In this document: positions 1-64,000 of the stretch, piece by piece
How the letters are laid out: each line of letters begins with the position of its first letter
Numbering within the stretch: the stretch's first letter is position 1
IMG/VR virus record: IMGVR_UViG_3300031998_000004
DNA: 64,000 bases
Reading direction: 5' to 3' (one strand)
Source of the DNA: a virus
Taxonomy: Duplodnaviria; Caudoviricetes
Notes under the pieces: generated by a model
Seen by the model: the letters and a program-made list of their open reading frames with translations, nothing else
The model's database searches: none
What the model was told of the DNA's origin: nothing
Program-made: the position numbers and the translations under genes

Positions 1-84
1 AGAACCGAAGAAGAAATAATGTATGATCACTATTTCTTTAAAAATATAGACAGCGGACAAACTAAATGGATATGGTCAAAATGA
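1..84 (+). CDS. 3' end of a Hef-like endonuclease/GNAT-domain protein (partial), paralogue of 21601..23229
   Basis: Frame 1 reads RTEEEIMYDHYFFKNIDSGQTKWIWSK*, matching the C-terminus KTEFEIMNELPFYRIYDSGHVKWKLKLN of 21601..23229. Confidence 0.7.
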   Translation, partial: RTEEEIMYDHYFFKNIDSGQTKWIWSK

Positions 85-92
85 AAACATAA

Positions 93-123
93 AAAAATCT
101 CCAGTCTAAAACTGGAGATTTTT
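93..123. terminator. Bidirectional intrinsic terminator between convergent genes
   Basis: AAAAATCTCCAGT-ctaaa-ACTGGAGATTTTT inverted repeat including A/T tails. Confidence 0.8.
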
Positions 124-148
124 AATTAAGACCATAATTTAGAATTAA

Positions 149-1912
149 TTAGATGATATAAGCACCATCAGCATCAACCATAAAGGTCAAGTAGTTCTGC
201 TCGCAGTGGAAACCAGCATCAACGATAGCGAAGCGGCTGTTAACAAGGAGCTTAGGAGCCATTGTACCTTCGACGATAGTCTGAACGGTATCAGCAAGGA
301 TGTAAGGCATGAAGATCACACCAGGAGTGTTACCGTCTGACTTACGACCTACGCAAATACGAGTGTCGTCCCAAGTCATGAATGGATCAACATAGACTGA
401 GAGGCCAAGGAGTGTACCAGCGAAGTAGAGGCTTCTTGAACCATCCTGTACGAGATCGTTCTGTGCAGGAGCGATTACGAATCCAGCGCAATCCTGGAGA
501 GCTGAAAGGATCTGTGTGTTAGTTACGATCCAGTTACCACGACCGAAACGAGAAACGTTTGCGATTACATTAGCAGCAGCAAGAACACGGCTAGCGATTC
601 TACGCTGATGTGTGTAAGTGTTTTCTGCGGAAGTGTTCTGAGTTGCGTTCTTAATATCGCCCCAGTTAGTTGCAGCGTTTACATTGTCAATACCAACGAA
701 CTTGCTAGCAGCACCGAATGCTGAGAGAGCCTTGGTTGCGTTGAGTGTTGAACCGAAGTAAAGGTTGAGGTCGAGACCCTGATATTCCTTCTGGATCTTT
801 GCGTTAGTTACGCCGAGTTTGAATACTCTGTCAAGGATACGGTTGTTGATACCCTGGCTGATTTCGTTCTGCATAGCCTGGAGAACCTTACCAATAACAT
901 CAACACCGTAAAGAGGCATATCCTGGAGTTGCTGACGAGTAACAGCACCCGTTACTTCGAAGCCACCCATCTGGACGAGCTTGGTGAACATTCTTGCACC
1001 GATAGTGTTACCAACACCAGTCTCGTTCTGTGCACGTGTCATAGGATCGTCGCTACCATCGTAGAAGTTCGCGAAGCCCTGGATGTGATCAGCAGCACCT
1101 GATACGAGGTCAGGAGTTACGAGCTGAGCTTCCTGTGTATCAAGAACATTTGAACCATCAGCTACACCTGTAGCAGTCATAGTAACAGCAGATGCAAATA
1201 CATCAGCGATAGAAGTGTTAGCATCGCCGCAGTTGACCACCTTGAGGATGATGCTGTTATCAATACGTGAGAAACCAAGGAAGTTACCTACAAAGACCTT
1301 AGGAGTGCTATCACTGTTTGTGAAAGTCATTACGATAGGAGTACCTGCAGCAGCGGGAACCAAATCAGCCTTTGACTTACCAGTCTTGTACTTGATAGAG
1401 TAACGAACCTTGATGTAGATAGGTTTGTTAGAGTCACCTGTGCCTTTACCATCATAAACAGTCTCGTTGATCTTACCGAGCTTACCACCAGCATAAGGGA
1501 AGTCCATATATGAAAGCATAGCCCAAGGACCATTTGAAGGGATAACAGGAACGAGCTCGAAACCGATTGTCTGAGCTGCTACCTCAAGAGACATGGTAAG
1601 AGTTGACATAGGGATGTCACCTGAACCAACCTTGTAGTTAGGATTGTGGAAGTCAGCACCTGTGTTACCAACACCAGTACCCTTACCACCTGCGTTATAA
1701 CCTACACCATCTGGGAAGAGGGGGTTACCCATACCGAGAGTGTTAAGAGGAGTTGCATAGATACCAGCAGCAGGATCACCAGCCTGGAGAGCTTCGTATA
1801 CTGAGTGGTTCTGTGCATACTGAGACATCCATCCGAGCTTTTCAGCGCTCTTTACATGGAGTTCCTCTGTAATGATCTGTGACCATTTCTGTGAATTTTC
1901 AGTTGAAAACAT
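149..1912 (-). CDS. Major capsid protein, T4 gp23-like
   Basis: gp23-like motifs in order: LVPVIPSNGP, NEISQGINNRIL, GRGNWIVT, FAGTLLGLSVYVDPF, VGRK..GVIFMPY, PKLLVNSRFA; strongly biased codon usage. Confidence 0.9.
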   Translation of the reverse strand: MFSTENSQKWSQIITEELHVKSAEKLGWMSQYAQNHSVYEALQAGDPAAGIYATPLNTLGMGNPLFPDGVGYNAGGKGTGVGNTGADFHNPNYKVGSGDIPMSTLTMSLEVAAQTIGFELVPVIPSNGPWAMLSYMDFPYAGGKLGKINETVYDGKGTGDSNKPIYIKVRYSIKYKTGKSKADLVPAAAGTPIVMTFTNSDSTPKVFVGNFLGFSRIDNSIILKVVNCGDANTSIADVFASAVTMTATGVADGSNVLDTQEAQLVTPDLVSGAADHIQGFANFYDGSDDPMTRAQNETGVGNTIGARMFTKLVQMGGFEVTGAVTRQQLQDMPLYGVDVIGKVLQAMQNEISQGINNRILDRVFKLGVTNAKIQKEYQGLDLNLYFGSTLNATKALSAFGAASKFVGIDNVNAATNWGDIKNATQNTSAENTYTHQRRIASRVLAAANVIANVSRFGRGNWIVTNTQILSALQDCAGFVIAPAQNDLVQDGSRSLYFAGTLLGLSVYVDPFMTWDDTRICVGRKSDGNTPGVIFMPYILADTVQTIVEGTMAPKLLVNSRFAIVDAGFHCEQNYLTFMVDADGAYII

Positions 1913-2019
1913 GTTTTTAATTCGTTTATTTAATTTAATTTAAGGTTTTTCTATGTCAAAATAATAGACGCTAACATTGTGAAATGTTAACGTCTTAATT
2001 ATCAATTAGTTACTTTATT

Positions 2020-3252
2020 TTAATTCCACTCCATTAACTCGTATAACTGACTCGACCACTGCTGGAGAGCCACTATGATAAAGTTCTTATGTTTGTTCAC
2101 TTCGCTCTCTCCCTGAGCAATGATATCGAACGCCTTAGAGAGCTGCTCCAGGATAGCAACTGCTACTGTTTGTGAGTTATTACTGCTCACACACTCACAT
2201 CCATAGTAACCGTTTGATATCTCGTACGTGGAGAATCCCAAGTTAGACTGGATGATCCCGTCGACATAGCTCTTTACATTTAATATATATGACTTCGGAA
2301 GCTCCGTCCAGGTCTCCACATCTGAGAAGAACTCTATCATCCCGTTTTTAATCCCACTCTTATATATCTCTACGCTGTCACACACACTCACCCCATCACC
2401 ATATAGGCTCGAGAGGTTCGTGTTACTACCACACCCACAGGAGCTCTGTGACGGCTGAGTCAGGTTCACGACAGTCTTTCCGAACTCACCAACCCACTTG
2501 AGAGTGTCATCATACATACCACCACGGTAGTACTCAAGCACGTGTGTGTTGTCATCGGTCCAGTTCACTACCTCCAAGTTCTCTATCTTAACCACACCTT
2601 CGTCCTCGCTCGGGAGCTCGGTCACTGTCTTCGCGCTCAGTCTCTGGTCGAGCGTGGGGTTAGGGAGTTGGTCGTAGTGGTCTGTGTTATATATATAAAA
2701 GGTATAGTTCTGATCCAACAGGCTCGTTGCCAGCCAGGTTCTGAAGCGCTTCAACTCCTCGATCCCAGGACTCTTCGTAGGGATGTAGTTGTTGTATTGC
2801 TTGAGCGCGTCAACACTATTTACGGTATCCGTCTCTGTCTGATCGACATACCCGTTCATCCAGTTCCAGTCGCCCTCCCAGAGATCCACGTACTTGATGG
2901 TCGATCCATCTGTCTTGATCAGCACCGGGCTCTCGGCGGTGGGACTCGTCGGGACACTCTCAACCAACACCGCAGCGCGTCTCTGATTAGCCGTGGTGTC
3001 TGCCAAGGACAAGAGCTCGTAGGAGTACATCCCATACCCCTTGTCGGTCAGCACGTAGTAGTTATACGCAAAGAGATTGTTGATGGTTGTCTCGAAGCTC
3101 ACATACATGTTAGGGGTGATCGACTCGAGCGGAACCACCACATGACATCTTATCCAATACGCGTACTTACCTCTAAGGTTATCGTTATACCACTCTACGT
3201 CAGGTAGGCTTGTATCGGTTACGATAATATCTTTAAATTTGATTATGTTCAT
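2020..3252 (-). CDS. Hypothetical protein (410 aa), possibly virion-associated
   Basis: Long ORF upstream of capsid gene, TATTATTT motif just upstream; CGCG/CEC motifs. Confidence 0.6.
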   Translation of the reverse strand: MNIIKFKDIIVTDTSLPDVEWYNDNLRGKYAYWIRCHVVVPLESITPNMYVSFETTINNLFAYNYYVLTDKGYGMYSYELLSLADTTANQRRAAVLVESVPTSPTAESPVLIKTDGSTIKYVDLWEGDWNWMNGYVDQTETDTVNSVDALKQYNNYIPTKSPGIEELKRFRTWLATSLLDQNYTFYIYNTDHYDQLPNPTLDQRLSAKTVTELPSEDEGVVKIENLEVVNWTDDNTHVLEYYRGGMYDDTLKWVGEFGKTVVNLTQPSQSSCGCGSNTNLSSLYGDGVSVCDSVEIYKSGIKNGMIEFFSDVETWTELPKSYILNVKSYVDGIIQSNLGFSTYEISNGYYGCECVSSNNSQTVAVAILEQLSKAFDIIAQGESEVNKHKNFIIVALQQWSSQLYELMEWN

Positions 3253-3270
3253 ACTTAAATAATAATGATT

Positions 3271-3612
3271 TTACAACGACAATACCTCGTTCGCTCTCTC
3301 CTTTGCACGCTCGGCAACGATGTTAAACAAGTGGAACTCCCCTTCGTCATCCATCCCAGCGAGCTTATGCCTGAATATAGCCTCGACATCGGCTTGACTG
3401 TAGTCCACTCTTATTATAGCGTCAACTATTTTGGATTTAGTTAGGGGCTCAGATGTCTCTGCGCGCTTATAGGTCCACACCGGGTACTCGTCTTGACCCT
3501 GCTCGGTTACTATCTTCTCGGTCTCTTCTTTCTCATCGAAATACACGAAGATCCGTCCATCAGAGCATTTGTCGATGGTTTTTCTTTCTGTGAATGTATA
3601 TCTTGGTGTCAT
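3271..3612 (-). CDS. Small hypothetical protein, possible fibre-associated/chaperone protein
   Basis: 113 aa; start overlaps RT stop (ATGA); GC content resembles the target gene more than the DGR core. Confidence 0.55.
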   Translation of the reverse strand: MTPRYTFTERKTIDKCSDGRIFVYFDEKEETEKIVTEQGQDEYPVWTYKRAETSEPLTKSKIVDAIIRVDYSQADVEAIFRHKLAGMDDEGEFHLFNIVAERAKERANEVLSL

Positions 3613-4784
3613 TTTTTAATCATTGATTTATTTAAATTTTTCATGAATTCAAAATTGTTTAATATGTGTGTGGAATTTTTGATGATCTCAAATGTTTTCT
3701 TGTATTCATTAAAATGAGACAAATACCCCAATCTTGAATTTATATTATCAATAATCACTTTCGAATTTTTGTCATTCAAAGGATTTTGTTTTAGATAATC
3801 ATCGGTATCTTTAAAGAATGTTTTAAACTTATTTAGAACTTCGTTTTTAACGTACTTCCTATAAGGAAGAATGATTCCTCCTAGAAAGAATATCCCATCA
3901 TATGCATTTGTTATAGTAGTTTTATTTGGATGCAAACGAAGATGAAGATTTGATAAGAGAAAATAACTTATTTTGTTTTTACAATATTCCAAATATTCAT
4001 ATGACGGATGTATGAGCTTTGCATCATCAACATATCTATCATATCCTTTTATCTTTAATGTTCGTTTTACATATTGATCTAAAACATTAAGATATATATT
4101 ACTAAACAATTGATTAATTACATCTCCGATCGGAATCCCAACCCCTTGTTTTTGAAATCTCAGACTTTTCTCAGGAAGCACTAATTTGATCCTTCCAGGA
4201 TCTCCGTGATACACACATCCATCAAGCGGATCTCGAGTCAAAAATGTTTTTATTAGATAATCTGCAAATTCATAATCAATCTGTTCGGGAAATTTCAGTT
4301 TGTGTTTGGATATTGTTTCTTGAATAATGTTATATAATATATTTCTATCGATACTCATAAAATATCCTGTTATATCACAATTCAATACCCAAGCATCTTC
4401 TTTATAATTATTAGTTACACTTCTCAAATGATGTTCAAGACGAGATATTCCATGCAACGTTCCTTTTCCAACTCGACACGAATGGCTGTCAAATATAAAA
4501 TATCTCTCAAATATAGGGGATATCAATATAAAAAGAACATGACTTACAATACGATCACGAAATTTCGGAGCAAATACTTCCCGGACTGTGGGTATGGTAT
4601 TAACAAACCAATCTAGAGGTTGTGGTTTCCATTGTCTGTCATAGAGTTCTTTGGTTAATATTTTGTTATTGATTTCTAAATCTTTTTCATACTCTAGTTG
4701 AGCTTCTGTAGATCTCTCTTCCGCCCTTGCTTTTAAATATGCTTTTGTAACTAGATTATAAATTTGATCAAAATTATATTTCAT
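3609..4784 (-). CDS. DGR reverse transcriptase
   Basis: REVFAPKFRDRIVSH, DSHSCRVGKGT, CDITGYFMSI, GIPIGDVINQLFSNIYL, RYVDD, LHPNKT, FLG; probable ATG at 4784 (ORF-track start 4844 lies inside TR). Confidence 0.95.
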   Translation of the reverse strand: MKYNFDQIYNLVTKAYLKARAEERSTEAQLEYEKDLEINNKILTKELYDRQWKPQPLDWFVNTIPTVREVFAPKFRDRIVSHVLFILISPIFERYFIFDSHSCRVGKGTLHGISRLEHHLRSVTNNYKEDAWVLNCDITGYFMSIDRNILYNIIQETISKHKLKFPEQIDYEFADYLIKTFLTRDPLDGCVYHGDPGRIKLVLPEKSLRFQKQGVGIPIGDVINQLFSNIYLNVLDQYVKRTLKIKGYDRYVDDAKLIHPSYEYLEYCKNKISYFLLSNLHLRLHPNKTTITNAYDGIFFLGGIILPYRKYVKNEVLNKFKTFFKDTDDYLKQNPLNDKNSKVIIDNINSRLGYLSHFNEYKKTFEIIKNSTHILNNFEFMKNLNKSMIKK

Positions 4785-4811
4785 ATAGACATTTCCATTT
4801 TTTACCCAATG

Positions 4812-4993
4812 CTCGGGAGGGCCAAACCTCAAAACCGTTCGCACGGTTGTTGTTGTTAAGGGGATTCATATTGGTACTATTGAAGTTCAGATAACGAGCG
4901 TTGGTCTGGCTGTTTGGAGCAAAAGTCCACCAGTTGCCATTAGAACCAACATTGTTCAGTCCTCCAGACTCTCTATTGCGATTGCCGCATGCG
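4812..4993 (-). repeat. DGR template repeat (TR), 182 bp
   Basis: Ungapped alignment to 5849..6030 with 18 mismatches, all at TR adenines (coding strand); 17 AAY codons. Confidence 0.97.
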
Positions 4994-5194
4994 CAGCAAA
5001 CAACAAACAAGTCTCCTTACGAGTAATTCGTTTCTTGAATGTATGAGTGGAAACATAAGTTAACAACCATACAGACTTCCATTAAAAAATAATTTCTATA
5101 TTTCCCATCCTAGGATGGGTGAATTACTGAATTGATATATGTATGGAATCTGTGAGCTTGATTACGAATTACCGCATGATCAACTCCTTCTGTT

Positions 5195-5617
5195 CTATAT
5201 ATTTATTTTAGAATTTAACCAGTTCTCTAATTGACGCGAAACATCAGCCTCTAGATTGGATATTGCTTCGAACCCATTTTGTGTGAGTTCGTGTATGTCG
5301 AGTAAGATCCGTACTTTTATTTTTGTTTCATTTAATATATCAATTGCCTCTTTAATAAAATCAATATTTGTTTTGTGTTCCTTTATAATATTATCATTAA
5401 TTTTTGATACAATTTCTTTAGTCTCCCCTTCTTTTAACTGATATGCAAAACATATATATGACATCAAATCAACTAACGAATTGCATATCGCTGCACACAC
5501 TCCATATTTAAATTCTCGCTTCGTTTTCTTTGTACTTAGGAGAAATTGAACCAAGAGCCTGCGCGCCCTATCATAAACAGGTAATTCGTAGAATTGTTTG
5601 GGGTTCTTATTTTTCAT
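5195..5617 (-). CDS. avd: DGR accessory variability determinant (four-helix bundle)
   Basis: ELPVY..A..L, REFKY, KVRILLD, VSRQLENW pattern; basic ~140 aa; directly upstream of TR. Confidence 0.88.
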   Translation of the reverse strand: MKNKNPKQFYELPVYDRARRLLVQFLLSTKKTKREFKYGVCAAICNSLVDLMSYICFAYQLKEGETKEIVSKINDNIIKEHKTNIDFIKEAIDILNETKIKVRILLDIHELTQNGFEAISNLEADVSRQLENWLNSKINI

Positions 5618-5756
5618 ATTTTTCAATTAGTTCTTCAATAAACATCATACATTCAATTGGTGTCCGATTTACTAAATTGAATTGTTTTAATTTATCTACA
5701 ATAAGATCATCTTTTGAATTATTTATGTATATGTTTATGTTTTCAATATTAATCAT
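5607..5756 (-). CDS. 49-aa DGR-associated mini-protein with MutS C-terminal-like helix motif (absent from ORF track)
   Basis: MINIENINIYINNSKDDLIVDKLKQFNLVNRTPIECMMFIEELIEKYEK*; stop overlaps avd start. Confidence 0.6.
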   Translation of the reverse strand: MINIENINIYINNSKDDLIVDKLKQFNLVNRTPIECMMFIEELIEKYEK

Positions 5757-5785
5757 ATTCAATAAATTTGTTTAGTTTTTTATAA

Positions 5786-5831
5786 ACCCTGTCCTATCTC
5801 CATTTACCCCAAGGGTAAACGGGGACAGGGT
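5786..5831. promoter_or_regulatory. Hairpin/cruciform downstream of VR (candidate DGR target-recognition element)
   Basis: Outer arms ACCCTGTCC/GGACAGGGT enclose inner TTTACCC-caa-GGGTAAA, about 12 nt after the target stop codon. Confidence 0.75.
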
Positions 5832-5843
5832 CGTAAATAATTC

Positions 5844-8800
5844 TTATTCTCGGGAGGGCCAAACCTCAAAACCGCTCGCACGGTAGTTGCCGTTAAGGGG
5901 ATACATAATGGTACTACTGAAGCTCAGATAACGAGCGAGGGTCTGGCTGTAGGGAGCAAAAGTCCACCAGCTGCCAATAGAACCAACATTGCCCAGTCCT
6001 CCAGACTCTCCATTGCGATAGCCGCATGCGGGAAAATAAACACCAATCTTATCTATTGAATTCTTCTTTATTGTCCATCCGTTACTCCACGATCCGATGA
6101 CGTTAAACTCCGAAGTCGTCGATGAGTTGGCGCCGGTAGTTGTAAACCCAGTAGCGAACCGTCCAGCTGGAAGCATGTACCCGGCGGGAGATGGGTCATA
6201 GATGGTCTTTATAGCTGTGTCTTGGTTATCAGCAAGAGACGATGAAGCTGTCTCAGCAGCGTTCCAGAAGTTGTTAAACCACGCCAGGTTATTCCAGTTA
6301 TACGTTGTTGTGTTGTATTGCAAGAAGAACTTGTTTGGCATCTTGATCGAGTTTGCAACCGAACGCACCGTCCCCCCAGCATCACCGTCGTTCGCTACAC
6401 CGTAATTACCAAACCCCGTATATGTCGCCCCGGTCACATCATACAAGGTCATGTTGGTGGTTGAGTTGTATGTAGTAGGTGGACACATAGGGTCTTTCCT
6501 TCCCCACTGATAATGAGGAATGACATAGTGATCGTGAGCGGCGTTCCAGACCGCGCCGAGCGGGAGCCCAAGCATATCGTAATCGACACTAGTGTAGTTC
6601 GTGAGAGTGAACGGAGCGAGGTTGTCGGCAGTCATCCAGATCATCCAGCTCCATATGATGTCGTCATTAGAGTCGGTTATATATAAGACCGCGAGTGCAT
6701 TCGTAGATGGGACCTCAGTGACGTTGAACTGGAGATAGCGACAGTCTTGCCCACTGGTTAATGATATCCCGTTCACCACTCCTGCCTTCGTCTGCCAGAG
6801 GAGACCTGCGCCTGCAGCGCTGCAGCCTGCGTTCTCCTCGATGTAGGGACTGGTGAGGGTCGCTCCCAGGTGGTTGACGAAGTCTGCTGTATAGGTCGAT
6901 CCCTGCCTGGTGTAAGCCACACTGTTCGTCTGTCCGTTCTTCACCCCGTTCCCATAAACGAGTGGTATCTTATAGACGCCGGGAGATCTGACCACATAGC
7001 AGTTCGCGGTGTTCCTGAACAAGGTCTTCACACCACTCACGTCATACATTGACAGGTCGCGCACGTCATGCATCCCCACCAAGGCAGCATAGATCCCGGC
7101 GGAGGTCACTGGATTGAGGCTCCCCTCGGTCGGATACGCATCGAACGTCAGCGCGTCCTGCTTCCCACTCTCAAGAAGCGCCAGTACTGTCTGAAGTGTA
7201 CTTATGCTCGTCCCGGCAGCGTTCGTCCCGTCATATCCACCAATCCCTTTTACATACATATCTCCGTTCTGCATCACCTCGAGCGCATTCTTCCTATCGT
7301 TCGCACCGGTCCCTACACCAACACTCCCTGCTGTGTTCGTCCCAGACCCATACGTCCCAGACCCCCGGTTCGACTTGTTGTACTGCCCGAGGGCGACCTC
7401 GGATGTGTTCTTAGCTTGGTTGTCGTTATCCATCATCACACTCCCCTCGCCTTCACCGCTCTTCCAGAGCCCTGCTCCACTTTCTCCACTCGTGTACATT
7501 ATCGTTGACTGACAAGGGATGGTGTAAGGTGTGTCTCCATTCTCTGGTACCCACTGCTCGGTCCCGGTCGGATCGACTATGTATTGTACAGGCACGGGTG
7601 TGTCGAGAACCCAGGTCTCAGGTGTGGCGAGTTCATATATGAGAGTAACGCCATTCATTGCGGATTTGAAAGTGGCGGCATCACTGGAAGCGTAAGCGGA
7701 GTCAGAAATAATTACCCTATTTCCTCCAGGAGAAGTAGCCGCTTGTTCAAGAATAACTTTATCCAACGCATCTGCATTGGCATAAGATAAGCGTTCAGTA
7801 ACATCATATTTCGCACAAACGAGAATACTATCACCGATTCCTTCAACTATCCGTTTATCGTCAATTCCTGCCGAGAAAGTATGATTACCACTTGTATATT
7901 TCGTCCATGTCAGCGTCCCCATATCCACACTTCCCAATGGTCTCACAATCTTAGTTATGCAAGGCACTCCACCGACTCTCTCTACTATGACCGAGTCCGC
8001 AATCGATCCTGCTCGCCGTGCACCAGTTGGGAGTATCACCTGAGACGATCCGGTCGGAACCCCACCAACGAGTTTCTTGCCAGTTAACGTAGTTATATTG
8101 ACTGGGAGAGAGTGAGTTATATAAGGCTCGTATGTACCGTTCTTGGAAGCGTTGCTGAGGTTGATGCAGATGTCGTGGTTGTAAGTGGTTGTACTTGTAC
8201 CGATTGATGAGAATCTAATATATCTTACATTACTTAATGTTTGTTTTGTTGAATTAGCTTCAACATACTTATAAGTACCTGAACCTTGATTATAAGCAAT
8301 CACTAAATTTTTATTTATATCGTACATAAATAAATTAAATCCCACAGGAGATTTAAAATAATATACAGTATCGGGGGTTACTGGGATATAGTTTTTGCTT
8401 CTTATTTTATTGTTATTAACTGCATTTATTCCGGTTGAATCTATGTCACCCAACTCCCACTGCTCATCCCACTGATTAAATCCTACTGTCTTGAGGGTCT
8501 GACCACAGAAACTGAGTATGGTTCCTGCGTTGTATGCGTAGTAAGGTCTCAATCCAACGTTCTTCTCCAGCCACTCCTCTACCTCCGCCACTGTTGTCAA
8601 GTTGTCGATGCCGAGGAGGGTGAGGTCGATACAGAGGACATTGGTAAAGGAAAAATCAATGTCAGTATCCGGGTCTAAAACATTATATCCTCTAATCTGC
8701 AATGAAGTGCCAAAAGTGGCAGGACACGTCCATATATAAGAGAGTTTTGTCCAACTACTATATAGTGCATAGTCGACTACTCCTTGTGAAGCCGTTGCTG

Positions 8801-9326
8801 TTGGGATAAATGATATTTTAGTTGCGACATTATTTGATTTAACATTCAGCAAGAACAAATACTTATGCCCTACAATATATGGCATATTTAATTGTGTGCC
8901 GTTAATGGTAGTCGCTGAACCAGTTGCGGCTTTTACTACCGTTGCAATGCCATTGTTTACACTTGTGATATTCTCCCAACTTGTAGTTCCGCCCGCGAAG
9001 TTACCATTCTTCACCAACTGATTCCACACACAACTCTTCCCTTTCATCTCCACGAACTGCCCGCGGTTGATATCTGTGCTCGTCAGCGATCCATCTGCAG
9101 TTGGTCTGAACAAGAATTCTTTATTACTGTCTATGTATGTCTCTCCATCTTCATCGTTACCACTTAGGTCGGCCTTCAGATGGGCCTTTCCGTCTGATCC
9201 ACCAACCCAGACACCACCGTCCGTTGCGAAGTAGATCTTTCCGTCAACTGCTGTGTCGTATCCAGTCTCTCCCAAGAGCTCTATCTGTGCCCTGGTGAGG
9301 TTTCGTTTAAAATTCACATAACTCAT
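5844..9326 (-). CDS. DGR target: receptor-binding/tail-fibre-like protein with C-terminal C-type-lectin-fold (Fib_succ_major/fimbrial-tip-like) domain
   Basis: TANCY, WSWMIW, YQWGRKDP, DPSPAGY.LP, FPACGYR...G.WW...RASG motifs; VR at the extreme C-terminus. Confidence 0.85.
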   Translation of the reverse strand: MSYVNFKRNLTRAQIELLGETGYDTAVDGKIYFATDGGVWVGGSDGKAHLKADLSGNDEDGETYIDSNKEFLFRPTADGSLTSTDINRGQFVEMKGKSCVWNQLVKNGNFAGGTTSWENITSVNNGIATVVKAATGSATTINGTQLNMPYIVGHKYLFLLNVKSNNVATKISFIPTATASQGVVDYALYSSWTKLSYIWTCPATFGTSLQIRGYNVLDPDTDIDFSFTNVLCIDLTLLGIDNLTTVAEVEEWLEKNVGLRPYYAYNAGTILSFCGQTLKTVGFNQWDEQWELGDIDSTGINAVNNNKIRSKNYIPVTPDTVYYFKSPVGFNLFMYDINKNLVIAYNQGSGTYKYVEANSTKQTLSNVRYIRFSSIGTSTTTYNHDICINLSNASKNGTYEPYITHSLPVNITTLTGKKLVGGVPTGSSQVILPTGARRAGSIADSVIVERVGGVPCITKIVRPLGSVDMGTLTWTKYTSGNHTFSAGIDDKRIVEGIGDSILVCAKYDVTERLSYANADALDKVILEQAATSPGGNRVIISDSAYASSDAATFKSAMNGVTLIYELATPETWVLDTPVPVQYIVDPTGTEQWVPENGDTPYTIPCQSTIMYTSGESGAGLWKSGEGEGSVMMDNDNQAKNTSEVALGQYNKSNRGSGTYGSGTNTAGSVGVGTGANDRKNALEVMQNGDMYVKGIGGYDGTNAAGTSISTLQTVLALLESGKQDALTFDAYPTEGSLNPVTSAGIYAALVGMHDVRDLSMYDVSGVKTLFRNTANCYVVRSPGVYKIPLVYGNGVKNGQTNSVAYTRQGSTYTADFVNHLGATLTSPYIEENAGCSAAGAGLLWQTKAGVVNGISLTSGQDCRYLQFNVTEVPSTNALAVLYITDSNDDIIWSWMIWMTADNLAPFTLTNYTSVDYDMLGLPLGAVWNAAHDHYVIPHYQWGRKDPMCPPTTYNSTTNMTLYDVTGATYTGFGNYGVANDGDAGGTVRSVANSIKMPNKFFLQYNTTTYNWNNLAWFNNFWNAAETASSSLADNQDTAIKTIYDPSPAGYMLPAGRFATGFTTTGANSSTTSEFNVIGSWSNGWTIKKNSIDKIGVYFPACGYRNGESGGLGNVGSIGSWWTFAPYSQTLARYLSFSSTIMYPLNGNYRASGFEVWPSRE
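5849..6030 (-). repeat. DGR variable repeat (VR)
   Basis: Last ~60 codons of the target; 14 amino-acid changes vs TR, 13 of them at Asn codons. Confidence 0.97.
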
Positions 9327-9396
9327 ATAAATTAAAATTTATTTACCTTTTTAATCTGTGCACTCGCGTGCATGTATAAGTCATATAAATAATAAC

Positions 9397-9425
9397 AAAA
9401 AAGAGACCCTATATGAGGGTCTCTT
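9397..9425 (-). terminator. Intrinsic terminator
   Basis: AAGAGACCCT-atatg-AGGGTCTCTT with U-tract on minus strand. Confidence 0.75.
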
Positions 9426-9450
9426 CATAGAGAGTTAATAAATTTCCCAA

Positions 9451-10542
9451 TCACTCATCCCAGGTCAGTGCCAAGATAGCTGTGTTAAGGTTGGTGGCTT
9501 GCTGCACAGTCATATAACCATCGTTTCCACCAGCACCACCTGTCTGTCCTGTTGCCGCAGGAATAGCCACTGTGTTACCACTCAGGGTGTGACCAGATAG
9601 GGATGTGTCGTGAACTACTGTCTTCCAGGCATCGCTCGCTGCTGATGCTGTACCCACGCTTCCAGTACCACTCGGTATGTTGGCTTTGCTGACTGTCACC
9701 ACTCCGTTCGTATCCTGACTGATAGAGGTGATAGCAGTCGTCGCCGTGCCGCTCGCCGCGGGATCCGGGACCGCTGTCTGTTTAGTCTTGTAGTTGAGTC
9801 TCGTTGCTATGTCAGCGTCAGAGATGGCCTTCATCTGTCCGTTCACTCCGTCAGTCACCACGAAGGTCTCGTTAGTCAACGCGTTGCTCCCTTTGTACAG
9901 AGCCCCGTTCACATCGGTTGTTCCAAACTTCTGCCATTTGGTGGAGTCATAGGGGTGTGTAGCGTCTACGGAGTCTCCTGTATAGACCCACTCAGAGCTG
10001 TCTGCTGTGACTACCCAGACATCACCTTTCTTTGGTGTGGTGACCGTGCTCTTGAGGTTCGCCTCAGTGTCGATAACACCTTCGAAGTGCATCACGGTTC
10101 CGAGCGCAGTGATCAGCCCGTCTGCATAGGTCTTCGCGTCGTCGTAGGCCTTGTCTGCTGCTCCAGCCATATCTGCCTTCACAGACGTGACTGACGACCC
10201 GTTTCCGTCGAGTACACCGTCGGTCTCGGCGATAGTGAACCCACCGACCACCTGGACGCTGCTCGTCCTGCTGCTGGCGGCGTCGCTCGCCCCACTCGCG
10301 CTTTTAGAGACACTTCCATCCAACCCAGAGAAGTCAGTTATATCTGCGACTCTCTTCAGGACCGCACCCGATCCCCCTTCGAGCGAACCTACATATAAGC
10401 GTGTTGCGAGTGATGATGCTATGTACCAACAGCCGTTGATGACCGCAACATTATTGACTCCGTCGTTGATAGTCCCACTGCCTTCAGCAGCGGTCAACTG
10501 TGCCTGCGTGAACTTTCTATTAAACTGTACTATTGAACTCAT
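9451..10542 (-). CDS. Fibre/virion structural protein
   Basis: Ser/Thr/Ala/Gly-rich; MHFEG..KKGDVWVV..EWVY..WQKFG module; N-terminus resembles that of the DGR target. Confidence 0.6.
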   Translation of the reverse strand: MSSIVQFNRKFTQAQLTAAEGSGTINDGVNNVAVINGCWYIASSLATRLYVGSLEGGSGAVLKRVADITDFSGLDGSVSKSASGASDAASSRTSSVQVVGGFTIAETDGVLDGNGSSVTSVKADMAGAADKAYDDAKTYADGLITALGTVMHFEGVIDTEANLKSTVTTPKKGDVWVVTADSSEWVYTGDSVDATHPYDSTKWQKFGTTDVNGALYKGSNALTNETFVVTDGVNGQMKAISDADIATRLNYKTKQTAVPDPAASGTATTAITSISQDTNGVVTVSKANIPSGTGSVGTASAASDAWKTVVHDTSLSGHTLSGNTVAIPAATGQTGGAGGNDGYMTVQQATNLNTAILALTWDE

Positions 10543-10551
10543 ATCCTTCTT

Positions 10552-10896
10552 TTAATTTTCTTGCCATTTTGATGATTTATTCCATCCTTCTATATCCTCA
10601 GCGGTAATCTCCATCGCGGGCTTCCCCTCGATCACACCTACTCGCTCGGTCAGTGCGCTCAGGTCAGAGACCGCCTGGTTCCACGCAGCTATGTTCTCTT
10701 CGGTCACTCCGCGAGCATCAAGCCGTTCATCGATCTTCTCATCGATAATAGACCCACCGACGAGCTGTTCGAGTATCTGATCATCCAGATAAGGAAGCCA
10801 GTGAAGCTCGTGACTCACCTCTCCACCGACCTCAACTATACTACTTCCGATATCGTTTTCGTATTTCTTAATCAATGACGTTTCCGCTAGATGCAT
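10552..10896 (-). CDS. Hypothetical protein
   Basis: 114 aa, co-oriented with fibre genes; two IT.E.I..WN motifs. Confidence 0.55.
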   Translation of the reverse strand: MHLAETSLIKKYENDIGSSIVEVGGEVSHELHWLPYLDDQILEQLVGGSIIDEKIDERLDARGVTEENIAAWNQAVSDLSALTERVGVIEGKPAMEITAEDIEGWNKSSKWQEN

Positions 10897-10928
10897 GTTA
10901 ATAATATTAAGTTAATTAAATAATAATA

Positions 10929-10954
10929 AAAAGAGATATCCTGAGATATCTCTT
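10929..10954 (-). terminator. Intrinsic terminator
   Basis: AAGAGATATC-ctga-GATATCTCTT. Confidence 0.7.
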
Positions 10955-10980
10955 CTAGTGTATGGGTATTATAGTATGTA

Positions 10981-11469
10981 TTAGATTTCAGTGCTAAAAT
11001 ATATTGATAAGTATCCGTCGTTTTGTGTACCTGTTGCAAAATGCACTTTAATCAACCTTTCATCTGCATCACTACTATTAGTTGTGACAAATATAGCAAA
11101 ATGTTTGTTATCTATATACTTCGACATCACTTTCCTAACACATTTAGTTAAATTGTGATTACTACTCAGGGCATCCGCGGTTGATATCTGGGTTGCGAGC
11201 AGGTAAACCAGTTCTCTCATCAGCTCGTCATCTTCTGCACTCCGAATCATATCCATAAACTCCCATTTATTACTAGACCACTTCTGTGGCTTGAAGTCTT
11301 TCATCGCTTTATTAAAGTCGTGTTTGATGGCTTGTTTTGCATCTGCTAAATATTCGGTATATCGTTGTGAAAAGAAGTGAACTTCTGTAACCAACGCATA
11401 CAACCACTCCTTCCCGGTATCTTTTTCTACCAGGTCACTATCAAAAAGACTTTCTACAAGACTCTTCAT
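10981..11469 (-). CDS. MKSLxESLFD-leader family protein
   Basis: N-terminus MKSLVESLFDSDL. Confidence 0.7.
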   Translation of the reverse strand: MKSLVESLFDSDLVEKDTGKEWLYALVTEVHFFSQRYTEYLADAKQAIKHDFNKAMKDFKPQKWSSNKWEFMDMIRSAEDDELMRELVYLLATQISTADALSSNHNLTKCVRKVMSKYIDNKHFAIFVTTNSSDADERLIKVHFATGTQNDGYLSIYFSTEI

Positions 11470-11858
11470 GGCTCTTCGACAGGTTCATTTACAGAGGGTT
11501 CTTCTGTCACAGTTTCTTTAGCGAGCACATCCTCAAGGACCTTCTTGCTGTCTTCTCCACTATAAGAGATGTCTTTTCCTCCACCACCAACACTCATGCT
11601 TCCGTTCTTCCAGATAGATGTGATTGAATGGAGACCGAGGAGTGCTGCGCCGGTGATGAGACTGGTCTGAAGTAGGTTTTCAACAATCATCACAGGACCC
11701 GCCGTGATAGTCAAGTACACTATACAACACATACTGACAAAAGCAATAAAGGCACCTACGAGTCGTTTTGCTGACCCGATGCCCTTCTCACTGAATGCTT
11801 CATACAACCAGGTTTTGAATGTCTTCTTACTTTTCTCTTTCTGCTGTGACGAGCGCAT
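11466..11858 (-). CDS. Putative holin
   Basis: Two hydrophobic helices after S.KRLVG, acidic tail, overlaps the endolysin gene. Confidence 0.6.
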   Translation of the reverse strand: MRSSQQKEKSKKTFKTWLYEAFSEKGIGSAKRLVGAFIAFVSMCCIVYLTITAGPVMIVENLLQTSLITGAALLGLHSITSIWKNGSMSVGGGGKDISYSGEDSKKVLEDVLAKETVTEEPSVNEPVEEP

Positions 11859-12483
11859 ATGGTAATCCCATATATTTACATAACGCACATATATGCATGT
11901 TTGCTATAGTCTCTTTGCCTTCTTCTGATTTCAAGAACTCCACTTCTTTATGGTTAGTCATAAAGAGATTCTCTGTGAGCATCGCTGGACAGAGTGTGCC
12001 TGCAAGTACTGTGAAGTTAGCTCTCCACACACCTTCCTTTGGAGCACTTCTATTTCCTTTTAATCCAAACTCCTTCACAACATCATAATAGCAATGTGCC
12101 ATCTTGACACTCTCTGGTGAACAGTTATTGCTTACCCACACACTACATCCGCTAGCGTTGTCTACCCAGCCATCTCCTTTTGGTGAGGATGATGCGGGCG
12201 CTGCGTTGATATGTACAGACAAGAATCTACATTTCTTATCGGGGTTATCACGAACAACCTTATTAACTCTTGCACAACGTTTCTGTAAAGGAATGTCTTC
12301 ATCCTCAGGAACCACTTCAATTACCTCTACTCCAAGCCCACGCATCCCATCAACAATCTTCTTTCCCACTTCTCTATTCCATTCGCCTTCAAAGAGGGTT
12401 TCGTCTGGTGATCTCTTGCCTGCAGTATACTTTCTAGTTCCATGACCGTAGTCAACTAATAAGATGTAATTGTAATCGTTCAT
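11827..12483 (-). CDS. Endolysin, N-acetylmuramoyl-L-alanine amidase (Amidase_3)
   Basis: DYGHG..GKRSPD..E..N, FLSVHINAA, PAMLTENLFMTN zinc-amidase motifs. Confidence 0.9.
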   Translation of the reverse strand: MNDYNYILLVDYGHGTRKYTAGKRSPDETLFEGEWNREVGKKIVDGMRGLGVEVIEVVPEDEDIPLQKRCARVNKVVRDNPDKKCRFLSVHINAAPASSSPKGDGWVDNASGCSVWVSNNCSPESVKMAHCYYDVVKEFGLKGNRSAPKEGVWRANFTVLAGTLCPAMLTENLFMTNHKEVEFLKSEEGKETIANMHICALCKYMGLPYALVTAEREK

Positions 12484-12539
12484 ACTTATATAGTAGTTTT
12501 ATTAAATAATAAAAGGAATCCTACTGGATTCCTTAGGTT

Positions 12540-12977
12540 TTAATACCCCCATCTCCTCAGCTTCTCTATATAAGCTTTTCTATCAACTCCTCCGTTCCGA
12601 TCCGCGCTCTTCTCCCATGGTTGATTGTAGTACCACTCACAACTATCACTGTATTTCCAGTTTGCATGGAATATTCTATCATAGATATTTCCCAGGAGAC
12701 TTGGAAGCCCGATAATTAGGAGATAAAGTGGTCCCCAACGTCGACTATCAATTGTATGTCCATACTCATGGCGCATCCCTTCAACCCAGTCTTCTCTATT
12801 CATAATGATATAATTACCAAGACTTATCCCCGACGGCATCTCGTCTGTGAAGTAGAAGGTCCTGCCGTTGAGTCGGTGATACTCCTTTTCTTTTCTGTAA
12901 AAGAGTAACATCAGCAGTCCAAGTAGGTTTTGTGGGGACTGCCAGATCCAAAATAATATTTCCTTAAAAGAGGACAT
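12540..12977 (-). CDS. HExxH putative membrane-associated metallopeptidase
   Basis: GISLG, HEYGH, LYLLIIGLPS, E..AD; ATG at 12977 overlaps the upstream stop. Confidence 0.6.
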   Translation of the reverse strand: MSSFKEILFWIWQSPQNLLGLLMLLFYRKEKEYHRLNGRTFYFTDEMPSGISLGNYIIMNREDWVEGMRHEYGHTIDSRRWGPLYLLIIGLPSLLGNIYDRIFHANWKYSDSCEWYYNQPWEKSADRNGGVDRKAYIEKLRRWGY

Positions 12978-13956
12978 TAAGTATGTATAGTATATTTGTG
13001 TGTTCGTTTTGCAAGAGTTCGTCTTTGAACTTTTCACATTTGTGTTCACGGAAGATGAGTTTAGTGGAATCGAACCTCAATGACAGTGCGTTCAGTGCAG
13101 CAATTCTCTCTATACAATCCACTTGTCCACAGAGTTTGATACACATAAGCATCTCGGCAAGAGCGTCATCAGTAAACAGAGAATAATTTGTAAGTCGTTG
13201 ACTATCAACTAGATTGATAAGTACGTTGCATGTTTCCTTTATCTCATTCACCCAAGTCTCGTCGTTGACAATAGGTTTATCATAATAATTTGTGATATTG
13301 ATCACCCCGTGAGTCAGACCATATATATAATTATGTCTCTTGTTCTTTGATAACATCCATTTTTGTTCTCGTCCCACCTTCTCGATGTAGAATCTCCATA
13401 CACGTCTGTAACAGTCATTGATAGTTGACCAGTTAATAGGAACGAGATCGTTTCTGAGATTCTTTAAGTATATTATCTGTCCGATTCCGTTTATGAACGT
13501 GGTTCCTTGAATCTCATGCATCACTGTATCACGATCTGCTATCTCCATCATCTTAAGTAGGTAACGCCGATTGACTTTCTTTTCAACTCCTTCAGGAAGT
13601 GGAATTCCATTTCTCATAAGGATACATACCTTCTCCATAACATCAGTCATTCCAACATAGAACTTAATGTCTTCGTCGTCGAGTTGTTTGATTTCTTTAT
13701 TGTATCCGAACTCATCAGGCATCTCATCCCATATCTCATCCCAAGACATACCAAGTTTCTTTGCGAGATCCTCAGATGTCCATTTGAATAAACTAGTTTT
13801 AGTTCTGTTATCATCCAACAACCCCTTATAACCATTACAAAGACTCAAACGGGCCATAAAGTGTTGTTTCTTTGGAGTCCCGTTTAAGTCTCTGCTGTGC
13901 TGGAGATAAGTATCTGCAACGGATTTTGCCTTTATGTAGTGAGTGAAATCTATCAT
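12964..13956 (-). CDS. DUF3541-like protein
   Basis: QHF..RL, YIYGLTHGVI..TNYY, DALAEM, EHTNIL recalled as the DUF3541 pattern; coupled to RimK gene (TAATG). Confidence 0.5.
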   Translation of the reverse strand: MIDFTHYIKAKSVADTYLQHSRDLNGTPKKQHFMARLSLCNGYKGLLDDNRTKTSLFKWTSEDLAKKLGMSWDEIWDEMPDEFGYNKEIKQLDDEDIKFYVGMTDVMEKVCILMRNGIPLPEGVEKKVNRRYLLKMMEIADRDTVMHEIQGTTFINGIGQIIYLKNLRNDLVPINWSTINDCYRRVWRFYIEKVGREQKWMLSKNKRHNYIYGLTHGVINITNYYDKPIVNDETWVNEIKETCNVLINLVDSQRLTNYSLFTDDALAEMLMCIKLCGQVDCIERIAALNALSLRFDSTKLIFREHKCEKFKDELLQNEHTNILYILNVLF

Positions 13957-15629
13957 TAGATAATCTTTACTTTCTGCATCTCGTCAGTTAACATATGACC
14001 ATTATTTGGATGAACTGTATATCCGAGTTTTGCAAGGGTATCCCGGTTAAGGAGCATGTTGGTGGTTTTCTTTTCACGACTCTTAACAATTGCAATATAT
14101 GGATTTTTAATTTTTCTTAAACCGAGTGTAAGTTCTTTAACCTGAATAACCGGTCTCTTATAAGTATCTTCCCCAGCCACCGCATTAATATCACGTTCTT
14201 TATCAAACGTCATATTCTTACCATCAATCGAGAATGTAACTTTACCATCAGTTTCTGTATACTCACCAACTTCAAGAGTACTTGCAAATGTACTATTACC
14301 CGTATCAAGTTTTGCAAGAAAACTCTTTTCTACTCCATCTTCGAATTTAACAGTAACCGCTTCTATAAATCCAGCAGTCTTATCTTGAAGCATAAACTCA
14401 CTCGGATCATCAAGTTCGTTGAGAAGGATACTTACGAAGTTCTCTTTAATAACATCACTGATACCATCAGTACCCGGGCTTGCATTGACCTCTAACACGA
14501 CATTATCACCGAGTTCTTTATTACTTCCTTTTACGAGCGGCATAATATCAACAGCACACCAAGGCATCTTTGTAAGAGTTGCGGTTTTGAGAGCGATTTG
14601 TTCCTGTTCTGGTGTGAGTTTTACTGGTTCTGCTGCAGCACCAAGACTCACGTTACTCCTAAAGTCATTAGCGATTTTTACACGTTTCATGGCCGCGAGT
14701 ATCACCTGTTTATTACGAAGAGTGAGAACATGTACACGGATATCCCCACCATCTGCTTCTTCCTTCTTCTGGAGAATAAGACGACGTTCAGGATCGATAG
14801 CAAATACAAGCTGTAACCAAGCAAGAATTTTCTTACCATCTATCATAGCTACGCCTGTTCCACCGTGACCATCAAGAATCTTACATACAAAAGTTAATTC
14901 TTCATTTTTGTCCGGATCTTTCTCATTCCATTGAGGATAAACATCCTTCATTGATTGATTATATTGCTTTTCATCATAAAGGATGTCTTTTGTCATCAAA
15001 CAGAATCGTGGTTGAGGAATCTCACCTTTTTCAAGTAAGCATGCAGTATCATACTTATCACAGGCAAGCGCAGCGTACTGAACAGGATTTAATACGAGGA
15101 ACCCGCGGTCCTGTAAGAGCTTAACAATATGCTCACACTGGTCTTCATCCTGAACACCAAGCCTACTGAATACGAGTGTATCGAGATTAGATTGTTCCTT
15201 AATAGTGAACTTTTCATCACCATCCGTCAACTCAATAGTCTCTTCGCGATCGTCCGCTACCATCTCAGCTGCAACAAACACATGGAGTTCGGGGACGATC
15301 TCTACGTGTTTCTTTTTGAGAGCGTCAATAGCATCTATGATATTCTTCAATGTCTTATTGTTCTTTGGATCACGATCATTAGTGAATACAATGATGTGTT
15401 TGAAGATGTTCTTCAATTCCTTGGGATGCTGATCTGCGTAGATGACTTCGAATTTATCGGGATTAACGGTTTTCTCTTCTTCGTTTTTCTTTTCGTGAGA
15501 TTCTTTATCTTTATCCTCCATTTTTTTGATTTCGGATTTCTTTTCTATAATCTCTGCAGGAACAAGGTTATATTCCTCGTTTAACTGTTCTACACAGCTT
15601 ATATTGCTATAGTCGATTCTTTTACTCAT
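13956..15629 (-). CDS. rimK: RimK-family ATP-grasp ligase fused to C-terminal RimB-like retropepsin protease
   Basis: CDKY, IPQP, K..GHGGTGV, DIRVHV, DFRSNVSLG, AVDIM, LEVNASPG; then GFIE, AKLDTGN, RPVI, MLLNR. Confidence 0.85.
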   Translation of the reverse strand: MSKRIDYSNISCVEQLNEEYNLVPAEIIEKKSEIKKMEDKDKESHEKKNEEEKTVNPDKFEVIYADQHPKELKNIFKHIIVFTNDRDPKNNKTLKNIIDAIDALKKKHVEIVPELHVFVAAEMVADDREETIELTDGDEKFTIKEQSNLDTLVFSRLGVQDEDQCEHIVKLLQDRGFLVLNPVQYAALACDKYDTACLLEKGEIPQPRFCLMTKDILYDEKQYNQSMKDVYPQWNEKDPDKNEELTFVCKILDGHGGTGVAMIDGKKILAWLQLVFAIDPERRLILQKKEEADGGDIRVHVLTLRNKQVILAAMKRVKIANDFRSNVSLGAAAEPVKLTPEQEQIALKTATLTKMPWCAVDIMPLVKGSNKELGDNVVLEVNASPGTDGISDVIKENFVSILLNELDDPSEFMLQDKTAGFIEAVTVKFEDGVEKSFLAKLDTGNSTFASTLEVGEYTETDGKVTFSIDGKNMTFDKERDINAVAGEDTYKRPVIQVKELTLGLRKIKNPYIAIVKSREKKTTNMLLNRDTLAKLGYTVHPNNGHMLTDEMQKVKII

Positions 15630-15641
15630 AATAACATATAT

Positions 15642-15917
15642 TTATTTCACGCGGCTTACTATTAAACAATAGTCGTCTCCACGATGAATAAAACATTCAT
15701 TTGGTTTAAGTTTAGATGCTTTATCGCATATACTATCAATTTCCTCTTTATCATCTATATCAAATTGATCAATAATATATTTCTTTAAAGAATCGAAAGA
15801 ATACTCAATAGTAAAATCTCTAAGATCAGTTATATTACTTATATTAACAATAGAATATTTGATACTGTCTATATCAATTTTTCTTTTTTCAGTTATGTAT
15901 TGTATTAAATCTTTCAT
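15642..15917 (-). CDS. Small protein with leader-like N-terminus
   Basis: MKDLIQYITE; TATTATTT motif 4 nt upstream. Confidence 0.6.
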   Translation of the reverse strand: MKDLIQYITEKRKIDIDSIKYSIVNISNITDLRDFTIEYSFDSLKKYIIDQFDIDDKEEIDSICDKASKLKPNECFIHRGDDYCLIVSRVK

Positions 15918-15976
15918 GTATAAATAATAAAAGGAACCTCTTTCGAGATTCCTTTCATCTTAATATTTATATTCTA

Positions 15977-17827
15977 TTACTCTTCTACCGGAGTAAAGAG
16001 ATTGATAAGAGTATCCTTATCAAGTGCAGTAAAGTCGTAGTCTGGAACCACCTGCTTGGTCTCACCGTTCTCATCAACGTAAGTCATCTCGGCCTTCCAC
16101 TCAGTGAACCCGGCGTCAAGCAAGAGTGTCTTGAGGTCAATGACGCTGTGGAGCTTGCGCTTCATCATATCGAACTTATCTACTGAGCTGAACCCACGTG
16201 AGACAATGCTCTGGCCAAAACCAAACTTGCAAGGATAAATCTTGTTATCCATTACAACACCCATCATCTCCTCTCGTCTCTCACTCGTAGTCCACTCCTC
16301 AAACTCTACTGTATTAGGGTCAACCATGTAGTTCTTATCGAGATAATCAATCTCCTGACGCCCCATGAAGTAACGGAACTTACTGCCTTCCTGACCACTG
16401 AATCGGTTGTTCCAAAGAACACCCTCCTGACGGGTACCACCCTTGAAGTAAAGGATTTCGGTTGCCTCAGGCCTTGCGGTAGTCATATCACCGCTGAAGA
16501 GAACCTCTTCTCCACTCCTATAGGCAGCATTCCAACCAATCTTATATCCGCTTGCGTCGGTAAAGGAAAGGTCAAAGTCGCGTGTTCCATCGGACTCCCT
16601 CCAGTAGATACCGAAGTAGTTGTGATTGGACATTTTATAGGCGGAACCGTAAGGAAGGTTTCCAGCGAACTTCTTCTCGGATACTGGACATGCAAGGTCG
16701 ATACTGGAAGGGAAACGAACTACACCCGCCTTCTTGCGGAGCCTGTCAACGAGCTCGGCATAAAGGACTCCGAAGACCCCGTTGAGATACTTCTCATCAA
16801 GAACAACACTCGCGCCATCGTTATCTACCCAGGCCTTTCCGTTCCTGATGAAGTAAGCGTTCTTACCACCGTCCTTTGCAAGAAGGAACCTCTCGCGGAT
16901 GGTCTGAAGGAGTGAGACAATCTTGAAGCTAGTGAGCTCACCAAGTCTGTCATAAACCTCATTAAGGTCCTTACGCTCACCAAGCACTGTCTGCCAGAAC
17001 CCCTCTCGCATAGGAACATGGTTCTTATCAGCCATCCTACGGATGTCATTGATAATCTTCTTGTTCCATACGCTTGTCTTAAATGCAAGGAAGATAGGCT
17101 TAAACCTGAAGAATACCTTTGAGAGTTCGGTGAGGTCTCTCTCGTCAAAGATTCCGAAGTTAATCACTCCTGAGTTAGCCTTGATAGCCTCGATAGTCTT
17201 ACGGTCCTTGATAAGGAGGGCGTTACCAGTAGCCTTATAAACCATCCAACGGACAATCTCAAGCCCACGGCGAGGGTGGATTCCAAGTCGGTCACAGAGC
17301 TGAATCATTGCCTCGCGGTTCTGAACATCCTCTACTGCGAAGTCGGAAGGGATCCAGGCCTTATGATCAACAATGTAGTCGACACAGGTGGTTACCATAT
17401 CGTTAGACATAGCGATACCACTGGTGAGCATCCCGATACACCTCTCAACAACCTCCTTAATGGTTGCAAGTCCAATGACCTTGTAGGTCTTGATGTCCGG
17501 AACATCACTCCTGTCGTCATCGTTGCACTTGTATACGAACTCGCTCTGGAAATCGGTTCCGTAAGTGGTTGCGTAGTGGAGGACCTGGTCGATGAACTGT
17601 TCGAACCTGGACTTGGACTTCATCTGCTTCCAACTCTTATAAAAGGTGGAGTTATAGTCAACTGTCTCGGATTCAATGAAACGTATAACGTCCTCATTGA
17701 TAAGTTCCGGATAGATAATCAAGTAACCTCTCTTGAGTGCCTCACTGAAAACATAGTCCTTGTTATTGAGCTGCTTTGATTCGGTCGTGCAAACTCCAAA
17801 CGCCTTAATAAGAATTGGATTCATCAT
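15977..17827 (-). CDS. Phage protein with C-terminal TerD-like domain
   Basis: GIYW..DFDLSF..IGWN..LFSGDMT.A.PEATE resembles TerD DxDLS/SGD motifs; probable start MMNP at 17827. Confidence 0.6.
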   Translation of the reverse strand: MMNPILIKAFGVCTTESKQLNNKDYVFSEALKRGYLIIYPELINEDVIRFIESETVDYNSTFYKSWKQMKSKSRFEQFIDQVLHYATTYGTDFQSEFVYKCNDDDRSDVPDIKTYKVIGLATIKEVVERCIGMLTSGIAMSNDMVTTCVDYIVDHKAWIPSDFAVEDVQNREAMIQLCDRLGIHPRRGLEIVRWMVYKATGNALLIKDRKTIEAIKANSGVINFGIFDERDLTELSKVFFRFKPIFLAFKTSVWNKKIINDIRRMADKNHVPMREGFWQTVLGERKDLNEVYDRLGELTSFKIVSLLQTIRERFLLAKDGGKNAYFIRNGKAWVDNDGASVVLDEKYLNGVFGVLYAELVDRLRKKAGVVRFPSSIDLACPVSEKKFAGNLPYGSAYKMSNHNYFGIYWRESDGTRDFDLSFTDASGYKIGWNAAYRSGEEVLFSGDMTTARPEATEILYFKGGTRQEGVLWNNRFSGQEGSKFRYFMGRQEIDYLDKNYMVDPNTVEFEEWTTSERREEMMGVVMDNKIYPCKFGFGQSIVSRGFSSVDKFDMMKRKLHSVIDLKTLLLDAGFTEWKAEMTYVDENGETKQVVPDYDFTALDKDTLINLFTPVEE

Positions 17828-17860
17828 AACTTTTTTTGTTTTAATTTCGTGTATAAAAAA

Positions 17861-17922
17861 AGACAGCGAGAAGTAATTCACTGGTAAAACGATCAATTTT
17901 ATAGGAACTTCTTATGCTATCT
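17861..17922 (-). ncRNA. Putative structured RNA motif, gene-proximal copy
   Basis: AGAUAGC-AUA-AGAAGU-(UCCUAU...UU)-ACUUCU-C-GCUGUCU. Confidence 0.65.
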
Positions 17923-17938
17923 ATCATAGTTCTAAACA

Positions 17939-18003
17939 AAGAGCGGAAGGTAAAAACTTAAAAACCATATTTTAACTAAAAATAGGAACCTTACTATGCT
18001 CTT
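17939..18003 (-). ncRNA. Putative structured RNA motif, distal copy
   Basis: AAGAGC-AUAGU-AAGGU-(UCCUAU...UU)-ACCUU-CC-GCUCUU; compensatory changes vs the other copy. Confidence 0.65.
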
Positions 18004-18026
18004 ATGTTTTATAAATATAAAAAGGA

Positions 18027-18644
18027 TTACTGTTCTTTAACCTTTTTGTTAGATTTTTTTGTCGGTTTCTTCTTTGACGCCTCGCTGGAGCCAAACCCAC
18101 CTTCACCTCGCTCGGTGCTTGAAAGCTCCTTAACTTCTTGAATATCAATATGATCAAAGGTTAAAGGAACCAACTGACCTATCGCTTCGCCGACCTTATA
18201 TGGCGCATACGGATAAGGGCTCACCATATCTCTCCAGTACTCAATCTCATCTTCAAAAGTATGTATCAACCTCCACCAAAATGGTCGCCGCGGCCACATA
18301 ATTGATGCATTATTGATTGCTCGCTGTTCAAGAGATGTTCTATTCTTATATATAAAACAAATCTCCCCCCTATACTGATCACTATCAATCAATCCCACCG
18401 CATTAACAAGATAGGCGTCTCCGTGTTTATAGATACTTGACTTCATCATACCGAGTATTCCCATGTGTCCGGATGTCTCACATGCGAGTCCTGTGTGATA
18501 GATATACACATCGTTCTTTTCATCATAATCCATACTCACAGCAAACACATCCAACCCTATGTCACCATCATGTGCATATGTAGGAAGTGTTGCCTCTGGA
18601 ACAAGTTTCTTAAACTTGACTGTTCTTCTAGTTACTATTGCCAT
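18027..18644 (-). CDS. dut: dUTPase (trimeric type)
   Basis: PTYAHDGDIGLD, HTGL, GLIDSDQYRGEI, IGQL, ERGEGGFGSS. Confidence 0.9.
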   Translation of the reverse strand: MAIVTRRTVKFKKLVPEATLPTYAHDGDIGLDVFAVSMDYDEKNDVYIYHTGLACETSGHMGILGMMKSSIYKHGDAYLVNAVGLIDSDQYRGEICFIYKNRTSLEQRAINNASIMWPRRPFWWRLIHTFEDEIEYWRDMVSPYPYAPYKVGEAIGQLVPLTFDHIDIQEVKELSSTERGEGGFGSSEASKKKPTKKSNKKVKEQ

Positions 18645-19437
18645 AATATATACTTTCTGCTATTTTCAATATGTCGTCTTTAATTGACATTAAGTCATTT
18701 CCTTTGATTTGGAGACTAAAGTCCCATCTCTGGTCGTCCTTCAATAAGTCAAGACCACCCTTTTTCTTATAGCCGCGTCTCTCAACATTGACTATAACTG
18801 CATGTTTATCAATAAGATAACTGAGTTCTGTGGGTGCTTTAATATCAGTATAGATGCGGATTCCGTCTTCAAAATACTCTTCATTTCTTCTATCATTCTG
18901 TGCTGTGCTCTTCACCCATACATCCCGACCAAAATACTTCTGCATTACGGATTGACCAAAATAGAGAATGAAATCTCGAAGAGACATCTTACACTCGCCA
19001 GTACTTCTTTCGTCGTCGAGGTAAGATGGACAATAAGACATCATCGTACCAGGCTTCATAAGTCCTTCTGGAAGCTCATCCACTTCTTCAATTGTGAATG
19101 TCCTCAAATCTACTACAGCATGGTCCTTCCAATACTCTTCCTGCAAGTATTTGAAGTCACACCCAAGGAGCTGTTGAACCATGGTTTTGGGCGCATCACC
19201 AAACGCGTCGAGATAAACGTATTTAAAATCGGATTCTGCAAAAGCACGATCTTTATCATCAACGAGTTTCTTTACGACATCATTATACATTATATTAAAA
19301 TGATGTTTATATGCTTCTTCATTATTTACTTCAAGTTCTTCAGTACGATCAATAAACTCAAGAGTACTAGCGAGTAGGAACGCAACGGATTCCTTACCAG
19401 CACCTCTATGACCACGAATACCAATTAGTTTCTGCAT
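18628..19437 (-). CDS. Deoxynucleoside monophosphate kinase (T4 gp1-like)
   Basis: IGIRGHRGAGKE P-loop, FGDAPK, LRDFILYFG, DVWVK, TDIK.PTE. Confidence 0.75.
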   Translation of the reverse strand: MQKLIGIRGHRGAGKESVAFLLASTLEFIDRTEELEVNNEEAYKHHFNIMYNDVVKKLVDDKDRAFAESDFKYVYLDAFGDAPKTMVQQLLGCDFKYLQEEYWKDHAVVDLRTFTIEEVDELPEGLMKPGTMMSYCPSYLDDERSTGECKMSLRDFILYFGQSVMQKYFGRDVWVKSTAQNDRRNEEYFEDGIRIYTDIKAPTELSYLIDKHAVIVNVERRGYKKKGGLDLLKDDQRWDFSLQIKGNDLMSIKDDILKIAESIYYGNSN

Positions 19438-19458
19438 ATTTTAATATATTAAAATTCA

Positions 19459-20655
19459 TTAGTTTATTTTTCGGACAGCATCAAACAAAACATCAGGATC
19501 GATATCGTACTTCTGTGCGTTGAGTTTCATGTGGTTGATTGTCTCTTGGAGTATTTGACTAATACGAGCTATACTTAAACCCTCCTGATCGGAGATCTCT
19601 CGTGGGGTCATCGGTCGTGGTAATCCAATACCAAATTTCTTAAGGAAAATAACCCGATCTCTTGTCTTTACCCCATCAAGGAGTTTTTTAAGTGATTCCT
19701 TAAATGTATAATATGCTTCATTAATATCCAGGTCAGTTCGTGAGTCGTCTTCTATCATCAGAAGGTCCCCAACCGTAGTATCTGAGTCGGACTTGACGGG
19801 TGCATCTATATCAACAGTAATCTCTTTCTTATAACTACCAAACTCCTCCTTCTCCTTCTTAATATCCGCTTTGGGTTTCTTAACAAGCCTGCTGTAGTTA
19901 TCTAGTTCAATCATTATATAGGCGCGTATCCACATGCTAGCTACCGAACTGAACTTTGCATTTTGAATATTCTTATCGACCCACTTCAGTACTTCTTCTT
20001 TCTTATACTGACCTGGCTTACCAAACCGATATACAAACTTATTCTTAACATCACCGTAAGTGAAGAATGAGTTAACAGCCGCTTCAATATCCTTATATGT
20101 AACGGTGTCTGGTAAGGATTCAAGAGCGACCCGCACGTCATCATGGAGAGTGGACTTCTTCGGATTATACTTATCCCAACTAATCACTAATCCCAAGTTA
20201 CCGGCACTAATGAGATCTTGTAGACTCAGACCCAGTCCCTGGAAGCCCTTAGCTATACTAATAACTGTCTTGAGATTCATAGATATAAGTTTATCACGAT
20301 TCTCAGGACAGTACTCGATATCAAAATCGTTATTGTTCTTGGTATAAATATGATTAATCTCCTTGAAATATTGCTGGATGGAGTTCTCTGGAATCCACTC
20401 ACCCGGGGCTTCCTTCATAATATCAAATGCATCTTCAATAGAGATGTTCTCGCGTATCGCTACGTGGAGCGCGGATTTTAAGATTGTATCAAAGTTAGAA
20501 AATTTGTTTGCTTTCTGCATCACGTTCATCCCGTCTTCAATACTTGACATAGAGTCTTCAAGTGGAACGGGACAGCATTCTAAATTATCGTATTTATCAA
20601 TTAAATCGGAATTTTTATCAATAAAACTTGTGAGTTTTTCTTCATATGTTAACAT
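19459..20655 (-). CDS. Sigma-70-family RNA polymerase sigma factor
   Basis: Region 2 NLKTVISIAK, DLISAGNLGL, KFS..A..WIR; region 4 HTH MTPREIS..GLSIARISQI. Confidence 0.88.
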   Translation of the reverse strand: MLTYEEKLTSFIDKNSDLIDKYDNLECCPVPLEDSMSSIEDGMNVMQKANKFSNFDTILKSALHVAIRENISIEDAFDIMKEAPGEWIPENSIQQYFKEINHIYTKNNNDFDIEYCPENRDKLISMNLKTVISIAKGFQGLGLSLQDLISAGNLGLVISWDKYNPKKSTLHDDVRVALESLPDTVTYKDIEAAVNSFFTYGDVKNKFVYRFGKPGQYKKEEVLKWVDKNIQNAKFSSVASMWIRAYIMIELDNYSRLVKKPKADIKKEKEEFGSYKKEITVDIDAPVKSDSDTTVGDLLMIEDDSRTDLDINEAYYTFKESLKKLLDGVKTRDRVIFLKKFGIGLPRPMTPREISDQEGLSIARISQILQETINHMKLNAQKYDIDPDVLFDAVRKIN

Positions 20656-20718
20656 GTTTAATAGTGAATATATTCATTTATCACTATAAACTATTCGAAA
20701 AATATTGATTATTTAGAT

Positions 20719-21192
20719 ATGAATGTATTTATAGGTTGTTCACAAGAAAAGAAATCTTCGACTTGTAAGGCTGAAGACATGTATACTTCTTCTATATTCA
20801 AAAAATCCATCATATATGCGAAAGAAGTATTACATGCGGATCATATATATATACTATCAGCAAAGCATTTTCTTTTACCCTTAAATAAAACCATATCTCC
20901 TTATAATACATATCTCAGTGATTTTTCGGCCGAAAAACGAAAAGAATGGGCTGAAGAAGTTATTAAACAAATGAAATCTCATCATATAAATTTTTCCGAA
21001 AAAACTATATTCCTTTGTGGAGAAACGTATTATGGAAATCTTGAAGGTGAATTTTCTGATTGTAGATGTCCTTTTAAAGGAAGAAAATTCGGATTTATTC
21101 TTAAATGGTTAAAGAATAAATGTAAAGGCAAAGATCAAGTAAAAGAAGGAATGACTTCGTTATACGATTATTTGAAAGAGGATCTCGGTTGA
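20719..21192 (+). CDS. DUF6884/YaaA-like protein
   Basis: IGCSQEKK, AEDMYTSSIF, YILSAKH.LL, ISPYN. Confidence 0.65.
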   Translation: MNVFIGCSQEKKSSTCKAEDMYTSSIFKKSIIYAKEVLHADHIYILSAKHFLLPLNKTISPYNTYLSDFSAEKRKEWAEEVIKQMKSHHINFSEKTIFLCGETYYGNLEGEFSDCRCPFKGRKFGFILKWLKNKCKGKDQVKEGMTSLYDYLKEDLG

Positions 21193-21200
21193 GATCCTCT
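21177..21200. terminator. Terminator-like hairpin between convergent genes
   Basis: AGAGGATCTC-ggtt-GAGATCCTCT. Confidence 0.6.
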
Positions 21201-21257
21201 TGTTATATATGATATTTCATATGTTTATGTCTAGTTATGTATGTTTTATATGAAATA

Positions 21258-21596
21258 TCATATATTTTCAACGTATCTTATTCCTCGAAACCCTTTCATA
21301 AGAATCATATCTTCCATATAATGAAACTTCCCAGATCGACATATGTACCATCCTTTCGGCCAAACAGTTCCGGTTGTAGAACAAGTGAATCCATCACTAT
21401 ATATAACATCAACTATCTCCATCCATCCTTGTACATATCCATTGTGACATATATAGCAACGTCCTCCAATAAGATTTTGTTTAGGTTTGAATGGAACTTT
21501 GAATAACATCATCTGAGATCCATATGCAACAGTTTCTAATTCTTTCTTATAGTCTTCCCATTTAATCTTTTTGGGTATTGTAATAATTACATTCAT
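21258..21596 (-). CDS. Hypothetical protein (possibly ASCH/PUA-like)
   Basis: 112 aa; GGRCYI..G.VQG and MKGFRGIRY. Confidence 0.5.
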   Translation of the reverse strand: MNVIITIPKKIKWEDYKKELETVAYGSQMMLFKVPFKPKQNLIGGRCYICHNGYVQGWMEIVDVIYSDGFTCSTTGTVWPKGWYICRSGKFHYMEDMILMKGFRGIRYVENI

Positions 21597-21600
21597 ATGC

Positions 21601-23229
21601 TTAATTTAATTTAAGTTTCCATTTTACATGCCCTGAATCATATATCCTATAAAATGGTAATTCATTCATTATTTCAAATTCGGTTTTATTTTCAGTATCA
21701 TATCCTAATTGATTTAATCTAGATTTAGTAAAAGAAGTCCTATGATATCTAATATAACTAGATTGATTTATATACCAATATGCATTAGTAATTTTCCCAT
21801 TGGTCAAAAATCCTAGTTTTTTATATAAATCCCCATTGCTGATATCATTAGATGAAAATGACACTATACTTGATGGATTATATTGTCTAATGAAATATTT
21901 TAATAACCTATCAGCGCCTCCAATAACCTGGGTGTTTAATTTCGTGCAAAATCTTGTTAATTCCCAACAATTATCATTTTTACCTCCGCTTAATTTACTT
22001 CTTTTTGAAAAGGTCATAACACCGATCAAATTATTTTGATAAAATAACCCAATTTTAACGGAAGCATTTGTTTTACCTTGAATATGATTTTGATTAAGGA
22101 AATCGATATATTCATCTCCTATTTCTTTAATATCGCACTTTCTGGCATATATTCGTTCATTATATATACCAAGTTTAGATAATAACAGAGATTTTACTAT
22201 TTCCGGATGTAATTTAATCCAATCCTCCCATATAGAAATTAATTGAATTCCTTTTTCTTTACATTTTAAATACTTCTCTTCATGATAATGAATTGGTTTA
22301 TTATCGGAATCGTGCCAGTAGCACCCGTTGCATTCAATAGCAATGGATTTTGATGGAATAAATATATCAATTTCTTGATTCTCTAATATAGACCTATTCC
22401 TTTCAACAAAATTTATATTATATTCAATCAATATGTTTTTTACAAATTTTTCCAATCCCGATTGATTCGAATGTAGAGGATTTTGTTTTGTACACAAAAC
22501 CGTTCCAATTTTATTTCTATCCCAATATGTTCCGGAAAATATTGTAAAATGTTTCTCTTTACATAAATCACAATTACAATCATTACATTTTACTTCCCAT
22601 GACCCATCATCGTTATACCATAATACATCAGGATTATCTTTTAAAAAATTATTTCTATGTTTATTTAATATTTTCTTTTTATTTTCTTCGATATTTTGGG
22701 GCAAATTTAATATTTCAACATAATTTTTAACTCCATATTTTTTCTTAAAAGTTTCTTCTTTTTTTAAAATTATTTCTGGTGCATGTAAAGTGCAAGTTAC
22801 ACCATATTTTTCGAGACTTTTATTTTTCCTTTTTTCTACAACCGAAGGAATTTGGGAAACATTTTCTACACCGTATTTTTTTAACGTTGTTTGCTTAGCC
22901 TTATCCCTGTTTGTAAAATGTTTTTCTCCATATTTTTTTATAGAAGTGTCAATTCTTTTTTGTTTAGTATCTTCTCCTTTACCGCAACATACTAATGAAC
23001 AATATTTATGATAATATTTATCTGATTTATTAAACGATACTCGCTCTCCGCATATAGCACATACTGGATAATTGATTATATTATTTTTCCACCAATAAAG
23101 TTTTTCTAACCACGTTATATCATCCGGATAATTATCAATTAAATATTGATAAAATTCGGGGAAATGATTTTTAATATATTCTTCTCTCCAATAATATCCT
23201 TTGGTTATTGTTTTGTCTGGTTCTATCAT
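21601..23229 (-). CDS. Hef-like putative homing endonuclease: Zn-finger, KKYGV repeats, PD-(D/E)xK nuclease, C-terminal GNAT-like domain
   Basis: CAIC..CSLVC; four K/EKYG repeats; EIDIFIP..IAIECNG.YWH; IWED; ELTRFC..GG..RLLKYF..LYKKLGF; very AT-rich. Confidence 0.75.
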   Translation of the reverse strand: MIEPDKTITKGYYWREEYIKNHFPEFYQYLIDNYPDDITWLEKLYWWKNNIINYPVCAICGERVSFNKSDKYYHKYCSLVCCGKGEDTKQKRIDTSIKKYGEKHFTNRDKAKQTTLKKYGVENVSQIPSVVEKRKNKSLEKYGVTCTLHAPEIILKKEETFKKKYGVKNYVEILNLPQNIEENKKKILNKHRNNFLKDNPDVLWYNDDGSWEVKCNDCNCDLCKEKHFTIFSGTYWDRNKIGTVLCTKQNPLHSNQSGLEKFVKNILIEYNINFVERNRSILENQEIDIFIPSKSIAIECNGCYWHDSDNKPIHYHEEKYLKCKEKGIQLISIWEDWIKLHPEIVKSLLLSKLGIYNERIYARKCDIKEIGDEYIDFLNQNHIQGKTNASVKIGLFYQNNLIGVMTFSKRSKLSGGKNDNCWELTRFCTKLNTQVIGGADRLLKYFIRQYNPSSIVSFSSNDISNGDLYKKLGFLTNGKITNAYWYINQSSYIRYHRTSFTKSRLNQLGYDTENKTEFEIMNELPFYRIYDSGHVKWKLKLN

Positions 23230-23292
23230 GATTAAATAATAAATATAAAATTATATTATTTTAATTCCAGAGGCATTATTAAATAATATTAT

Positions 23293-26200
23293 TTATTGAT
23301 TTCCGAGAAACTCACCGATAAATGAGTTATCGATCATCTCTCCAATGTTATCTTCAAGAGATGTTCTCTCTGGCCACAACAACTCAACTCTCTCCATTGT
23401 AAACTTACCATCACGCTTTGGTCTTCCACACTTAACAAGACACTTGAAGATCTGGTCAAACTTCTTCACCATATCGTCCATGGTCATAGCTGCAAGATTG
23501 ACTTTAATGATATCTGTACTCACCCGATTGGCATACTTGATGGCGAACGATCTTAAGAAATTATTATAGTTACTTTTTGTGGTCTCGCCGAGATCACTAA
23601 ACTCATAAGCTTCCATCATAAACTCCTTAATAGGAAGGTCAAGTCGCTCGTTCTTATCATTGTACATTATATTCACAAGTGTCCTAACCCTACCTATTGC
23701 TGCAAAGTTAAATGTTCCATTCTTGTTTCTACAGTGTTCGAAAATATCCCGGATTTGGTCCATCTCGTATTGTTTAGAGAGTGACACGAAGATGGGGACT
23801 ACCTTTTCAAAAACCTCGATGTTCTTCACGATCATCTTGTTATTGCTTAAATCCTCTTTCCATTCATTACCTTTCTTAATGTCAAACCTACCTCTGAGAA
23901 CTTCTTTATAGATGTTTAACCTATCCTCAGTGATAATATCCATCAACTCTTCGATGTGTGTGGTATTAAGAGTGAGTTGTTCGTCGTAAGCGAGCTTAAC
24001 CATGTCCTTAAGATTAGAGAAGTCCTCCATCCCTTCCATCTTAAAATCCTTTAGATCACGAGCTTGAATCTCATACCCGTATGCCTGCATACCCTTCATA
24101 ATTACTGGGAGTTGCTGAACATACTCGCGATACTTCCTTTCAAAATAAATCACTTTATAAGCGATTTCATTGAGGTAATACTTATTATCTAATTCATTAT
24201 ACTCAATGAACTTATTATCGCGTATAATCGAAGATACGAGACTGTTATAGCGATATTCTACAGGGTTCCTCTCAATCATCTCATTACATATCCTTAAGAT
24301 TGAATGGACATTCTTTATCTCTTCATCATTAAGTTTAAAGTCTAGTGGTTTAAATTTATGAAGAGAACGTGAATTACCTTCTGCATCATTTTTTGCTACG
24401 TATAAATTAACAAATAGATTGGTTTTACGGATCCGGTTAGACCATTGGTCTAATTCATGAGGCATATATAAATCCGCAAAATAAATTTCGAAATTATATG
24501 AATCCAAAATGTCTGATCCCACTGAAAGATATGAGCTACATAACAACACCTGGATGTCTTTGATAGTCTTCTTAAAGTTCACATCATCCATAAAATCCTC
24601 ACCCACATTACTTTTCTTATAATACTGAAGACGAAGTGGTTCATAGATTGCATGTTCATGTTGTAGGAAATATGTCACGGCCGCATTAATTTGTTTACTA
24701 TAGAGAGTACCATTATTTGTAGGGAATAATACTCGTTTTCCATTAGCAATATCATTTGCCATAGCACGACACATCTGGAACATAAGGTGTTGACTAGAGT
24801 CTACAAGATTTACCTTAAAAACCTTTTGTCTTGTTTCTTCTTTAATAACCTTTAGGTGTACAGCATCTGGAAAGAATACGAGTTCCCCGCTTGGGGTTCC
24901 ACTCATCATAATGATTGGAATCTCGGTGTTCCTGATCATCTCAACAACCTTTGCCATTACTGGTCGGTACTCGGACATGAACATCAAGTGACTCTCGTCA
25001 ATGAATATATAGTTAAATCCATTTGCTTTAACGTCCATCAGATTCAAACGACTGAACTTATCAATTGTAAGGGATAGACCTTTTGCAACATCAAGTCTCG
25101 GAGCTCGGTTTCCATAACTGTAATACCAATCTTTATCTCCTTCAGTCTTTGATTTGATAACACTGGTGAATGGGAGAACAAGCATCACTTTCTTTCCTTC
25201 CTTTGCCAACATCTTCACCATTTCGGTCTTACCAAGACCGGGACCAGCCTCAAGCAGAGTCAGTCTCCCACAGGCATCAAGAATATCATATCTTATATTG
25301 CCTAGATATTGGTCTTTTGATATTTTGAATTCCTTGTAGTATTTACTTTCCTTAATCAACACAGGATTCTCAATCTGTTTCATTGCGGAGAATATCTCGC
25401 TCTCATCAAACGTATCATTCTCAATGTTTAATTTGATTTTGAACCCATGTACATTATTAAGTCTATCAACCGCCCAAGGATCAACTGGTTTCTTATATTT
25501 GTTTGCTGTGATACAGTCAGCTTGTAACTCTTTGTCTTTCACAGCGTTACTAGTGATCATTCGGAGATACCTATATCCTTGTTCAAACCCATACAAGGAT
25601 ACAAGTGTGTTTGCAAGTCTCCACCTTTCATTATGCTTATAGTGAACTTTGTTATGTGTATCAAACTCAAGCAGTGGTTTGTCAATAACACTTACTTGAA
25701 TGTTGTTTCTCTCATCATCAACAAAGGTATCAAACCTTTTGAATACTTCTTTAAGGTCAGGATAGGTTATCCAGTCAAGCTCCGGACAACCAACATCATC
25801 TATGCTATCAAAGTTCACATAGATGAAATCTTCAAAGAAATGTGATGAAATAAGTGGGTGTGGATCGTATCCAATAATCGCTCCCTGTTGTGGTTTGAAC
25901 ATTGACAGGTCCATCCACTTAAGGATATCGTTCTTGGTGTAGCCCAACTTCTCACATCCACTCAAGATACTCAAGTATACAAATGAATACTTATGACGGA
26001 AGTTGGTTAGGAAAAGAAGTCTCTTCTTCTTTACATCTTCATTATCCTTCTCCGGAACTGCAATCTTCGTCCATACGTGAAGGCCCATCTTCGATGAACT
26101 CAAACACACCCCCAAGAACCAGTTACAATTCTTGAGTTTATCGAATATAATCTTTTTAATCTCTCTTGCAAGGGTTGCATCTTTAATATCCAAGTCAATT

Positions 26201-26562
26201 ACCTGAAAACCATTCCATAGTGTAAATGCAGTCTCACCAACTGGTCGTTCTTCAGTTGATGTACTATAGATAACATGTCGGTTGGTTTTCTTTGTATTCT
26301 TAAACTCAGGATTAACTGCAGTATTAACAAGGTCCCTTAAAGAACCTACTGTTCCTGTACTTGTAAATAGATTTGGAAATATCGTTGCTTGACACTCTTC
26401 TAATCTCTTACTAAATTGCTTCCTTTCATCAACACTCAGTAATAAGGCATCATCATTACTGAATGTCTCCTGTGCCCAATGCTGCTTCCAAGAGTACTTG
26501 GTTGGTGTATTCATAACCCTATATGATTGTAGGGCTTGTTCTAAAGATACATTACTAGACAT
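23293..26562 (-). CDS. Primase (AEP/VirE-N-like) and SF2 helicase fusion
   Basis: VIDLDIK, SSSKMGLHVW primase-like motifs; Walker A AGPGLGKT, DESH, MSGTP, VGSDI, DQWSNRIR. Confidence 0.7.
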   Translation of the reverse strand: MSSNVSLEQALQSYRVMNTPTKYSWKQHWAQETFSNDDALLLSVDERKQFSKRLEECQATIFPNLFTSTGTVGSLRDLVNTAVNPEFKNTKKTNRHVIYSTSTEERPVGETAFTLWNGFQVIDLDIKDATLAREIKKIIFDKLKNCNWFLGVCLSSSKMGLHVWTKIAVPEKDNEDVKKKRLLFLTNFRHKYSFVYLSILSGCEKLGYTKNDILKWMDLSMFKPQQGAIIGYDPHPLISSHFFEDFIYVNFDSIDDVGCPELDWITYPDLKEVFKRFDTFVDDERNNIQVSVIDKPLLEFDTHNKVHYKHNERWRLANTLVSLYGFEQGYRYLRMITSNAVKDKELQADCITANKYKKPVDPWAVDRLNNVHGFKIKLNIENDTFDESEIFSAMKQIENPVLIKESKYYKEFKISKDQYLGNIRYDILDACGRLTLLEAGPGLGKTEMVKMLAKEGKKVMLVLPFTSVIKSKTEGDKDWYYSYGNRAPRLDVAKGLSLTIDKFSRLNLMDVKANGFNYIFIDESHLMFMSEYRPVMAKVVEMIRNTEIPIIMMSGTPSGELVFFPDAVHLKVIKEETRQKVFKVNLVDSSQHLMFQMCRAMANDIANGKRVLFPTNNGTLYSKQINAAVTYFLQHEHAIYEPLRLQYYKKSNVGEDFMDDVNFKKTIKDIQVLLCSSYLSVGSDILDSYNFEIYFADLYMPHELDQWSNRIRKTNLFVNLYVAKNDAEGNSRSLHKFKPLDFKLNDEEIKNVHSILRICNEMIERNPVEYRYNSLVSSIIRDNKFIEYNELDNKYYLNEIAYKVIYFERKYREYVQQLPVIMKGMQAYGYEIQARDLKDFKMEGMEDFSNLKDMVKLAYDEQLTLNTTHIEELMDIITEDRLNIYKEVLRGRFDIKKGNEWKEDLSNNKMIVKNIEVFEKVVPIFVSLSKQYEMDQIRDIFEHCRNKNGTFNFAAIGRVRTLVNIMYNDKNERLDLPIKEFMMEAYEFSDLGETTKSNYNNFLRSFAIKYANRVSTDIIKVNLAAMTMDDMVKKFDQIFKCLVKCGRPKRDGKFTMERVELLWPERTSLEDNIGEMIDNSFIGEFLGNQ

Positions 26563-26585
26563 GAATTAATATAATAAAATGTCAT

Positions 26586-26593
26586 TATTATTT
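26586..26593 (+). promoter_or_regulatory. Representative copy of recurrent sense-strand TATTATTT upstream motif (candidate phage promoter)
   Basis: Exact copies upstream of 13 gene starts on both strands (listed in findings). Confidence 0.55.
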
Positions 26594-26597
26594 TTAT

Positions 26598-27101
26598 ATG
26601 AAAAGTCTACAAGAAAGTTTGTTTGATGATAACATAACTAAGGATATTGTTATTTCGGAATTATTTGAAATAACCAATATTTTTATACGAAGTGATGTTC
26701 GTGATTGGATTGATGAAAATTTTCAATATAATATCCTATTTAAAAACAGAGAAAAATTCGAATTACATAATTATCCCAAAGATATAGATAAGAATTCTTT
26801 AGCATTACAAACAATTTTAAGTTATATTGATTCTATACCAGTAAGTTTGTTTTGGGACGGTACAGAATTTTATCGAAAAAACCTTTACGATAAACTTGAA
26901 ACTATAAAAAAATATAAGAGACAACCAAATATACCTAATTTTTTTGTTGAAGGAGTTCATCCTATTTTTGATCAAAAAAGAAGAAATTCTCGAATAAAAA
27001 AATTATCAGGGTTTGATGTGCAATTTATGGTTATAGATAAAGAAAAATTTAAGGAATCATTTGGTGGAAGAGAAATAATTATAAAATATAAACTAAAATA
27101 A
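26598..27101 (+). CDS. MKSLxESLFD-leader protein, array member 1
   Basis: MKSLQESLFDDNITKD. Confidence 0.75.
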   Translation: MKSLQESLFDDNITKDIVISELFEITNIFIRSDVRDWIDENFQYNILFKNREKFELHNYPKDIDKNSLALQTILSYIDSIPVSLFWDGTEFYRKNLYDKLETIKKYKRQPNIPNFFVEGVHPIFDQKRRNSRIKKLSGFDVQFMVIDKEKFKESFGGREIIIKYKLK

Positions 27102-27102
27102 C

Positions 27103-27732
27103 ATGAAAAGTCTACAAGAAAGTTTGTTTGATAAGGATCTATTGGATAAAGGAGTAGTATTGGGCACCGACGCTGCTTGCGAATATTTTACAAGCATCCT
27201 ATCAAAATCAGACTTTGTTAAGTATAATAAATATGACTCATCAAAACGTTCATATAATATTAATCGAGGGAACACCTCTTTCCAAGTTACCTTGATGGGA
27301 CACGTATCATATAGTACAACAAATACCATGAGGGGTCTTGATCGTATAATTGATTACCAACTCAAGATGTATTTTGATACATATAAAGATGGATGTGTTA
27401 TAAATTACGTCGATTTCGAATTTAGTCATGGAACGGAGATGGATGGAGAAAATTTTGGTTATATTCCCAAAGGTATTGGTAATAAACGATATGTATTGAT
27501 TTCATCCGACAATATAAATAGAATATTTAATCACTACGTTGAATTGTTTGATAAGATGGAAAAATATTTCTACTCTAAAGAATTCAAAGATATTGTTACT
27601 GATGGAAAATTAGATAAACCAATATGGGCAATATGGGGGTTGTCTGATGCTCTATATAACAGAAGATTGAATAAATATAAAGAAAACAAGAAGCAAATTC
27701 TTAATGACCTTAAAAAGCATATAAAAAGTTAA
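27103..27732 (+). CDS. MKSLxESLFD-leader protein, array member 2
   Basis: MKSLQESLFDKDLLDK. Confidence 0.75.
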   Translation: MKSLQESLFDKDLLDKGVVLGTDAACEYFTSILSKSDFVKYNKYDSSKRSYNINRGNTSFQVTLMGHVSYSTTNTMRGLDRIIDYQLKMYFDTYKDGCVINYVDFEFSHGTEMDGENFGYIPKGIGNKRYVLISSDNINRIFNHYVELFDKMEKYFYSKEFKDIVTDGKLDKPIWAIWGLSDALYNRRLNKYKENKKQILNDLKKHIKS

Positions 27733-27734
27733 TA

Positions 27735-28343
27735 ATGAAAAGTTTACAAGAAAGTTTGTTTGATAAAGATTTAACCCAAAAACGCATACTTGATAAAATG
27801 GATTTGACTCAAGTATGTGAATGTGTTACTGATATATATAAAGATTATAAGAACAAACTAAATATCAACTTTTATTCATTTCCTCCGAGATACAAGTCGG
27901 ATACAACGGCTCGTTTTATGATACACTGGGGTAGTCATAGAGCCGATGCGTCGCATGATTGGATATATGAGACAGAAATTAATTTCACCGCAAGAAATGG
28001 AAAGAGTGGTAAGATGTGGTTTGACCCTATTACAGTTAGTGTCAATGTTAGATCAACCAAATGGAGTTTTAGACTTCCTATGATATATATCAAATGGACA
28101 TTAGGAAAATATATTTATTGGGATGGAAACAATCCAAAGGATGAAGATATTATAAACGTTTTGGAAAACATAAAGAATATTTTTGAAGATGTGGCAGTTA
28201 TGTAAAAAGAACTTGAATGGTGGTTTGAAAAGAATATTCCTGATGATTACTATCTATCAGAAATTTCTAACGAAACAAAACTACACAAGGCATTTGTAGA
28301 AATTGTCGAGAATAAATGGTTTAAAAATATAATGCCTAAGTAA
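27735..28343 (+). pseudogene. MKSLxESLFD-leader protein, array member 3, interrupted by in-frame TAA at 28203-28205
   Basis: Frame stays open for 45 more codons to TAA 28341-28343, which overlaps the next ATG. Confidence 0.6.
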
Positions 28344-28795
28344 TGAAAAGTCTTAAAGAAAGTTTGTTTGATGATAATATAAAGAAAGACCTCACTATTA
28401 GGGATGTCTGCGAACTCAACCCAACCAAAACTGGTCGTGGTATTGTAGCCGCGGGTCTACCAATCGGATATTTCTTTAGTGTTGACAAACTAAAAAAATA
28501 CACCCACCCATATGACATAACAAGTAATCCGGAATACAATTCCTTAGATTATCTTATTGGTGTGATCGTAGACCAACCAATACCTTCAAAATCCAATGTT
28601 AAGACATCTGATCATAAATGGTGTGAAAATCTCAAAAAGGTACTTACTAAATATGTTAACAGAGGTTGGAGATTAGAATGGGATAAAAAAATTGATGTGT
28701 ATTTAATTGAATACCCCGATGATTGTTTCGCAGTAAGTATAGATTTTGATAGTGGTACAGGTTCATACGAATTTATTTTCAAACCCAAATCATAA
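28343..28795 (+). CDS. MKSLxESLFD-leader protein, array member 4
   Basis: MKSLKESLFDDNIKKD. Confidence 0.75.
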   Translation: MKSLKESLFDDNIKKDLTIRDVCELNPTKTGRGIVAAGLPIGYFFSVDKLKKYTHPYDITSNPEYNSLDYLIGVIVDQPIPSKSNVKTSDHKWCENLKKVLTKYVNRGWRLEWDKKIDVYLIEYPDDCFAVSIDFDSGTGSYEFIFKPKS

Positions 28796-28840
28796 TTTCT
28801 TCATAATGTTATCAAACCTTTTGTATTTTTACATCAAAAT

Positions 28841-28872
28841 AAAAAGATGACCATTTAGTCATCTTTTCTTTT
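28841..28872. terminator. Bidirectional terminator
   Basis: AAAAGATGAC-cattta-GTCATCTTTT between convergent genes. Confidence 0.75.
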
Positions 28873-28891
28873 TCTCGCCGTTAAATCGAAT

Positions 28892-29464
28892 TTATTTAAG
28901 TTCTCCCCTGAGTTTATTTAATAGGTTTCCGAGCATATTTATAGATACTGGAACATCGTGTACGTAATCAAACCATTCAATCCTCCCAAATTCTTCAATT
29001 TCCCTTGCGAGTGTAGATTCGCTCATTCCAGCTCCCCAAAAACAATCGTATGGACTTGCTTCTACAAATTGTTTATTATCGATTGCTGGGTCAAGGAACT
29101 TTTTAAGTATATCCGGGTTTTGTTTAAATTTCAATTGAAGTGTCTCCCACATATACTTCACTCGAACCGCATCCCATTCTTTTGGATTAAGTTTGATATG
29201 ACGGGCAATTCCTTTTGTTTCTGCTGGGGACTGTGCGAGCGCAATTTTATAGTAACTATATTTATCCCCGGCCATCACAGCTTTCCGGCTCTGGTAATAG
29301 GCTTCTGCTGTTTTGAAGGTGATTGTAGAAGGAAGATGGGGTTCGTCCCAGAGTTCCTGTTCTTCGGTCCATTGAAAGTCGTCCCAGACCGTGATAGGAG
29401 ACTCGGCAAAATTACTCGGCCAATCTTTTCCGAAGAATAATATGTATTTCTCAGTTATTGTCAT
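28892..29464 (-). CDS. NADAR (YbiA/DUF1768) family hydrolase
   Basis: SNF, F.TAEAYYQ..KA, W...R...M....KFKQNP, VEASPYD.FWG.G, N.LG.LL..LR. Confidence 0.9.
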   Translation of the reverse strand: MTITEKYILFFGKDWPSNFAESPITVWDDFQWTEEQELWDEPHLPSTITFKTAEAYYQSRKAVMAGDKYSYYKIALAQSPAETKGIARHIKLNPKEWDAVRVKYMWETLQLKFKQNPDILKKFLDPAIDNKQFVEASPYDCFWGAGMSESTLAREIEEFGRIEWFDYVHDVPVSINMLGNLLNKLRGELK

Positions 29465-29687
29465 CGTTCAGTCTCTCCCAAACAGCGTTAATAAAATTGT
29501 CTATATACTTATCTTCATAGAAACAGTCAATACCATCTATGAACTGAACATCTCGAGCAGTACCACCAAACAGTTCATCACAGACGTTAAATACCTTCTG
29601 ACCCTTTCTCCATTCCTTCGGACAGGAGTCAACGGTTTCCCAAATCTTTACAATGAAATCTTCGTACTTCATATTTGATTTCTCCAA
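29451..29687 (-). CDS. Hypothetical protein
   Basis: WRKGQKVFN, IDCFY.D; coupled to neighbours. Confidence 0.6.
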   Translation of the reverse strand: MEKSNMKYEDFIVKIWETVDSCPKEWRKGQKVFNVCDELFGGTARDVQFIDGIDCFYEDKYIDNFINAVWERLNDDNN

Positions 29688-29875
29688 ACTTTTTTATTAG
29701 CAATTGCTCTCCATATAATTGCACCCAATGCAATAAATATACCGAGCGGACTGAGTAATACAGTAGGTATTATTTCTTCATCGGCAAATCCCAATCGATC
29801 CATAAGACCACCAGTCACACAACACAGCAACCAGTACCCAACCATAACCAATGAGAATATTGCGAACCAGCCCAT
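29669..29875 (-). CDS. Small membrane protein
   Basis: Two hydrophobic segments. Confidence 0.55.
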   Translation of the reverse strand: MGWFAIFSLVMVGYWLLCCVTGGLMDRLGFADEEIIPTVLLSPLGIFIALGAIIWRAIANKKVWRNQI

Positions 29876-29880
29876 ATGTG

Positions 29881-30141
29881 TTATATTGTATAAATAGATT
29901 TACTATCAATACCTGCGATAACTTCCCATACCCCTCTGTCTTCATAGATACTTCCTTCAGTCACTTCGTAAAGGAGTTTGGTTTCGGTTACTTCATCCAT
30001 ATAGTTTTTAACAGCAGTATCGGACGCGGTCTGTGCCGAGTTGGAAGGGATAAGAACGTTTATGTGTTCTTCATTGGTGTCCCCTGTGAAAGGTGGGTAG
30101 TGTTTGATTCCCCGGACAAGATAAATCTTTTTGACTAGCAT
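29881..30141 (-). CDS. Hypothetical protein
   Basis: 86-aa ORF in co-oriented run. Confidence 0.5.
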   Translation of the reverse strand: MLVKKIYLVRGIKHYPPFTGDTNEEHINVLIPSNSAQTASDTAVKNYMDEVTETKLLYEVTEGSIYEDRGVWEVIAGIDSKSIYTI

Positions 30142-30178
30142 ACTCTCTATGTGTGTTTCTTAATTATATTTAACAAAT

Positions 30179-30526
30179 TCATTTCAATTCTTTAGTCAAT
30201 ACATCACCGTTCCAATCCTCACATTCTCCTGTTTTCTTATATCCACATCTCACATACCAATCTTCTATCCATGACCCTCTCTCAGCACATAATTCTACTT
30301 CTGTTGCACCCATTGATTTTGCTTCCTGTTCAGCCCAATACAATAGAGAATATCCTATTCCTATTTTTCTATAGTCCTCTGTAACAGACAAACCATGAAT
30401 AGTTGCAACTCCTGGTATATCATTATGGACAGACACATTGACAAGCCCATGTCCGTTTCGTCTGACTACAGTGTGTGTCTGCCCCCACCACCAAGTATTT
30501 TGATGTACAAAATGGTCTTTTCTCAT
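30179..30526 (-). CDS. GNAT-family acetyltransferase
   Basis: LSVTEDYRKIGIGYSLL, WYVRCGY. Confidence 0.85.
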   Translation of the reverse strand: MRKDHFVHQNTWWWGQTHTVVRRNGHGLVNVSVHNDIPGVATIHGLSVTEDYRKIGIGYSLLYWAEQEAKSMGATEVELCAERGSWIEDWYVRCGYKKTGECEDWNGDVLTKELK

Positions 30527-31554
30527 TAGTCAACGAGTTTTTTGAAATAATCTCCGACAATCACTACCGGAGTACCCTTATCGCCGCTTCCACTCACTAG
30601 GTCCATCAATGAGCCAAGGAGGTCAACAATCCTACGAGGGGTAGTCCCGAGTTCCTGACCAGCTTTCCCGCGGTTGGTTTTAATAGATTTATAAATGTCC
30701 TGTTCATTCATTCCACTATCGATAGCGTTCTTGAGTTTCACTTCTGCGGGCATCCCATCAAGCCCACTCGTCCAAGCAGGACTCACAACAGGGTCGGCCC
30801 ACTCCCATATACCTGTACTAGGATCCTTGTATGCGCCGTCACCATAGATCATCACCTCAACATCCTTGCCGCATCTCTCTTTGATAGTTTGCTGTAGTGT
30901 GTTGACAAAGTATTGTGCGTACTGCTTGTCAGGGAAGAGTTTAAGACGGTTGTTTCCTGCCGCGTTCATTCCAAGAAGCCCCCAGCTGTTTCTCTCTCCA
31001 AGAATATCCTTGAGTGTGAGCTCATAAGGGGAACTGGGTGCGTGGAGCCTACAGTCCACAATCACGACTCCTTCTTTATTAAGTTCGCTGAGTTGTGCTC
31101 GATTCCAAAGCCCATCATCAACCCATTCAAATTCCTTTCCTGCTCCTTCAATCCACTCCTTATATACATCTCTGTAGTTAACACCGGTAACTTGGTGATC
31201 AATATGATTACCCACTTCATCAGTCTCACCTGACATAATTATGACTTTAGTAATGTTTGGTGCACAGAGCAAACCACGGAGAATAGGAATAAACCTATTA
31301 CGTGAAAAGATAGGATTAATAAGATAGAGATGTGTTGCTGTTGGTTTATAATTAGTTAACCACTTACCAACTTCTTCAAGCCCGACATACATACCAGCAT
31401 TCCTAGCAACAACACTTTCAGTCACACCAATAATATCACCATTCTTACCTCCTACCTCACTATAGTTATTCACAATAGCATCAATCAAATTGTCTCCTTC
31501 TTTAATAAGCGGGAGTCGGAGACCAAACACCCTAGTACCTACAAGGTTTCTCAT
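30526..31554 (-). CDS. CofE-like (F420-0:gamma-glutamyl ligase family) protein
   Basis: LPLIKEGDNL, VTESVVAR, YGDGAYKDP, ADPVVSP, GTTPRRIVDLLGSLMDLVSGSGDKGTPVV. Confidence 0.8.
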   Translation of the reverse strand: MRNLVGTRVFGLRLPLIKEGDNLIDAIVNNYSEVGGKNGDIIGVTESVVARNAGMYVGLEEVGKWLTNYKPTATHLYLINPIFSRNRFIPILRGLLCAPNITKVIIMSGETDEVGNHIDHQVTGVNYRDVYKEWIEGAGKEFEWVDDGLWNRAQLSELNKEGVVIVDCRLHAPSSPYELTLKDILGERNSWGLLGMNAAGNNRLKLFPDKQYAQYFVNTLQQTIKERCGKDVEVMIYGDGAYKDPSTGIWEWADPVVSPAWTSGLDGMPAEVKLKNAIDSGMNEQDIYKSIKTNRGKAGQELGTTPRRIVDLLGSLMDLVSGSGDKGTPVVIVGDYFKKLVD

Positions 31555-33185
31555 ACATTATGAATTATTTCTATTTTAGATTGTTCCCAATATTGTCCTT
31601 TTGGCTCAAGACTTACCTTGATAGTTCCATCAAAGAACCCTTCATTGATTTCATAATGAGACACAACAAAGATTGTTTCGTCCGGTTGCATGTCGTCGCG
31701 GAGCATCCAAGACATCTCGTTCCTCAACTCACTATGCATATTACTAAACAGCTCATCCAAGAACACTATATTCAATGAGTTACTCCCCATCACCGTCCCA
31801 AGCACAGACATGATGATTATCATATCGACTGTCTTCAGCTGTCCTGTACTGAGACTACTCACAGGGATATCTTCATCTGTTCCTGGGAGTCGAATTTGAC
31901 ACTTAAACTGATTGTCAAACTGAATGATGTAACGCTGACGAAGTCGTTGACTGTACTTCATTATATTCTCGTTTAATACAGGAATGAATGATGAAAGAAT
32001 GTTTGCTCGAATGTCATTTCCGAGTAGGTCAAGCAAGAGTTCCCACTGCTGGTCTTCAAACTGTGCATCGCCGAGATTCATCTCGTATTCTCTCAGTTGC
32101 TGTTCAATCTTATCTATCTCACCATTGTTTACCTTTGCTCGTTTGGCTTGTTCCTGGAGACGCACAAGCAGGGCTTTATTCCTTTCGAGTTCTTCACGGA
32201 TAGGTCCAACTTCTTTTTCATACTTATCACGAATCTGCCCAGGTACGAGTTTTTCTTTCTCAAGTCGTTCGTTGATGGTCACATATTGCTTTCTCAAGAC
32301 ATCTCTTTCCTTCTCCTTTACAGGGAGCATACTCTGGTCTATAGGAGCGCCACAAGTAGGACAGGTACCCTTCTGGATAAATGCAATTTCCTTTGCCTTG
32401 TTAACTCCAAGGGCTTTCACACTAGCGAGTTCTGCACTGGATTCTTCAATAACTTTCCTTGCATCTCGGACAGTTTTTTCATATATGTCCTTTTGTTCCT
32501 GAACCTTTTTATTATAGGTGTCTATATCTTTCTTGACAACATCTATATTTCCGTCAATTACTTCAATGTTGGTCAGCTCATTGATCTTTCTGATCTGTGC
32601 GTTACACTGATCAATAAGAGACTGTAACCTATTGATATTCACAGTGTTCTCTGATCTCAAGACCTTACCGGCATCAACATACTTGGTAAGAGCAGCAAAC
32701 CCAAGGACATTATCCAGGAACTTTCTACTGTCCTGAGTATTCAGAGACGCCAGACTCTTAAAATTATTAAATGATATAACACAAAGGAGTTCAACTGTGG
32801 TTCTCGAGATATCGTAATACTCGTTTTCAAGCTGACTTTGAATATCTCGTTTATCAGTATAAATAAGGTCCTCTCCATCAATCTTTACGGATATTGGAGA
32901 TTGCCCATAAGAGTTGATTTCACGATTGATATAAATGTGTTTGCCTTTGCTTTCACACCAGAGTTCAACCGTTGTGTGTTTTTCTCCCCAAGAAATTAAG
33001 GAGTCATTATTCTTGTTTTTAACATTACCAAAAAGTCCGAAGATAATTGATTCACCAATAGTAGTCTTGCCAACACCAACGGGGCCAACTATCTTCCACA
33101 TTCCTTTAATATCTTTTTCAAAATCCATCTCAAAATCACCATAGATGGATTTAAAGTTGTTTAGTTTTATCTTCTGAATCTTCAC
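31551..33185 (-). CDS. SbcC/Rad50/T4 gp46-like recombination ATPase
   Basis: NFKS, Walker A GPVGVGKT, coiled coil with CPTCG zinc hook, LSTGQ signature, LDE; probable GTG start. Confidence 0.9.
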   Translation of the reverse strand: MKIQKIKLNNFKSIYGDFEMDFEKDIKGMWKIVGPVGVGKTTIGESIIFGLFGNVKNKNNDSLISWGEKHTTVELWCESKGKHIYINREINSYGQSPISVKIDGEDLIYTDKRDIQSQLENEYYDISRTTVELLCVISFNNFKSLASLNTQDSRKFLDNVLGFAALTKYVDAGKVLRSENTVNINRLQSLIDQCNAQIRKINELTNIEVIDGNIDVVKKDIDTYNKKVQEQKDIYEKTVRDARKVIEESSAELASVKALGVNKAKEIAFIQKGTCPTCGAPIDQSMLPVKEKERDVLRKQYVTINERLEKEKLVPGQIRDKYEKEVGPIREELERNKALLVRLQEQAKRAKVNNGEIDKIEQQLREYEMNLGDAQFEDQQWELLLDLLGNDIRANILSSFIPVLNENIMKYSQRLRQRYIIQFDNQFKCQIRLPGTDEDIPVSSLSTGQLKTVDMIIIMSVLGTVMGSNSLNIVFLDELFSNMHSELRNEMSWMLRDDMQPDETIFVVSHYEINEGFFDGTIKVSLEPKGQYWEQSKIEIIHNV

Positions 33186-33215
33186 GTATTTAATATATAT
33201 AAAAAAAGGAATCAA

Positions 33216-33797
33216 TTAAGATTCCTTCTTGGTTGATTTTTTAGTTGTTGTTTTCTTTGTCTTTGGTTTCGGTTCCTCCGCTAGAGCTTCAGACTCTGTA
33301 GTTGGCTGTTCCTTTTCCGGCTCTGGTTCAGTTACTGGTTCCTCTGTAGGTGTCTCAGGAGCAGGTTCTTCAGCAGGACCACTCTCTGTTACAGGTTCGT
33401 TATCTGCTTCGGTAAATCCAGCACCATCAAACTCAGGAGCATTCTCGGGCTCTGGTTCAGTTACTGTTTCAGGAGCGGGTTCAGGATCAGTTGTTGTGGT
33501 TTCAGTTTCGGTTTCCTTTTCAGTTCTAGGATCAATAACAGGCTCTTCAGTTGTTGTAGTTACAGTTTCTACGGGTGTCTCAACCACATCTTCATCCTTC
33601 GTCGGACCAACTGCTGGTGTACCATCCTCAACAAATACCATTTTTGCCATCCGAAGTGCTTCTGGGTCATTCACAAAACCAGCATTTGTTAAGTCTTCAA
33701 CTGTCCGATAACACTTCAAAATATCTTCATCGGGTGCAGTAACAGTCATAAAACCATGATATTTAAACAACCTGATGATTTCTTTGGTTAATTTCAT
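33216..33797 (-). CDS. Pro/Glu/Thr-rich low-complexity protein
   Basis: EPVTEPEP-type repeats, basic C-tail. Confidence 0.65.
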   Translation of the reverse strand: MKLTKEIIRLFKYHGFMTVTAPDEDILKCYRTVEDLTNAGFVNDPEALRMAKMVFVEDGTPAVGPTKDEDVVETPVETVTTTTEEPVIDPRTEKETETETTTTDPEPAPETVTEPEPENAPEFDGAGFTEADNEPVTESGPAEEPAPETPTEEPVTEPEPEKEQPTTESEALAEEPKPKTKKTTTKKSTKKES

Positions 33798-33878
33798 ACG
33801 CGTATAAAAATTTATTTGTACTATATAAAATAAAAAGAACCCGAAGGTTCTTTATATTAGTGTTATGTGATCATTAAA

Positions 33879-34328
33879 TTATTCTGGACCATAAACTGTG
33901 ATCTCACATGTTGCTGATTTATCACTTACGGTTGCAGTGATAGTTGCATTACCTTCGGTGTGGGGTTCATAATCACAGGTATGATTGTCTCCAGATTCTC
34001 CGCCTGGATAAATGTGTACTACATTTGGATCAGAGCATGTCCATGTGACGGTCTGGTCTGTTGCATTTTCGGGGAGGATAGTTGCCAATAAAGTATCAAA
34101 GTCGCCAGTTTGACACTCAATTTGGGTTTCATTTAATGTTATACTCTCAACCGGAATTTCGTGAGTGACATCAGCTTCGATATCTGTACTAGGGTCTGTA
34201 ACTGTTATATATTCTTCAATTTTGAGCCCGTCTACTGTTTTAGAAGCGAGGTCATCTGAAGGAACTACCTGTGTAATAAATCCTTTCTCTTTAAGTTCAT
34301 CTATCTGTGCTTTCGTAAGATTTGCCAT
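33879..34328 (-). CDS. Ig-like (Big_2) domain protein, probable virion decoration
   Basis: PVESITLN..L.ATILPENATDQTVTWTCSDPNV..GNATITAT..KSATCEITV. Confidence 0.8.
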   Translation of the reverse strand: MANLTKAQIDELKEKGFITQVVPSDDLASKTVDGLKIEEYITVTDPSTDIEADVTHEIPVESITLNETQIECQTGDFDTLLATILPENATDQTVTWTCSDPNVVHIYPGGESGDNHTCDYEPHTEGNATITATVSDKSATCEITVYGPE

Positions 34329-34355
34329 GATTATAATGTTTAATTAATTATATAA

Positions 34356-35702
34356 TCAAACATTTCTACCATCCTCGTAAACAACCTTCAGAATGGGAAA
34401 CCTGAGACTGTATTCTCCTGTCTTCTTATCTCGGGTTTCCTCAAAGTACTGAACAGTGATTGTCTTACCAATGATCTCTTCTGGATGATCAAACCACCTC
34501 AATCTCTGTTCCTTACTCAGGCCACTACCTACATAGACCTTATTTCCTTTATGAGTGATAACAAGAGATGATGCAGCATCGTATTCTTTCGCTCCACCTT
34601 CGTTATAGGTAACCTTACCCATTACCACGTCTTCCACAACGTATTCTGCGTCCTGGAACTTCTTGACTTTAAGGAGGTCTTTACTCCTGCCGCTCTTATA
34701 AGGAACATCCTTCCTGAGCATAAATCCTTCCCATCCGTTCTTTTTAACCAAGCTTGTCCAGTCTTCAAAATCATACCAGTTCTCACATCTGTACTGTTGA
34801 AGCACCTGTACTTCTGCGGGTCTGCTGGAGTGATAGTAATAGTCAAGCATTATATTATATCTACTACAAAAATCAGGACTCTGCTTTCTGCCTTCGAACT
34901 CGTCAAGAGTGAGAATGTCGAACCACATAAACTTCGGATGCTCTATAGTGTGGTTCTTCCTTGTGACCTCAGACATTAGACCCAAGAAATTCTCGTTTCC
35001 CTGTTCATCTACTATACAGACCTCACCATCGAGCACAACCGGTTCTTCAACACTATGGAGAATATCAATAATGGGTTCAATGAGATTGTCGAGTGTCCAG
35101 AACTTCTTACCTTGTCGAGAAATAAAATCAAGTGTTCCGAGTTCCGGATTATAATGAATAGTGCAACGAACGCCATCTAACTTCCTGGAAATCAAATACT
35201 TACCACTCATCACCACTTCGTTCTGTTTCTCGGGTTTAAGATCGAAGAACTTATCTGCGAGAGCCACCTCGTACTTCTGAACAGCTGCACGACCAACCGC
35301 ATCGTTATAGTTGTCAAGAGAGACACCAACCTTAAGGTTTCTCTGGAGCACTCCGTCGAGAATCCATCTCTCACTCGGGTCAAAGTAACCAATCACTTCT
35401 CCTACTCTCTCACAAGCAGCATTACCGGTAAGTCTCCTGGAAGCGAGTTCTTCAAGAACTCCGCGGAAGACACGGTAGTTATTGTCTATGTGATAGTACT
35501 GAAGATGAGGACCAAAAAGAGACTGGCTGTCTAGGACTTTATCCCATACAGTATACTTCTTAACATTGTATTTTACAGAGGTATCATAGGTATCCTTAAA
35601 GATTTGTTCAAGGAGGTCCGAGTGATTTTCTTTTATAATATTCTTTTTGTCTAGGGTGCCAGGAGTCTCCCGGAGGAGAGTAAGTGTTTCTACTATGTTC
35701 AT
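34356..35702 (-). CDS. lig: ATP-dependent DNA ligase
   Basis: KLDGVR, SRQGK, LDGE, FDIL, EGFMLR, LLKVK, VGSG, LRFP. Confidence 0.92.
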   Translation of the reverse strand: MNIVETLTLLRETPGTLDKKNIIKENHSDLLEQIFKDTYDTSVKYNVKKYTVWDKVLDSQSLFGPHLQYYHIDNNYRVFRGVLEELASRRLTGNAACERVGEVIGYFDPSERWILDGVLQRNLKVGVSLDNYNDAVGRAAVQKYEVALADKFFDLKPEKQNEVVMSGKYLISRKLDGVRCTIHYNPELGTLDFISRQGKKFWTLDNLIEPIIDILHSVEEPVVLDGEVCIVDEQGNENFLGLMSEVTRKNHTIEHPKFMWFDILTLDEFEGRKQSPDFCSRYNIMLDYYYHSSRPAEVQVLQQYRCENWYDFEDWTSLVKKNGWEGFMLRKDVPYKSGRSKDLLKVKKFQDAEYVVEDVVMGKVTYNEGGAKEYDAASSLVITHKGNKVYVGSGLSKEQRLRWFDHPEEIIGKTITVQYFEETRDKKTGEYSLRFPILKVVYEDGRNV

Positions 35703-35703
35703 A

Positions 35704-35892
35704 TTAAATCAAATTTTCAATCTCGAAAATTGCTTTTCGAATTTTTCTCACCATATATTTTTCCCTACTCAGTTTCTTCCTGTCAAATTCGGTTAACGAT
35801 TCCTTATTATGCAAACGCTCTACAATTCTTTCGTGACGATGCAAGGATTTGCTTTTCTTGTTTATTACTAACGATTTTTCCTGTTCATCCAT
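35704..35892 (-). CDS. Small basic hypothetical protein
   Basis: Tightly packed between neighbours. Confidence 0.55.
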   Translation of the reverse strand: MDEQEKSLVINKKSKSLHRHERIVERLHNKESLTEFDRKKLSREKYMVRKIRKAIFEIENLI

Positions 35893-35894
35893 AT

Positions 35895-36266
35895 CTAAAT
35901 CAAATTTTCAAGACAATACTTTACTGCTGCTTCACAGGCTTGTTCGTGGGTGGTATAAGAAACATCCTTTGAGTTGGCTGAGAAATACAAACTGTTGTTT
36001 ACGCTCCTATGAATACTCCATCCAAATTGGAGTTTTTCATTTATCGAAACCTCAACATAAATGTTGTGAACTTCTCTCAGCCACTTCATAGTCATTTGGA
36101 GGGTTGGGCATATTATATATGTGCTGCCACTATCCATATTTTGTTTAGTGATTATTGTATATAACAATTCGCCATATTTATCATAATAATAATGGACAAA
36201 AGCAGAAAATCCTTTTTCTTTAAGGAGTTTTGCCGTTTCAAAACTAACGTAATCTTCGGTAATCAT
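35895..36266 (-). CDS. Conserved phage hypothetical protein
   Basis: EDYVSFETAKLLKEKGF, PTLQ...KWLRE.H.I, E.A.EA motifs. Confidence 0.7.
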   Translation of the reverse strand: MITEDYVSFETAKLLKEKGFSAFVHYYYDKYGELLYTIITKQNMDSGSTYIICPTLQMTMKWLREVHNIYVEVSINEKLQFGWSIHRSVNNSLYFSANSKDVSYTTHEQACEAAVKYCLENLI

Positions 36267-36526
36267 AACGTATCCTTATATGTGTTATACACTTCTTCTT
36301 TTTCTTTAAGCGACAGCCTATCCCAATGCCTTCTGCAATAAAACTGCAACTGCTGCACTTCACAGCCATACCATGCAACATCACCCCTGTAGTCCCCCCA
36401 CTGTTCGCGGAATATCTTTTTAAGGTTTTCCGAATCCCTTTGTACTTGATTATACCAATCGTCAACCTTGTATTTCCGCCAAAACTTGTTAAGTTTGCCT
36501 TCCGGTATGATATTATATTGTTTCAT
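36263..36526 (-). CDS. Hypothetical protein
   Basis: ATGA-coupled to next gene. Confidence 0.55.
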   Translation of the reverse strand: MKQYNIIPEGKLNKFWRKYKVDDWYNQVQRDSENLKKIFREQWGDYRGDVAWYGCEVQQLQFYCRRHWDRLSLKEKEEVYNTYKDTL

Positions 36527-36546
36527 ATTGTATAAGTATATTCATA

Positions 36547-36699
36547 TTATTCTTCTACAAACCATTCTTCATCAATTTCTTCATCATCATAATCACAAGA
36601 GTTATCCTGTGCTCGCTCAATTACCTCCTCTTCGGATTCTGCCTCAATTGTATAAGTATGTGTAATGGTAGTTTTGGCAATTACTTGATAGGTCTTCAT
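36547..36699 (-). CDS. Small acidic hypothetical protein
   Basis: MKTYQV..IEAESEEE; ATG overlaps upstream TGA. Confidence 0.55.
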   Translation of the reverse strand: MKTYQVIAKTTITHTYTIEAESEEEVIERAQDNSCDYDDEEIDEEWFVEE

Positions 36700-36869
36700 A
36701 ATTTTTCTATTGAAATGCTTGGCATACACGCATTGGTGCGTTGGTTGTTGAGTTCTGTAAAAATTTGTTTAATAACAGGAACCACATCGGAAGGGATATC
36801 TGCTTCTATGGTAGTGTTGTTGAGGACTGAGTAGTTATTACTCTTGTTGACTATACGTACCTTGCACAT
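36696..36869 (-). CDS. 57-aa hypothetical protein (below ORF-track cutoff)
   Basis: MCKVRIVNKSNNYSVLNNTTIEADIPSDVVPVIKQIFTELNNQRTNACMPSISIEKL*, ATGA coupling. Confidence 0.5.
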   Translation of the reverse strand: MCKVRIVNKSNNYSVLNNTTIEADIPSDVVPVIKQIFTELNNQRTNACMPSISIEKL

Positions 36870-36896
36870 ATTGTATCTATTTGTATATAATTATAA

Positions 36897-36923
36897 AAAA
36901 AGACAGACTTATTTAGTCTGTCT
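36897..36923 (-). terminator. Intrinsic terminator
   Basis: AGACAGACT-tattt-AGTCTGTCT with U-tract on minus strand. Confidence 0.7.
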
Positions 36924-36933
36924 ATGTGATTTT

Positions 36934-37962
36934 TTAGAATTGTTCCGGTTCAAAAAGCACTACCCAACCGTCCTTGGTCTGGCATTTCTTTACCATATCC
37001 ACCAGTTCATCAATAGGCGTGTCTTTAAAGAGTTTCATATTGTTCATACGAATGAATCTTGCTTGCCTCATAATAGCTCCGTTGTTATTGGGTTTAACAA
37101 ACGTCATCCTTACATTATTACTTCTCATAGTAACAGTTTCAATATTCTTAAATCCACTCAAATCAAGAAGATCACTGAGTTTTCCTTCTGGAATGACTTC
37201 TGTAGGAATAAGAGAACCATACTTACGTATGTTATTAACTATAGCAACAATGTTACGAGTGCTCTTGGTTTTAGTTATTCCAGCAGCGATTACAGTCCCT
37301 TTACCAAAGAACTTATCAAGTTTACTTTTAATTCCGTCACAATTAAAAAAACTACAATCATATATACTTATGGTTTTTGCATTTGATTTGATATATTTAA
37401 GATTTGGAAAGTCTGTAACACTTACAAGAGATAACACCGGATAAACATTTCCTTCGAAATTAAATTCAGCATCAAAGTAATCTAAATCGGAAGCCCATCC
37501 AATTTTGACCATACCAGTCATTCTGCATTTGTTCGGATTTATATTAAATTTGAATCCTTCCAACTTCTCACACATACCATCAATTGTTACACCAGTGCAA
37601 TTAATCTCTTTGAATCCACCACCATTAGCAATAGGATCTGGATGTGGGCCATTGAATCTTGGACTTCCTATATGGAAGTTATTACAGTATAGAGTATATC
37701 TGTTCAAAAAAGGATTATCAGACGAGTCAATACCAACATTAGCGTCAAGATGAATTTTCTCTTTATCTATATCTATCTCTTTCGCGAGACCATCCAATCC
37801 CCATGTGATAACATCAGTGTCTCCTGCGTTGTATACCTTCATATACTTCCACCAATCACTATCCATGTCATTAAACATGTTCTTTTCAATTTCGTGAGTA
37901 TCTGAGATGTTCTTGTCTACATTAAATAGACCTTCGTATATGTATTGTGATAATGATTTCAT
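36934..37962 (-). CDS. Leader-family protein
   Basis: MKSLSQYIYEGLFNVD. Confidence 0.7.
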   Translation of the reverse strand: MKSLSQYIYEGLFNVDKNISDTHEIEKNMFNDMDSDWWKYMKVYNAGDTDVITWGLDGLAKEIDIDKEKIHLDANVGIDSSDNPFLNRYTLYCNNFHIGSPRFNGPHPDPIANGGGFKEINCTGVTIDGMCEKLEGFKFNINPNKCRMTGMVKIGWASDLDYFDAEFNFEGNVYPVLSLVSVTDFPNLKYIKSNAKTISIYDCSFFNCDGIKSKLDKFFGKGTVIAAGITKTKSTRNIVAIVNNIRKYGSLIPTEVIPEGKLSDLLDLSGFKNIETVTMRSNNVRMTFVKPNNNGAIMRQARFIRMNNMKLFKDTPIDELVDMVKKCQTKDGWVVLFEPEQF

Positions 37963-38567
37963 GAATCTTTAATAAGTTTTTTCATTATAGCTTGATCTAT
38001 AGCTACACCAGGAACATGTTTATTTATATTTATAAATTTATCAAATTCACTTTGAATAAGATTCACATACTTTTCGGATGTTATGTTGTCTATCATTGAC
38101 TTCATAAGTTTTATGATAGACCGAACTGTGTCTGTTGTACATTCAAAATGCAAATCAAAGCTTTGTCTATCAAAACGCTTATCACTATAACCTTCCACAA
38201 AATTGAAGTGTTTGGGATCTTTCTTAGTCAACCAACGTCTAACTGCATTTCCATCAGAGAAATTCAAATCCCAAGCACCGTATTGGTGATTAAACACCAA
38301 TTGTGGACACTGAGGATACCCACACAGTCCATTATTAAACTGTAATTTCACAATAACTTTAAGATCTAATTTCTCTGTGCCGTAAAACGCCTTATATACT
38401 TTTAATCCATCATTATTCAAATCCATCAACCATCCTCTGTCTATACATTTATTGCGCAACTTACAATAAGCATCCTTAAAAATCATATCCCAAAAAACCT
38501 CTGGTTCTACGGGAGATGACTTTCCCATCAGGTCTTTATCAAATAAACTTTCATAAAGTGATTTCAT
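37959..38567 (-). CDS. MKSLxESLFD-leader protein
   Basis: MKSLYESLFDKDL. Confidence 0.7.
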   Translation of the reverse strand: MKSLYESLFDKDLMGKSSPVEPEVFWDMIFKDAYCKLRNKCIDRGWLMDLNNDGLKVYKAFYGTEKLDLKVIVKLQFNNGLCGYPQCPQLVFNHQYGAWDLNFSDGNAVRRWLTKKDPKHFNFVEGYSDKRFDRQSFDLHFECTTDTVRSIIKLMKSMIDNITSEKYVNLIQSEFDKFININKHVPGVAIDQAIMKKLIKDS

Positions 38568-38615
38568 ATATAAATAATAGATTTCCGTGATACTATAGTA
38601 TCATATAAATAATAA

Positions 38616-39173
38616 TTATTTACTACTCACCATCACTAGCGGAATAAACCAATGAACAGTCATATCAACAACAGTACAACTATCTGAATGAAATTTAATA
38701 TGTAAGTATCCAATATTGTCTGGAGACGGATCATATCCACGTTGACCTATTTTATGTCGGAGTACATACCCCTTGTATACATTAGAGAAGTATTCGGAAA
38801 GATTATTGTTAAATGATATAAAGAGTGGATCAGACTCAATCTCTAACTTGGATGACGATGGAAGATACCCGCGGAGAACATCGGCTATCTGAGTAGGGAT
38901 AGATTTAGTACAGTTTGTATTAACTTGAAGGTTCCCATAATTTTCATTAAACCTCTCAACCACATCTTTCACATCATCATACCATAGACATGATGTCTCA
39001 AAATTAGACTTCAACACATCCACTATAGGTTCCTCATTTAGAGTTGTTTTCTTTGCCTCCAGAAACCAAATACTACTATCACCGAAGACAAATAACATAT
39101 CATCATTGATAGGTTGAAGGAGGTATTTTAACTGTATTCCTTCTATATTTTGTGTAGAATCAAACAAACTCAT
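38616..39173 (-). CDS. Hypothetical protein starting MSLFD
   Basis: Short version of the family leader. Confidence 0.6.
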   Translation of the reverse strand: MSLFDSTQNIEGIQLKYLLQPINDDMLFVFGDSSIWFLEAKKTTLNEEPIVDVLKSNFETSCLWYDDVKDVVERFNENYGNLQVNTNCTKSIPTQIADVLRGYLPSSSKLEIESDPLFISFNNNLSEYFSNVYKGYVLRHKIGQRGYDPSPDNIGYLHIKFHSDSCTVVDMTVHWFIPLVMVSSK

Positions 39174-39248
39174 GTATAAAAATATTAGTTTTGTTTGAAA
39201 AATTTGTGTTTTGTTAATATTTTTTAATAGTAAATAAATGCATTTATA

Positions 39249-40304
39249 ATGAGTAAGAAAAACGATTACAGTAGTTTAGAAGGTCAAATTGGTGATCTTG
39301 GTGCAGAAGTTACACCGGTAGCATCAACAACATCACAAGATCTTGGGAAAATAAACAGACCTGAAATTTTTGGTGGAAAACCAGAATTAACACCAGAAGA
39401 AAAAGAAGAACTCAATAAATTTATAGAAAGGAATCGTAATAAATCAAAAGTAGAAGAATCAAATATCTTTGAAGGATGGATTCCTCTTGATCGAGAAGAA
39501 TTAGGTAAACGTTCAATATTCTATCCAGAAGACTGGGAGTTCTCTATTCGACCTGCAACGGTTCAAGCAATCAAGAATTGGACATCGGTTGATGAAGAGA
39601 ATCCTGAAGAACTCAATAAGGTATTTAATGAGATTATTCGTCTTTGTGTAAGAATAGTTGATGGCAAAGGAACTGTTCATACATGGCAGGAAGTAAATTC
39701 TTGGGATAGGTTCTGGCTTATTCTTAAAGTTCGCGAGTATACTTTTGTACACGGTGAAAGTAAAATTGAATACACTGATCAGTGTGAGAATTGTGATGAA
39801 GAATTAACATTTATTCTTGATTCTGCATCACTCACATATGAATTTCCTGATGATGATCTTATGAAATACTGGGATGGAAACAAATGGGTTATTGACCCAC
39901 GCGAGTATGACGTAGACGCGGATCCTATTACTCTTTGGACACCAAAACTTGGTAAGGACCAGGCAATTATTGATTGGGCTATTGCACGTGCAAGACAAGG
40001 AAAACGCGATATTGACGAGAACTTTATTAAGTTCTTGGTTTGGATGATCAGTAAGCCGTCACGCGATGCTGCTAACTTTGACTCTCAGGTTCGTCAGGCA
40101 CAGAATATTTATAAGGGTTGGAGTATTGATATGAATTCATTTATGAATGATGTTGTAAGAAATATCACTATCAATCCTTCGGAGAAACTCTCTGCCAAAT
40201 GTCCTCATTGTGGTGCCGAGGTCACCAGCCAGGTTCAGTTTCCAAACGGCGTTAGAGCTCTCTTCAAGACTGAATCGAAAGTTAAGAAGTTTGGATCCAG
40301 ATAA
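39249..40304 (+). CDS. Baseplate hub/tail assembly protein, T4 gp26-like
   Basis: IRPAT, DRFWLILKVRE, CENC, C-terminal CPHCG..FP.G..LF. Confidence 0.6.
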   Translation: MSKKNDYSSLEGQIGDLGAEVTPVASTTSQDLGKINRPEIFGGKPELTPEEKEELNKFIERNRNKSKVEESNIFEGWIPLDREELGKRSIFYPEDWEFSIRPATVQAIKNWTSVDEENPEELNKVFNEIIRLCVRIVDGKGTVHTWQEVNSWDRFWLILKVREYTFVHGESKIEYTDQCENCDEELTFILDSASLTYEFPDDDLMKYWDGNKWVIDPREYDVDADPITLWTPKLGKDQAIIDWAIARARQGKRDIDENFIKFLVWMISKPSRDAANFDSQVRQAQNIYKGWSIDMNSFMNDVVRNITINPSEKLSAKCPHCGAEVTSQVQFPNGVRALFKTESKVKKFGSR

Positions 40305-40647
40305 TCACGAAGATCCCTTTAGATTATCTCCGGCATATTTTGAATATGACGTATTTGCATTATTCAAGATAAATATAGTTGGGTTGATTCAAATCAAAGC
40401 ATCACTTGCAAAAAACTTCCATATACAACCATCGGAAATAGATAATATGCCGATGTGGGAATATGAGATGTTTATTGATGAATTAAATAAGCAAGTCAAG
40501 GATGAGAATAAACGCCAGCAAGAAGAGATGGATAAATATCATGTAAATGATTACATGAAAAATATGAAAAATATGAATCCTTCTAATATGGCGAAGATGT
40601 CTCAACCAAAACTACCGGATCTTTCGAAAGGATTTAAAATGAAATGA
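40291..40647 (+). CDS. Baseplate hub assembly protein, T4 gp51-like
   Basis: FHIQPSEIDNMPMWEYEMF..L...K.EN motif; probable TTG start. Confidence 0.6.
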   Translation: MDPDNHEDPFRLSPAYFEYDVFALFKINIVGLIQIKASLAKNFHIQPSEIDNMPMWEYEMFIDELNKQVKDENKRQQEEMDKYHVNDYMKNMKNMNPSNMAKMSQPKLPDLSKGFKMK

Positions 40648-40648
40648 T

Positions 40649-40675
40649 AAAGGAACTCACAAGAGTTCCTTTTTT
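40649..40675 (+). terminator. Intrinsic terminator
   Basis: AAGGAACTC-acaa-GAGTTCCTT followed by T-run. Confidence 0.75.
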
Positions 40676-40707
40676 ATATTTATTGACTAGTATATGATTA
40701 TATATAT

Positions 40708-41523
40708 ATGAATACTGCCGGAAAACAGGGATGGACAACCACCCTAGAAGACGAAATAGATTATCAATTCATTCAGAGAGTTATTGGTGAGGTGACTCAG
40801 TCATGTGCCCTGCCTTTTGCATTACCTGCGGAACGTGTGACAGCTAACATCCTACTTGCTGCACAGTACTTCTGGTTAAATAGTGACTTCGCTGCAGAAG
40901 AGAGATACTATATGATTAAAAACTCGGACATATGTCGAGGTAATATGTTTAATAAGATAGTTCAACTCCCTGCACAAATCATTGGTGTGCATGGGTGTTA
41001 TAGGATTGATGACGGACTAAGATATGGTGTCATGGGAGACTTTTCTCTTGAGAGAATGATGCTTTCTACTTACTCTATGTTTGGTGGAGTAGGAACTGTG
41101 GGTGGGGGATTTGTTAATGGTACCACGCAGGGATACACTCTTTCTGATGTGGTTATGAGTATGTATGAAGTGGATACTTTTGAACAGAATCTTAATCCAA
41201 CTCTGACATATAACTACAATCAATTCTCACATAAACTCGTTCTTCTTGGCGATATTGGGTATAGTAATATTTTGATTTGTTGTAGTGTGAGATGTAGAAT
41301 CCAAGACCTCTATAACGACCCTTATTTCTTTAAGTATGTTGTTGCGCTATGTAAGAGAAATCTCAATACCATTTATGGAACATATGAATTTAAGTTGCCT
41401 GGTGGTGTTACAATCAACTATGACAAACTCAATGATCAGGCAGATAACGAGATTGAAGAAGTAAAAGAATACTTTGAGAATAACCGCGCGGTAGACTATT
41501 TCTTTATGCCAAATACGCTATAA
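40708..41523 (+). CDS. Neck protein, T4 gp13-like
   Basis: LPAQIIGV, C-terminal KLPGGVTIN....QADNEIEE. Confidence 0.7.
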   Translation: MNTAGKQGWTTTLEDEIDYQFIQRVIGEVTQSCALPFALPAERVTANILLAAQYFWLNSDFAAEERYYMIKNSDICRGNMFNKIVQLPAQIIGVHGCYRIDDGLRYGVMGDFSLERMMLSTYSMFGGVGTVGGGFVNGTTQGYTLSDVVMSMYEVDTFEQNLNPTLTYNYNQFSHKLVLLGDIGYSNILICCSVRCRIQDLYNDPYFFKYVVALCKRNLNTIYGTYEFKLPGGVTINYDKLNDQADNEIEEVKEYFENNRAVDYFFMPNTL

Positions 41524-41531
41524 AAAGGAAC

Positions 41532-42014
41532 TCAAACGAGTTCCTTTCTTTTTAATGTTATCTCTATCCTCTGTGGTATGAATGTGTTGACGTGAATAAT
41601 TATAAAGGTGTATGATTTATCTCGAAGTTTAACATTAACCGTCACATCCCCACCTTCTCGAATCTTCGTTTGTTTGAGACAAGAAGTAAATGTTTTTGAT
41701 AAGTTTTCTTCATTAAGAGACGGCACTACAAGACACATAAGGATGATATACTTGTAGATGTCATTAAGATTATAGATAGATCTTTGATTTAGAACATTAT
41801 TTATCTCGTCAAAATCTTTTTGAGATATCTTCATCGATCCATCATCGTTACATAGTAATCCCCGAAGAGTATCAACTATCTTTGTTTTAGAGAAGTTGAT
41901 TTTGAAGGCATCTCGCCAAGAGATATGTTTATGATTTGGATTGGTACAGTCCCAGAACTTGTACACCATCCCCACCCATGGGTCTTCGATTATATTTTCA
42001 GAGAACAAACTCAT
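41532..42014 (-). CDS. Hypothetical protein starting MSLFSE
   Basis: Short version of the family leader. Confidence 0.55.
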   Translation of the reverse strand: MSLFSENIIEDPWVGMVYKFWDCTNPNHKHISWRDAFKINFSKTKIVDTLRGLLCNDDGSMKISQKDFDEINNVLNQRSIYNLNDIYKYIILMCLVVPSLNEENLSKTFTSCLKQTKIREGGDVTVNVKLRDKSYTFIIIHVNTFIPQRIEITLKRKELV

Positions 42015-42195
42015 CCTTCAACTCATCCTCCATCTCGTCTTGAGTACGCTCGAGTTCGCGTAGTGTTCTATATAATCTATTTTCCTGGCACCAAGTGCAG
42101 GTTCCGTGGTTCCGACAACTACAGTCTACCAGTTTTGCACCTTTGTACTGCCTACGCTTCTCCTTACCGGCTTCTATTGCTTTGTATAGTCCCAT
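41998..42195 (-). CDS. Small Cys/His-containing phage protein
   Basis: GKEKRRQY.GAK..D.SCRNHG.C.WC..NR. Confidence 0.65.
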   Translation of the reverse strand: MGLYKAIEAGKEKRRQYKGAKLVDCSCRNHGTCTWCQENRLYRTLRELERTQDEMEDELKDEFVL

Positions 42196-42225
42196 GTATA
42201 TAATTATTAAATTAGAAGGGAATCT

Positions 42226-42648
42226 TTAGAAATAGATTCCCCTCTCAATCTGTAGTCTCTCCAGGGAGTCACTACTGTGTATCCCATTTCTCATCTCGCT
42301 CTCACCAATTTCCTTCCGGATATGATCTTTGATCTTATCTGTCTCGGCAAACATCTTTGAAGACATCGATCCGTCTTTGACAAATAAGATAGCAGTGCTG
42401 GGGGCACTAGACATATACTTACATAGGTCCTTAAAGAAATCCTCTTTTTTATGTGGTTCGTAGAGTCGTTTGGCTTCCTCAGGGAGGAGTTGTTTAGTTC
42501 TTATCCGATCAACACGCCATCCTCGTTTAGCAAATTCATCTATGACGAAAGCCGTGTCTTCAAGGAATCCGGGTTTCACAATAACAAATATATTCTGTCT
42601 ATTGTCATCAACAAGTGATGGTCCAAGTGATTCGATTAATGATTTCAT
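42226..42648 (-). CDS. ndk: Nucleoside diphosphate kinase with leader
   Basis: VIVKP, LY.PH...FF..L..YMSS.P, RNGIHSSDS; N-terminus MKSLIESL. Confidence 0.85.
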   Translation of the reverse strand: MKSLIESLGPSLVDDNRQNIFVIVKPGFLEDTAFVIDEFAKRGWRVDRIRTKQLLPEEAKRLYEPHKKEDFFKDLCKYMSSAPSTAILFVKDGSMSSKMFAETDKIKDHIRKEIGESEMRNGIHSSDSLERLQIERGIYF

Positions 42649-44549
42649 GAGTTTTTGATTGATTTTAATCTGTTTAATCCAACAGTATTTGGTTTTAAAT
42701 TAGATTGATTTCCAGTTTTATCATTTAGGTTTCCTAAATCAATTGATGTGTTTGATTCTTTAGATTCTCCTTTATCTAACGAACCCAAATCCGAAGAAGT
42801 ACTATTGGTTTTATTAGGGGTTTTCGAAATTGTACCAAGATCTGCGGATTGAGTAAACTCATCTAATTTTTGAGGAATAATTTTTCCCAAAAAATCTAAA
42901 TTTATATTTCCCAATGTGTGTTCTAATAACTTTTCAGCAACATTGTTTTTAGTTAATGACCTAGAGTTTATATCTTCAGCAAGTTTCCCAGCGGCTTCGA
43001 GTTTCCCGGCTATATTACCCAATGATGGTAACATAGGGAGGGTTGTTTTTATAAAATCTTCTGTAAGACTCGCATAATTTTTTTGTAGAGATTTATAATG
43101 ATTCATTGCCGCTAATATATCATCTTCAGATTCTCCAACCTTTCCTTCATCTACTAATGCCATTACACTATTTCTTAAATCCTCATCAGACAACGTATCC
43201 CATTGTCCATATGTAATAAGGTTAGCTATTCCATCATATAAAGAATTTGCATTCCATTTAATTAAATTATTTAATTTTTGCTGACCTATATCCGTTAATG
43301 TTTGCGCTTGTTGGCCATTTTTTTGCAATTCTTTAGCGACTTCGCTCATGCTAGGGAATGCATTGGTAACTTCACCACGGGCATTTCTCGATGCTGTCCA
43401 CGCATCTGCTATAAACAAATCACCAAATCCTCTTAATAGTTGAGGATTATATTCATGTTCATAAATATCATCAAAATAAATATCAATAGTAAATGTTTGT
43501 TCAAATCCCGTTTCATTATTTACTGCAGCATATCCGGATTTAAGTGAGTCAATATTTATCTCGCAATTATGAAATTCTAAATATTTACATATTGAAGAAT
43601 TACTAATAGAATCATAATTTCCCTGCGGATCGATATTTTTCCAATTCTGTGTGATTAATTTAGATGTGGCTTTAACTGCATTGAGACCATCCCCAAGAGC
43701 CCCTCCGAGGACATCAACTGTATTTCCGATCATACTGTCAAGTCCGTTTGGAGAACCAAGCATCTTATTAAGAGTGTCCTGATCGGAATATGCATTATAA
43801 AGATTTTTTATATTATTTGCCTGCTCCTCAAATCCACTCAATTCATTTCCTACAAGATGCCCAAATGCAGCTCCTTTCTTCACCAAATCTGTGACTTTTA
43901 ATCTAGACAAATCTCGATTAGTTGTTGTATAAGTATGTGTCAATCCGTAAGTTAATCCAGAAAATACAAACAACCCCATATCAAATTTCCTAAGATTTGA
44001 AGGCACCACTTCGCATTTCCTGGTGTGCGACCATACTATACTTCTATACATTGAAAGAAGGGATTCTATGCGATGGTCCGCTGGATCGTTCATGCATACT
44101 ATTGATATTTTTTTCCTTTCTTCAGGAACAGTCCATTTTTCGCGAACTAATGCTTCATCGAGACCAGTTATTTCTTTAAAATACCAAGGGGATTCTGATG
44201 ATATCTGTGACAGCAGCGTTATGAAATCCCTAAGAACCAATGCGCGTTCATATTCACAGTTATTAATTAAATAAGCATATGCTGTGTTTTGATGTAGGTA
44301 CTCGTATTTATCTGTTCCGTTCGATGTAAGCCACGTGGGCGCCAGTAATCCATGAGTACCATTATAATATCCACCATTATAAGATGGGTCGTTATCGTAA
44401 AAATAAAAAAGAAGCTTAAAGAATCGCACATCGGGATTATCGTATTGGTTAAACCCGTTACGATCTACTCTTTTGAATCTATGGTAATCTCCGATTACGT
44501 TATCTCCTGGTAATAAACCAAGACTATATAAATTTTTATATGTAAACAT
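42645..44549 (-). CDS. Putative tail/baseplate structural protein
   Basis: 634 aa, coupled to baseplate-like genes; no specific motif recognised. Confidence 0.5.
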   Translation of the reverse strand: MFTYKNLYSLGLLPGDNVIGDYHRFKRVDRNGFNQYDNPDVRFFKLLFYFYDNDPSYNGGYYNGTHGLLAPTWLTSNGTDKYEYLHQNTAYAYLINNCEYERALVLRDFITLLSQISSESPWYFKEITGLDEALVREKWTVPEERKKISIVCMNDPADHRIESLLSMYRSIVWSHTRKCEVVPSNLRKFDMGLFVFSGLTYGLTHTYTTTNRDLSRLKVTDLVKKGAAFGHLVGNELSGFEEQANNIKNLYNAYSDQDTLNKMLGSPNGLDSMIGNTVDVLGGALGDGLNAVKATSKLITQNWKNIDPQGNYDSISNSSICKYLEFHNCEINIDSLKSGYAAVNNETGFEQTFTIDIYFDDIYEHEYNPQLLRGFGDLFIADAWTASRNARGEVTNAFPSMSEVAKELQKNGQQAQTLTDIGQQKLNNLIKWNANSLYDGIANLITYGQWDTLSDEDLRNSVMALVDEGKVGESEDDILAAMNHYKSLQKNYASLTEDFIKTTLPMLPSLGNIAGKLEAAGKLAEDINSRSLTKNNVAEKLLEHTLGNINLDFLGKIIPQKLDEFTQSADLGTISKTPNKTNSTSSDLGSLDKGESKESNTSIDLGNLNDKTGNQSNLKPNTVGLNRLKSIKNS

Positions 44550-45946
44550 TATTCTTCTTTAAGTATTTTTGGTATTTGAGTTGCTGGTCGAGCAAGTGTT
44601 AACGTAAATGTCCATTGATTATTGGAAAACTTGTATGTCTCTCCAGTAATAAGGTATTGTCCCGATACTGATTTATCCAATTTAAAAGTTCCTGATGTCC
44701 CTGGTTCTCCTATTTGCTCTAGGGGTACTTCCGTTTCCGGATCATTAATCAAATCATTCTCTGCGAGATTATCCATTAAAAAACTTAATCTATCATCATT
44801 AATATAATATGAGACGTTCACCCGCATTCCGCGTTTTAATCCTAATAGTGGTTGTTGTAAATCCACTTCAATAAGATTACCCATTATTTTTGATTTAAAT
44901 GGTCTTATCAATTGCCCTGCTGCTATATAATCATAATCCCCATACACTTCTCCCAAATATTCATAATTATAATATGAGTCGTCATTTGGATTATCATTAT
45001 ATAAATAAACATTATTATATTCTCCTGTATTCATAGAATACGTTGAATAAACCATATCAGTTCCAGCAGAATTTACGCCCGGCGAATTTTTTATTCTCAG
45101 GTCCTTTATATATAACTGAGTGTTATCCAATCCATATAGATTTGATAGTTCGGCTTTAACTAAATGAGGTTCTATTTCAACCCCTTCAGTAATATCGGAT
45201 ATTTGTTCAGCAATCCATATCTTTGTTTTATCATCATCCAATTCATCAATAGAATTGTATCTTTCGTATACGTTTACTAAATTTAAGTAATTCCACGGAT
45301 CAATCCACCAGTCATATACAGTAGTATCATTTCCTGATTTTAATGTTTCGTCATTTAAGATAGATAAATATGATTTATAAGGACAATAAACATATCTATA
45401 GTCATCTCCATCTTCAATATTTGTCGCAAAGCCCAATTTAGATTCACTAGCTATCTTATCAAATAATTCATATAATGTTATTTCCCCAAAGGCTGCGAAT
45501 TGAGTAGATGTTAAAATAGGGGATTTATAACTGCCAAAAATACGAATTACTCCATTGGGCATAGTGTTAAAATTAACAATATAAAATGTAAGATTTATCT
45601 TCTTATATGCATCATCGAATGGTGGTAGAATTTGTATTCTTAATTCATTATTGTTTCCTGGAGTATCCAAACACCTAATAATACTATTTCTATCACGTAC
45701 AGTTAATGATACCGACGGAAGGTTTGATATATTCATTAATTCAAACGACAATATATCTTCAAATGCAACAACAGTATTATTAATACCAATAATGGGACAA
45801 TGAATACCATATATGGCCGTTTGTTGTAGAGCAACCATATTTTTCTGATATTCATCTCCCGATTCTTCTGGTGATGAATTAACCAATCTAATTATTACAT
45901 CGGATTGTTCTATTGAAGGATCATATTTTACTGTAATTAATTCCAT
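44549..45946 (-). CDS. Putative baseplate hub protein (gp27/phage late control D-like)
   Basis: WWIDPWNYL, G.RVNV, SGQYLITG..Y.F, TLTLAR C-terminal pattern. Confidence 0.5.
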   Translation of the reverse strand: MELITVKYDPSIEQSDVIIRLVNSSPEESGDEYQKNMVALQQTAIYGIHCPIIGINNTVVAFEDILSFELMNISNLPSVSLTVRDRNSIIRCLDTPGNNNELRIQILPPFDDAYKKINLTFYIVNFNTMPNGVIRIFGSYKSPILTSTQFAAFGEITLYELFDKIASESKLGFATNIEDGDDYRYVYCPYKSYLSILNDETLKSGNDTTVYDWWIDPWNYLNLVNVYERYNSIDELDDDKTKIWIAEQISDITEGVEIEPHLVKAELSNLYGLDNTQLYIKDLRIKNSPGVNSAGTDMVYSTYSMNTGEYNNVYLYNDNPNDDSYYNYEYLGEVYGDYDYIAAGQLIRPFKSKIMGNLIEVDLQQPLLGLKRGMRVNVSYYINDDRLSFLMDNLAENDLINDPETEVPLEQIGEPGTSGTFKLDKSVSGQYLITGETYKFSNNQWTFTLTLARPATQIPKILKEE

Positions 45947-45949
45947 ATA

Positions 45950-46399
45950 TTAATATACAACAATTCCTTTAGTGGCATCAATTTTAAATCTCTTATCGCC
46001 AATCACTGCGTCATTTGCTTGTCTACGATCGGTTTTTTGTTTTGGTTTTGGTGTTGTGCTTATTACATTCTCATTTTCAATATCATTTACATCAGGAGTA
46101 TGTGCAAAATTAGGAATATCAAGAGCCGATGGTACTATTAATGTCATTCCTACATTCAATTCAAATGGGTTAGATATTCCATTGAGTTTACATATTATAT
46201 CAGCAAACATTGAATCTCCATAAAGATCAAAAGATACAAGATCTGGACGAGCTATATACTTTTTATTTGTCACTTCAAATACACCATAATCAAACGTACT
46301 TGGTAATGAGTAGGTATTATCAAGTAAGTTCCATATATTATCATCTAAAAAATCCGAATGGATTTGTGTCTTATTAGCTAATATTGTAGATTGATACAT
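45950..46399 (-). CDS. Baseplate wedge protein, gp53/LysM-like
   Basis: RPDLVSFDLYG..ADIICKLNGISNPFEL..G..L.VP. Confidence 0.75.
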   Translation of the reverse strand: MYQSTILANKTQIHSDFLDDNIWNLLDNTYSLPSTFDYGVFEVTNKKYIARPDLVSFDLYGDSMFADIICKLNGISNPFELNVGMTLIVPSALDIPNFAHTPDVNDIENENVISTTPKPKQKTDRRQANDAVIGDKRFKIDATKGIVVY

Positions 46400-46487
46400 G
46401 AATAAATAATCAACATTCGTTTAAACTTGATCAAACAAAAAAGAGACATCCAAATGAATGTCTCTTTAAATTAACAGGAAGAACTTT

Positions 46488-47966
46488 TTACTTTATACTT
46501 CTCCATGCACGGAACTGTGCGCGGATTGCACGCTCGCGTTCGTCAGCAATCTGTTCAAGGCCTTCGTAGATGTTCTTCACCTGAGGAACTACATTGAAAT
46601 CGATTGACTCCCAGAATCTCTGAATAGCACCTTCGTTATTGAAGTTATAGAGTTTTGCGCGTCTGTTGATTGATTCCTTCATTTCATCACTTGCGGACTC
46701 ATAAAGAGGACGTACTGCCTCGGGCATCTCCTGGATGAACTTAGGAGCGTCTTCGTTAACTGACTTTGCTGATTTAAAGATAGGTTTGCTCACTTCAATT
46801 CCTTCAAGAAGTTTGAGTGTATCTTCAATTGAAGAAAGACTGTTCTTCTTGGACTCGGTAACTGCATTAGCGATCTGTTCCTCTACCTTAGGTGCATAGT
46901 GCTCATTGAGCCATGCCTGTGATGCAGGAGCGTACTCTTCAACGATCCAGCTCTGGATACCCTGAGCGAACTCTGTGGTTGCCCAACGCTCAACCTCACC
47001 ACCGAACTCTTCAACGACCCATGTCTGGATCTTAGGTGCGGCTTCGTTAAGGAGATAGTCTTTGAATGCATCCATTGCTTCATCAACCATTTCTCCCTTA
47101 TACTCAGGAGCAAACTCTTCGGTGACCCAACCAGCAATCTTAGGAGCGAACTCATTGACACACCAGTTCTGGATTCCTTCACATAATTGTTCTAAATCAA
47201 ATTTAGGAGCCTTCTCGAGGGCCTCGTTAAGTTTCTTATTTTCATCCTCGAGGGTCTGTACTCTTTCCTCGAGTTTTTCTAACTTTTCAAGTTTCTCGAG
47301 AATCTCATTCATTTCCATATTGTTTTCTTCGGGTTTATTTTCTATATTTGTTTCTTGTTCTTTTTCTGTTACGTAGAAGATGTTTGATTCGGGGATCTGT
47401 GTATAGACATCATCACCGACCTCAGCACGACCCTCAGCACTCATCTTGTTCTCAAAATCAACCATCTGACTCTCGTTAAGGTGAAGTCTTGCCTGAGAAA
47501 AACCAGGAGTCCCCACAAGGTCATATGTAGATATTCTTTCAAGAGTGACTGCACCAGTCTTAGGATCTACATTACCCATAGCGCGGCTAGAGATAAACAA
47601 TGGAAGTCCACCTTCAACGATTGACTGAGCAATCTTTCCCTTAGGAGTATTGAGAAGTGTGATTGTGCCACTCACTACACCATTCTCGTCAATATTAATA
47701 TCAGTAATTTTGTGTGAGATGTTTTCAAGTGTGATGTTCATATACTGAGGATGCTCGAGCTCGCCAGGGATTCCACCATCCTGTCTGATTCTCCCTTGCA
47801 TCTCTTCAACCATCTTCTTATAGTTAGAAGTCTCGTATACACGGGAATTATTATTGCGTACACCACAAACACCGAATGTACCACTCAATGTCATCAAACC
47901 ATTTTCTTTAGAAATGGTCATTGACTTGGCGTCATTTAAGGTTTCATAAATGTAACTTTGTTTCAT
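46488..47966 (-). CDS. Prohead protease (T4 gp21-like) fused to scaffold-like C-terminal region
   Basis: NNNSRVY, GELEHP, ISHKI, LLNTPKGKI, ISSRAMG, YDLVGTPGF; acidic coiled coil and repeats afterwards. Confidence 0.88.
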   Translation of the reverse strand: MKQSYIYETLNDAKSMTISKENGLMTLSGTFGVCGVRNNNSRVYETSNYKKMVEEMQGRIRQDGGIPGELEHPQYMNITLENISHKITDINIDENGVVSGTITLLNTPKGKIAQSIVEGGLPLFISSRAMGNVDPKTGAVTLERISTYDLVGTPGFSQARLHLNESQMVDFENKMSAEGRAEVGDDVYTQIPESNIFYVTEKEQETNIENKPEENNMEMNEILEKLEKLEKLEERVQTLEDENKKLNEALEKAPKFDLEQLCEGIQNWCVNEFAPKIAGWVTEEFAPEYKGEMVDEAMDAFKDYLLNEAAPKIQTWVVEEFGGEVERWATTEFAQGIQSWIVEEYAPASQAWLNEHYAPKVEEQIANAVTESKKNSLSSIEDTLKLLEGIEVSKPIFKSAKSVNEDAPKFIQEMPEAVRPLYESASDEMKESINRRAKLYNFNNEGAIQRFWESIDFNVVPQVKNIYEGLEQIADERERAIRAQFRAWRSIK

Positions 47967-48032
47967 GTATAGTTTTACTTAATTTAATCCAATAATAACT
48001 TTTTAAAATTTTGTCCTTAAAAAAATCGCAGG

Positions 48033-49343
48033 TTATTCGAAAATTGTCTTCATATAACTAATTAAATCAACAAACGATTCGTTTTTTGGCGGTTCCCCAT
48101 TAATCCATTCTTTGGACCAGCTGCCATCTTTTGGTTTAACCTTATAATACTTGCCACCTCGGGGTCCCGTCATCTTTTTATATTGTTTACCGTCAGATCC
48201 TGTTTCTGTCTTAACAAGAAATGAATCTTCATCTTTACCAGCGGCTTTTGCTGCTTGTTTGAGTTTATCTTCTAGTTCCTTAATTTTATCTTTATCCTTT
48301 TCATCATCAAGTTCACCAATCTCATTTTGGATTTTTTCAATATCTTCGTTTGAAAGTTTATTTGTTTCAGTTTTTTCTTCTTTATTATCTTTTATAATTC
48401 TTTCAAGTTCATCATCTATTTCTTTAATTTTCTTATCATATTCTTCTTGAGATTGTTTCAATTGTTTGTCTTTTTCTTCTTCACCAATTTCTTTTTTACT
48501 AGCTTTATCATTTATTTCTTTATCGCGTTTTTCTTTTTCATTCAATGCATTTTCTTTATCTTCATTGGCTTTATCAGTCGCATTAGCAATGTTAACAATT
48601 TTTTTAATATCATTTACTATACTATCAGGGGCCCCTGATGCCTTATAAAAATTAACAATTGGTGAATCGTTTGGATTTTCTTTATGTGCTTTGGCTATAT
48701 CTTTGTGTATTTGAATGGCTGATTTTTTATTATCTTCTTTTTGTTTTTCAATTTCTTTTGAAGTGATTTTACTAAAATCCAATTGATCCTTAAAAGAACT
48801 GTTTTGTTCTTTTGAAAGATTTTTAGCGATTTTGTCAAAGTCATTTTTAAATATTTCGGATACGTCATTTCCGCCATTCATTTCTTCGGCAAATTTTTTC
48901 CTATCCTCTGGAGATCTTAAATTACCATTTTCGTCATATAAACAAGCATTTGTCTGATTTAATAACATTTTTGCATGATCAACCTCAGGGCCTTCTTTTC
49001 CTTCCATCATCTTCTTCATCAAAACCTGTGTTTTGACTATTTCATCTACTTGTTTGTCCTCCGATAGTTCACTAATCGGTTTAACTTCTTTAACTTCTTT
49101 TCCATCATCTTTTTTTGAACTTTTTGAACCACCAAATAAAGAAGCAGTATCCCCGAGATCATCTCTTTTATCACCAAGCTTGTCTTTTATATCATCATCC
49201 CATTCTTTTCTTTTGTTTTTACTAAACCAACCAAATAATCTAGCGATCCCGCTAAAAAGACCAACCGTTAAAATGGGTAATAAAAACATTTCATTGACTG
49301 TTGCTTGTTGATGTTGATCTATTAAGTATTCTTTAAGATCCAT
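48033..49343 (-). CDS. Lys/Glu/Asp-rich hypothetical protein
   Basis: MDLKEYL leader-like start, hydrophobic helix, GPRGGKYY motif. Confidence 0.6.
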   Translation of the reverse strand: MDLKEYLIDQHQQATVNEMFLLPILTVGLFSGIARLFGWFSKNKRKEWDDDIKDKLGDKRDDLGDTASLFGGSKSSKKDDGKEVKEVKPISELSEDKQVDEIVKTQVLMKKMMEGKEGPEVDHAKMLLNQTNACLYDENGNLRSPEDRKKFAEEMNGGNDVSEIFKNDFDKIAKNLSKEQNSSFKDQLDFSKITSKEIEKQKEDNKKSAIQIHKDIAKAHKENPNDSPIVNFYKASGAPDSIVNDIKKIVNIANATDKANEDKENALNEKEKRDKEINDKASKKEIGEEEKDKQLKQSQEEYDKKIKEIDDELERIIKDNKEEKTETNKLSNEDIEKIQNEIGELDDEKDKDKIKELEDKLKQAAKAAGKDEDSFLVKTETGSDGKQYKKMTGPRGGKYYKVKPKDGSWSKEWINGEPPKNESFVDLISYMKTIFE

Positions 49344-49353
49344 TTTTATATGA

Positions 49354-49914
49354 TTAATTTACTTGTAAAATCTTTTCTCTTAAAATATTATACACTTTAT
49401 TGGGTTCTTTAATATAAGAACTTAGTGTATTATAAGGAGTTAACTTATTAAAGGTTTTAATGTCTCCATCAAGTAGGGCCTGACGTACTCGAGTAGCAGA
49501 GATGTCTTCATTGGTTCTCTTAATTTCAATCATTTGGAAGTCATCTGAAAGGCCTGCTTCGTCTTTATATTTGGTAGACATTTTTGTATATGAGTCAATC
49601 CGATCGGTTCCACACGACCAGGACACTATCTCGTATTTATTCTCAAGAGCTTTTCCAATTTTAACAATATCCGCATTATCAACTATAACAATATCATTGA
49701 TATTCTTAAATGTAGATTTTAAGTCATTATATATAGGTGCAAGTACAGATGTGGGGAAAGGGTGTCTTTTATCAACTTTATTATCCGGGGTGTCAACGAG
49801 ACATATAACAGTACCCACACCAAGTTTCTTCCAAGCCTCGTCAATACACTTCATATGACCATCGGTCAATGGTTGGAACCTTCCTATTATGATATTCGTT
49901 CTGATTTTATCCAT
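49354..49914 (-). CDS. Cytidylyltransferase-like (HxGH) nucleotidyltransferase
   Basis: GRFQPLTDGH, GTDR, ISATRVR. Confidence 0.8.
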   Translation of the reverse strand: MDKIRTNIIIGRFQPLTDGHMKCIDEAWKKLGVGTVICLVDTPDNKVDKRHPFPTSVLAPIYNDLKSTFKNINDIVIVDNADIVKIGKALENKYEIVSWSCGTDRIDSYTKMSTKYKDEAGLSDDFQMIEIKRTNEDISATRVRQALLDGDIKTFNKLTPYNTLSSYIKEPNKVYNILREKILQVN

Positions 49915-49958
49915 GAATAAATAATAAGAATTGTTGTTATGTAAATTATTATTTATGT

Positions 49959-52250
49959 ATGGATAACTTTCAGTTAAATAACACTAGTGTATACCTTGGA
50001 GGACAGTGTAAGTGGGATATTGTTGTAAAAAAGGAAAATGGAAAGCTTGTTGTCGACGGGTTTCAACTTACTCCCGTATCGGATGCAGTTCCTTTTAATA
50101 AAAACAAAAACATCCAATTCCTCAATGAATATCACCAGGATTCGATTAAATATCTGTACAATGATATTAAAGAAAATTTCTGGGACGTAACACCTAGTCT
50201 CAATATATATAAAAGTAATGATGAAAGTGTCATAGTATCGCATGATCATTCATACGTTGCTGGTGTTAAACGATTAAAAACATATCAACTTTATAAAAAA
50301 CAATATAGTCTATTTCAACCATGTTGGTTGGAGTATATACCAGAAGATGCATATTTAAGATTTAATATATACGTTACGGATGAATCTGGTACACAGAAAT
50401 TTGGTGGAAATATATTAGATTTAAATCTTAAAAAAGACAATTCGTTTCATGATAGGTTTGTAAATTATTTTACAAACTGGCTCACATATCTTAATATAAT
50501 GCCAAATCCTGATAGATATCATAGTGATAACTATGAAAATCTTGGAAATGACAGGGTAATGTATGTTGATTTAAAAAACAAAGAAGCGTTTATAAACGGC
50601 GTGTCCGTCATATCAGGACAGCAGATAAATAATATAGTATGCAATCACGCTACATATAATCTGCTTATCAATGAACGCCCAAATATAGATTCGGATTCTA
50701 TATTAACAACATTATTCAAACTAAATAATATGGTGACAGCTCAGCTGTTTAATTTCAATATATGTTTTAATTTAGAAGATATACTATCTAATTACATTTT
50801 GAGAAAGTTGGTCGGTAAGAAAGTGAATGTTTATTGTGATGTGGGTGTGATTTATAAAAACAAAATGACAAACCTGGGGAGACGTACGCTGTTCACTAAT
50901 TATGAATATATTCCCAGAGAACAATTCAATCCATTTGTTTTTATCAATAAGTATAGTGAGTCCACAGCAACATCATATCATAGTGGGGTCGATATCGATA
51001 TAACAAACCAATATTCAGCAAACGTATTAGATTACTTAAAAGACTATTTAAACATCAATTTCAAGAACAAAAATAAAATTCCACAGTTCATAAATCACTG
51101 GGGATATCTTTCTCATACTAATACGACATTTAATCTATATGACGGATATCGATATTTATATAATGTATTTGACGATGATATAATATGTATTGATAATCCA
51201 ACCGATCGTACCATTACATATAAAGGAACAATCAAAGAGATTTCTGGGACAAACGGAATTGCTATACCGATTTTATATAAGTCATATAATAATACTGGTG
51301 GTGAATTGACATGGCTCGCTCCGGGTCATATATTAAGGATTGGAGATGATATAGGAATTAATGTACCTGGAAGAGATATTGATATTAAGAATATAATTAA
51401 CAGTCTTTATGAGACAGGTCCACAAGGATTCATAAACAAAAACCGTATAACAGAAAACAAATCTAAACAGATGTGGTTGAATGAAAGTATTCAATCAAAC
51501 TCATATGATATTGGGTTAACATGTATTTATGTGAAAACCAATAATTTATCCGGAGTAATGCCGGAAAATTATACGAAACTATTTGAATCCAATAATGTTT
51601 ATATATCAATCGACGATAATAATTACGTATTATTCACTAACGATTTCGATGTATTGATATTGGACAAGATGATAGATGTTGTCCAACAATCGGGTATTTC
51701 TGATTTATATACATTACTTTCTAATATAAAAGAATATATAACAAAAGGAAACGAAGGAATTTTTTATAGATTCTATAAAGAAATTGGAATAGGATATGAT
51801 GGTGAAGGAAATGAGGTTTATTACAAAACAGATACTCATTTGAATAACATTTACAGAACTGACGGCAAATTATCTCCTTCGATGATTGAAGATGATAATA
51901 AAGACGTAAATTTTGAATATGTGTTGGATATTAAAACCGATAACATAATCAATCTCGATACTGTTTACAATCAATTAAATATTCCCGAAATATCCACTAT
52001 TAAAGATAATTGGATTTTGAATTTATTCAGCTCGATTGAGTTCGTCGTAGAGAAGTCTATTGATGATCCTACTCCCTTAAAAACATATATTAGAGAATAT
52101 ATAAATGGGATATACTCATGTAATAACGATCAAATACTAATTGATTATATATATAAATTGTATAGTTCTTCGTTTGATTCGGAATACATATACGACGACG
52201 AAACACTAAATCATAAAATGAATTATAAAATAAAACTTACATTAAGATAA
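49959..52250 (+). CDS. Large hypothetical, probably virion protein
   Basis: 763 aa, upstream TATTATTT, precedes fibre gene. Confidence 0.55.
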   Translation: MDNFQLNNTSVYLGGQCKWDIVVKKENGKLVVDGFQLTPVSDAVPFNKNKNIQFLNEYHQDSIKYLYNDIKENFWDVTPSLNIYKSNDESVIVSHDHSYVAGVKRLKTYQLYKKQYSLFQPCWLEYIPEDAYLRFNIYVTDESGTQKFGGNILDLNLKKDNSFHDRFVNYFTNWLTYLNIMPNPDRYHSDNYENLGNDRVMYVDLKNKEAFINGVSVISGQQINNIVCNHATYNLLINERPNIDSDSILTTLFKLNNMVTAQLFNFNICFNLEDILSNYILRKLVGKKVNVYCDVGVIYKNKMTNLGRRTLFTNYEYIPREQFNPFVFINKYSESTATSYHSGVDIDITNQYSANVLDYLKDYLNINFKNKNKIPQFINHWGYLSHTNTTFNLYDGYRYLYNVFDDDIICIDNPTDRTITYKGTIKEISGTNGIAIPILYKSYNNTGGELTWLAPGHILRIGDDIGINVPGRDIDIKNIINSLYETGPQGFINKNRITENKSKQMWLNESIQSNSYDIGLTCIYVKTNNLSGVMPENYTKLFESNNVYISIDDNNYVLFTNDFDVLILDKMIDVVQQSGISDLYTLLSNIKEYITKGNEGIFYRFYKEIGIGYDGEGNEVYYKTDTHLNNIYRTDGKLSPSMIEDDNKDVNFEYVLDIKTDNIINLDTVYNQLNIPEISTIKDNWILNLFSSIEFVVEKSIDDPTPLKTYIREYINGIYSCNNDQILIDYIYKLYSSSFDSEYIYDDETLNHKMNYKIKLTLR

Positions 52251-52251
52251 G

Positions 52252-55200
52252 ATGAGTGAAACCCTTCTAAAAAGAATCACAACTCCTGCATTAGGCCCTT
52301 CCTTTGGTCATGATGTAAATGAGTCATTTAAAAACATCGATGATAACTTTGGTACGTTATCCAATCATGAATTATATCGCGGACAACCTGGTGAGTCGTT
52401 GATTTCATTAAATGTTCCTTTTTCCGAATTATTAGACGATGATTCTACATTTAATTGGCCCGAAAGTGGACAAATAACATATGTTATTGCTGGTCAGAAG
52501 ACAAATTTCATCAATATGTTTAAAGATGTAAAAGAGTCTTTGGGAGGAACGGTCGTTGACGCTAATTCTGATGTAGATATATTAAGGTCAATAGATAAAC
52601 TAAAAAATTCTGATGGAACCGTATTGATATGCTTCAACGAGCCGGAAGATATCAATAACCCAGTTGATATAGTATCAATCATACCTTATGTATTTGTTGA
52701 TGATACTTTTTGGACTACAGAATTTTCCGATAGTGGCGTATATGATTTATCAGGGACAATAACATATAATATCGAATTAACTAATCCATGGAAATGTACA
52801 CAAAATTTTCCTACATTATATTATGATGCTGAAGAAGAAAAGTTATGTTGGATTATTAATGGAACTCAAACTCATATCCCTGCAAGCGGCCCTCAGGGAA
52901 TAACTGGCAAATCGGGAATGACTTACGTCGCTCTTACTGATACTCCTCCAACCGATTGGCCAACGGGCGGAAGCAATACAACGTTAAATATATCTTATCT
53001 ATTAGATTGGAATCCGATGAGGCAAATTCCTTGGATAGCGGTATCTGATTTAACTCTAGATCAAATCCCGGATGATGGCTCTCCTGTTATAGTAATTCCA
53101 AATATTGATCCTAGTTGGCAATACACTCAAGATTATACCGAAGATGTAGTAAAACACGTATATTTCATTTCTTCTATAATTAATGAAAACGGCACACTAT
53201 ATGCTCTTGTTGATGAGAAGTGTATAATCTATGCAAAAATGAATGACACTACCTTATGGGATTCAATGCATCATATCAAAGAAGTTGATTTAGATGTAAC
53301 ACCACAAAATGATCCTCAATCTCCTTTGAGTGGATATATTATTAAAGATGCTACAGAAGGAAATACCGGATATGTGTTACACGCAACCAAAGAAGTACAG
53401 TCATCATATGTCATCAAAAAAGTAATACTTGATAGGGTTAATAATCTCGATGGCGATCCAAATAGTCCGTTAAACCTAGATAATACCCAATATCGTCTTA
53501 AAATATCAGGAAATAATTCTGTTGAGATTGGAGACCAGACAACCGCTTCAGGTGCTCATTCACACGCTGAAGGTAGACAAACAATTGCTTCAGGTGCTCA
53601 TTCACACGCAGAGGGGTATGGAACAATAGCATCTACGACGGGATCCCACGCTGAAGGCACCGGTACACAGGCAAATAATACATATTCTCACGCAGAAGGA
53701 CAAATGACCAGGGCTTTAGGAGATGCATCCCATGCGGAGGGATTTGATACAGAAGCAAATAAAAGCTATGCCCATGCTGAAGGTAATGGTACAACGGCAT
53801 CAGGAAATGCATCTCATGCGGAGGGAAATGATGGTACAATGGCATCAGGAAATGCATCCCATGCTGAAGGTACGAGCACAATAGCGAGGGGGGATGCATC
53901 CCATACGGAAGGAAATGAAACAGAAACCGGTATAAATGCTGCTGAAGCTCATGCTGAAGGAAATAGTACTCATGCCAATGGAAGAGGTTCTCATGCTGAG
54001 GGAAGTAGTACTTATGCAGAAGGAAATTATTCTCATGCTGAAGGTGTAGGTTCAGAAGCTAAGGATATTGGTGCACATGCTGCAGGTTATAACACTGAAG
54101 CAAAAGGACGATATTCTCACACAGAAGGCAGTATTACAAAAGCCATGGGATATGCATCTCATGCAGAAGGTGATGGTACAATGGCATCAGGAAATGCTTC
54201 ACATGCAGAAGGTGCTGATACAATTACAAATGAAAATTATTCTCACGCAGAGGGAAATAATACGATAGCTGTAGGAGAAGCATCTCATACAGAAGGAAAA
54301 TTTACAATCGCAGGTGCAACGGTCTTGGATTATGATGATTATACTAAAGGATGTAAAACTTTTTATGATTCCTCTATTTCAAATACAACACCTACATTAA
54401 CAAGCGTATCACTTTTCGAATTTACTTTTTGTATTGAAATTCCAGAACCAGTAAATTCAGCAAGTGATATACTCATACCAGAAAATGATTGTACAGCAAT
54501 AAGACTTTCCAGAACAATTTTTACTAATCAATGGTGGGATTGTAGCGACATATCAGTGATTTCCGTAGGATCCTATAATGGAAATTATTATGCAAAAATA
54601 AAACTAACCTCAAGTGACTCAAATCTTTATACAAAATGGCAATCTGCAATAAATAATATACTCCATCCAGGAACTGTTGGTTTTGGATATTATATATGTT
54701 TTCCGAGTATTACTATAAACGAAACTATATATTCTGGTGGCCCCCAATATATGACTTTTAATAATTCAAATTATACTCATACAGAAGGAATATATACCTG
54801 CTCGGATGGTATAGGAGCTCATGCTGAAGGATTTGGAAATATATCGGATCCGATAATAGCAATTGGAAACGGGGCACATGTCGAAGGTGTTGGTACCAAA
54901 GCAATTGGTCAAGGAGCTCACGCCGAAGGATATCATACAGAAGCATATGGGGATGGAGCACACGCTAGTGGTTATTCTACAAAAACCTTAAATAATGGGG
55001 AAATTGCGTTGGGTCGATATAATGCTCCTGGTTATCTTAGTGTACATACTCCTTCCGGGGTATATTGCATTACAAAAACAGGATCAGATGATAAAAGAAT
55101 TATATTTAGTATAGGTTGCGGAAATTCGGCTAACGAAACCGGAACAGCGGGTACAACAGATCATAGAACCAATGCCATGTTTATAACAGCAGAAGGGACG

Positions 55201-55299
55201 ACATATGTTAAATTTACACCAGGAAATTATTCTTATTGGGACGGTGATAATAATCACTTACCTGATTTATATGGGGATATTTATTCAATTCATAATTAA
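52252..55299 (+). CDS. Tail fibre with YadA-head-like SHAEG repeats
   Basis: F.NIDDNF anchor, short GPQG collagen-like stretch, ~23 14-aa repeats, EIALGRYN..FSIG.G..R.NA module. Confidence 0.8.
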   Translation: MSETLLKRITTPALGPSFGHDVNESFKNIDDNFGTLSNHELYRGQPGESLISLNVPFSELLDDDSTFNWPESGQITYVIAGQKTNFINMFKDVKESLGGTVVDANSDVDILRSIDKLKNSDGTVLICFNEPEDINNPVDIVSIIPYVFVDDTFWTTEFSDSGVYDLSGTITYNIELTNPWKCTQNFPTLYYDAEEEKLCWIINGTQTHIPASGPQGITGKSGMTYVALTDTPPTDWPTGGSNTTLNISYLLDWNPMRQIPWIAVSDLTLDQIPDDGSPVIVIPNIDPSWQYTQDYTEDVVKHVYFISSIINENGTLYALVDEKCIIYAKMNDTTLWDSMHHIKEVDLDVTPQNDPQSPLSGYIIKDATEGNTGYVLHATKEVQSSYVIKKVILDRVNNLDGDPNSPLNLDNTQYRLKISGNNSVEIGDQTTASGAHSHAEGRQTIASGAHSHAEGYGTIASTTGSHAEGTGTQANNTYSHAEGQMTRALGDASHAEGFDTEANKSYAHAEGNGTTASGNASHAEGNDGTMASGNASHAEGTSTIARGDASHTEGNETETGINAAEAHAEGNSTHANGRGSHAEGSSTYAEGNYSHAEGVGSEAKDIGAHAAGYNTEAKGRYSHTEGSITKAMGYASHAEGDGTMASGNASHAEGADTITNENYSHAEGNNTIAVGEASHTEGKFTIAGATVLDYDDYTKGCKTFYDSSISNTTPTLTSVSLFEFTFCIEIPEPVNSASDILIPENDCTAIRLSRTIFTNQWWDCSDISVISVGSYNGNYYAKIKLTSSDSNLYTKWQSAINNILHPGTVGFGYYICFPSITINETIYSGGPQYMTFNNSNYTHTEGIYTCSDGIGAHAEGFGNISDPIIAIGNGAHVEGVGTKAIGQGAHAEGYHTEAYGDGAHASGYSTKTLNNGEIALGRYNAPGYLSVHTPSGVYCITKTGSDDKRIIFSIGCGNSANETGTAGTTDHRTNAMFITAEGTTYVKFTPGNYSYWDGDNNHLPDLYGDIYSIHN
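53535..54975 (+). repeat. 42-nt-period coding repeats (TxAxGxxSHAEG), 18+5 units
   Basis: Visible in translation; near-identical DNA units, e.g. GCTTCAGGTGCTCATTCACACGC twice. Confidence 0.85.
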
Positions 55300-55313
55300 A
55301 AAAAAAGGAAGAC

Positions 55314-55538
55314 CTACTCGTCTTCCTTTTCTTCTTTTTCATACAACCACCTACTCTCCTTATATATATCCCCACACGTATTCACAAACGAAGGGTCTAC
55401 GTAGGTATGTGTAACCATCAGTCCACGGAGGGCTTGTAGGATGTCGTTTACATCATGATCTGTATATGGGCTCTCCCATACAGCCTTCTCACCATCGATC
55501 TCGAGAGCGAGTCTTGTTCCCTTAAATTCTTTTTCCAT
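55314..55538 (-). CDS. Hypothetical protein
   Basis: 74-aa ORF ending in a bidirectional terminator hairpin. Confidence 0.55.
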   Translation of the reverse strand: MEKEFKGTRLALEIDGEKAVWESPYTDHDVNDILQALRGLMVTHTYVDPSFVNTCGDIYKESRWLYEKEEKEDE

Positions 55539-55557
55539 GATTTAATATATTTATAAC

Positions 55558-56130
55558 ATGAGCATATTTAATACATCACCCACACAAGGACTCAAGGTAA
55601 GAGAAATATATGAGATAGACGCAAAAGAATCTCGAGCATTGGTTTCTCAAACAACCACATCGGTATTATATAATTACTTCGAACCAACATATGAAAGAGC
55701 ATTTAATTTGTGCTGGGTGACAAACGCTGGATATCATTTCTGGGGTGAATACAAAAATCAACATTGGGAAGGACTTGGATATAATGAATTTCTGAGTAAA
55801 GCTTTGAGAGCATTCGGTGAGTGTGAGATTGGAGGACTATCTAACCTCAATTCTCAACTTGAGTCTCTCTGTGACGAACCGGTGTTCCGAGTTGATATAA
55901 TACATGATTTTATGAAGTCTACATCGTCGGGACAAATAATAAATTATCCAATGAAGGGATCGAAGAAGCACCCCATCATACTCACCTTCCCTTGGATAGA
56001 TAGTAATCTTGTTGAACGACACCCATGGGCAATACTTTACGTGTATAACAACCAAAAAGAAACGATACACGTTGCTGCAGTTCCACTCATTCCAAAAAAG
56101 GGCATGGAGGATGTGTTTAACGCGCTATAA
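55558..56130 (+). CDS. Hypothetical protein starting MSIFN
   Basis: 190 aa; start resembles the MSLFD variant. Confidence 0.55.
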   Translation: MSIFNTSPTQGLKVREIYEIDAKESRALVSQTTTSVLYNYFEPTYERAFNLCWVTNAGYHFWGEYKNQHWEGLGYNEFLSKALRAFGECEIGGLSNLNSQLESLCDEPVFRVDIIHDFMKSTSSGQIINYPMKGSKKHPIILTFPWIDSNLVERHPWAILYVYNNQKETIHVAAVPLIPKKGMEDVFNAL

Positions 56131-56207
56131 ACTCTTGTATAATCGAGATAAAATAAAAGGATGACCATTAGTCATCCTTAAATTTTTCATTCAAATATGA
56201 AGAGTTA

Positions 56208-56981
56208 TTAGTCTCCTACGTACTCACCACTCCGTTTGCTAGCATAGTATCCTGCTATTCCTCGGCTGGTTGCTTCGTGACTGCTTGCGAAGTTCTGTAA
56301 TCTCTTGTCTGTCTGTAAATAAGAAAGAAAATCTTTAAGTTTCTTTTTATCGTACTTTGCAATGAGTCTTATCGTGAAACTCGGAACCGGAACACCAGCA
56401 CCTCTTCCCTCGTACTCAACCACCTCACATCCGGTTCCCGACATACAATCCCAAAGTTTACGACGAAGTACTGTCATGTCTTCTGCAGGGAGGTTATTGT
56501 ATCCGTTGCCGTATTGAGAATCCTTAAAGTACACCCCTATCATACTAGGAGAGACAGTGTAGTTATAGTTATCTTCACGGAACTGTTTTGCAGTACCGGT
56601 TGTAAGCTTGAGTTTGGTTGTTCCAACTCGCACAGCACCACCAAGGCCGGATTCCTTATCACATCCACTTATCCACTCCCCATTGACCCCGATCCTACTG
56701 AGTTCAGCAAGGACTGCTTCGAGTAACTTATTGTCATTCTTTTCGATGTACAACACCATTTCTATCATAGAAGAACAAACAATATTTCTTCTCTTGGGGT
56801 TGTCTTTGAACCAGTCATCGACCATTTTTAAGATGTTCTCTTTAGCGACCCCGTTGGCGAGTTCGGACATAATACTTTCCAGTTTACTATCACCAACCGA
56901 TAGAGGGGCTGATTTAAGATCGTACTCAGGGACAATCACTTTGACTTCCCGAGGATTGACATATTCGTATAATGGTCTCAT
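56208..56981 (-). CDS. Hypothetical protein with leader-like start
   Basis: MRPLYEYV; C-terminal YY..K..G.YVGD. Confidence 0.6.
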   Translation of the reverse strand: MRPLYEYVNPREVKVIVPEYDLKSAPLSVGDSKLESIMSELANGVAKENILKMVDDWFKDNPKRRNIVCSSMIEMVLYIEKNDNKLLEAVLAELSRIGVNGEWISGCDKESGLGGAVRVGTTKLKLTTGTAKQFREDNYNYTVSPSMIGVYFKDSQYGNGYNNLPAEDMTVLRRKLWDCMSGTGCEVVEYEGRGAGVPVPSFTIRLIAKYDKKKLKDFLSYLQTDKRLQNFASSHEATSRGIAGYYASKRSGEYVGD

Positions 56982-57011
56982 GATTTTAATTATTAAATTT
57001 TCCCTGAATCT

Positions 57012-58655
57012 TTAGAATCCAAAATTCTTTAATTTTTTATCTGCAGTCTCTATAGCATCTTTAAGTCTCTTTGTTGCGCCTTCGAGATTTCTGTAATCAT
57101 AATCCTCTGGTTTTGTTTTATAACTATTTCCAAAGCATGATAAGTAGGCATCCATAAAACATTTGAAAATATACATCAATCCGTTATCTCCATAGTATGC
57201 GGGGCCACTATCGTGTTTCCATGATTTATAGCTGGGATTACTCCTCTTTTCATCTCTTAACCATGTAAAGAATCTTTCAACATCATACTTATTAAATGCT
57301 TTGGGGTCTTTGGTAATAGCACGAGTGAATTTGAATACTCTTGTATTGATTTGTTCGTATTCATCAATGACCTTATCGTATCCTTCAGCTTCGTCATTCT
57401 TTTTTCTCTCAAGACGGATTTGAGCAACCATGTCCTTATATCTCTTCATGTTTGCAGCAGCAATAGCTTTATACTGTTCGACATCACCAGGATTAATAAC
57501 ACCAGCTTGAGCATCCGCCCTATTTTTTCTGATATTCCAACGCTCGTCGTTACCAGTACCGGTGTCCTTACCAGTATTTAATACTACAACAGTATAGCCA
57601 CTTCCGTAATTAAGAATCCGGTCGCGAGCTTCAGACTTACCATAGTAGCGTGTATCTATCTTATTTGAATAACTTCCCTTATGGGGAATATTTACCCAAA
57701 CAATCGACCAACCACTTCCACGAAGTTTAGCCTGTTCACCAAATCCACCAATAAACTCACCAAGGTCTTCGTTATAAACCAAGAATATATCGCCACCATC
57801 AGCGTCTCCGGAACTGTATGCGCTATAGAATGCCTTACCAAGAGTCTTTTTATCTTTCTCATCACTCATGTCATAAACATCAATATCATCATTAGTGATT
57901 TTGTCAAGAAGTCTTCCCGAGCCCGAGAAACCACTGGATCTAGAGTGATTTCTGATTAAGTTATCTAATTTATTATACTTCTGTTTGGAATCATCTTCCC
58001 ATGACCATTCCTTATAAGGGTACTTCTTAAGCTGTGCAGCAAGACGTTGCAACCACTGATTGTTAAGTGTTTCATTTACAACACCTTCAACCACATCAGC
58101 CTCGATTTCGTCCTCTCCACAGAAGACTTTCTTTATAACATGGACCTTTTCTTTCAACTGGTCTACTGTATACTTCTTTCCGTTTCCGCTCCAATATATA
58201 TTACCAAACACAGTATCTATCCCTTTACAATCCTTCAACTTCTTACAGTTAGTTACAGAGAGGTCTCCTTTTATGAGTTCGGGAATACCAACAAGGGAAA
58301 CGAGAGCCGGACATTGATTGATAGTGAGACTCCCATCGAATATAGCGAATTTCTCAAGGAAAGAACCTTCAAATCCTGTGAGTTTTGGACAGTTCTCAAT
58401 AATCAACTTACCATGGAAGTCTTTAATATTGATATTAAGAGTTTCTGATTGTACCCCACTTATAATCAACTTTCCATTAACTCTACAGCTACCATCTTTG
58501 AAGAACACAGTATTAAAGGAACCCTTACATGTATCCAAGAACATCTTTGTTGTGTCCTTTGCAATTCCTTTCTCGAGTCTATCTCCGCCTTCAAAATCAA
58601 ACATCCCTTCGGCAAGAGCTACTATATTTCGCGATATTTCTTTTAACGATCTCAT
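57012..58655 (-). CDS. Leader-family protein with leucine-rich-repeat-like N-terminal domain
   Basis: MRSLKE..LAEGMFD; repeats L.I.NCPKL..EG, L.INQCPALVSL.G.P..I.G.L.V.NC. Confidence 0.6.
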   Translation of the reverse strand: MRSLKEISRNIVALAEGMFDFEGGDRLEKGIAKDTTKMFLDTCKGSFNTVFFKDGSCRVNGKLIISGVQSETLNINIKDFHGKLIIENCPKLTGFEGSFLEKFAIFDGSLTINQCPALVSLVGIPELIKGDLSVTNCKKLKDCKGIDTVFGNIYWSGNGKKYTVDQLKEKVHVIKKVFCGEDEIEADVVEGVVNETLNNQWLQRLAAQLKKYPYKEWSWEDDSKQKYNKLDNLIRNHSRSSGFSGSGRLLDKITNDDIDVYDMSDEKDKKTLGKAFYSAYSSGDADGGDIFLVYNEDLGEFIGGFGEQAKLRGSGWSIVWVNIPHKGSYSNKIDTRYYGKSEARDRILNYGSGYTVVVLNTGKDTGTGNDERWNIRKNRADAQAGVINPGDVEQYKAIAAANMKRYKDMVAQIRLERKKNDEAEGYDKVIDEYEQINTRVFKFTRAITKDPKAFNKYDVERFFTWLRDEKRSNPSYKSWKHDSGPAYYGDNGLMYIFKCFMDAYLSCFGNSYKTKPEDYDYRNLEGATKRLKDAIETADKKLKNFGF

Positions 58656-58664
58656 ATCTTAAGT

Positions 58665-58907
58665 TTATCTATTTTTCCAATGTATATCTTTAAAGTGTTT
58701 TAATTCATCTATATATTTGAGTAAGAATACAATAGAAGATTCGTAAAATTTGAGTACAAATTGGAGGACGGGATTATCTGTCTCTGCGAGCGGCTTTGAT
58801 ATTATATGTCCAACCAACCCTTCTCTTTCGTAATCATAAGGTGGTTGTTTGATTATCTCCCAAAGCTTATAATCTTTAAATGCTTCTCCGTTTGGTTGTT
58901 GCGTCAT
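58665..58907 (-). CDS. Hypothetical protein
   Basis: 80 aa in structural operon. Confidence 0.55.
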   Translation of the reverse strand: MTQQPNGEAFKDYKLWEIIKQPPYDYEREGLVGHIISKPLAETDNPVLQFVLKFYESSIVFLLKYIDELKHFKDIHWKNR

Positions 58908-58911
58908 ACTC

Positions 58912-59655
58912 TTAATTAGATGTTATACTTACATGCTCCGATTTCACAGGGTCTATTTTTGGTTGTAGGTTAGTAGCCATTGCTTGAAACGCGGGTACCA
59001 GGTTTGCCGTATATGGATTTGCAGATGCTGCATTAGTAAGCGTGGTTTTGATTTGATTTAATAATTCATCAGCCCACTCTTTCCACTTACTAAATAACAT
59101 CGCATTATCTTCGGCTTGCCCTTCTGTTCCCAACGCAATACTATCCTCACATATATCAATAATACGCTTATCAAAGTTAGTTTTAAGAAGAATACTACCG
59201 TCAGCTCTAATATTGATTAATCCATCTTCATCCTTCTTCATCATCCAGCCATCATCGTTATCGAAGTATAGAATAGCCCATTTGGAATCCTCAAACTCGC
59301 GATTAACAACTACTTCAAGATTTTGGGTCTCATCCGTAAGCGGGAGGCCTTGCATGTTTTCTGGTAGAGATTCTTCTGCAATCCAATCATCTTTTCTTAC
59401 CCAATACAGTTGCATAGAGTTGTCCTCAAATGACATCACCCAAATCTGTTCATCAACCTTCGGACAAGAATAACTATTTGAATGATGACCAAACGGCCAA
59501 GGGTAAATAGGTGGAAGAAGAGTAGTGTCTATTGGGTTTCCTTCGGAGTCGACATCAGGAAAAAGACCGGGTGCGGAGACTTTAATAGTTCCGTTTCCAT
59601 CTTCTACTATTTCTAAAACCTTTGCGGGTCTGATAGTGGCTGACATCAATTTCAT
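58912..59655 (-). CDS. Baseplate spike/hub, gp5/gpV OB-fold-like
   Basis: AKV....D..GTIKV.APGL, LPPIYP, CPKVDEQIWV.F. Confidence 0.65.
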   Translation of the reverse strand: MKLMSATIRPAKVLEIVEDGNGTIKVSAPGLFPDVDSEGNPIDTTLLPPIYPWPFGHHSNSYSCPKVDEQIWVMSFEDNSMQLYWVRKDDWIAEESLPENMQGLPLTDETQNLEVVVNREFEDSKWAILYFDNDDGWMMKKDEDGLINIRADGSILLKTNFDKRIIDICEDSIALGTEGQAEDNAMLFSKWKEWADELLNQIKTTLTNAASANPYTANLVPAFQAMATNLQPKIDPVKSEHVSITSN

Positions 59656-59666
59656 ATTACGCTAAA

Positions 59667-60455
59667 TTATATTTTAACACCAGATACAATCATATCGCCA
59701 GAGACATTTGCTTGATAAGCTGGATTGGTTGGATCAGTAGAATCAATGTCTTTAACCCCATCATATGCGAGATTTGCGATTACATCATTAGTCGATACAA
59801 TTGTTCTTGGTTCCCACACGGGAAAATTAGTTTCTACCTCAAGGGAAATCTCTGTTGTTCTTAATTTATTGTCTTGTGTAGTTCCGTCGAGTTCTGCTGT
59901 GTACTCATCATCAATTGACGTGGGTATAGTATAGGAACAACGAATAGCTTGTCCCATATAAGACACAACATATGTTTGGACAAATGCTAATTTAGATATG
60001 ATGTTCTGAGAAAGACTCATCAAATCACCCCAACTATCAACATAGTATTTGCACGTTACTGATATTTTAATAGGTATTCTTCTAAACTCACCAGATAATG
60101 TATATATAGCGTCATCGGATTCATATTGTAGTTGTCCTTGTGTATATGGGCTGGTTAACTGGTCTGGTTCTATGTTTAGACCTTTAATAGTAACAAGGCA
60201 CCGAGGCACCGAGTTATATACATAATCTTCATTAGATATCTCAAGTGGCTCAATCTTTGCATTTTGTCCTTTAACACTTAAGTACATCGTATCGTCACCG
60301 GTGTGAATTATGAAATGAGGAATTTTACCATTACGAACTGCAAGTTGCTCGTTGAGCTTTAATAGAAGTCCTTTTATGACTATAGGGAAAAAGAGAGATT
60401 GATTGTTTATATCAATCTCCCCTCTTCTGATACTATTTACGATTTCATTTGGCAT
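59667..60455 (-). CDS. Tail completion/terminator protein, gp15-like
   Basis: KIPH, VPRC, RIPIKIS, D....QNII, L.VETNFP. Confidence 0.5.
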   Translation of the reverse strand: MPNEIVNSIRRGEIDINNQSLFFPIVIKGLLLKLNEQLAVRNGKIPHFIIHTGDDTMYLSVKGQNAKIEPLEISNEDYVYNSVPRCLVTIKGLNIEPDQLTSPYTQGQLQYESDDAIYTLSGEFRRIPIKISVTCKYYVDSWGDLMSLSQNIISKLAFVQTYVVSYMGQAIRCSYTIPTSIDDEYTAELDGTTQDNKLRTTEISLEVETNFPVWEPRTIVSTNDVIANLAYDGVKDIDSTDPTNPAYQANVSGDMIVSGVKI

Positions 60456-60468
60456 TTGTTTTTAACGA

Positions 60469-63400
60469 TTATCCGATTATCGGATTATATTTATCTGCAT
60501 TTACTCCAACAGAAGATATAAGTTTATCAACAACAGTAGCTTCGTATTTTGTAGTAATATTAAGAGTATAATTAATAGGATCCGAATATAATGAGTTTCT
60601 TATATCAAACGATATTGTTTTTGTAACGGAATCACTAGCATCGTCGTATATATATTCAACCATGACTGGAATTATGTATTCTTCCCCTGGATTTATAATC
60701 ATATATTTATTTGCATCCTTAGTGGTCATCTTCAATCCGTTTGTTTTTGTAGAAACCGGATAAACCCACATTCCTGGATCCGGAGAATCCTCAGCTGAAT
60801 GCATATTATCTTCATCAAGAGATAATTTAGAGGTCATCAATTGTACTCCACTCGCATAATATTCGGAATGATTATATGGATTATTAATTCTGAATGTTAT
60901 AATCTGATTAGCTGTTTGTAAAACGTATTCTCCATCGGAATTGAGATAATAAATACCTTTTGCAACATCTTCAGGATCGTCATCACCAGCAGAATAATTT
61001 TTTACATCAAATGCGGTAGGAGATAATCTATTTATTATCTCATCATTAGATGCTGGGAATAACGAGAATATCTTTAATGCGTGTGATGTTTTGTTGGTTA
61101 ATCTTATACCACATAAGATACTAACCAGACCATCACTATCAATATTATAGTTTCCAGAAACACCAGGGGTTCCGGTTGGTAATTCTGAATATCCCTTTAA
61201 TGTAACGTTTCCTGGTTCGAATGGAGATAAGGCAACAGAAGACTCATCAAAATCAAAATTAACACCAAGAGATTCAGCAAACGTACCTTCAACTTCGTCT
61301 TTAAGCAAGGTAAGTATATTATCCATCTCTTTTAGTTTATCTTCAAGTGGTATAATACGTCTTTCTGCCGTGTAGAAGCCGCTAGCTATATTCTTCGGTT
61401 TATGGAAGTACACCACGTCCTGGTCTTGAATAAAGTCATCCACGTGAGATGTTATACCATTATCTCGTAATATTCCTTCGAAGCGATTTGTTTCGATATC
61501 GTTATTGTTTTCTTTTATGATATCAACTACTGAAATATTTTGTAAGAACTCTATCGGAAATTCAAATGTAACCACATCGGACCAATCCGAAGTTATTTGG
61601 ATAAACGGATATCCAAAATCATATATAACCTTTAATTTCACATCAACATCTTCGCCTTGTGTGATAGGGATATCTATCTGGTTAAATGAAGGGGTGTTGG
61701 AATTCGAGTTATTATCTTCTGCAATATACTCACCATCTTTATATACTCGTGGGCGAAGAGGGGTATATAACTGGTTCCAACTAGAAAATACATAAGATTC
61801 GTCGGATTGAGTTCCCGGAATGTTGTTGCTTTCCTTTTTAAAATATGTTACTGCATTTGAGTTCTCTAATTGAGGATTCCTATATTGATATTGTACACAT
61901 ATTCCTTTAATATTCTTTTCGGAAACCCCAACACTCTCAGCGAAACTTACGAAATCGAAGAATCCGCGGATTCTATATTTTTCTTCTTCTATAGGAATAA
62001 TAGAATCGTTTGCAATTAATGCGATTTGGTTGGATGTTTTTAATAGAGAATCAATTATGCTATTTTTTTGCTTGATGTAATTATTTATTTGATTTTCTAT
62101 TTCATCACGGATTCCTGTTGTATCTTGGAAATCGATCGTAGCCAATTGTTTTTGTAGAGATACTAATGAAGTTTGTATTTCTGTCAATTTAGCATTTTCT
62201 TCATTCTTCTGACTATATAGAGAACGGATATTTTTAATGGTATCTGAATCATTTAGATGCTTGTTTATATGAACTACTTTGATAATATCAGGATCGATGA
62301 CTGGTTTGGCGGACATGTATCCATTTATCTCATCTTTTGTATGATCCGAAATAGTATTATCCTTCATTACTATAGATATCTCGTTTAATATATCACCGAT
62401 ATTTCTACAGTTCTTATAGTATGCCTGGAACGAATCGTCTTCTCCTACTTCAGCATCATTTCTTTTTAATTTATATACATCAACCAATACACCACTTCCC
62501 CAAGCGGCTCTAATATTCATCCTATCATTCATTGGTGCTATGGCTATATATACATACTGATCTTCTTCAAGAGGAACCTTCACCGTATTATTAAGACTAT
62601 ATGCATCCATCGATGTGAAGAATTTCATTACTGAAGATTCCTCAATGGTTCCCGATCCTGGATAAGCAGATAGATTTATATAGTTACCATACATTATTCT
62701 TAATTTAATAAGATTAGTATTGGTATTGATTTCCTCAATTTGGAATTTTGTACATCCATCTCCCGAAACCAGATAATTACCAACAGCAAGGGGTTTTTCT
62801 ATAGTCTGGTCAAATAGTAAATATGATAGATTCTTTTGATATCCGTCAATATTATTTGCAAAAACCAATTCAACATGTTGATCGAGATTTTCGTCAGTAT
62901 AGTCGTCCTTAATCTCTTTAATTACATACTTACCTTCTCCCACTCCGTTTTTGATAGGGAGCTTTGATGTAGTATCGTATAATACATAATCTTCATCTTC
63001 TATCATTCCATCCAGTAACTTATAGACATCTCCCCAAGATATGGTTTTTGATACATTATCTCCCAATAAAGTAGAGAATTTGTTTTTCATATTATCAGAA
63101 AGCGCAGCTACTTTACGAGTAACTGTTGATGTTATATCATTAGGTAAATTATTAAGATTAAATGATACGTATGGTATAGGGGTTAAGAAATCTTTGAGAA
63201 CATCATTATTTTCATGTTCAAATGTCAATGGACTATCCAATGAAACCGAAAGCGGGGGTTGTTCAAATTTTCTGACTTCAATAGTTCTACTATCCCCATC
63301 AAATACAAATGCAGCCTCTCCGGTTTCCGGTGAGTTAACTAAATTATCAAAATTGCTCTGAAGGGCATCTATTTTATTCTCTAATGATACAAACGAAGGA

Positions 63401-63537
63401 ATAGTGAATGATCCCTCATTAGTATCCACCACCACATAATCTTTATCCGCATAAAATGATTCGTTTAATGCTTTTAATAATTTAATATTAGCTGTTGTTA
63501 GTTCTGTAATTTGTTTTAAATAATCGGATATGCCCAT
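60469..63537 (-). CDS. Large virion (baseplate-like) protein
   Basis: 1022 aa with central coiled coil; heads the structural operon. Confidence 0.55.
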   Translation of the reverse strand: MGISDYLKQITELTTANIKLLKALNESFYADKDYVVVDTNEGSFTIPSFVSLENKIDALQSNFDNLVNSPETGEAAFVFDGDSRTIEVRKFEQPPLSVSLDSPLTFEHENNDVLKDFLTPIPYVSFNLNNLPNDITSTVTRKVAALSDNMKNKFSTLLGDNVSKTISWGDVYKLLDGMIEDEDYVLYDTTSKLPIKNGVGEGKYVIKEIKDDYTDENLDQHVELVFANNIDGYQKNLSYLLFDQTIEKPLAVGNYLVSGDGCTKFQIEEINTNTNLIKLRIMYGNYINLSAYPGSGTIEESSVMKFFTSMDAYSLNNTVKVPLEEDQYVYIAIAPMNDRMNIRAAWGSGVLVDVYKLKRNDAEVGEDDSFQAYYKNCRNIGDILNEISIVMKDNTISDHTKDEINGYMSAKPVIDPDIIKVVHINKHLNDSDTIKNIRSLYSQKNEENAKLTEIQTSLVSLQKQLATIDFQDTTGIRDEIENQINNYIKQKNSIIDSLLKTSNQIALIANDSIIPIEEEKYRIRGFFDFVSFAESVGVSEKNIKGICVQYQYRNPQLENSNAVTYFKKESNNIPGTQSDESYVFSSWNQLYTPLRPRVYKDGEYIAEDNNSNSNTPSFNQIDIPITQGEDVDVKLKVIYDFGYPFIQITSDWSDVVTFEFPIEFLQNISVVDIIKENNNDIETNRFEGILRDNGITSHVDDFIQDQDVVYFHKPKNIASGFYTAERRIIPLEDKLKEMDNILTLLKDEVEGTFAESLGVNFDFDESSVALSPFEPGNVTLKGYSELPTGTPGVSGNYNIDSDGLVSILCGIRLTNKTSHALKIFSLFPASNDEIINRLSPTAFDVKNYSAGDDDPEDVAKGIYYLNSDGEYVLQTANQIITFRINNPYNHSEYYASGVQLMTSKLSLDEDNMHSAEDSPDPGMWVYPVSTKTNGLKMTTKDANKYMIINPGEEYIIPVMVEYIYDDASDSVTKTISFDIRNSLYSDPINYTLNITTKYEATVVDKLISSVGVNADKYNPIIG

Positions 63538-63612
63538 ATTTAAAGAGATTTAATTTGCTTAAATAATAATTATAATTCAAATACTTTTATGGTATAACAT
63601 TATTATTTTTGC

Positions 63613-64000
63613 ATGGATATAGATATAAATAGTATCAAAAATTTAATAGACAATTCCAAACAGGGCGTCAGAATTAAATCTAATAGAGAGTATGTATTGG
63701 ATAAGCATGCTGCCAAGGATTTAAATTCTTATTTGTTTTTTGATCCGTTCTACGCATTTGCTGATTTATTTTCTGAAGAAAGTAATCCCCTTTTAGAGCC
63801 AAGCGAAGAGGATGAGCGAAAAAACGATGATAAGTATAAGGTTGGTAGAAAAGGAGTAAGATCCATATTTAATAAGTCTGGTGCGGTTCTCTTGGGTGGC
63901 GACAACACCGCCCCTAGTGTATTAGATGCATCTGAATGGAGAATATCTAATAATGTTCCTTTAATAGATACTGCAAGAAATAGGGCGCGTATCCGAGAAA
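63613..64000 (+). CDS. 5' part of a gene running off the window
   Basis: ATG at 63613 just after TATTATTT; open to window end (MDIDINSIKNL...). Confidence 0.65.
   Translation, partial: MDIDINSIKNLIDNSKQGVRIKSNREYVLDKHAAKDLNSYLFFDPFYAFADLFSEESNPLLEPSEEDERKNDDKYKVGRKGVRSIFNKSGAVLLGGDNTAPSVLDASEWRISNNVPLIDTARNRARIRE

Follow-up and report, generated by a model that had tools for sequence, protein, structure and literature searches.

Why should many small proteins of one phage, with seemingly unrelated bodies, begin with the same ten residues? The question is raised by a window of 64,000 nucleotides (the whole stretch of DNA analysed) from an uncultured T4-like phage of approximately 240 kb from the cattle gut, in which a first-pass annotation had listed N-termini of the type MKSLxESLFD, all of which we recovered where it had placed them. 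A search with the back-translated pattern found exact MKSLxESLFD at the starts of six ORFs (11469 and 38567 on the minus strand; 26598, 27103, 27735 and 28343 on the plus strand); all six matches to this strict pattern in the window are ORF starts, and it had no match in any of 100 shuffles. With looser forms added, tag-bearing ORFs come to approximately 13–15 of the 67 in the 64-kb window. The looser forms, all on the minus strand, are at 37962 (MKSLSQYIYEGLFN), 58655 (MRSL..LAEGMFD), 42648 (nucleoside diphosphate kinase, NDK; MKSLIESLGPSLVDD), 15917 (MKDLIQYITE), 56981 and 49343, and the second half of the tag stands right at the start of three ORFs that the first-pass annotation had not listed, at 39173 (minus strand; MSLFDS), 42014 (minus strand; MSLFSE) and 55558 (plus strand; MSIFN).

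The position of the tag is equally restricted. The core E[SG][LM]F[DN] lies within the first 40 residues of eight window ORFs and nowhere in the remaining 17,487 residues of the window proteins, and in four related contigs it is found 32 times N-terminally versus three times internally. The SLFD box occurs only at residue 2, 7, 11 or 18, always directly after Met1 or [LIMT]xE, with six internal matches in the four contigs (approximately 83,000 residues). In one relative, 32 of 155 ORFs are tagged, and a search of metagenomes with a profile of the leader gave at least 279 protein clusters (50% identity, E ≤ 1e-3), nearly all matches starting at residue 1. The sharing of one N-terminal tag by many small proteins is thus confirmed.

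Table 1. Features of the window considered here; a slash marks a predicted cut.
Coordinates	Strand	Length (aa)	Feature	Characteristics
149..1912	-		Major capsid protein, T4 gp23 family	Pfam Gp23, 89 bits
10981..11469	-	162	Leader gene	Starts MKSLVESLFDSDLVEKD; body in 19-member family 1
15642..15917	-	91	Ten-residue propeptide only	MKDLIQYITE, without SLFD box
19459..20655	-		Phage sigma factor	C-terminal 16 residues hold ..D[ILV][LM]F[DE]A[VI][RK]K..
26598..27101	+	167	Array gene 1	Starts MKSLQESLFDDNI; short propeptide and SLFD box
27103..27732	+	209	Array gene 2	Starts MKSLQESLFDKDL
27735..28205	+	156	Array gene 3	Starts MKSLQESLFDKDL
28343..28795	+	150	Array gene 4	Starts MKSLKESLFDDNI; body in large divergent superfamily
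36934..37962	-	342	Ten-residue T4-like propeptide and box	MKSLSQYIYE/GLFN
37959..38567	-	202	Leader gene	Starts MKSLYESLFDKDL
38616..39173	-		Leaderless-class ORF	Starts MSLFDSTQNIEG, box right after Met1
41532..42014	-		Leaderless-class ORF	Starts MSLFSENIIEDP
42226..42648	-		NDK	17–19-residue add-on MKSLIE/SLGPSLVDD; Pfam NDK domain, residues 20–140
46488..47966	-		Prohead protease, T4 gp21/phiKZ gp175 type	Fused Glu-rich helical repeat, scaffold-like tail
48033..49343	-	436	Lys/Glu-rich protein adjoining protease	MDLKEYL..VNE/, then hydrophobic helix
55558..56130	+		Probable leaderless-class ORF	Starts MSIFNTSP; borderline box match
56208..56981	-	257	Loose propeptide-like start	MRPLYEYVNPRE; weak membership
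57012..58655	-	547	Long leader variant	MRSLKEISRNIVALAE/GMFD

Two modules in the leader

The leader consists of two modules, a T4-type propeptide and the SLFD box. The propeptide takes a six-residue form, MK[ST]LxE, or a ten-residue form, MKx[LI]xx[YF][IL]xE; the latter (for example, MKTITEYINE/S or MKDLIQYITE) keeps positions 4, 7, 8 and 10 of MKTYQEFIAE in the T4 record; mapping has linked the first two of these positions to targeting and the last two to processing (PMC9026906; PMC8442874). The ten-residue pattern has 15 matches in the relative G002, where its reversed control has none, and it also matches T4 ipII and ipIII. At P3 of the invariant Glu we found Leu 21 times, Met five times, Ile four times and Thr twice, and the propeptide end, [L/I/M]xE, follows the cut rule of T4 gp21. 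These comparisons support the view that the first six residues and the ten-residue variants represent a T4-type capsid-targeting propeptide with a predicted (L/I/M)xE cut site.

The likeness to the gp21-cut tag of T4 IPII and IPIII goes beyond single positions, because in both cases a peptide of about ten residues, conserved at positions 1, 2, 4, 7, 8 and 10 and with an (L/I)xE end before a small residue, heads otherwise unrelated proteins, and both phages encode an S77 protease and a gp23-type capsid protein. In T-even phages, as here, variable cargo lies behind a constant tag (PMC3012670, PMC9026906). Unlike the T4 tag, however, the main form here is shortened to six residues, behind it comes a conserved box of 11 residues with no counterpart in the T4 internal proteins, and the repertoire, on the counts given above, is far bigger. 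The putative cargo is also not strongly basic, unlike the T4 internal proteins; the predicted mature proteins have a median pI of 6.5 for the contigs and of 8.1 for the wide set.

A closer counterpart of the short form is T4 Alt, an ADP-ribosyltransferase that is carried in the head, packaged and injected. Its N-terminus in the T4 record, MELITELFDED, combines a very short propeptide (approximately 6–7 residues) with an IxE end and, directly afterwards, LFD and acidic residues, so that MELITE/LFDED has the same layout as MKSLxE/SLFDxD. To our knowledge, no role has been assigned to the LFDED start. Unlike the phage studied here, T4 has a single such protein, and we did not find the Alt body (ART domain) here. 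The Alt propeptide has been placed at about seven residues (PMC9026906).

The giant phages phiKZ, 201phi2-1 and SPN3US likewise process many inner-head proteins after Glu, and SPN3US gp53 and gp54 are diverged paralogs with identical N-termini (PMC5694885). Their S80 proteases cut head and ejection propeptides after S/A/G-x-E, and the protease is itself cut within its C-terminal part, as is predicted here. Most of these propeptides, however, exceed 100 residues, and their P3 residue is small, whereas those described here have 6–10 residues with Leu, Ile or Met at P3, as in T4, and are followed by a second conserved box.

That box, with the consensus S-[LI]-F-D-x-D-[LI]-[VI]-x-[KR]-D, sits after the predicted cut. 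SLFDxDLVxKD is the best-conserved part of the leader and, because it lies past the predicted cut, would remain on the mature protein; the T4 tag shows no such conservation on the prime side. In a separate class of ORFs the box directly follows Met1, with no propeptide. Two of these have orthologs in the relative G001, namely 38616..39173 (3838–4314, starting MSLFDIERNI) and 41532..42014 (16850–17320, starting MSIFDTNLVEE, 52% identity), and orthologs in general keep their class, whether propeptide or leaderless. Conversely, 15 proteins in the contigs have the ten-residue propeptide alone; should these enter the head, as their T4 counterparts do, targeting would not require the box.

The box resembles peptides of the replication machinery. 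The tail of RB69 gp43, which binds the sliding clamp, reads ..KKASLFDMFDF and starts with the identical SLFD; the PolB of the relatives ends in ..QMNLFDF and their flap-nuclease-like protein in ..ESIFEDIQ, T4 gp43 and gp55 end in SLDFL[FY], and T4 gp62 starts MSLFKDDI. Like these tails, and like the bacterial beta-clamp motif QL[SD]LF, which is N-terminal in Hda, the box is a short hydrophobic-acidic terminal peptide, situated in a flexible stretch and transferable among unrelated proteins. Unlike the clamp-binding tails, it is N-terminal, held in a strict register behind Met1 or Glu, and present on dozens of small proteins, and the likeness extends over approximately four residues only. Strict register of this kind is not a requirement of clamp binding. 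An uninformative search of the genome pieces examined found no clamp gene. The C-terminal stretch of the phage sigma factor, kept in 103 of 120 homologs, may be a relative of the box or simply part of the fold. As the box heads propeptide-free ORFs and resembles replisome tails, it is a second module for which capsid targeting does not account.

Tagged genes and the head module

The gp21-like protease named in the first-pass annotation is borne out, the ORF at 46488–47966 scoring above the Pfam cut-offs for both Peptidase_S77 (31.2 bits; cut-off 27) and Peptidase_S80 (29.5 bits; cut-off 23.4). It is predicted to cut after [LIM]xE. The protein itself contains 11 [LIM]xE[SGA] sites against approximately 1.4 expected (p = 3e-7) and ranks first in the window for the density of such sites, as the protease-scaffold protein of G001 does in that contig (p = 1e-5); a conserved IYE/GL lies close to the C-terminus of the protease. 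Because its own candidate cut sites lack SLFD, the box does not serve as a general recognition element. The capsid protein has approximately 35% identity to those of Tenacibaculum PTm1 and Lak phage. The protein encoded next to the protease (48033..49343), absent at the syntenic place in G001, is possibly an ejection or core protein.

A promoter-like motif, TTATTATTTA, occurs 10 times against 0.9 expected and is found upstream of the endolysin gene, tail-fibre-like genes and the head operon. Allowing up to one mismatch, it precedes nine of 14 propeptide-class genes versus 41 of 148 other genes (p = 0.007), and none of six leaderless-class genes, all of these being small numbers. It lies immediately upstream of the 15917 start and, together with ATTATTTATATATG, upstream of the 38567 start, while a promoter-like ATTATTTTTATATG ends at the ATG of the 26598 gene. 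The data support a motif shared by the propeptide genes with structural and lysis genes, and the identity of the genes that carry it suggests that their timing would be late.

The leader is kept in all 11 orthologs of the 27103 gene (45–89% identity), one of which has the long form MKSLASHINESLFD. The G001 orthologs of 36934..37962 (45% identity) and 57012..58655 (62% identity) start MKHLSQYIIEGLFD and MKSLINVLNEGLFD, respectively, that of 56208..56981 starts MRTLFE/SII, and the G001 gene in the syntenic slot of 37959..38567 has a double leader on an unrelated body. The add-on of NDK, whose G001 ortholog starts MKTLYEALDF, is a degenerate form of the tag, carried by an enzyme of known fold that one would hardly expect as cargo in a phage head. 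The product of 26598..27101 has no match in Pfam or PHROG. AF2 models of the 27103 and 28343 products both have a pLDDT of 84, the former with an alpha/beta body and a value of approximately 51 for residues 1–10, the latter with an unlike topology, and residues 1–6 fall below 50 in both; fold searches gave nothing clear for the 27103 model and no match for the 28343 model (best Z 3.5). The 57012..58655 body may be LRR-like, its weak structure neighbours in the Atlas being LRR or receptor-L proteins.

A proposed two-part address and its alternatives

The explanation that we prefer, at somewhat under an even chance, is a two-part N-terminal address, in which a cleavable capsid-targeting propeptide is followed by a docking handle for a shared partner. 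The first part (MK[ST]LxE or MKx[LI]xx[YF][IL]xE) would direct its protein, late in infection, to the core of the prohead, where the S77 prohead protease (46488–47966) would cut after the invariant Glu by the rule [L/I/M]-x-E/[S/G], with the short propeptide of Alt as direct precedent. The mature protein would then begin exactly with the SLFD box as a floppy handle and, because the box directly follows Met1 in the second class, removal of Met would expose the same end there. The handle would most likely bind one shared partner; the best candidate, if a weakly supported one, is the sliding clamp, given that the handle looks like the tail of RB69 gp43 and, within the clade, like those of the polymerase and the flap-nuclease-like protein. 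The sequences suggest a large, interchangeable and fast-changing set of small proteins sent to that partner.

It is possible, but doubtful, that the whole of MKSLxESLFDxDL is a docking tag alone that brings many small proteins together at a single hub in the cell, for instance the sliding clamp, with MKSLxE a tolerated N-terminal cap and neither cutting nor head loading. The M-SLFD class, in which the box is a start by itself, the replisome likenesses and the lack of basic cargo would all suit such a tag, as would the preference for Gln at x (48 of 147, in a set picked by a profile of such sequences), which gives QESLF, near QL[SD]LF. It does not account, however, for a pre-sequence that always ends in [LIM]xE right against the box and interchanges with a ten-residue peptide matching the T4 tag, for orthologs keeping their class, or for the structural-gene promoter motif in the propeptide class only.

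The first-pass annotation had taken the leader as purely capsid-targeting. In a full version of this reading, the whole 15–17 residues, box included, would bind the scaffold core, leaderless M-SLFD proteins would be packaged unprocessed and the replisome likeness would be coincidence. Part of this stands, given the fit of the propeptide, the T4-like head module, the different folds and the shared promoter motif; the starts of the T4 core proteins gp67 (MEGLIEAIKSNDLV), Alt and gp24 (MAKINELLRES) are similar, and both models show the leader as a flexible extension at the N-terminus. As an account of the whole leader we consider it unlikely, because it leaves out the most conserved element, which lies past the predicted cut, would stay on the mature protein and heads propeptide-free ORFs that lack the structural-gene motif, whereas the proteins with the ten-residue propeptide alone lack the box.

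Still less probable is the absence of any portable signal, the proteins being paralogs from a single family or a small number of families that diverge fast except in the N-terminal helix, which evolves slowly and is kept alike by gene conversion or recombination among tandem copies. Tandem arrays do occur in the window and its relatives, and the 30-nt leader at 26598 does not differ from that at 27103 even at synonymous sites. The supposedly unrelated bodies are indeed so by BLAST, in which similarity stops near residue 16, but only in part by profile, since hhalign joins five of 13 families in one superfamily (81 of 152 sequences), so that about half of the sampled bodies belong together. Against common descent, at least eight body groups remain unlinked, the tag is also carried by NDK, by DUF285 repeat proteins and by two folds that differ from each other and are modelled with confidence, short, long and double leaders have been exchanged among homologous bodies, the box keeps four fixed registers, and dispersed copies differ in serine and leucine codons (TCA for the leader serines of 37959..38567, AGT in the array).

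A nucleic-acid element (for translation initiation, mRNA stability or recombination), with no role for the peptide, is very improbable: the A/T bias of the leader codons (GAA, 37 of 39; TTT, 38 of 39) and the near-identical DNA of the array copies would fit it, but it is largely refuted by the codon data, as box serines switch between AGY (22) and TCR (13) and leader leucines between TTR and CTN with the residues constant, a sign of selection on the protein, while the conserved stretch shifts in position and may be doubled, and the upstream DNA is not conserved.

The tag and its registers

The N-termini quoted in the first-pass annotation, which had proposed a shared MKSLxESLFD leader on many unrelated proteins, were all found in the window. 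A back-translated MKSLxESLFD pattern matched six times, each time at the start of an ORF, and did not match in 100 shuffles. The looser pattern E[SG][LM]F[DN] occurred within the first 40 residues of 8 of the 67 window ORFs, compared with no occurrence in the remaining 17,487 residues, and over the window and three related IMG/VR contigs the count was 32 N-terminal matches against 3 internal ones; the tag is a feature of the extreme N-terminus only. A degenerate DNA pattern for the tag matched only four IMG/VR contigs, three of which are relatives with several copies each, the fourth being a chance match in a 12-codon frame. A profile built on residues 1-34 of the leader, searched against 1.84 billion representatives, returned 279 clusters (E <= 1e-3), most of them 130-200 residues long and nearly all aligning from residue 1. 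Of the 155 ORFs in G002, one of two related phage contigs referred to here by handle, 32 have a tag element. The motif has no published description that we could find, and literature searches on its letters gave nothing relevant.

Reading the N-termini across the relatives distinguished three classes. The first consists of a propeptide only, M-[KR]-x-[LI]-x-x-[YF]-[IL]-x-E (for example MKTITEYINES and MKAINEYINES). In the second, this peptide, whole or shortened to its six N-terminal residues (MK[ST]LxE), is followed directly by a box, S-[LI]-F-D-x-D-[LI]-[VI]-x-[KR]-D. In the third, the box stands immediately after Met1 (for example MSLFDKDLITSE and MSIFDKDIIEK), and these starts are genuine, stop codons being present upstream. 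A doubled leader, MKSLxESLFDSKTQMTESLFDxDL, also exists. Because of the leaderless, 6-residue, 10-residue and doubled forms, the first residue of the box is number 2, 7, 11 or 18, and what immediately precedes it is in every case Met1 or [L/M/I/T]-x-E. At the predicted cut (n = 32), P3 is Leu, Met or Ile in 30 cases, P1 is always Glu, and P1' always Ser or Gly. Short, long and double leaders interchange on homologous bodies; no body switching between the propeptide and leaderless classes was found in the sample examined.

Positions of the tagged starts and other features in the window (a slash marks a predicted cut)
Feature	Position	Strand	Basis or remark
Strict MKSLxESLFD starts	11469, 38567	-	back-translated pattern
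Strict MKSLxESLFD starts, four-gene array	26598, 27103, 27735, 28343	+	back-translated pattern
Pre-sequence plus box	six strict starts		N-terminal reading
Pre-sequence plus box	37962	-	MKSLSQYIYE/GLFN; N-terminal reading
Pre-sequence plus box	58655	-	MRSL..LAE/GMFD; N-terminal reading
Box without propeptide	39173, 42014	-	box directly after Met1
Box without propeptide, probable	55558	+	box directly after Met1
Propeptide only	15917	-	MKDLIQYITE
Tagged NDK	42226-42648
TTATTATTTA sites (examples)	3256-3265, 12503-12512, 15921-15930, 38606-38615, 49918-49927, 49946-49955, 63560-63569
Capsid protein	149-1912	-	T4 gp23 family
Prohead protease	46488-47966	-	above Pfam cut-offs for Peptidase_S77 (T4 gp21) and Peptidase_S80 (phiKZ gp175)
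Head-operon ORF	45950-46399
Lys/Glu-rich protein	48033-49343	-	436 aa
Sigma factor	19459-20655	-
Diversity-generating retroelement	3609-9326	-
Reverse transcriptase of the retroelement	3609-4784
Template repeat	4809-4993
Variable repeat	5846-6030		at the 3' end of the target gene
Target gene	5844-9326		1160 aa
Homing-endonuclease-like ORF	21601-23229	-	PHROG 3339/559

The predicted propeptide, head genes and possible late expression

The window is part of an uncultured jumbo phage, whose genome encodes a protease of the gp21 family together with a capsid protein of the gp23 family, with Peptidase_S77, Peptidase_S80 and Gp23 all above the Pfam cut-offs; the capsid protein shares about 35% identity with its counterparts in Tenacibaculum phage PTm1 and the Lak megaphages. 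The protease sequence is present on contigs of up to 240 kb, and DNA of the window type occurs in bovine-gut metagenomes from several studies, while megablast with 13.5 kb of the window met no close DNA relative in the phage collection.

The tail of the protease (residues ~230-492) is Glu-rich and helical; it contains W-x-x-E-E-[FY]-A-P repeats and numerous [LIM]xE[SGA] sites, and looks like a built-in scaffold that would be digested at maturation; the PTm1 protein annotated as 'prohead core scaffolding protein and protease' likewise has a Glu-rich helical repeat tail. With 11 such sites against ~1.4 expected, the protease ranks as the strongest outlier of the window (p = 3e-7), as does its ortholog in G001, the other of the two related contigs (p = 1e-5). 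A site close to the protease C-terminus, IYE/GL, is conserved and parallels YIYE/GLF of the 37962 protein, and the capsid protein has VYE/AL around residue 40, where that of G002 has IFE/GL. From the density and likeness of these sites we infer that the protease cuts at [LIM]xE/[SGA].

The pre-sequence can be compared directly with the T4 record, in which IPII and IPIII start MKTYQEFIAE/A, IPI starts MKTFKEF..ITE/A, gp24 MAKINELLRE/S, gp67 MEGLIEAIKSNDLV and Alt MELITELFDED. In the T4 tag, residues 4 and 7 have been mapped to targeting and residues 8 and 10 to processing (PMC9026906, PMC8442874), and the conserved positions of the 10-residue form are the same as those of T4: hydrophobic or aromatic residues at 4 and 7, Ile or Leu at 8 and Glu at 10. 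This pattern is seen in the 10-residue variants at 37962 and 15917 and in many from G002, but only in part in the six strict members, because the 6-residue form retains M-K-x-L-x-E only. The expression M-K-x4-[YF]-h-x-E gave 15 matches in G002, compared with none in a reversed control, and also matches T4 ipII and ipIII; no expansion of the 10-residue pattern was found in PTm1 or LR756500, where the few matches had stop codons or were at chance level. Propeptides of T4 virion proteins range from 7 residues (Alt) to 65 (gp23) (PMC9026906), and Alt is a direct precedent for the 6-residue form. T-even phages are also known to place varied cargo after tag-like sequences (PMC3012670, PMC9026906).

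Three further proteins have starts of this general kind. In the T4 record (AF158101 18966-19130), the hypothetical 54-aa gp61.1 starts MKTFKEFIKE, near the capsid-targeting sequence. The Lys/Glu-rich protein adjoining the protease begins like a propeptide and continues into a hydrophobic helix, and is missing from the corresponding place in G001. In a 478-aa protein on a piece of a relative (L015; G002 92835-94271), a 10-residue propeptide leads directly into a hydrophobic helix of the membrane type, an arrangement also described for the SPN3US ejection protein gp47.

A promoter-like motif, TTATTATTTA, is present in 10 copies in the window, compared with 0.9 expected, and every copy is intergenic and lies on the same strand as the gene that follows it. 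Among the genes preceded in this way are tail-fibre-like genes, the endolysin, 15917, 38567 and the gene targeted by the diversity-generating retroelement. Copies with one mismatch lie upstream of the head operon and of the four-gene array, and a proximal form, ATTATTTWWNNATG, occurs 11 times against 0.27 expected. Among genes with an upstream gap, and allowing at most one mismatch, the motif precedes 9 of 14 genes of the propeptide class and 41 of 148 other genes (p = 0.007), but none of the six leaderless-class genes (p = 0.012). The two elements probably represent the clade's late promoter or initiation region, and their pattern is consistent with the predicted late co-expression of the propeptide class and the virion genes. 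Pieces of the array were found at >=99% identity in one bovine-gut RNA library, the contigs of which cannot show transcription, strand or timing.

The SLFD box and its possible docking partner

The most conserved part of the leader is the SLFD box, which lies downstream of the predicted cut, occurs also without any propeptide and is absent at the protease's own candidate sites. Similar letters are found on the clade's own replisome clients, as seen in the relatives: PolB ends QMNLFDF (G001 30869-31780), the window phage's own polymerase gene lying outside the window, and a 5'-3' exonuclease-like protein ends ESIFEDIQ or ESIFEEIS. The RB69 gp43 tail, KKASLFDMF, has an identical SLFD, T4 gp43 and gp55 end in SLDFL[FY], and the T4 clamp-loader subunit gp62 (AF158101 30342-30905) starts MSLFKDDIQL, near the leaderless box class. 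Binding of the gp45 clamp by these RB69 and T4 tails is established. In T4 itself, the letters shared by Alt (...ITE/LFDED), gp62 and the polymerase tails hint at an old link.

The clamp is a candidate partner only, because the likeness extends over ~4 residues and because searches for a clamp gene (PF02916, T4 gp45; the relatives and PTm1) gave no matches and were uninformative, the controls being likewise unmatched. C-termini in general showed no enrichment of [LIM]F[DE] (12 against 7 expected). T4 late sigma gp55 binds the clamp through its tail, and the sigma factor of the window has a C-terminal ..D-[ILV]-[LM]-F-[DE]-A-[VI]-[RK]-K.. in 103 of 120 homologs; we did not count this as a clamp motif, because it may be just the last helix of the fold.

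The explanation that we tentatively prefer, with a little less than even confidence, is that a cleavable propeptide of the T4/Alt type would take late-made proteins into the prohead, that the box behind it, a docking handle, would be exposed as the exact N-terminus either by the cut after Glu or by removal of Met before Ser or Gly, and that the same handle, unmasked, would also serve a class that is not packaged. If the tag works in this way, an abundant clade of cattle-gut jumbo phages would have turned the three or four internal cargo proteins of T4 into a modular system with hundreds of interchangeable payloads, and would have added a second address label. It would also follow that candidate injected proteins, with takeover or counter-defence factors likely among them, could be listed from sequence in uncultured phages, that there is a new short linear motif together with a hub that binds it, and that a compact 6-residue packaging tag would be usable in phage engineering.

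A fuller version of this explanation, which we consider rather doubtful, has two delivery routes for one handle, which would be exposed by loss of Met on proteins synthesized inside the cell and by the prohead-protease cut on injected proteins loaded into the head; both sets would dock to one hub, which may be the replication clamp, and a large and fast-changing arsenal, comprising hundreds of cargo families clade-wide, would then be directed to one cellular address. It is somewhat unlikely that the leader is a docking tag with no packaging at all, a proposal that agrees with the leaderless class and the replisome tails but makes no use of the T4-like positions of the pre-sequence. That the whole leader, box included, is a capsid signal seems distinctly unlikely: the capsid-targeting role originally proposed fits the pre-sequence, given its T4-tag positions, its [LIM]xE end, the protease and the capsid protein, but does not account for the SLFD box.

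Bodies behind the tag and selection on the peptide

Under the preferred explanation of propeptide plus handle, the bodies would be cargo. Similarity among the six strict proteins in BLAST stops near residue 16, and when ten tagged proteins were compared with Pfam and PHROG only the NDK matched, its leader being a 17-19-residue add-on before the domain, and none of the six strict members did. PHROGs likewise gave no match for the leaderless and loose members, and Pfam on 142 tagged proteins returned only DUF285 repeats, in three of them. BLAST divided 185 bodies into 34 components, and hhalign united five of the 13 larger families in a single superfamily (81 of 152 sequences, 28343 among them), leaving at least eight body groups unlinked. 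AlphaFold models of 27103 and 28343 (pLDDT 84, pTM 0.8) have different topologies and no clear match among solved structures (best Z 7.4, at background level, and 3.5, respectively), and searches of PDB sequences and the Atlas with a 547-aa protein gave weak LRR-like neighbours only. In both models, residues 1-6 fall below pLDDT 50, and the tag is modelled as a flexible extension outside the fold. The earlier description of the bodies as unrelated is therefore largely, but not wholly, right, given the hhalign superfamily on one side and the unlinked groups and differing topologies on the other. Conservation among paralogs, which that superfamily would suit and the unlinked groups would not, is a very unlikely explanation of the leader.

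The mature parts are not recognizable homologs of T4 IPI, IPII or IPIII, having no PHROG or Pfam match, and with their median pI at 6.5-8.1 we rejected the idea of a basic cargo embedded in the DNA, as the T4 internal proteins are. A secretion or lipoprotein signal was rejected as well, the tag having no hydrophobic core as read from its sequence.

Selection acts on the peptide rather than on the DNA. The 30-nt start is almost identical among the four tandem array genes, but the dispersed copies differ; over 39 copies, the box serine is encoded by AGY in 22 and TCR in 13, and the leucine codons vary (TTG, TTA, CTN). The DNA upstream of leader genes is not conserved, and none of the 27103 orthologs, at 45-89% identity, has lost the leader. 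An RNA- or DNA-level element, for which the near-identical array starts might speak, is scarcely credible, the codon usage of the box ruling out conservation at the DNA level only.

In one DNA run (X6), metagenome contigs matched only 30-40 nt of the leader (27731-27769 and 28343) and were unlike the sequence on both sides, as expected if those samples hold many other leader genes or swapped cassettes.

The template and variable repeats of the diversity-generating retroelement are 90% identical, with 18 of 19 differences at template adenines. Large homing-endonuclease-like ORFs with a common ..FPEFY.. start are found in the window and in many copies on pieces of the relatives (L011-L020), and one of them divides the G001 PolB gene into two ORFs.
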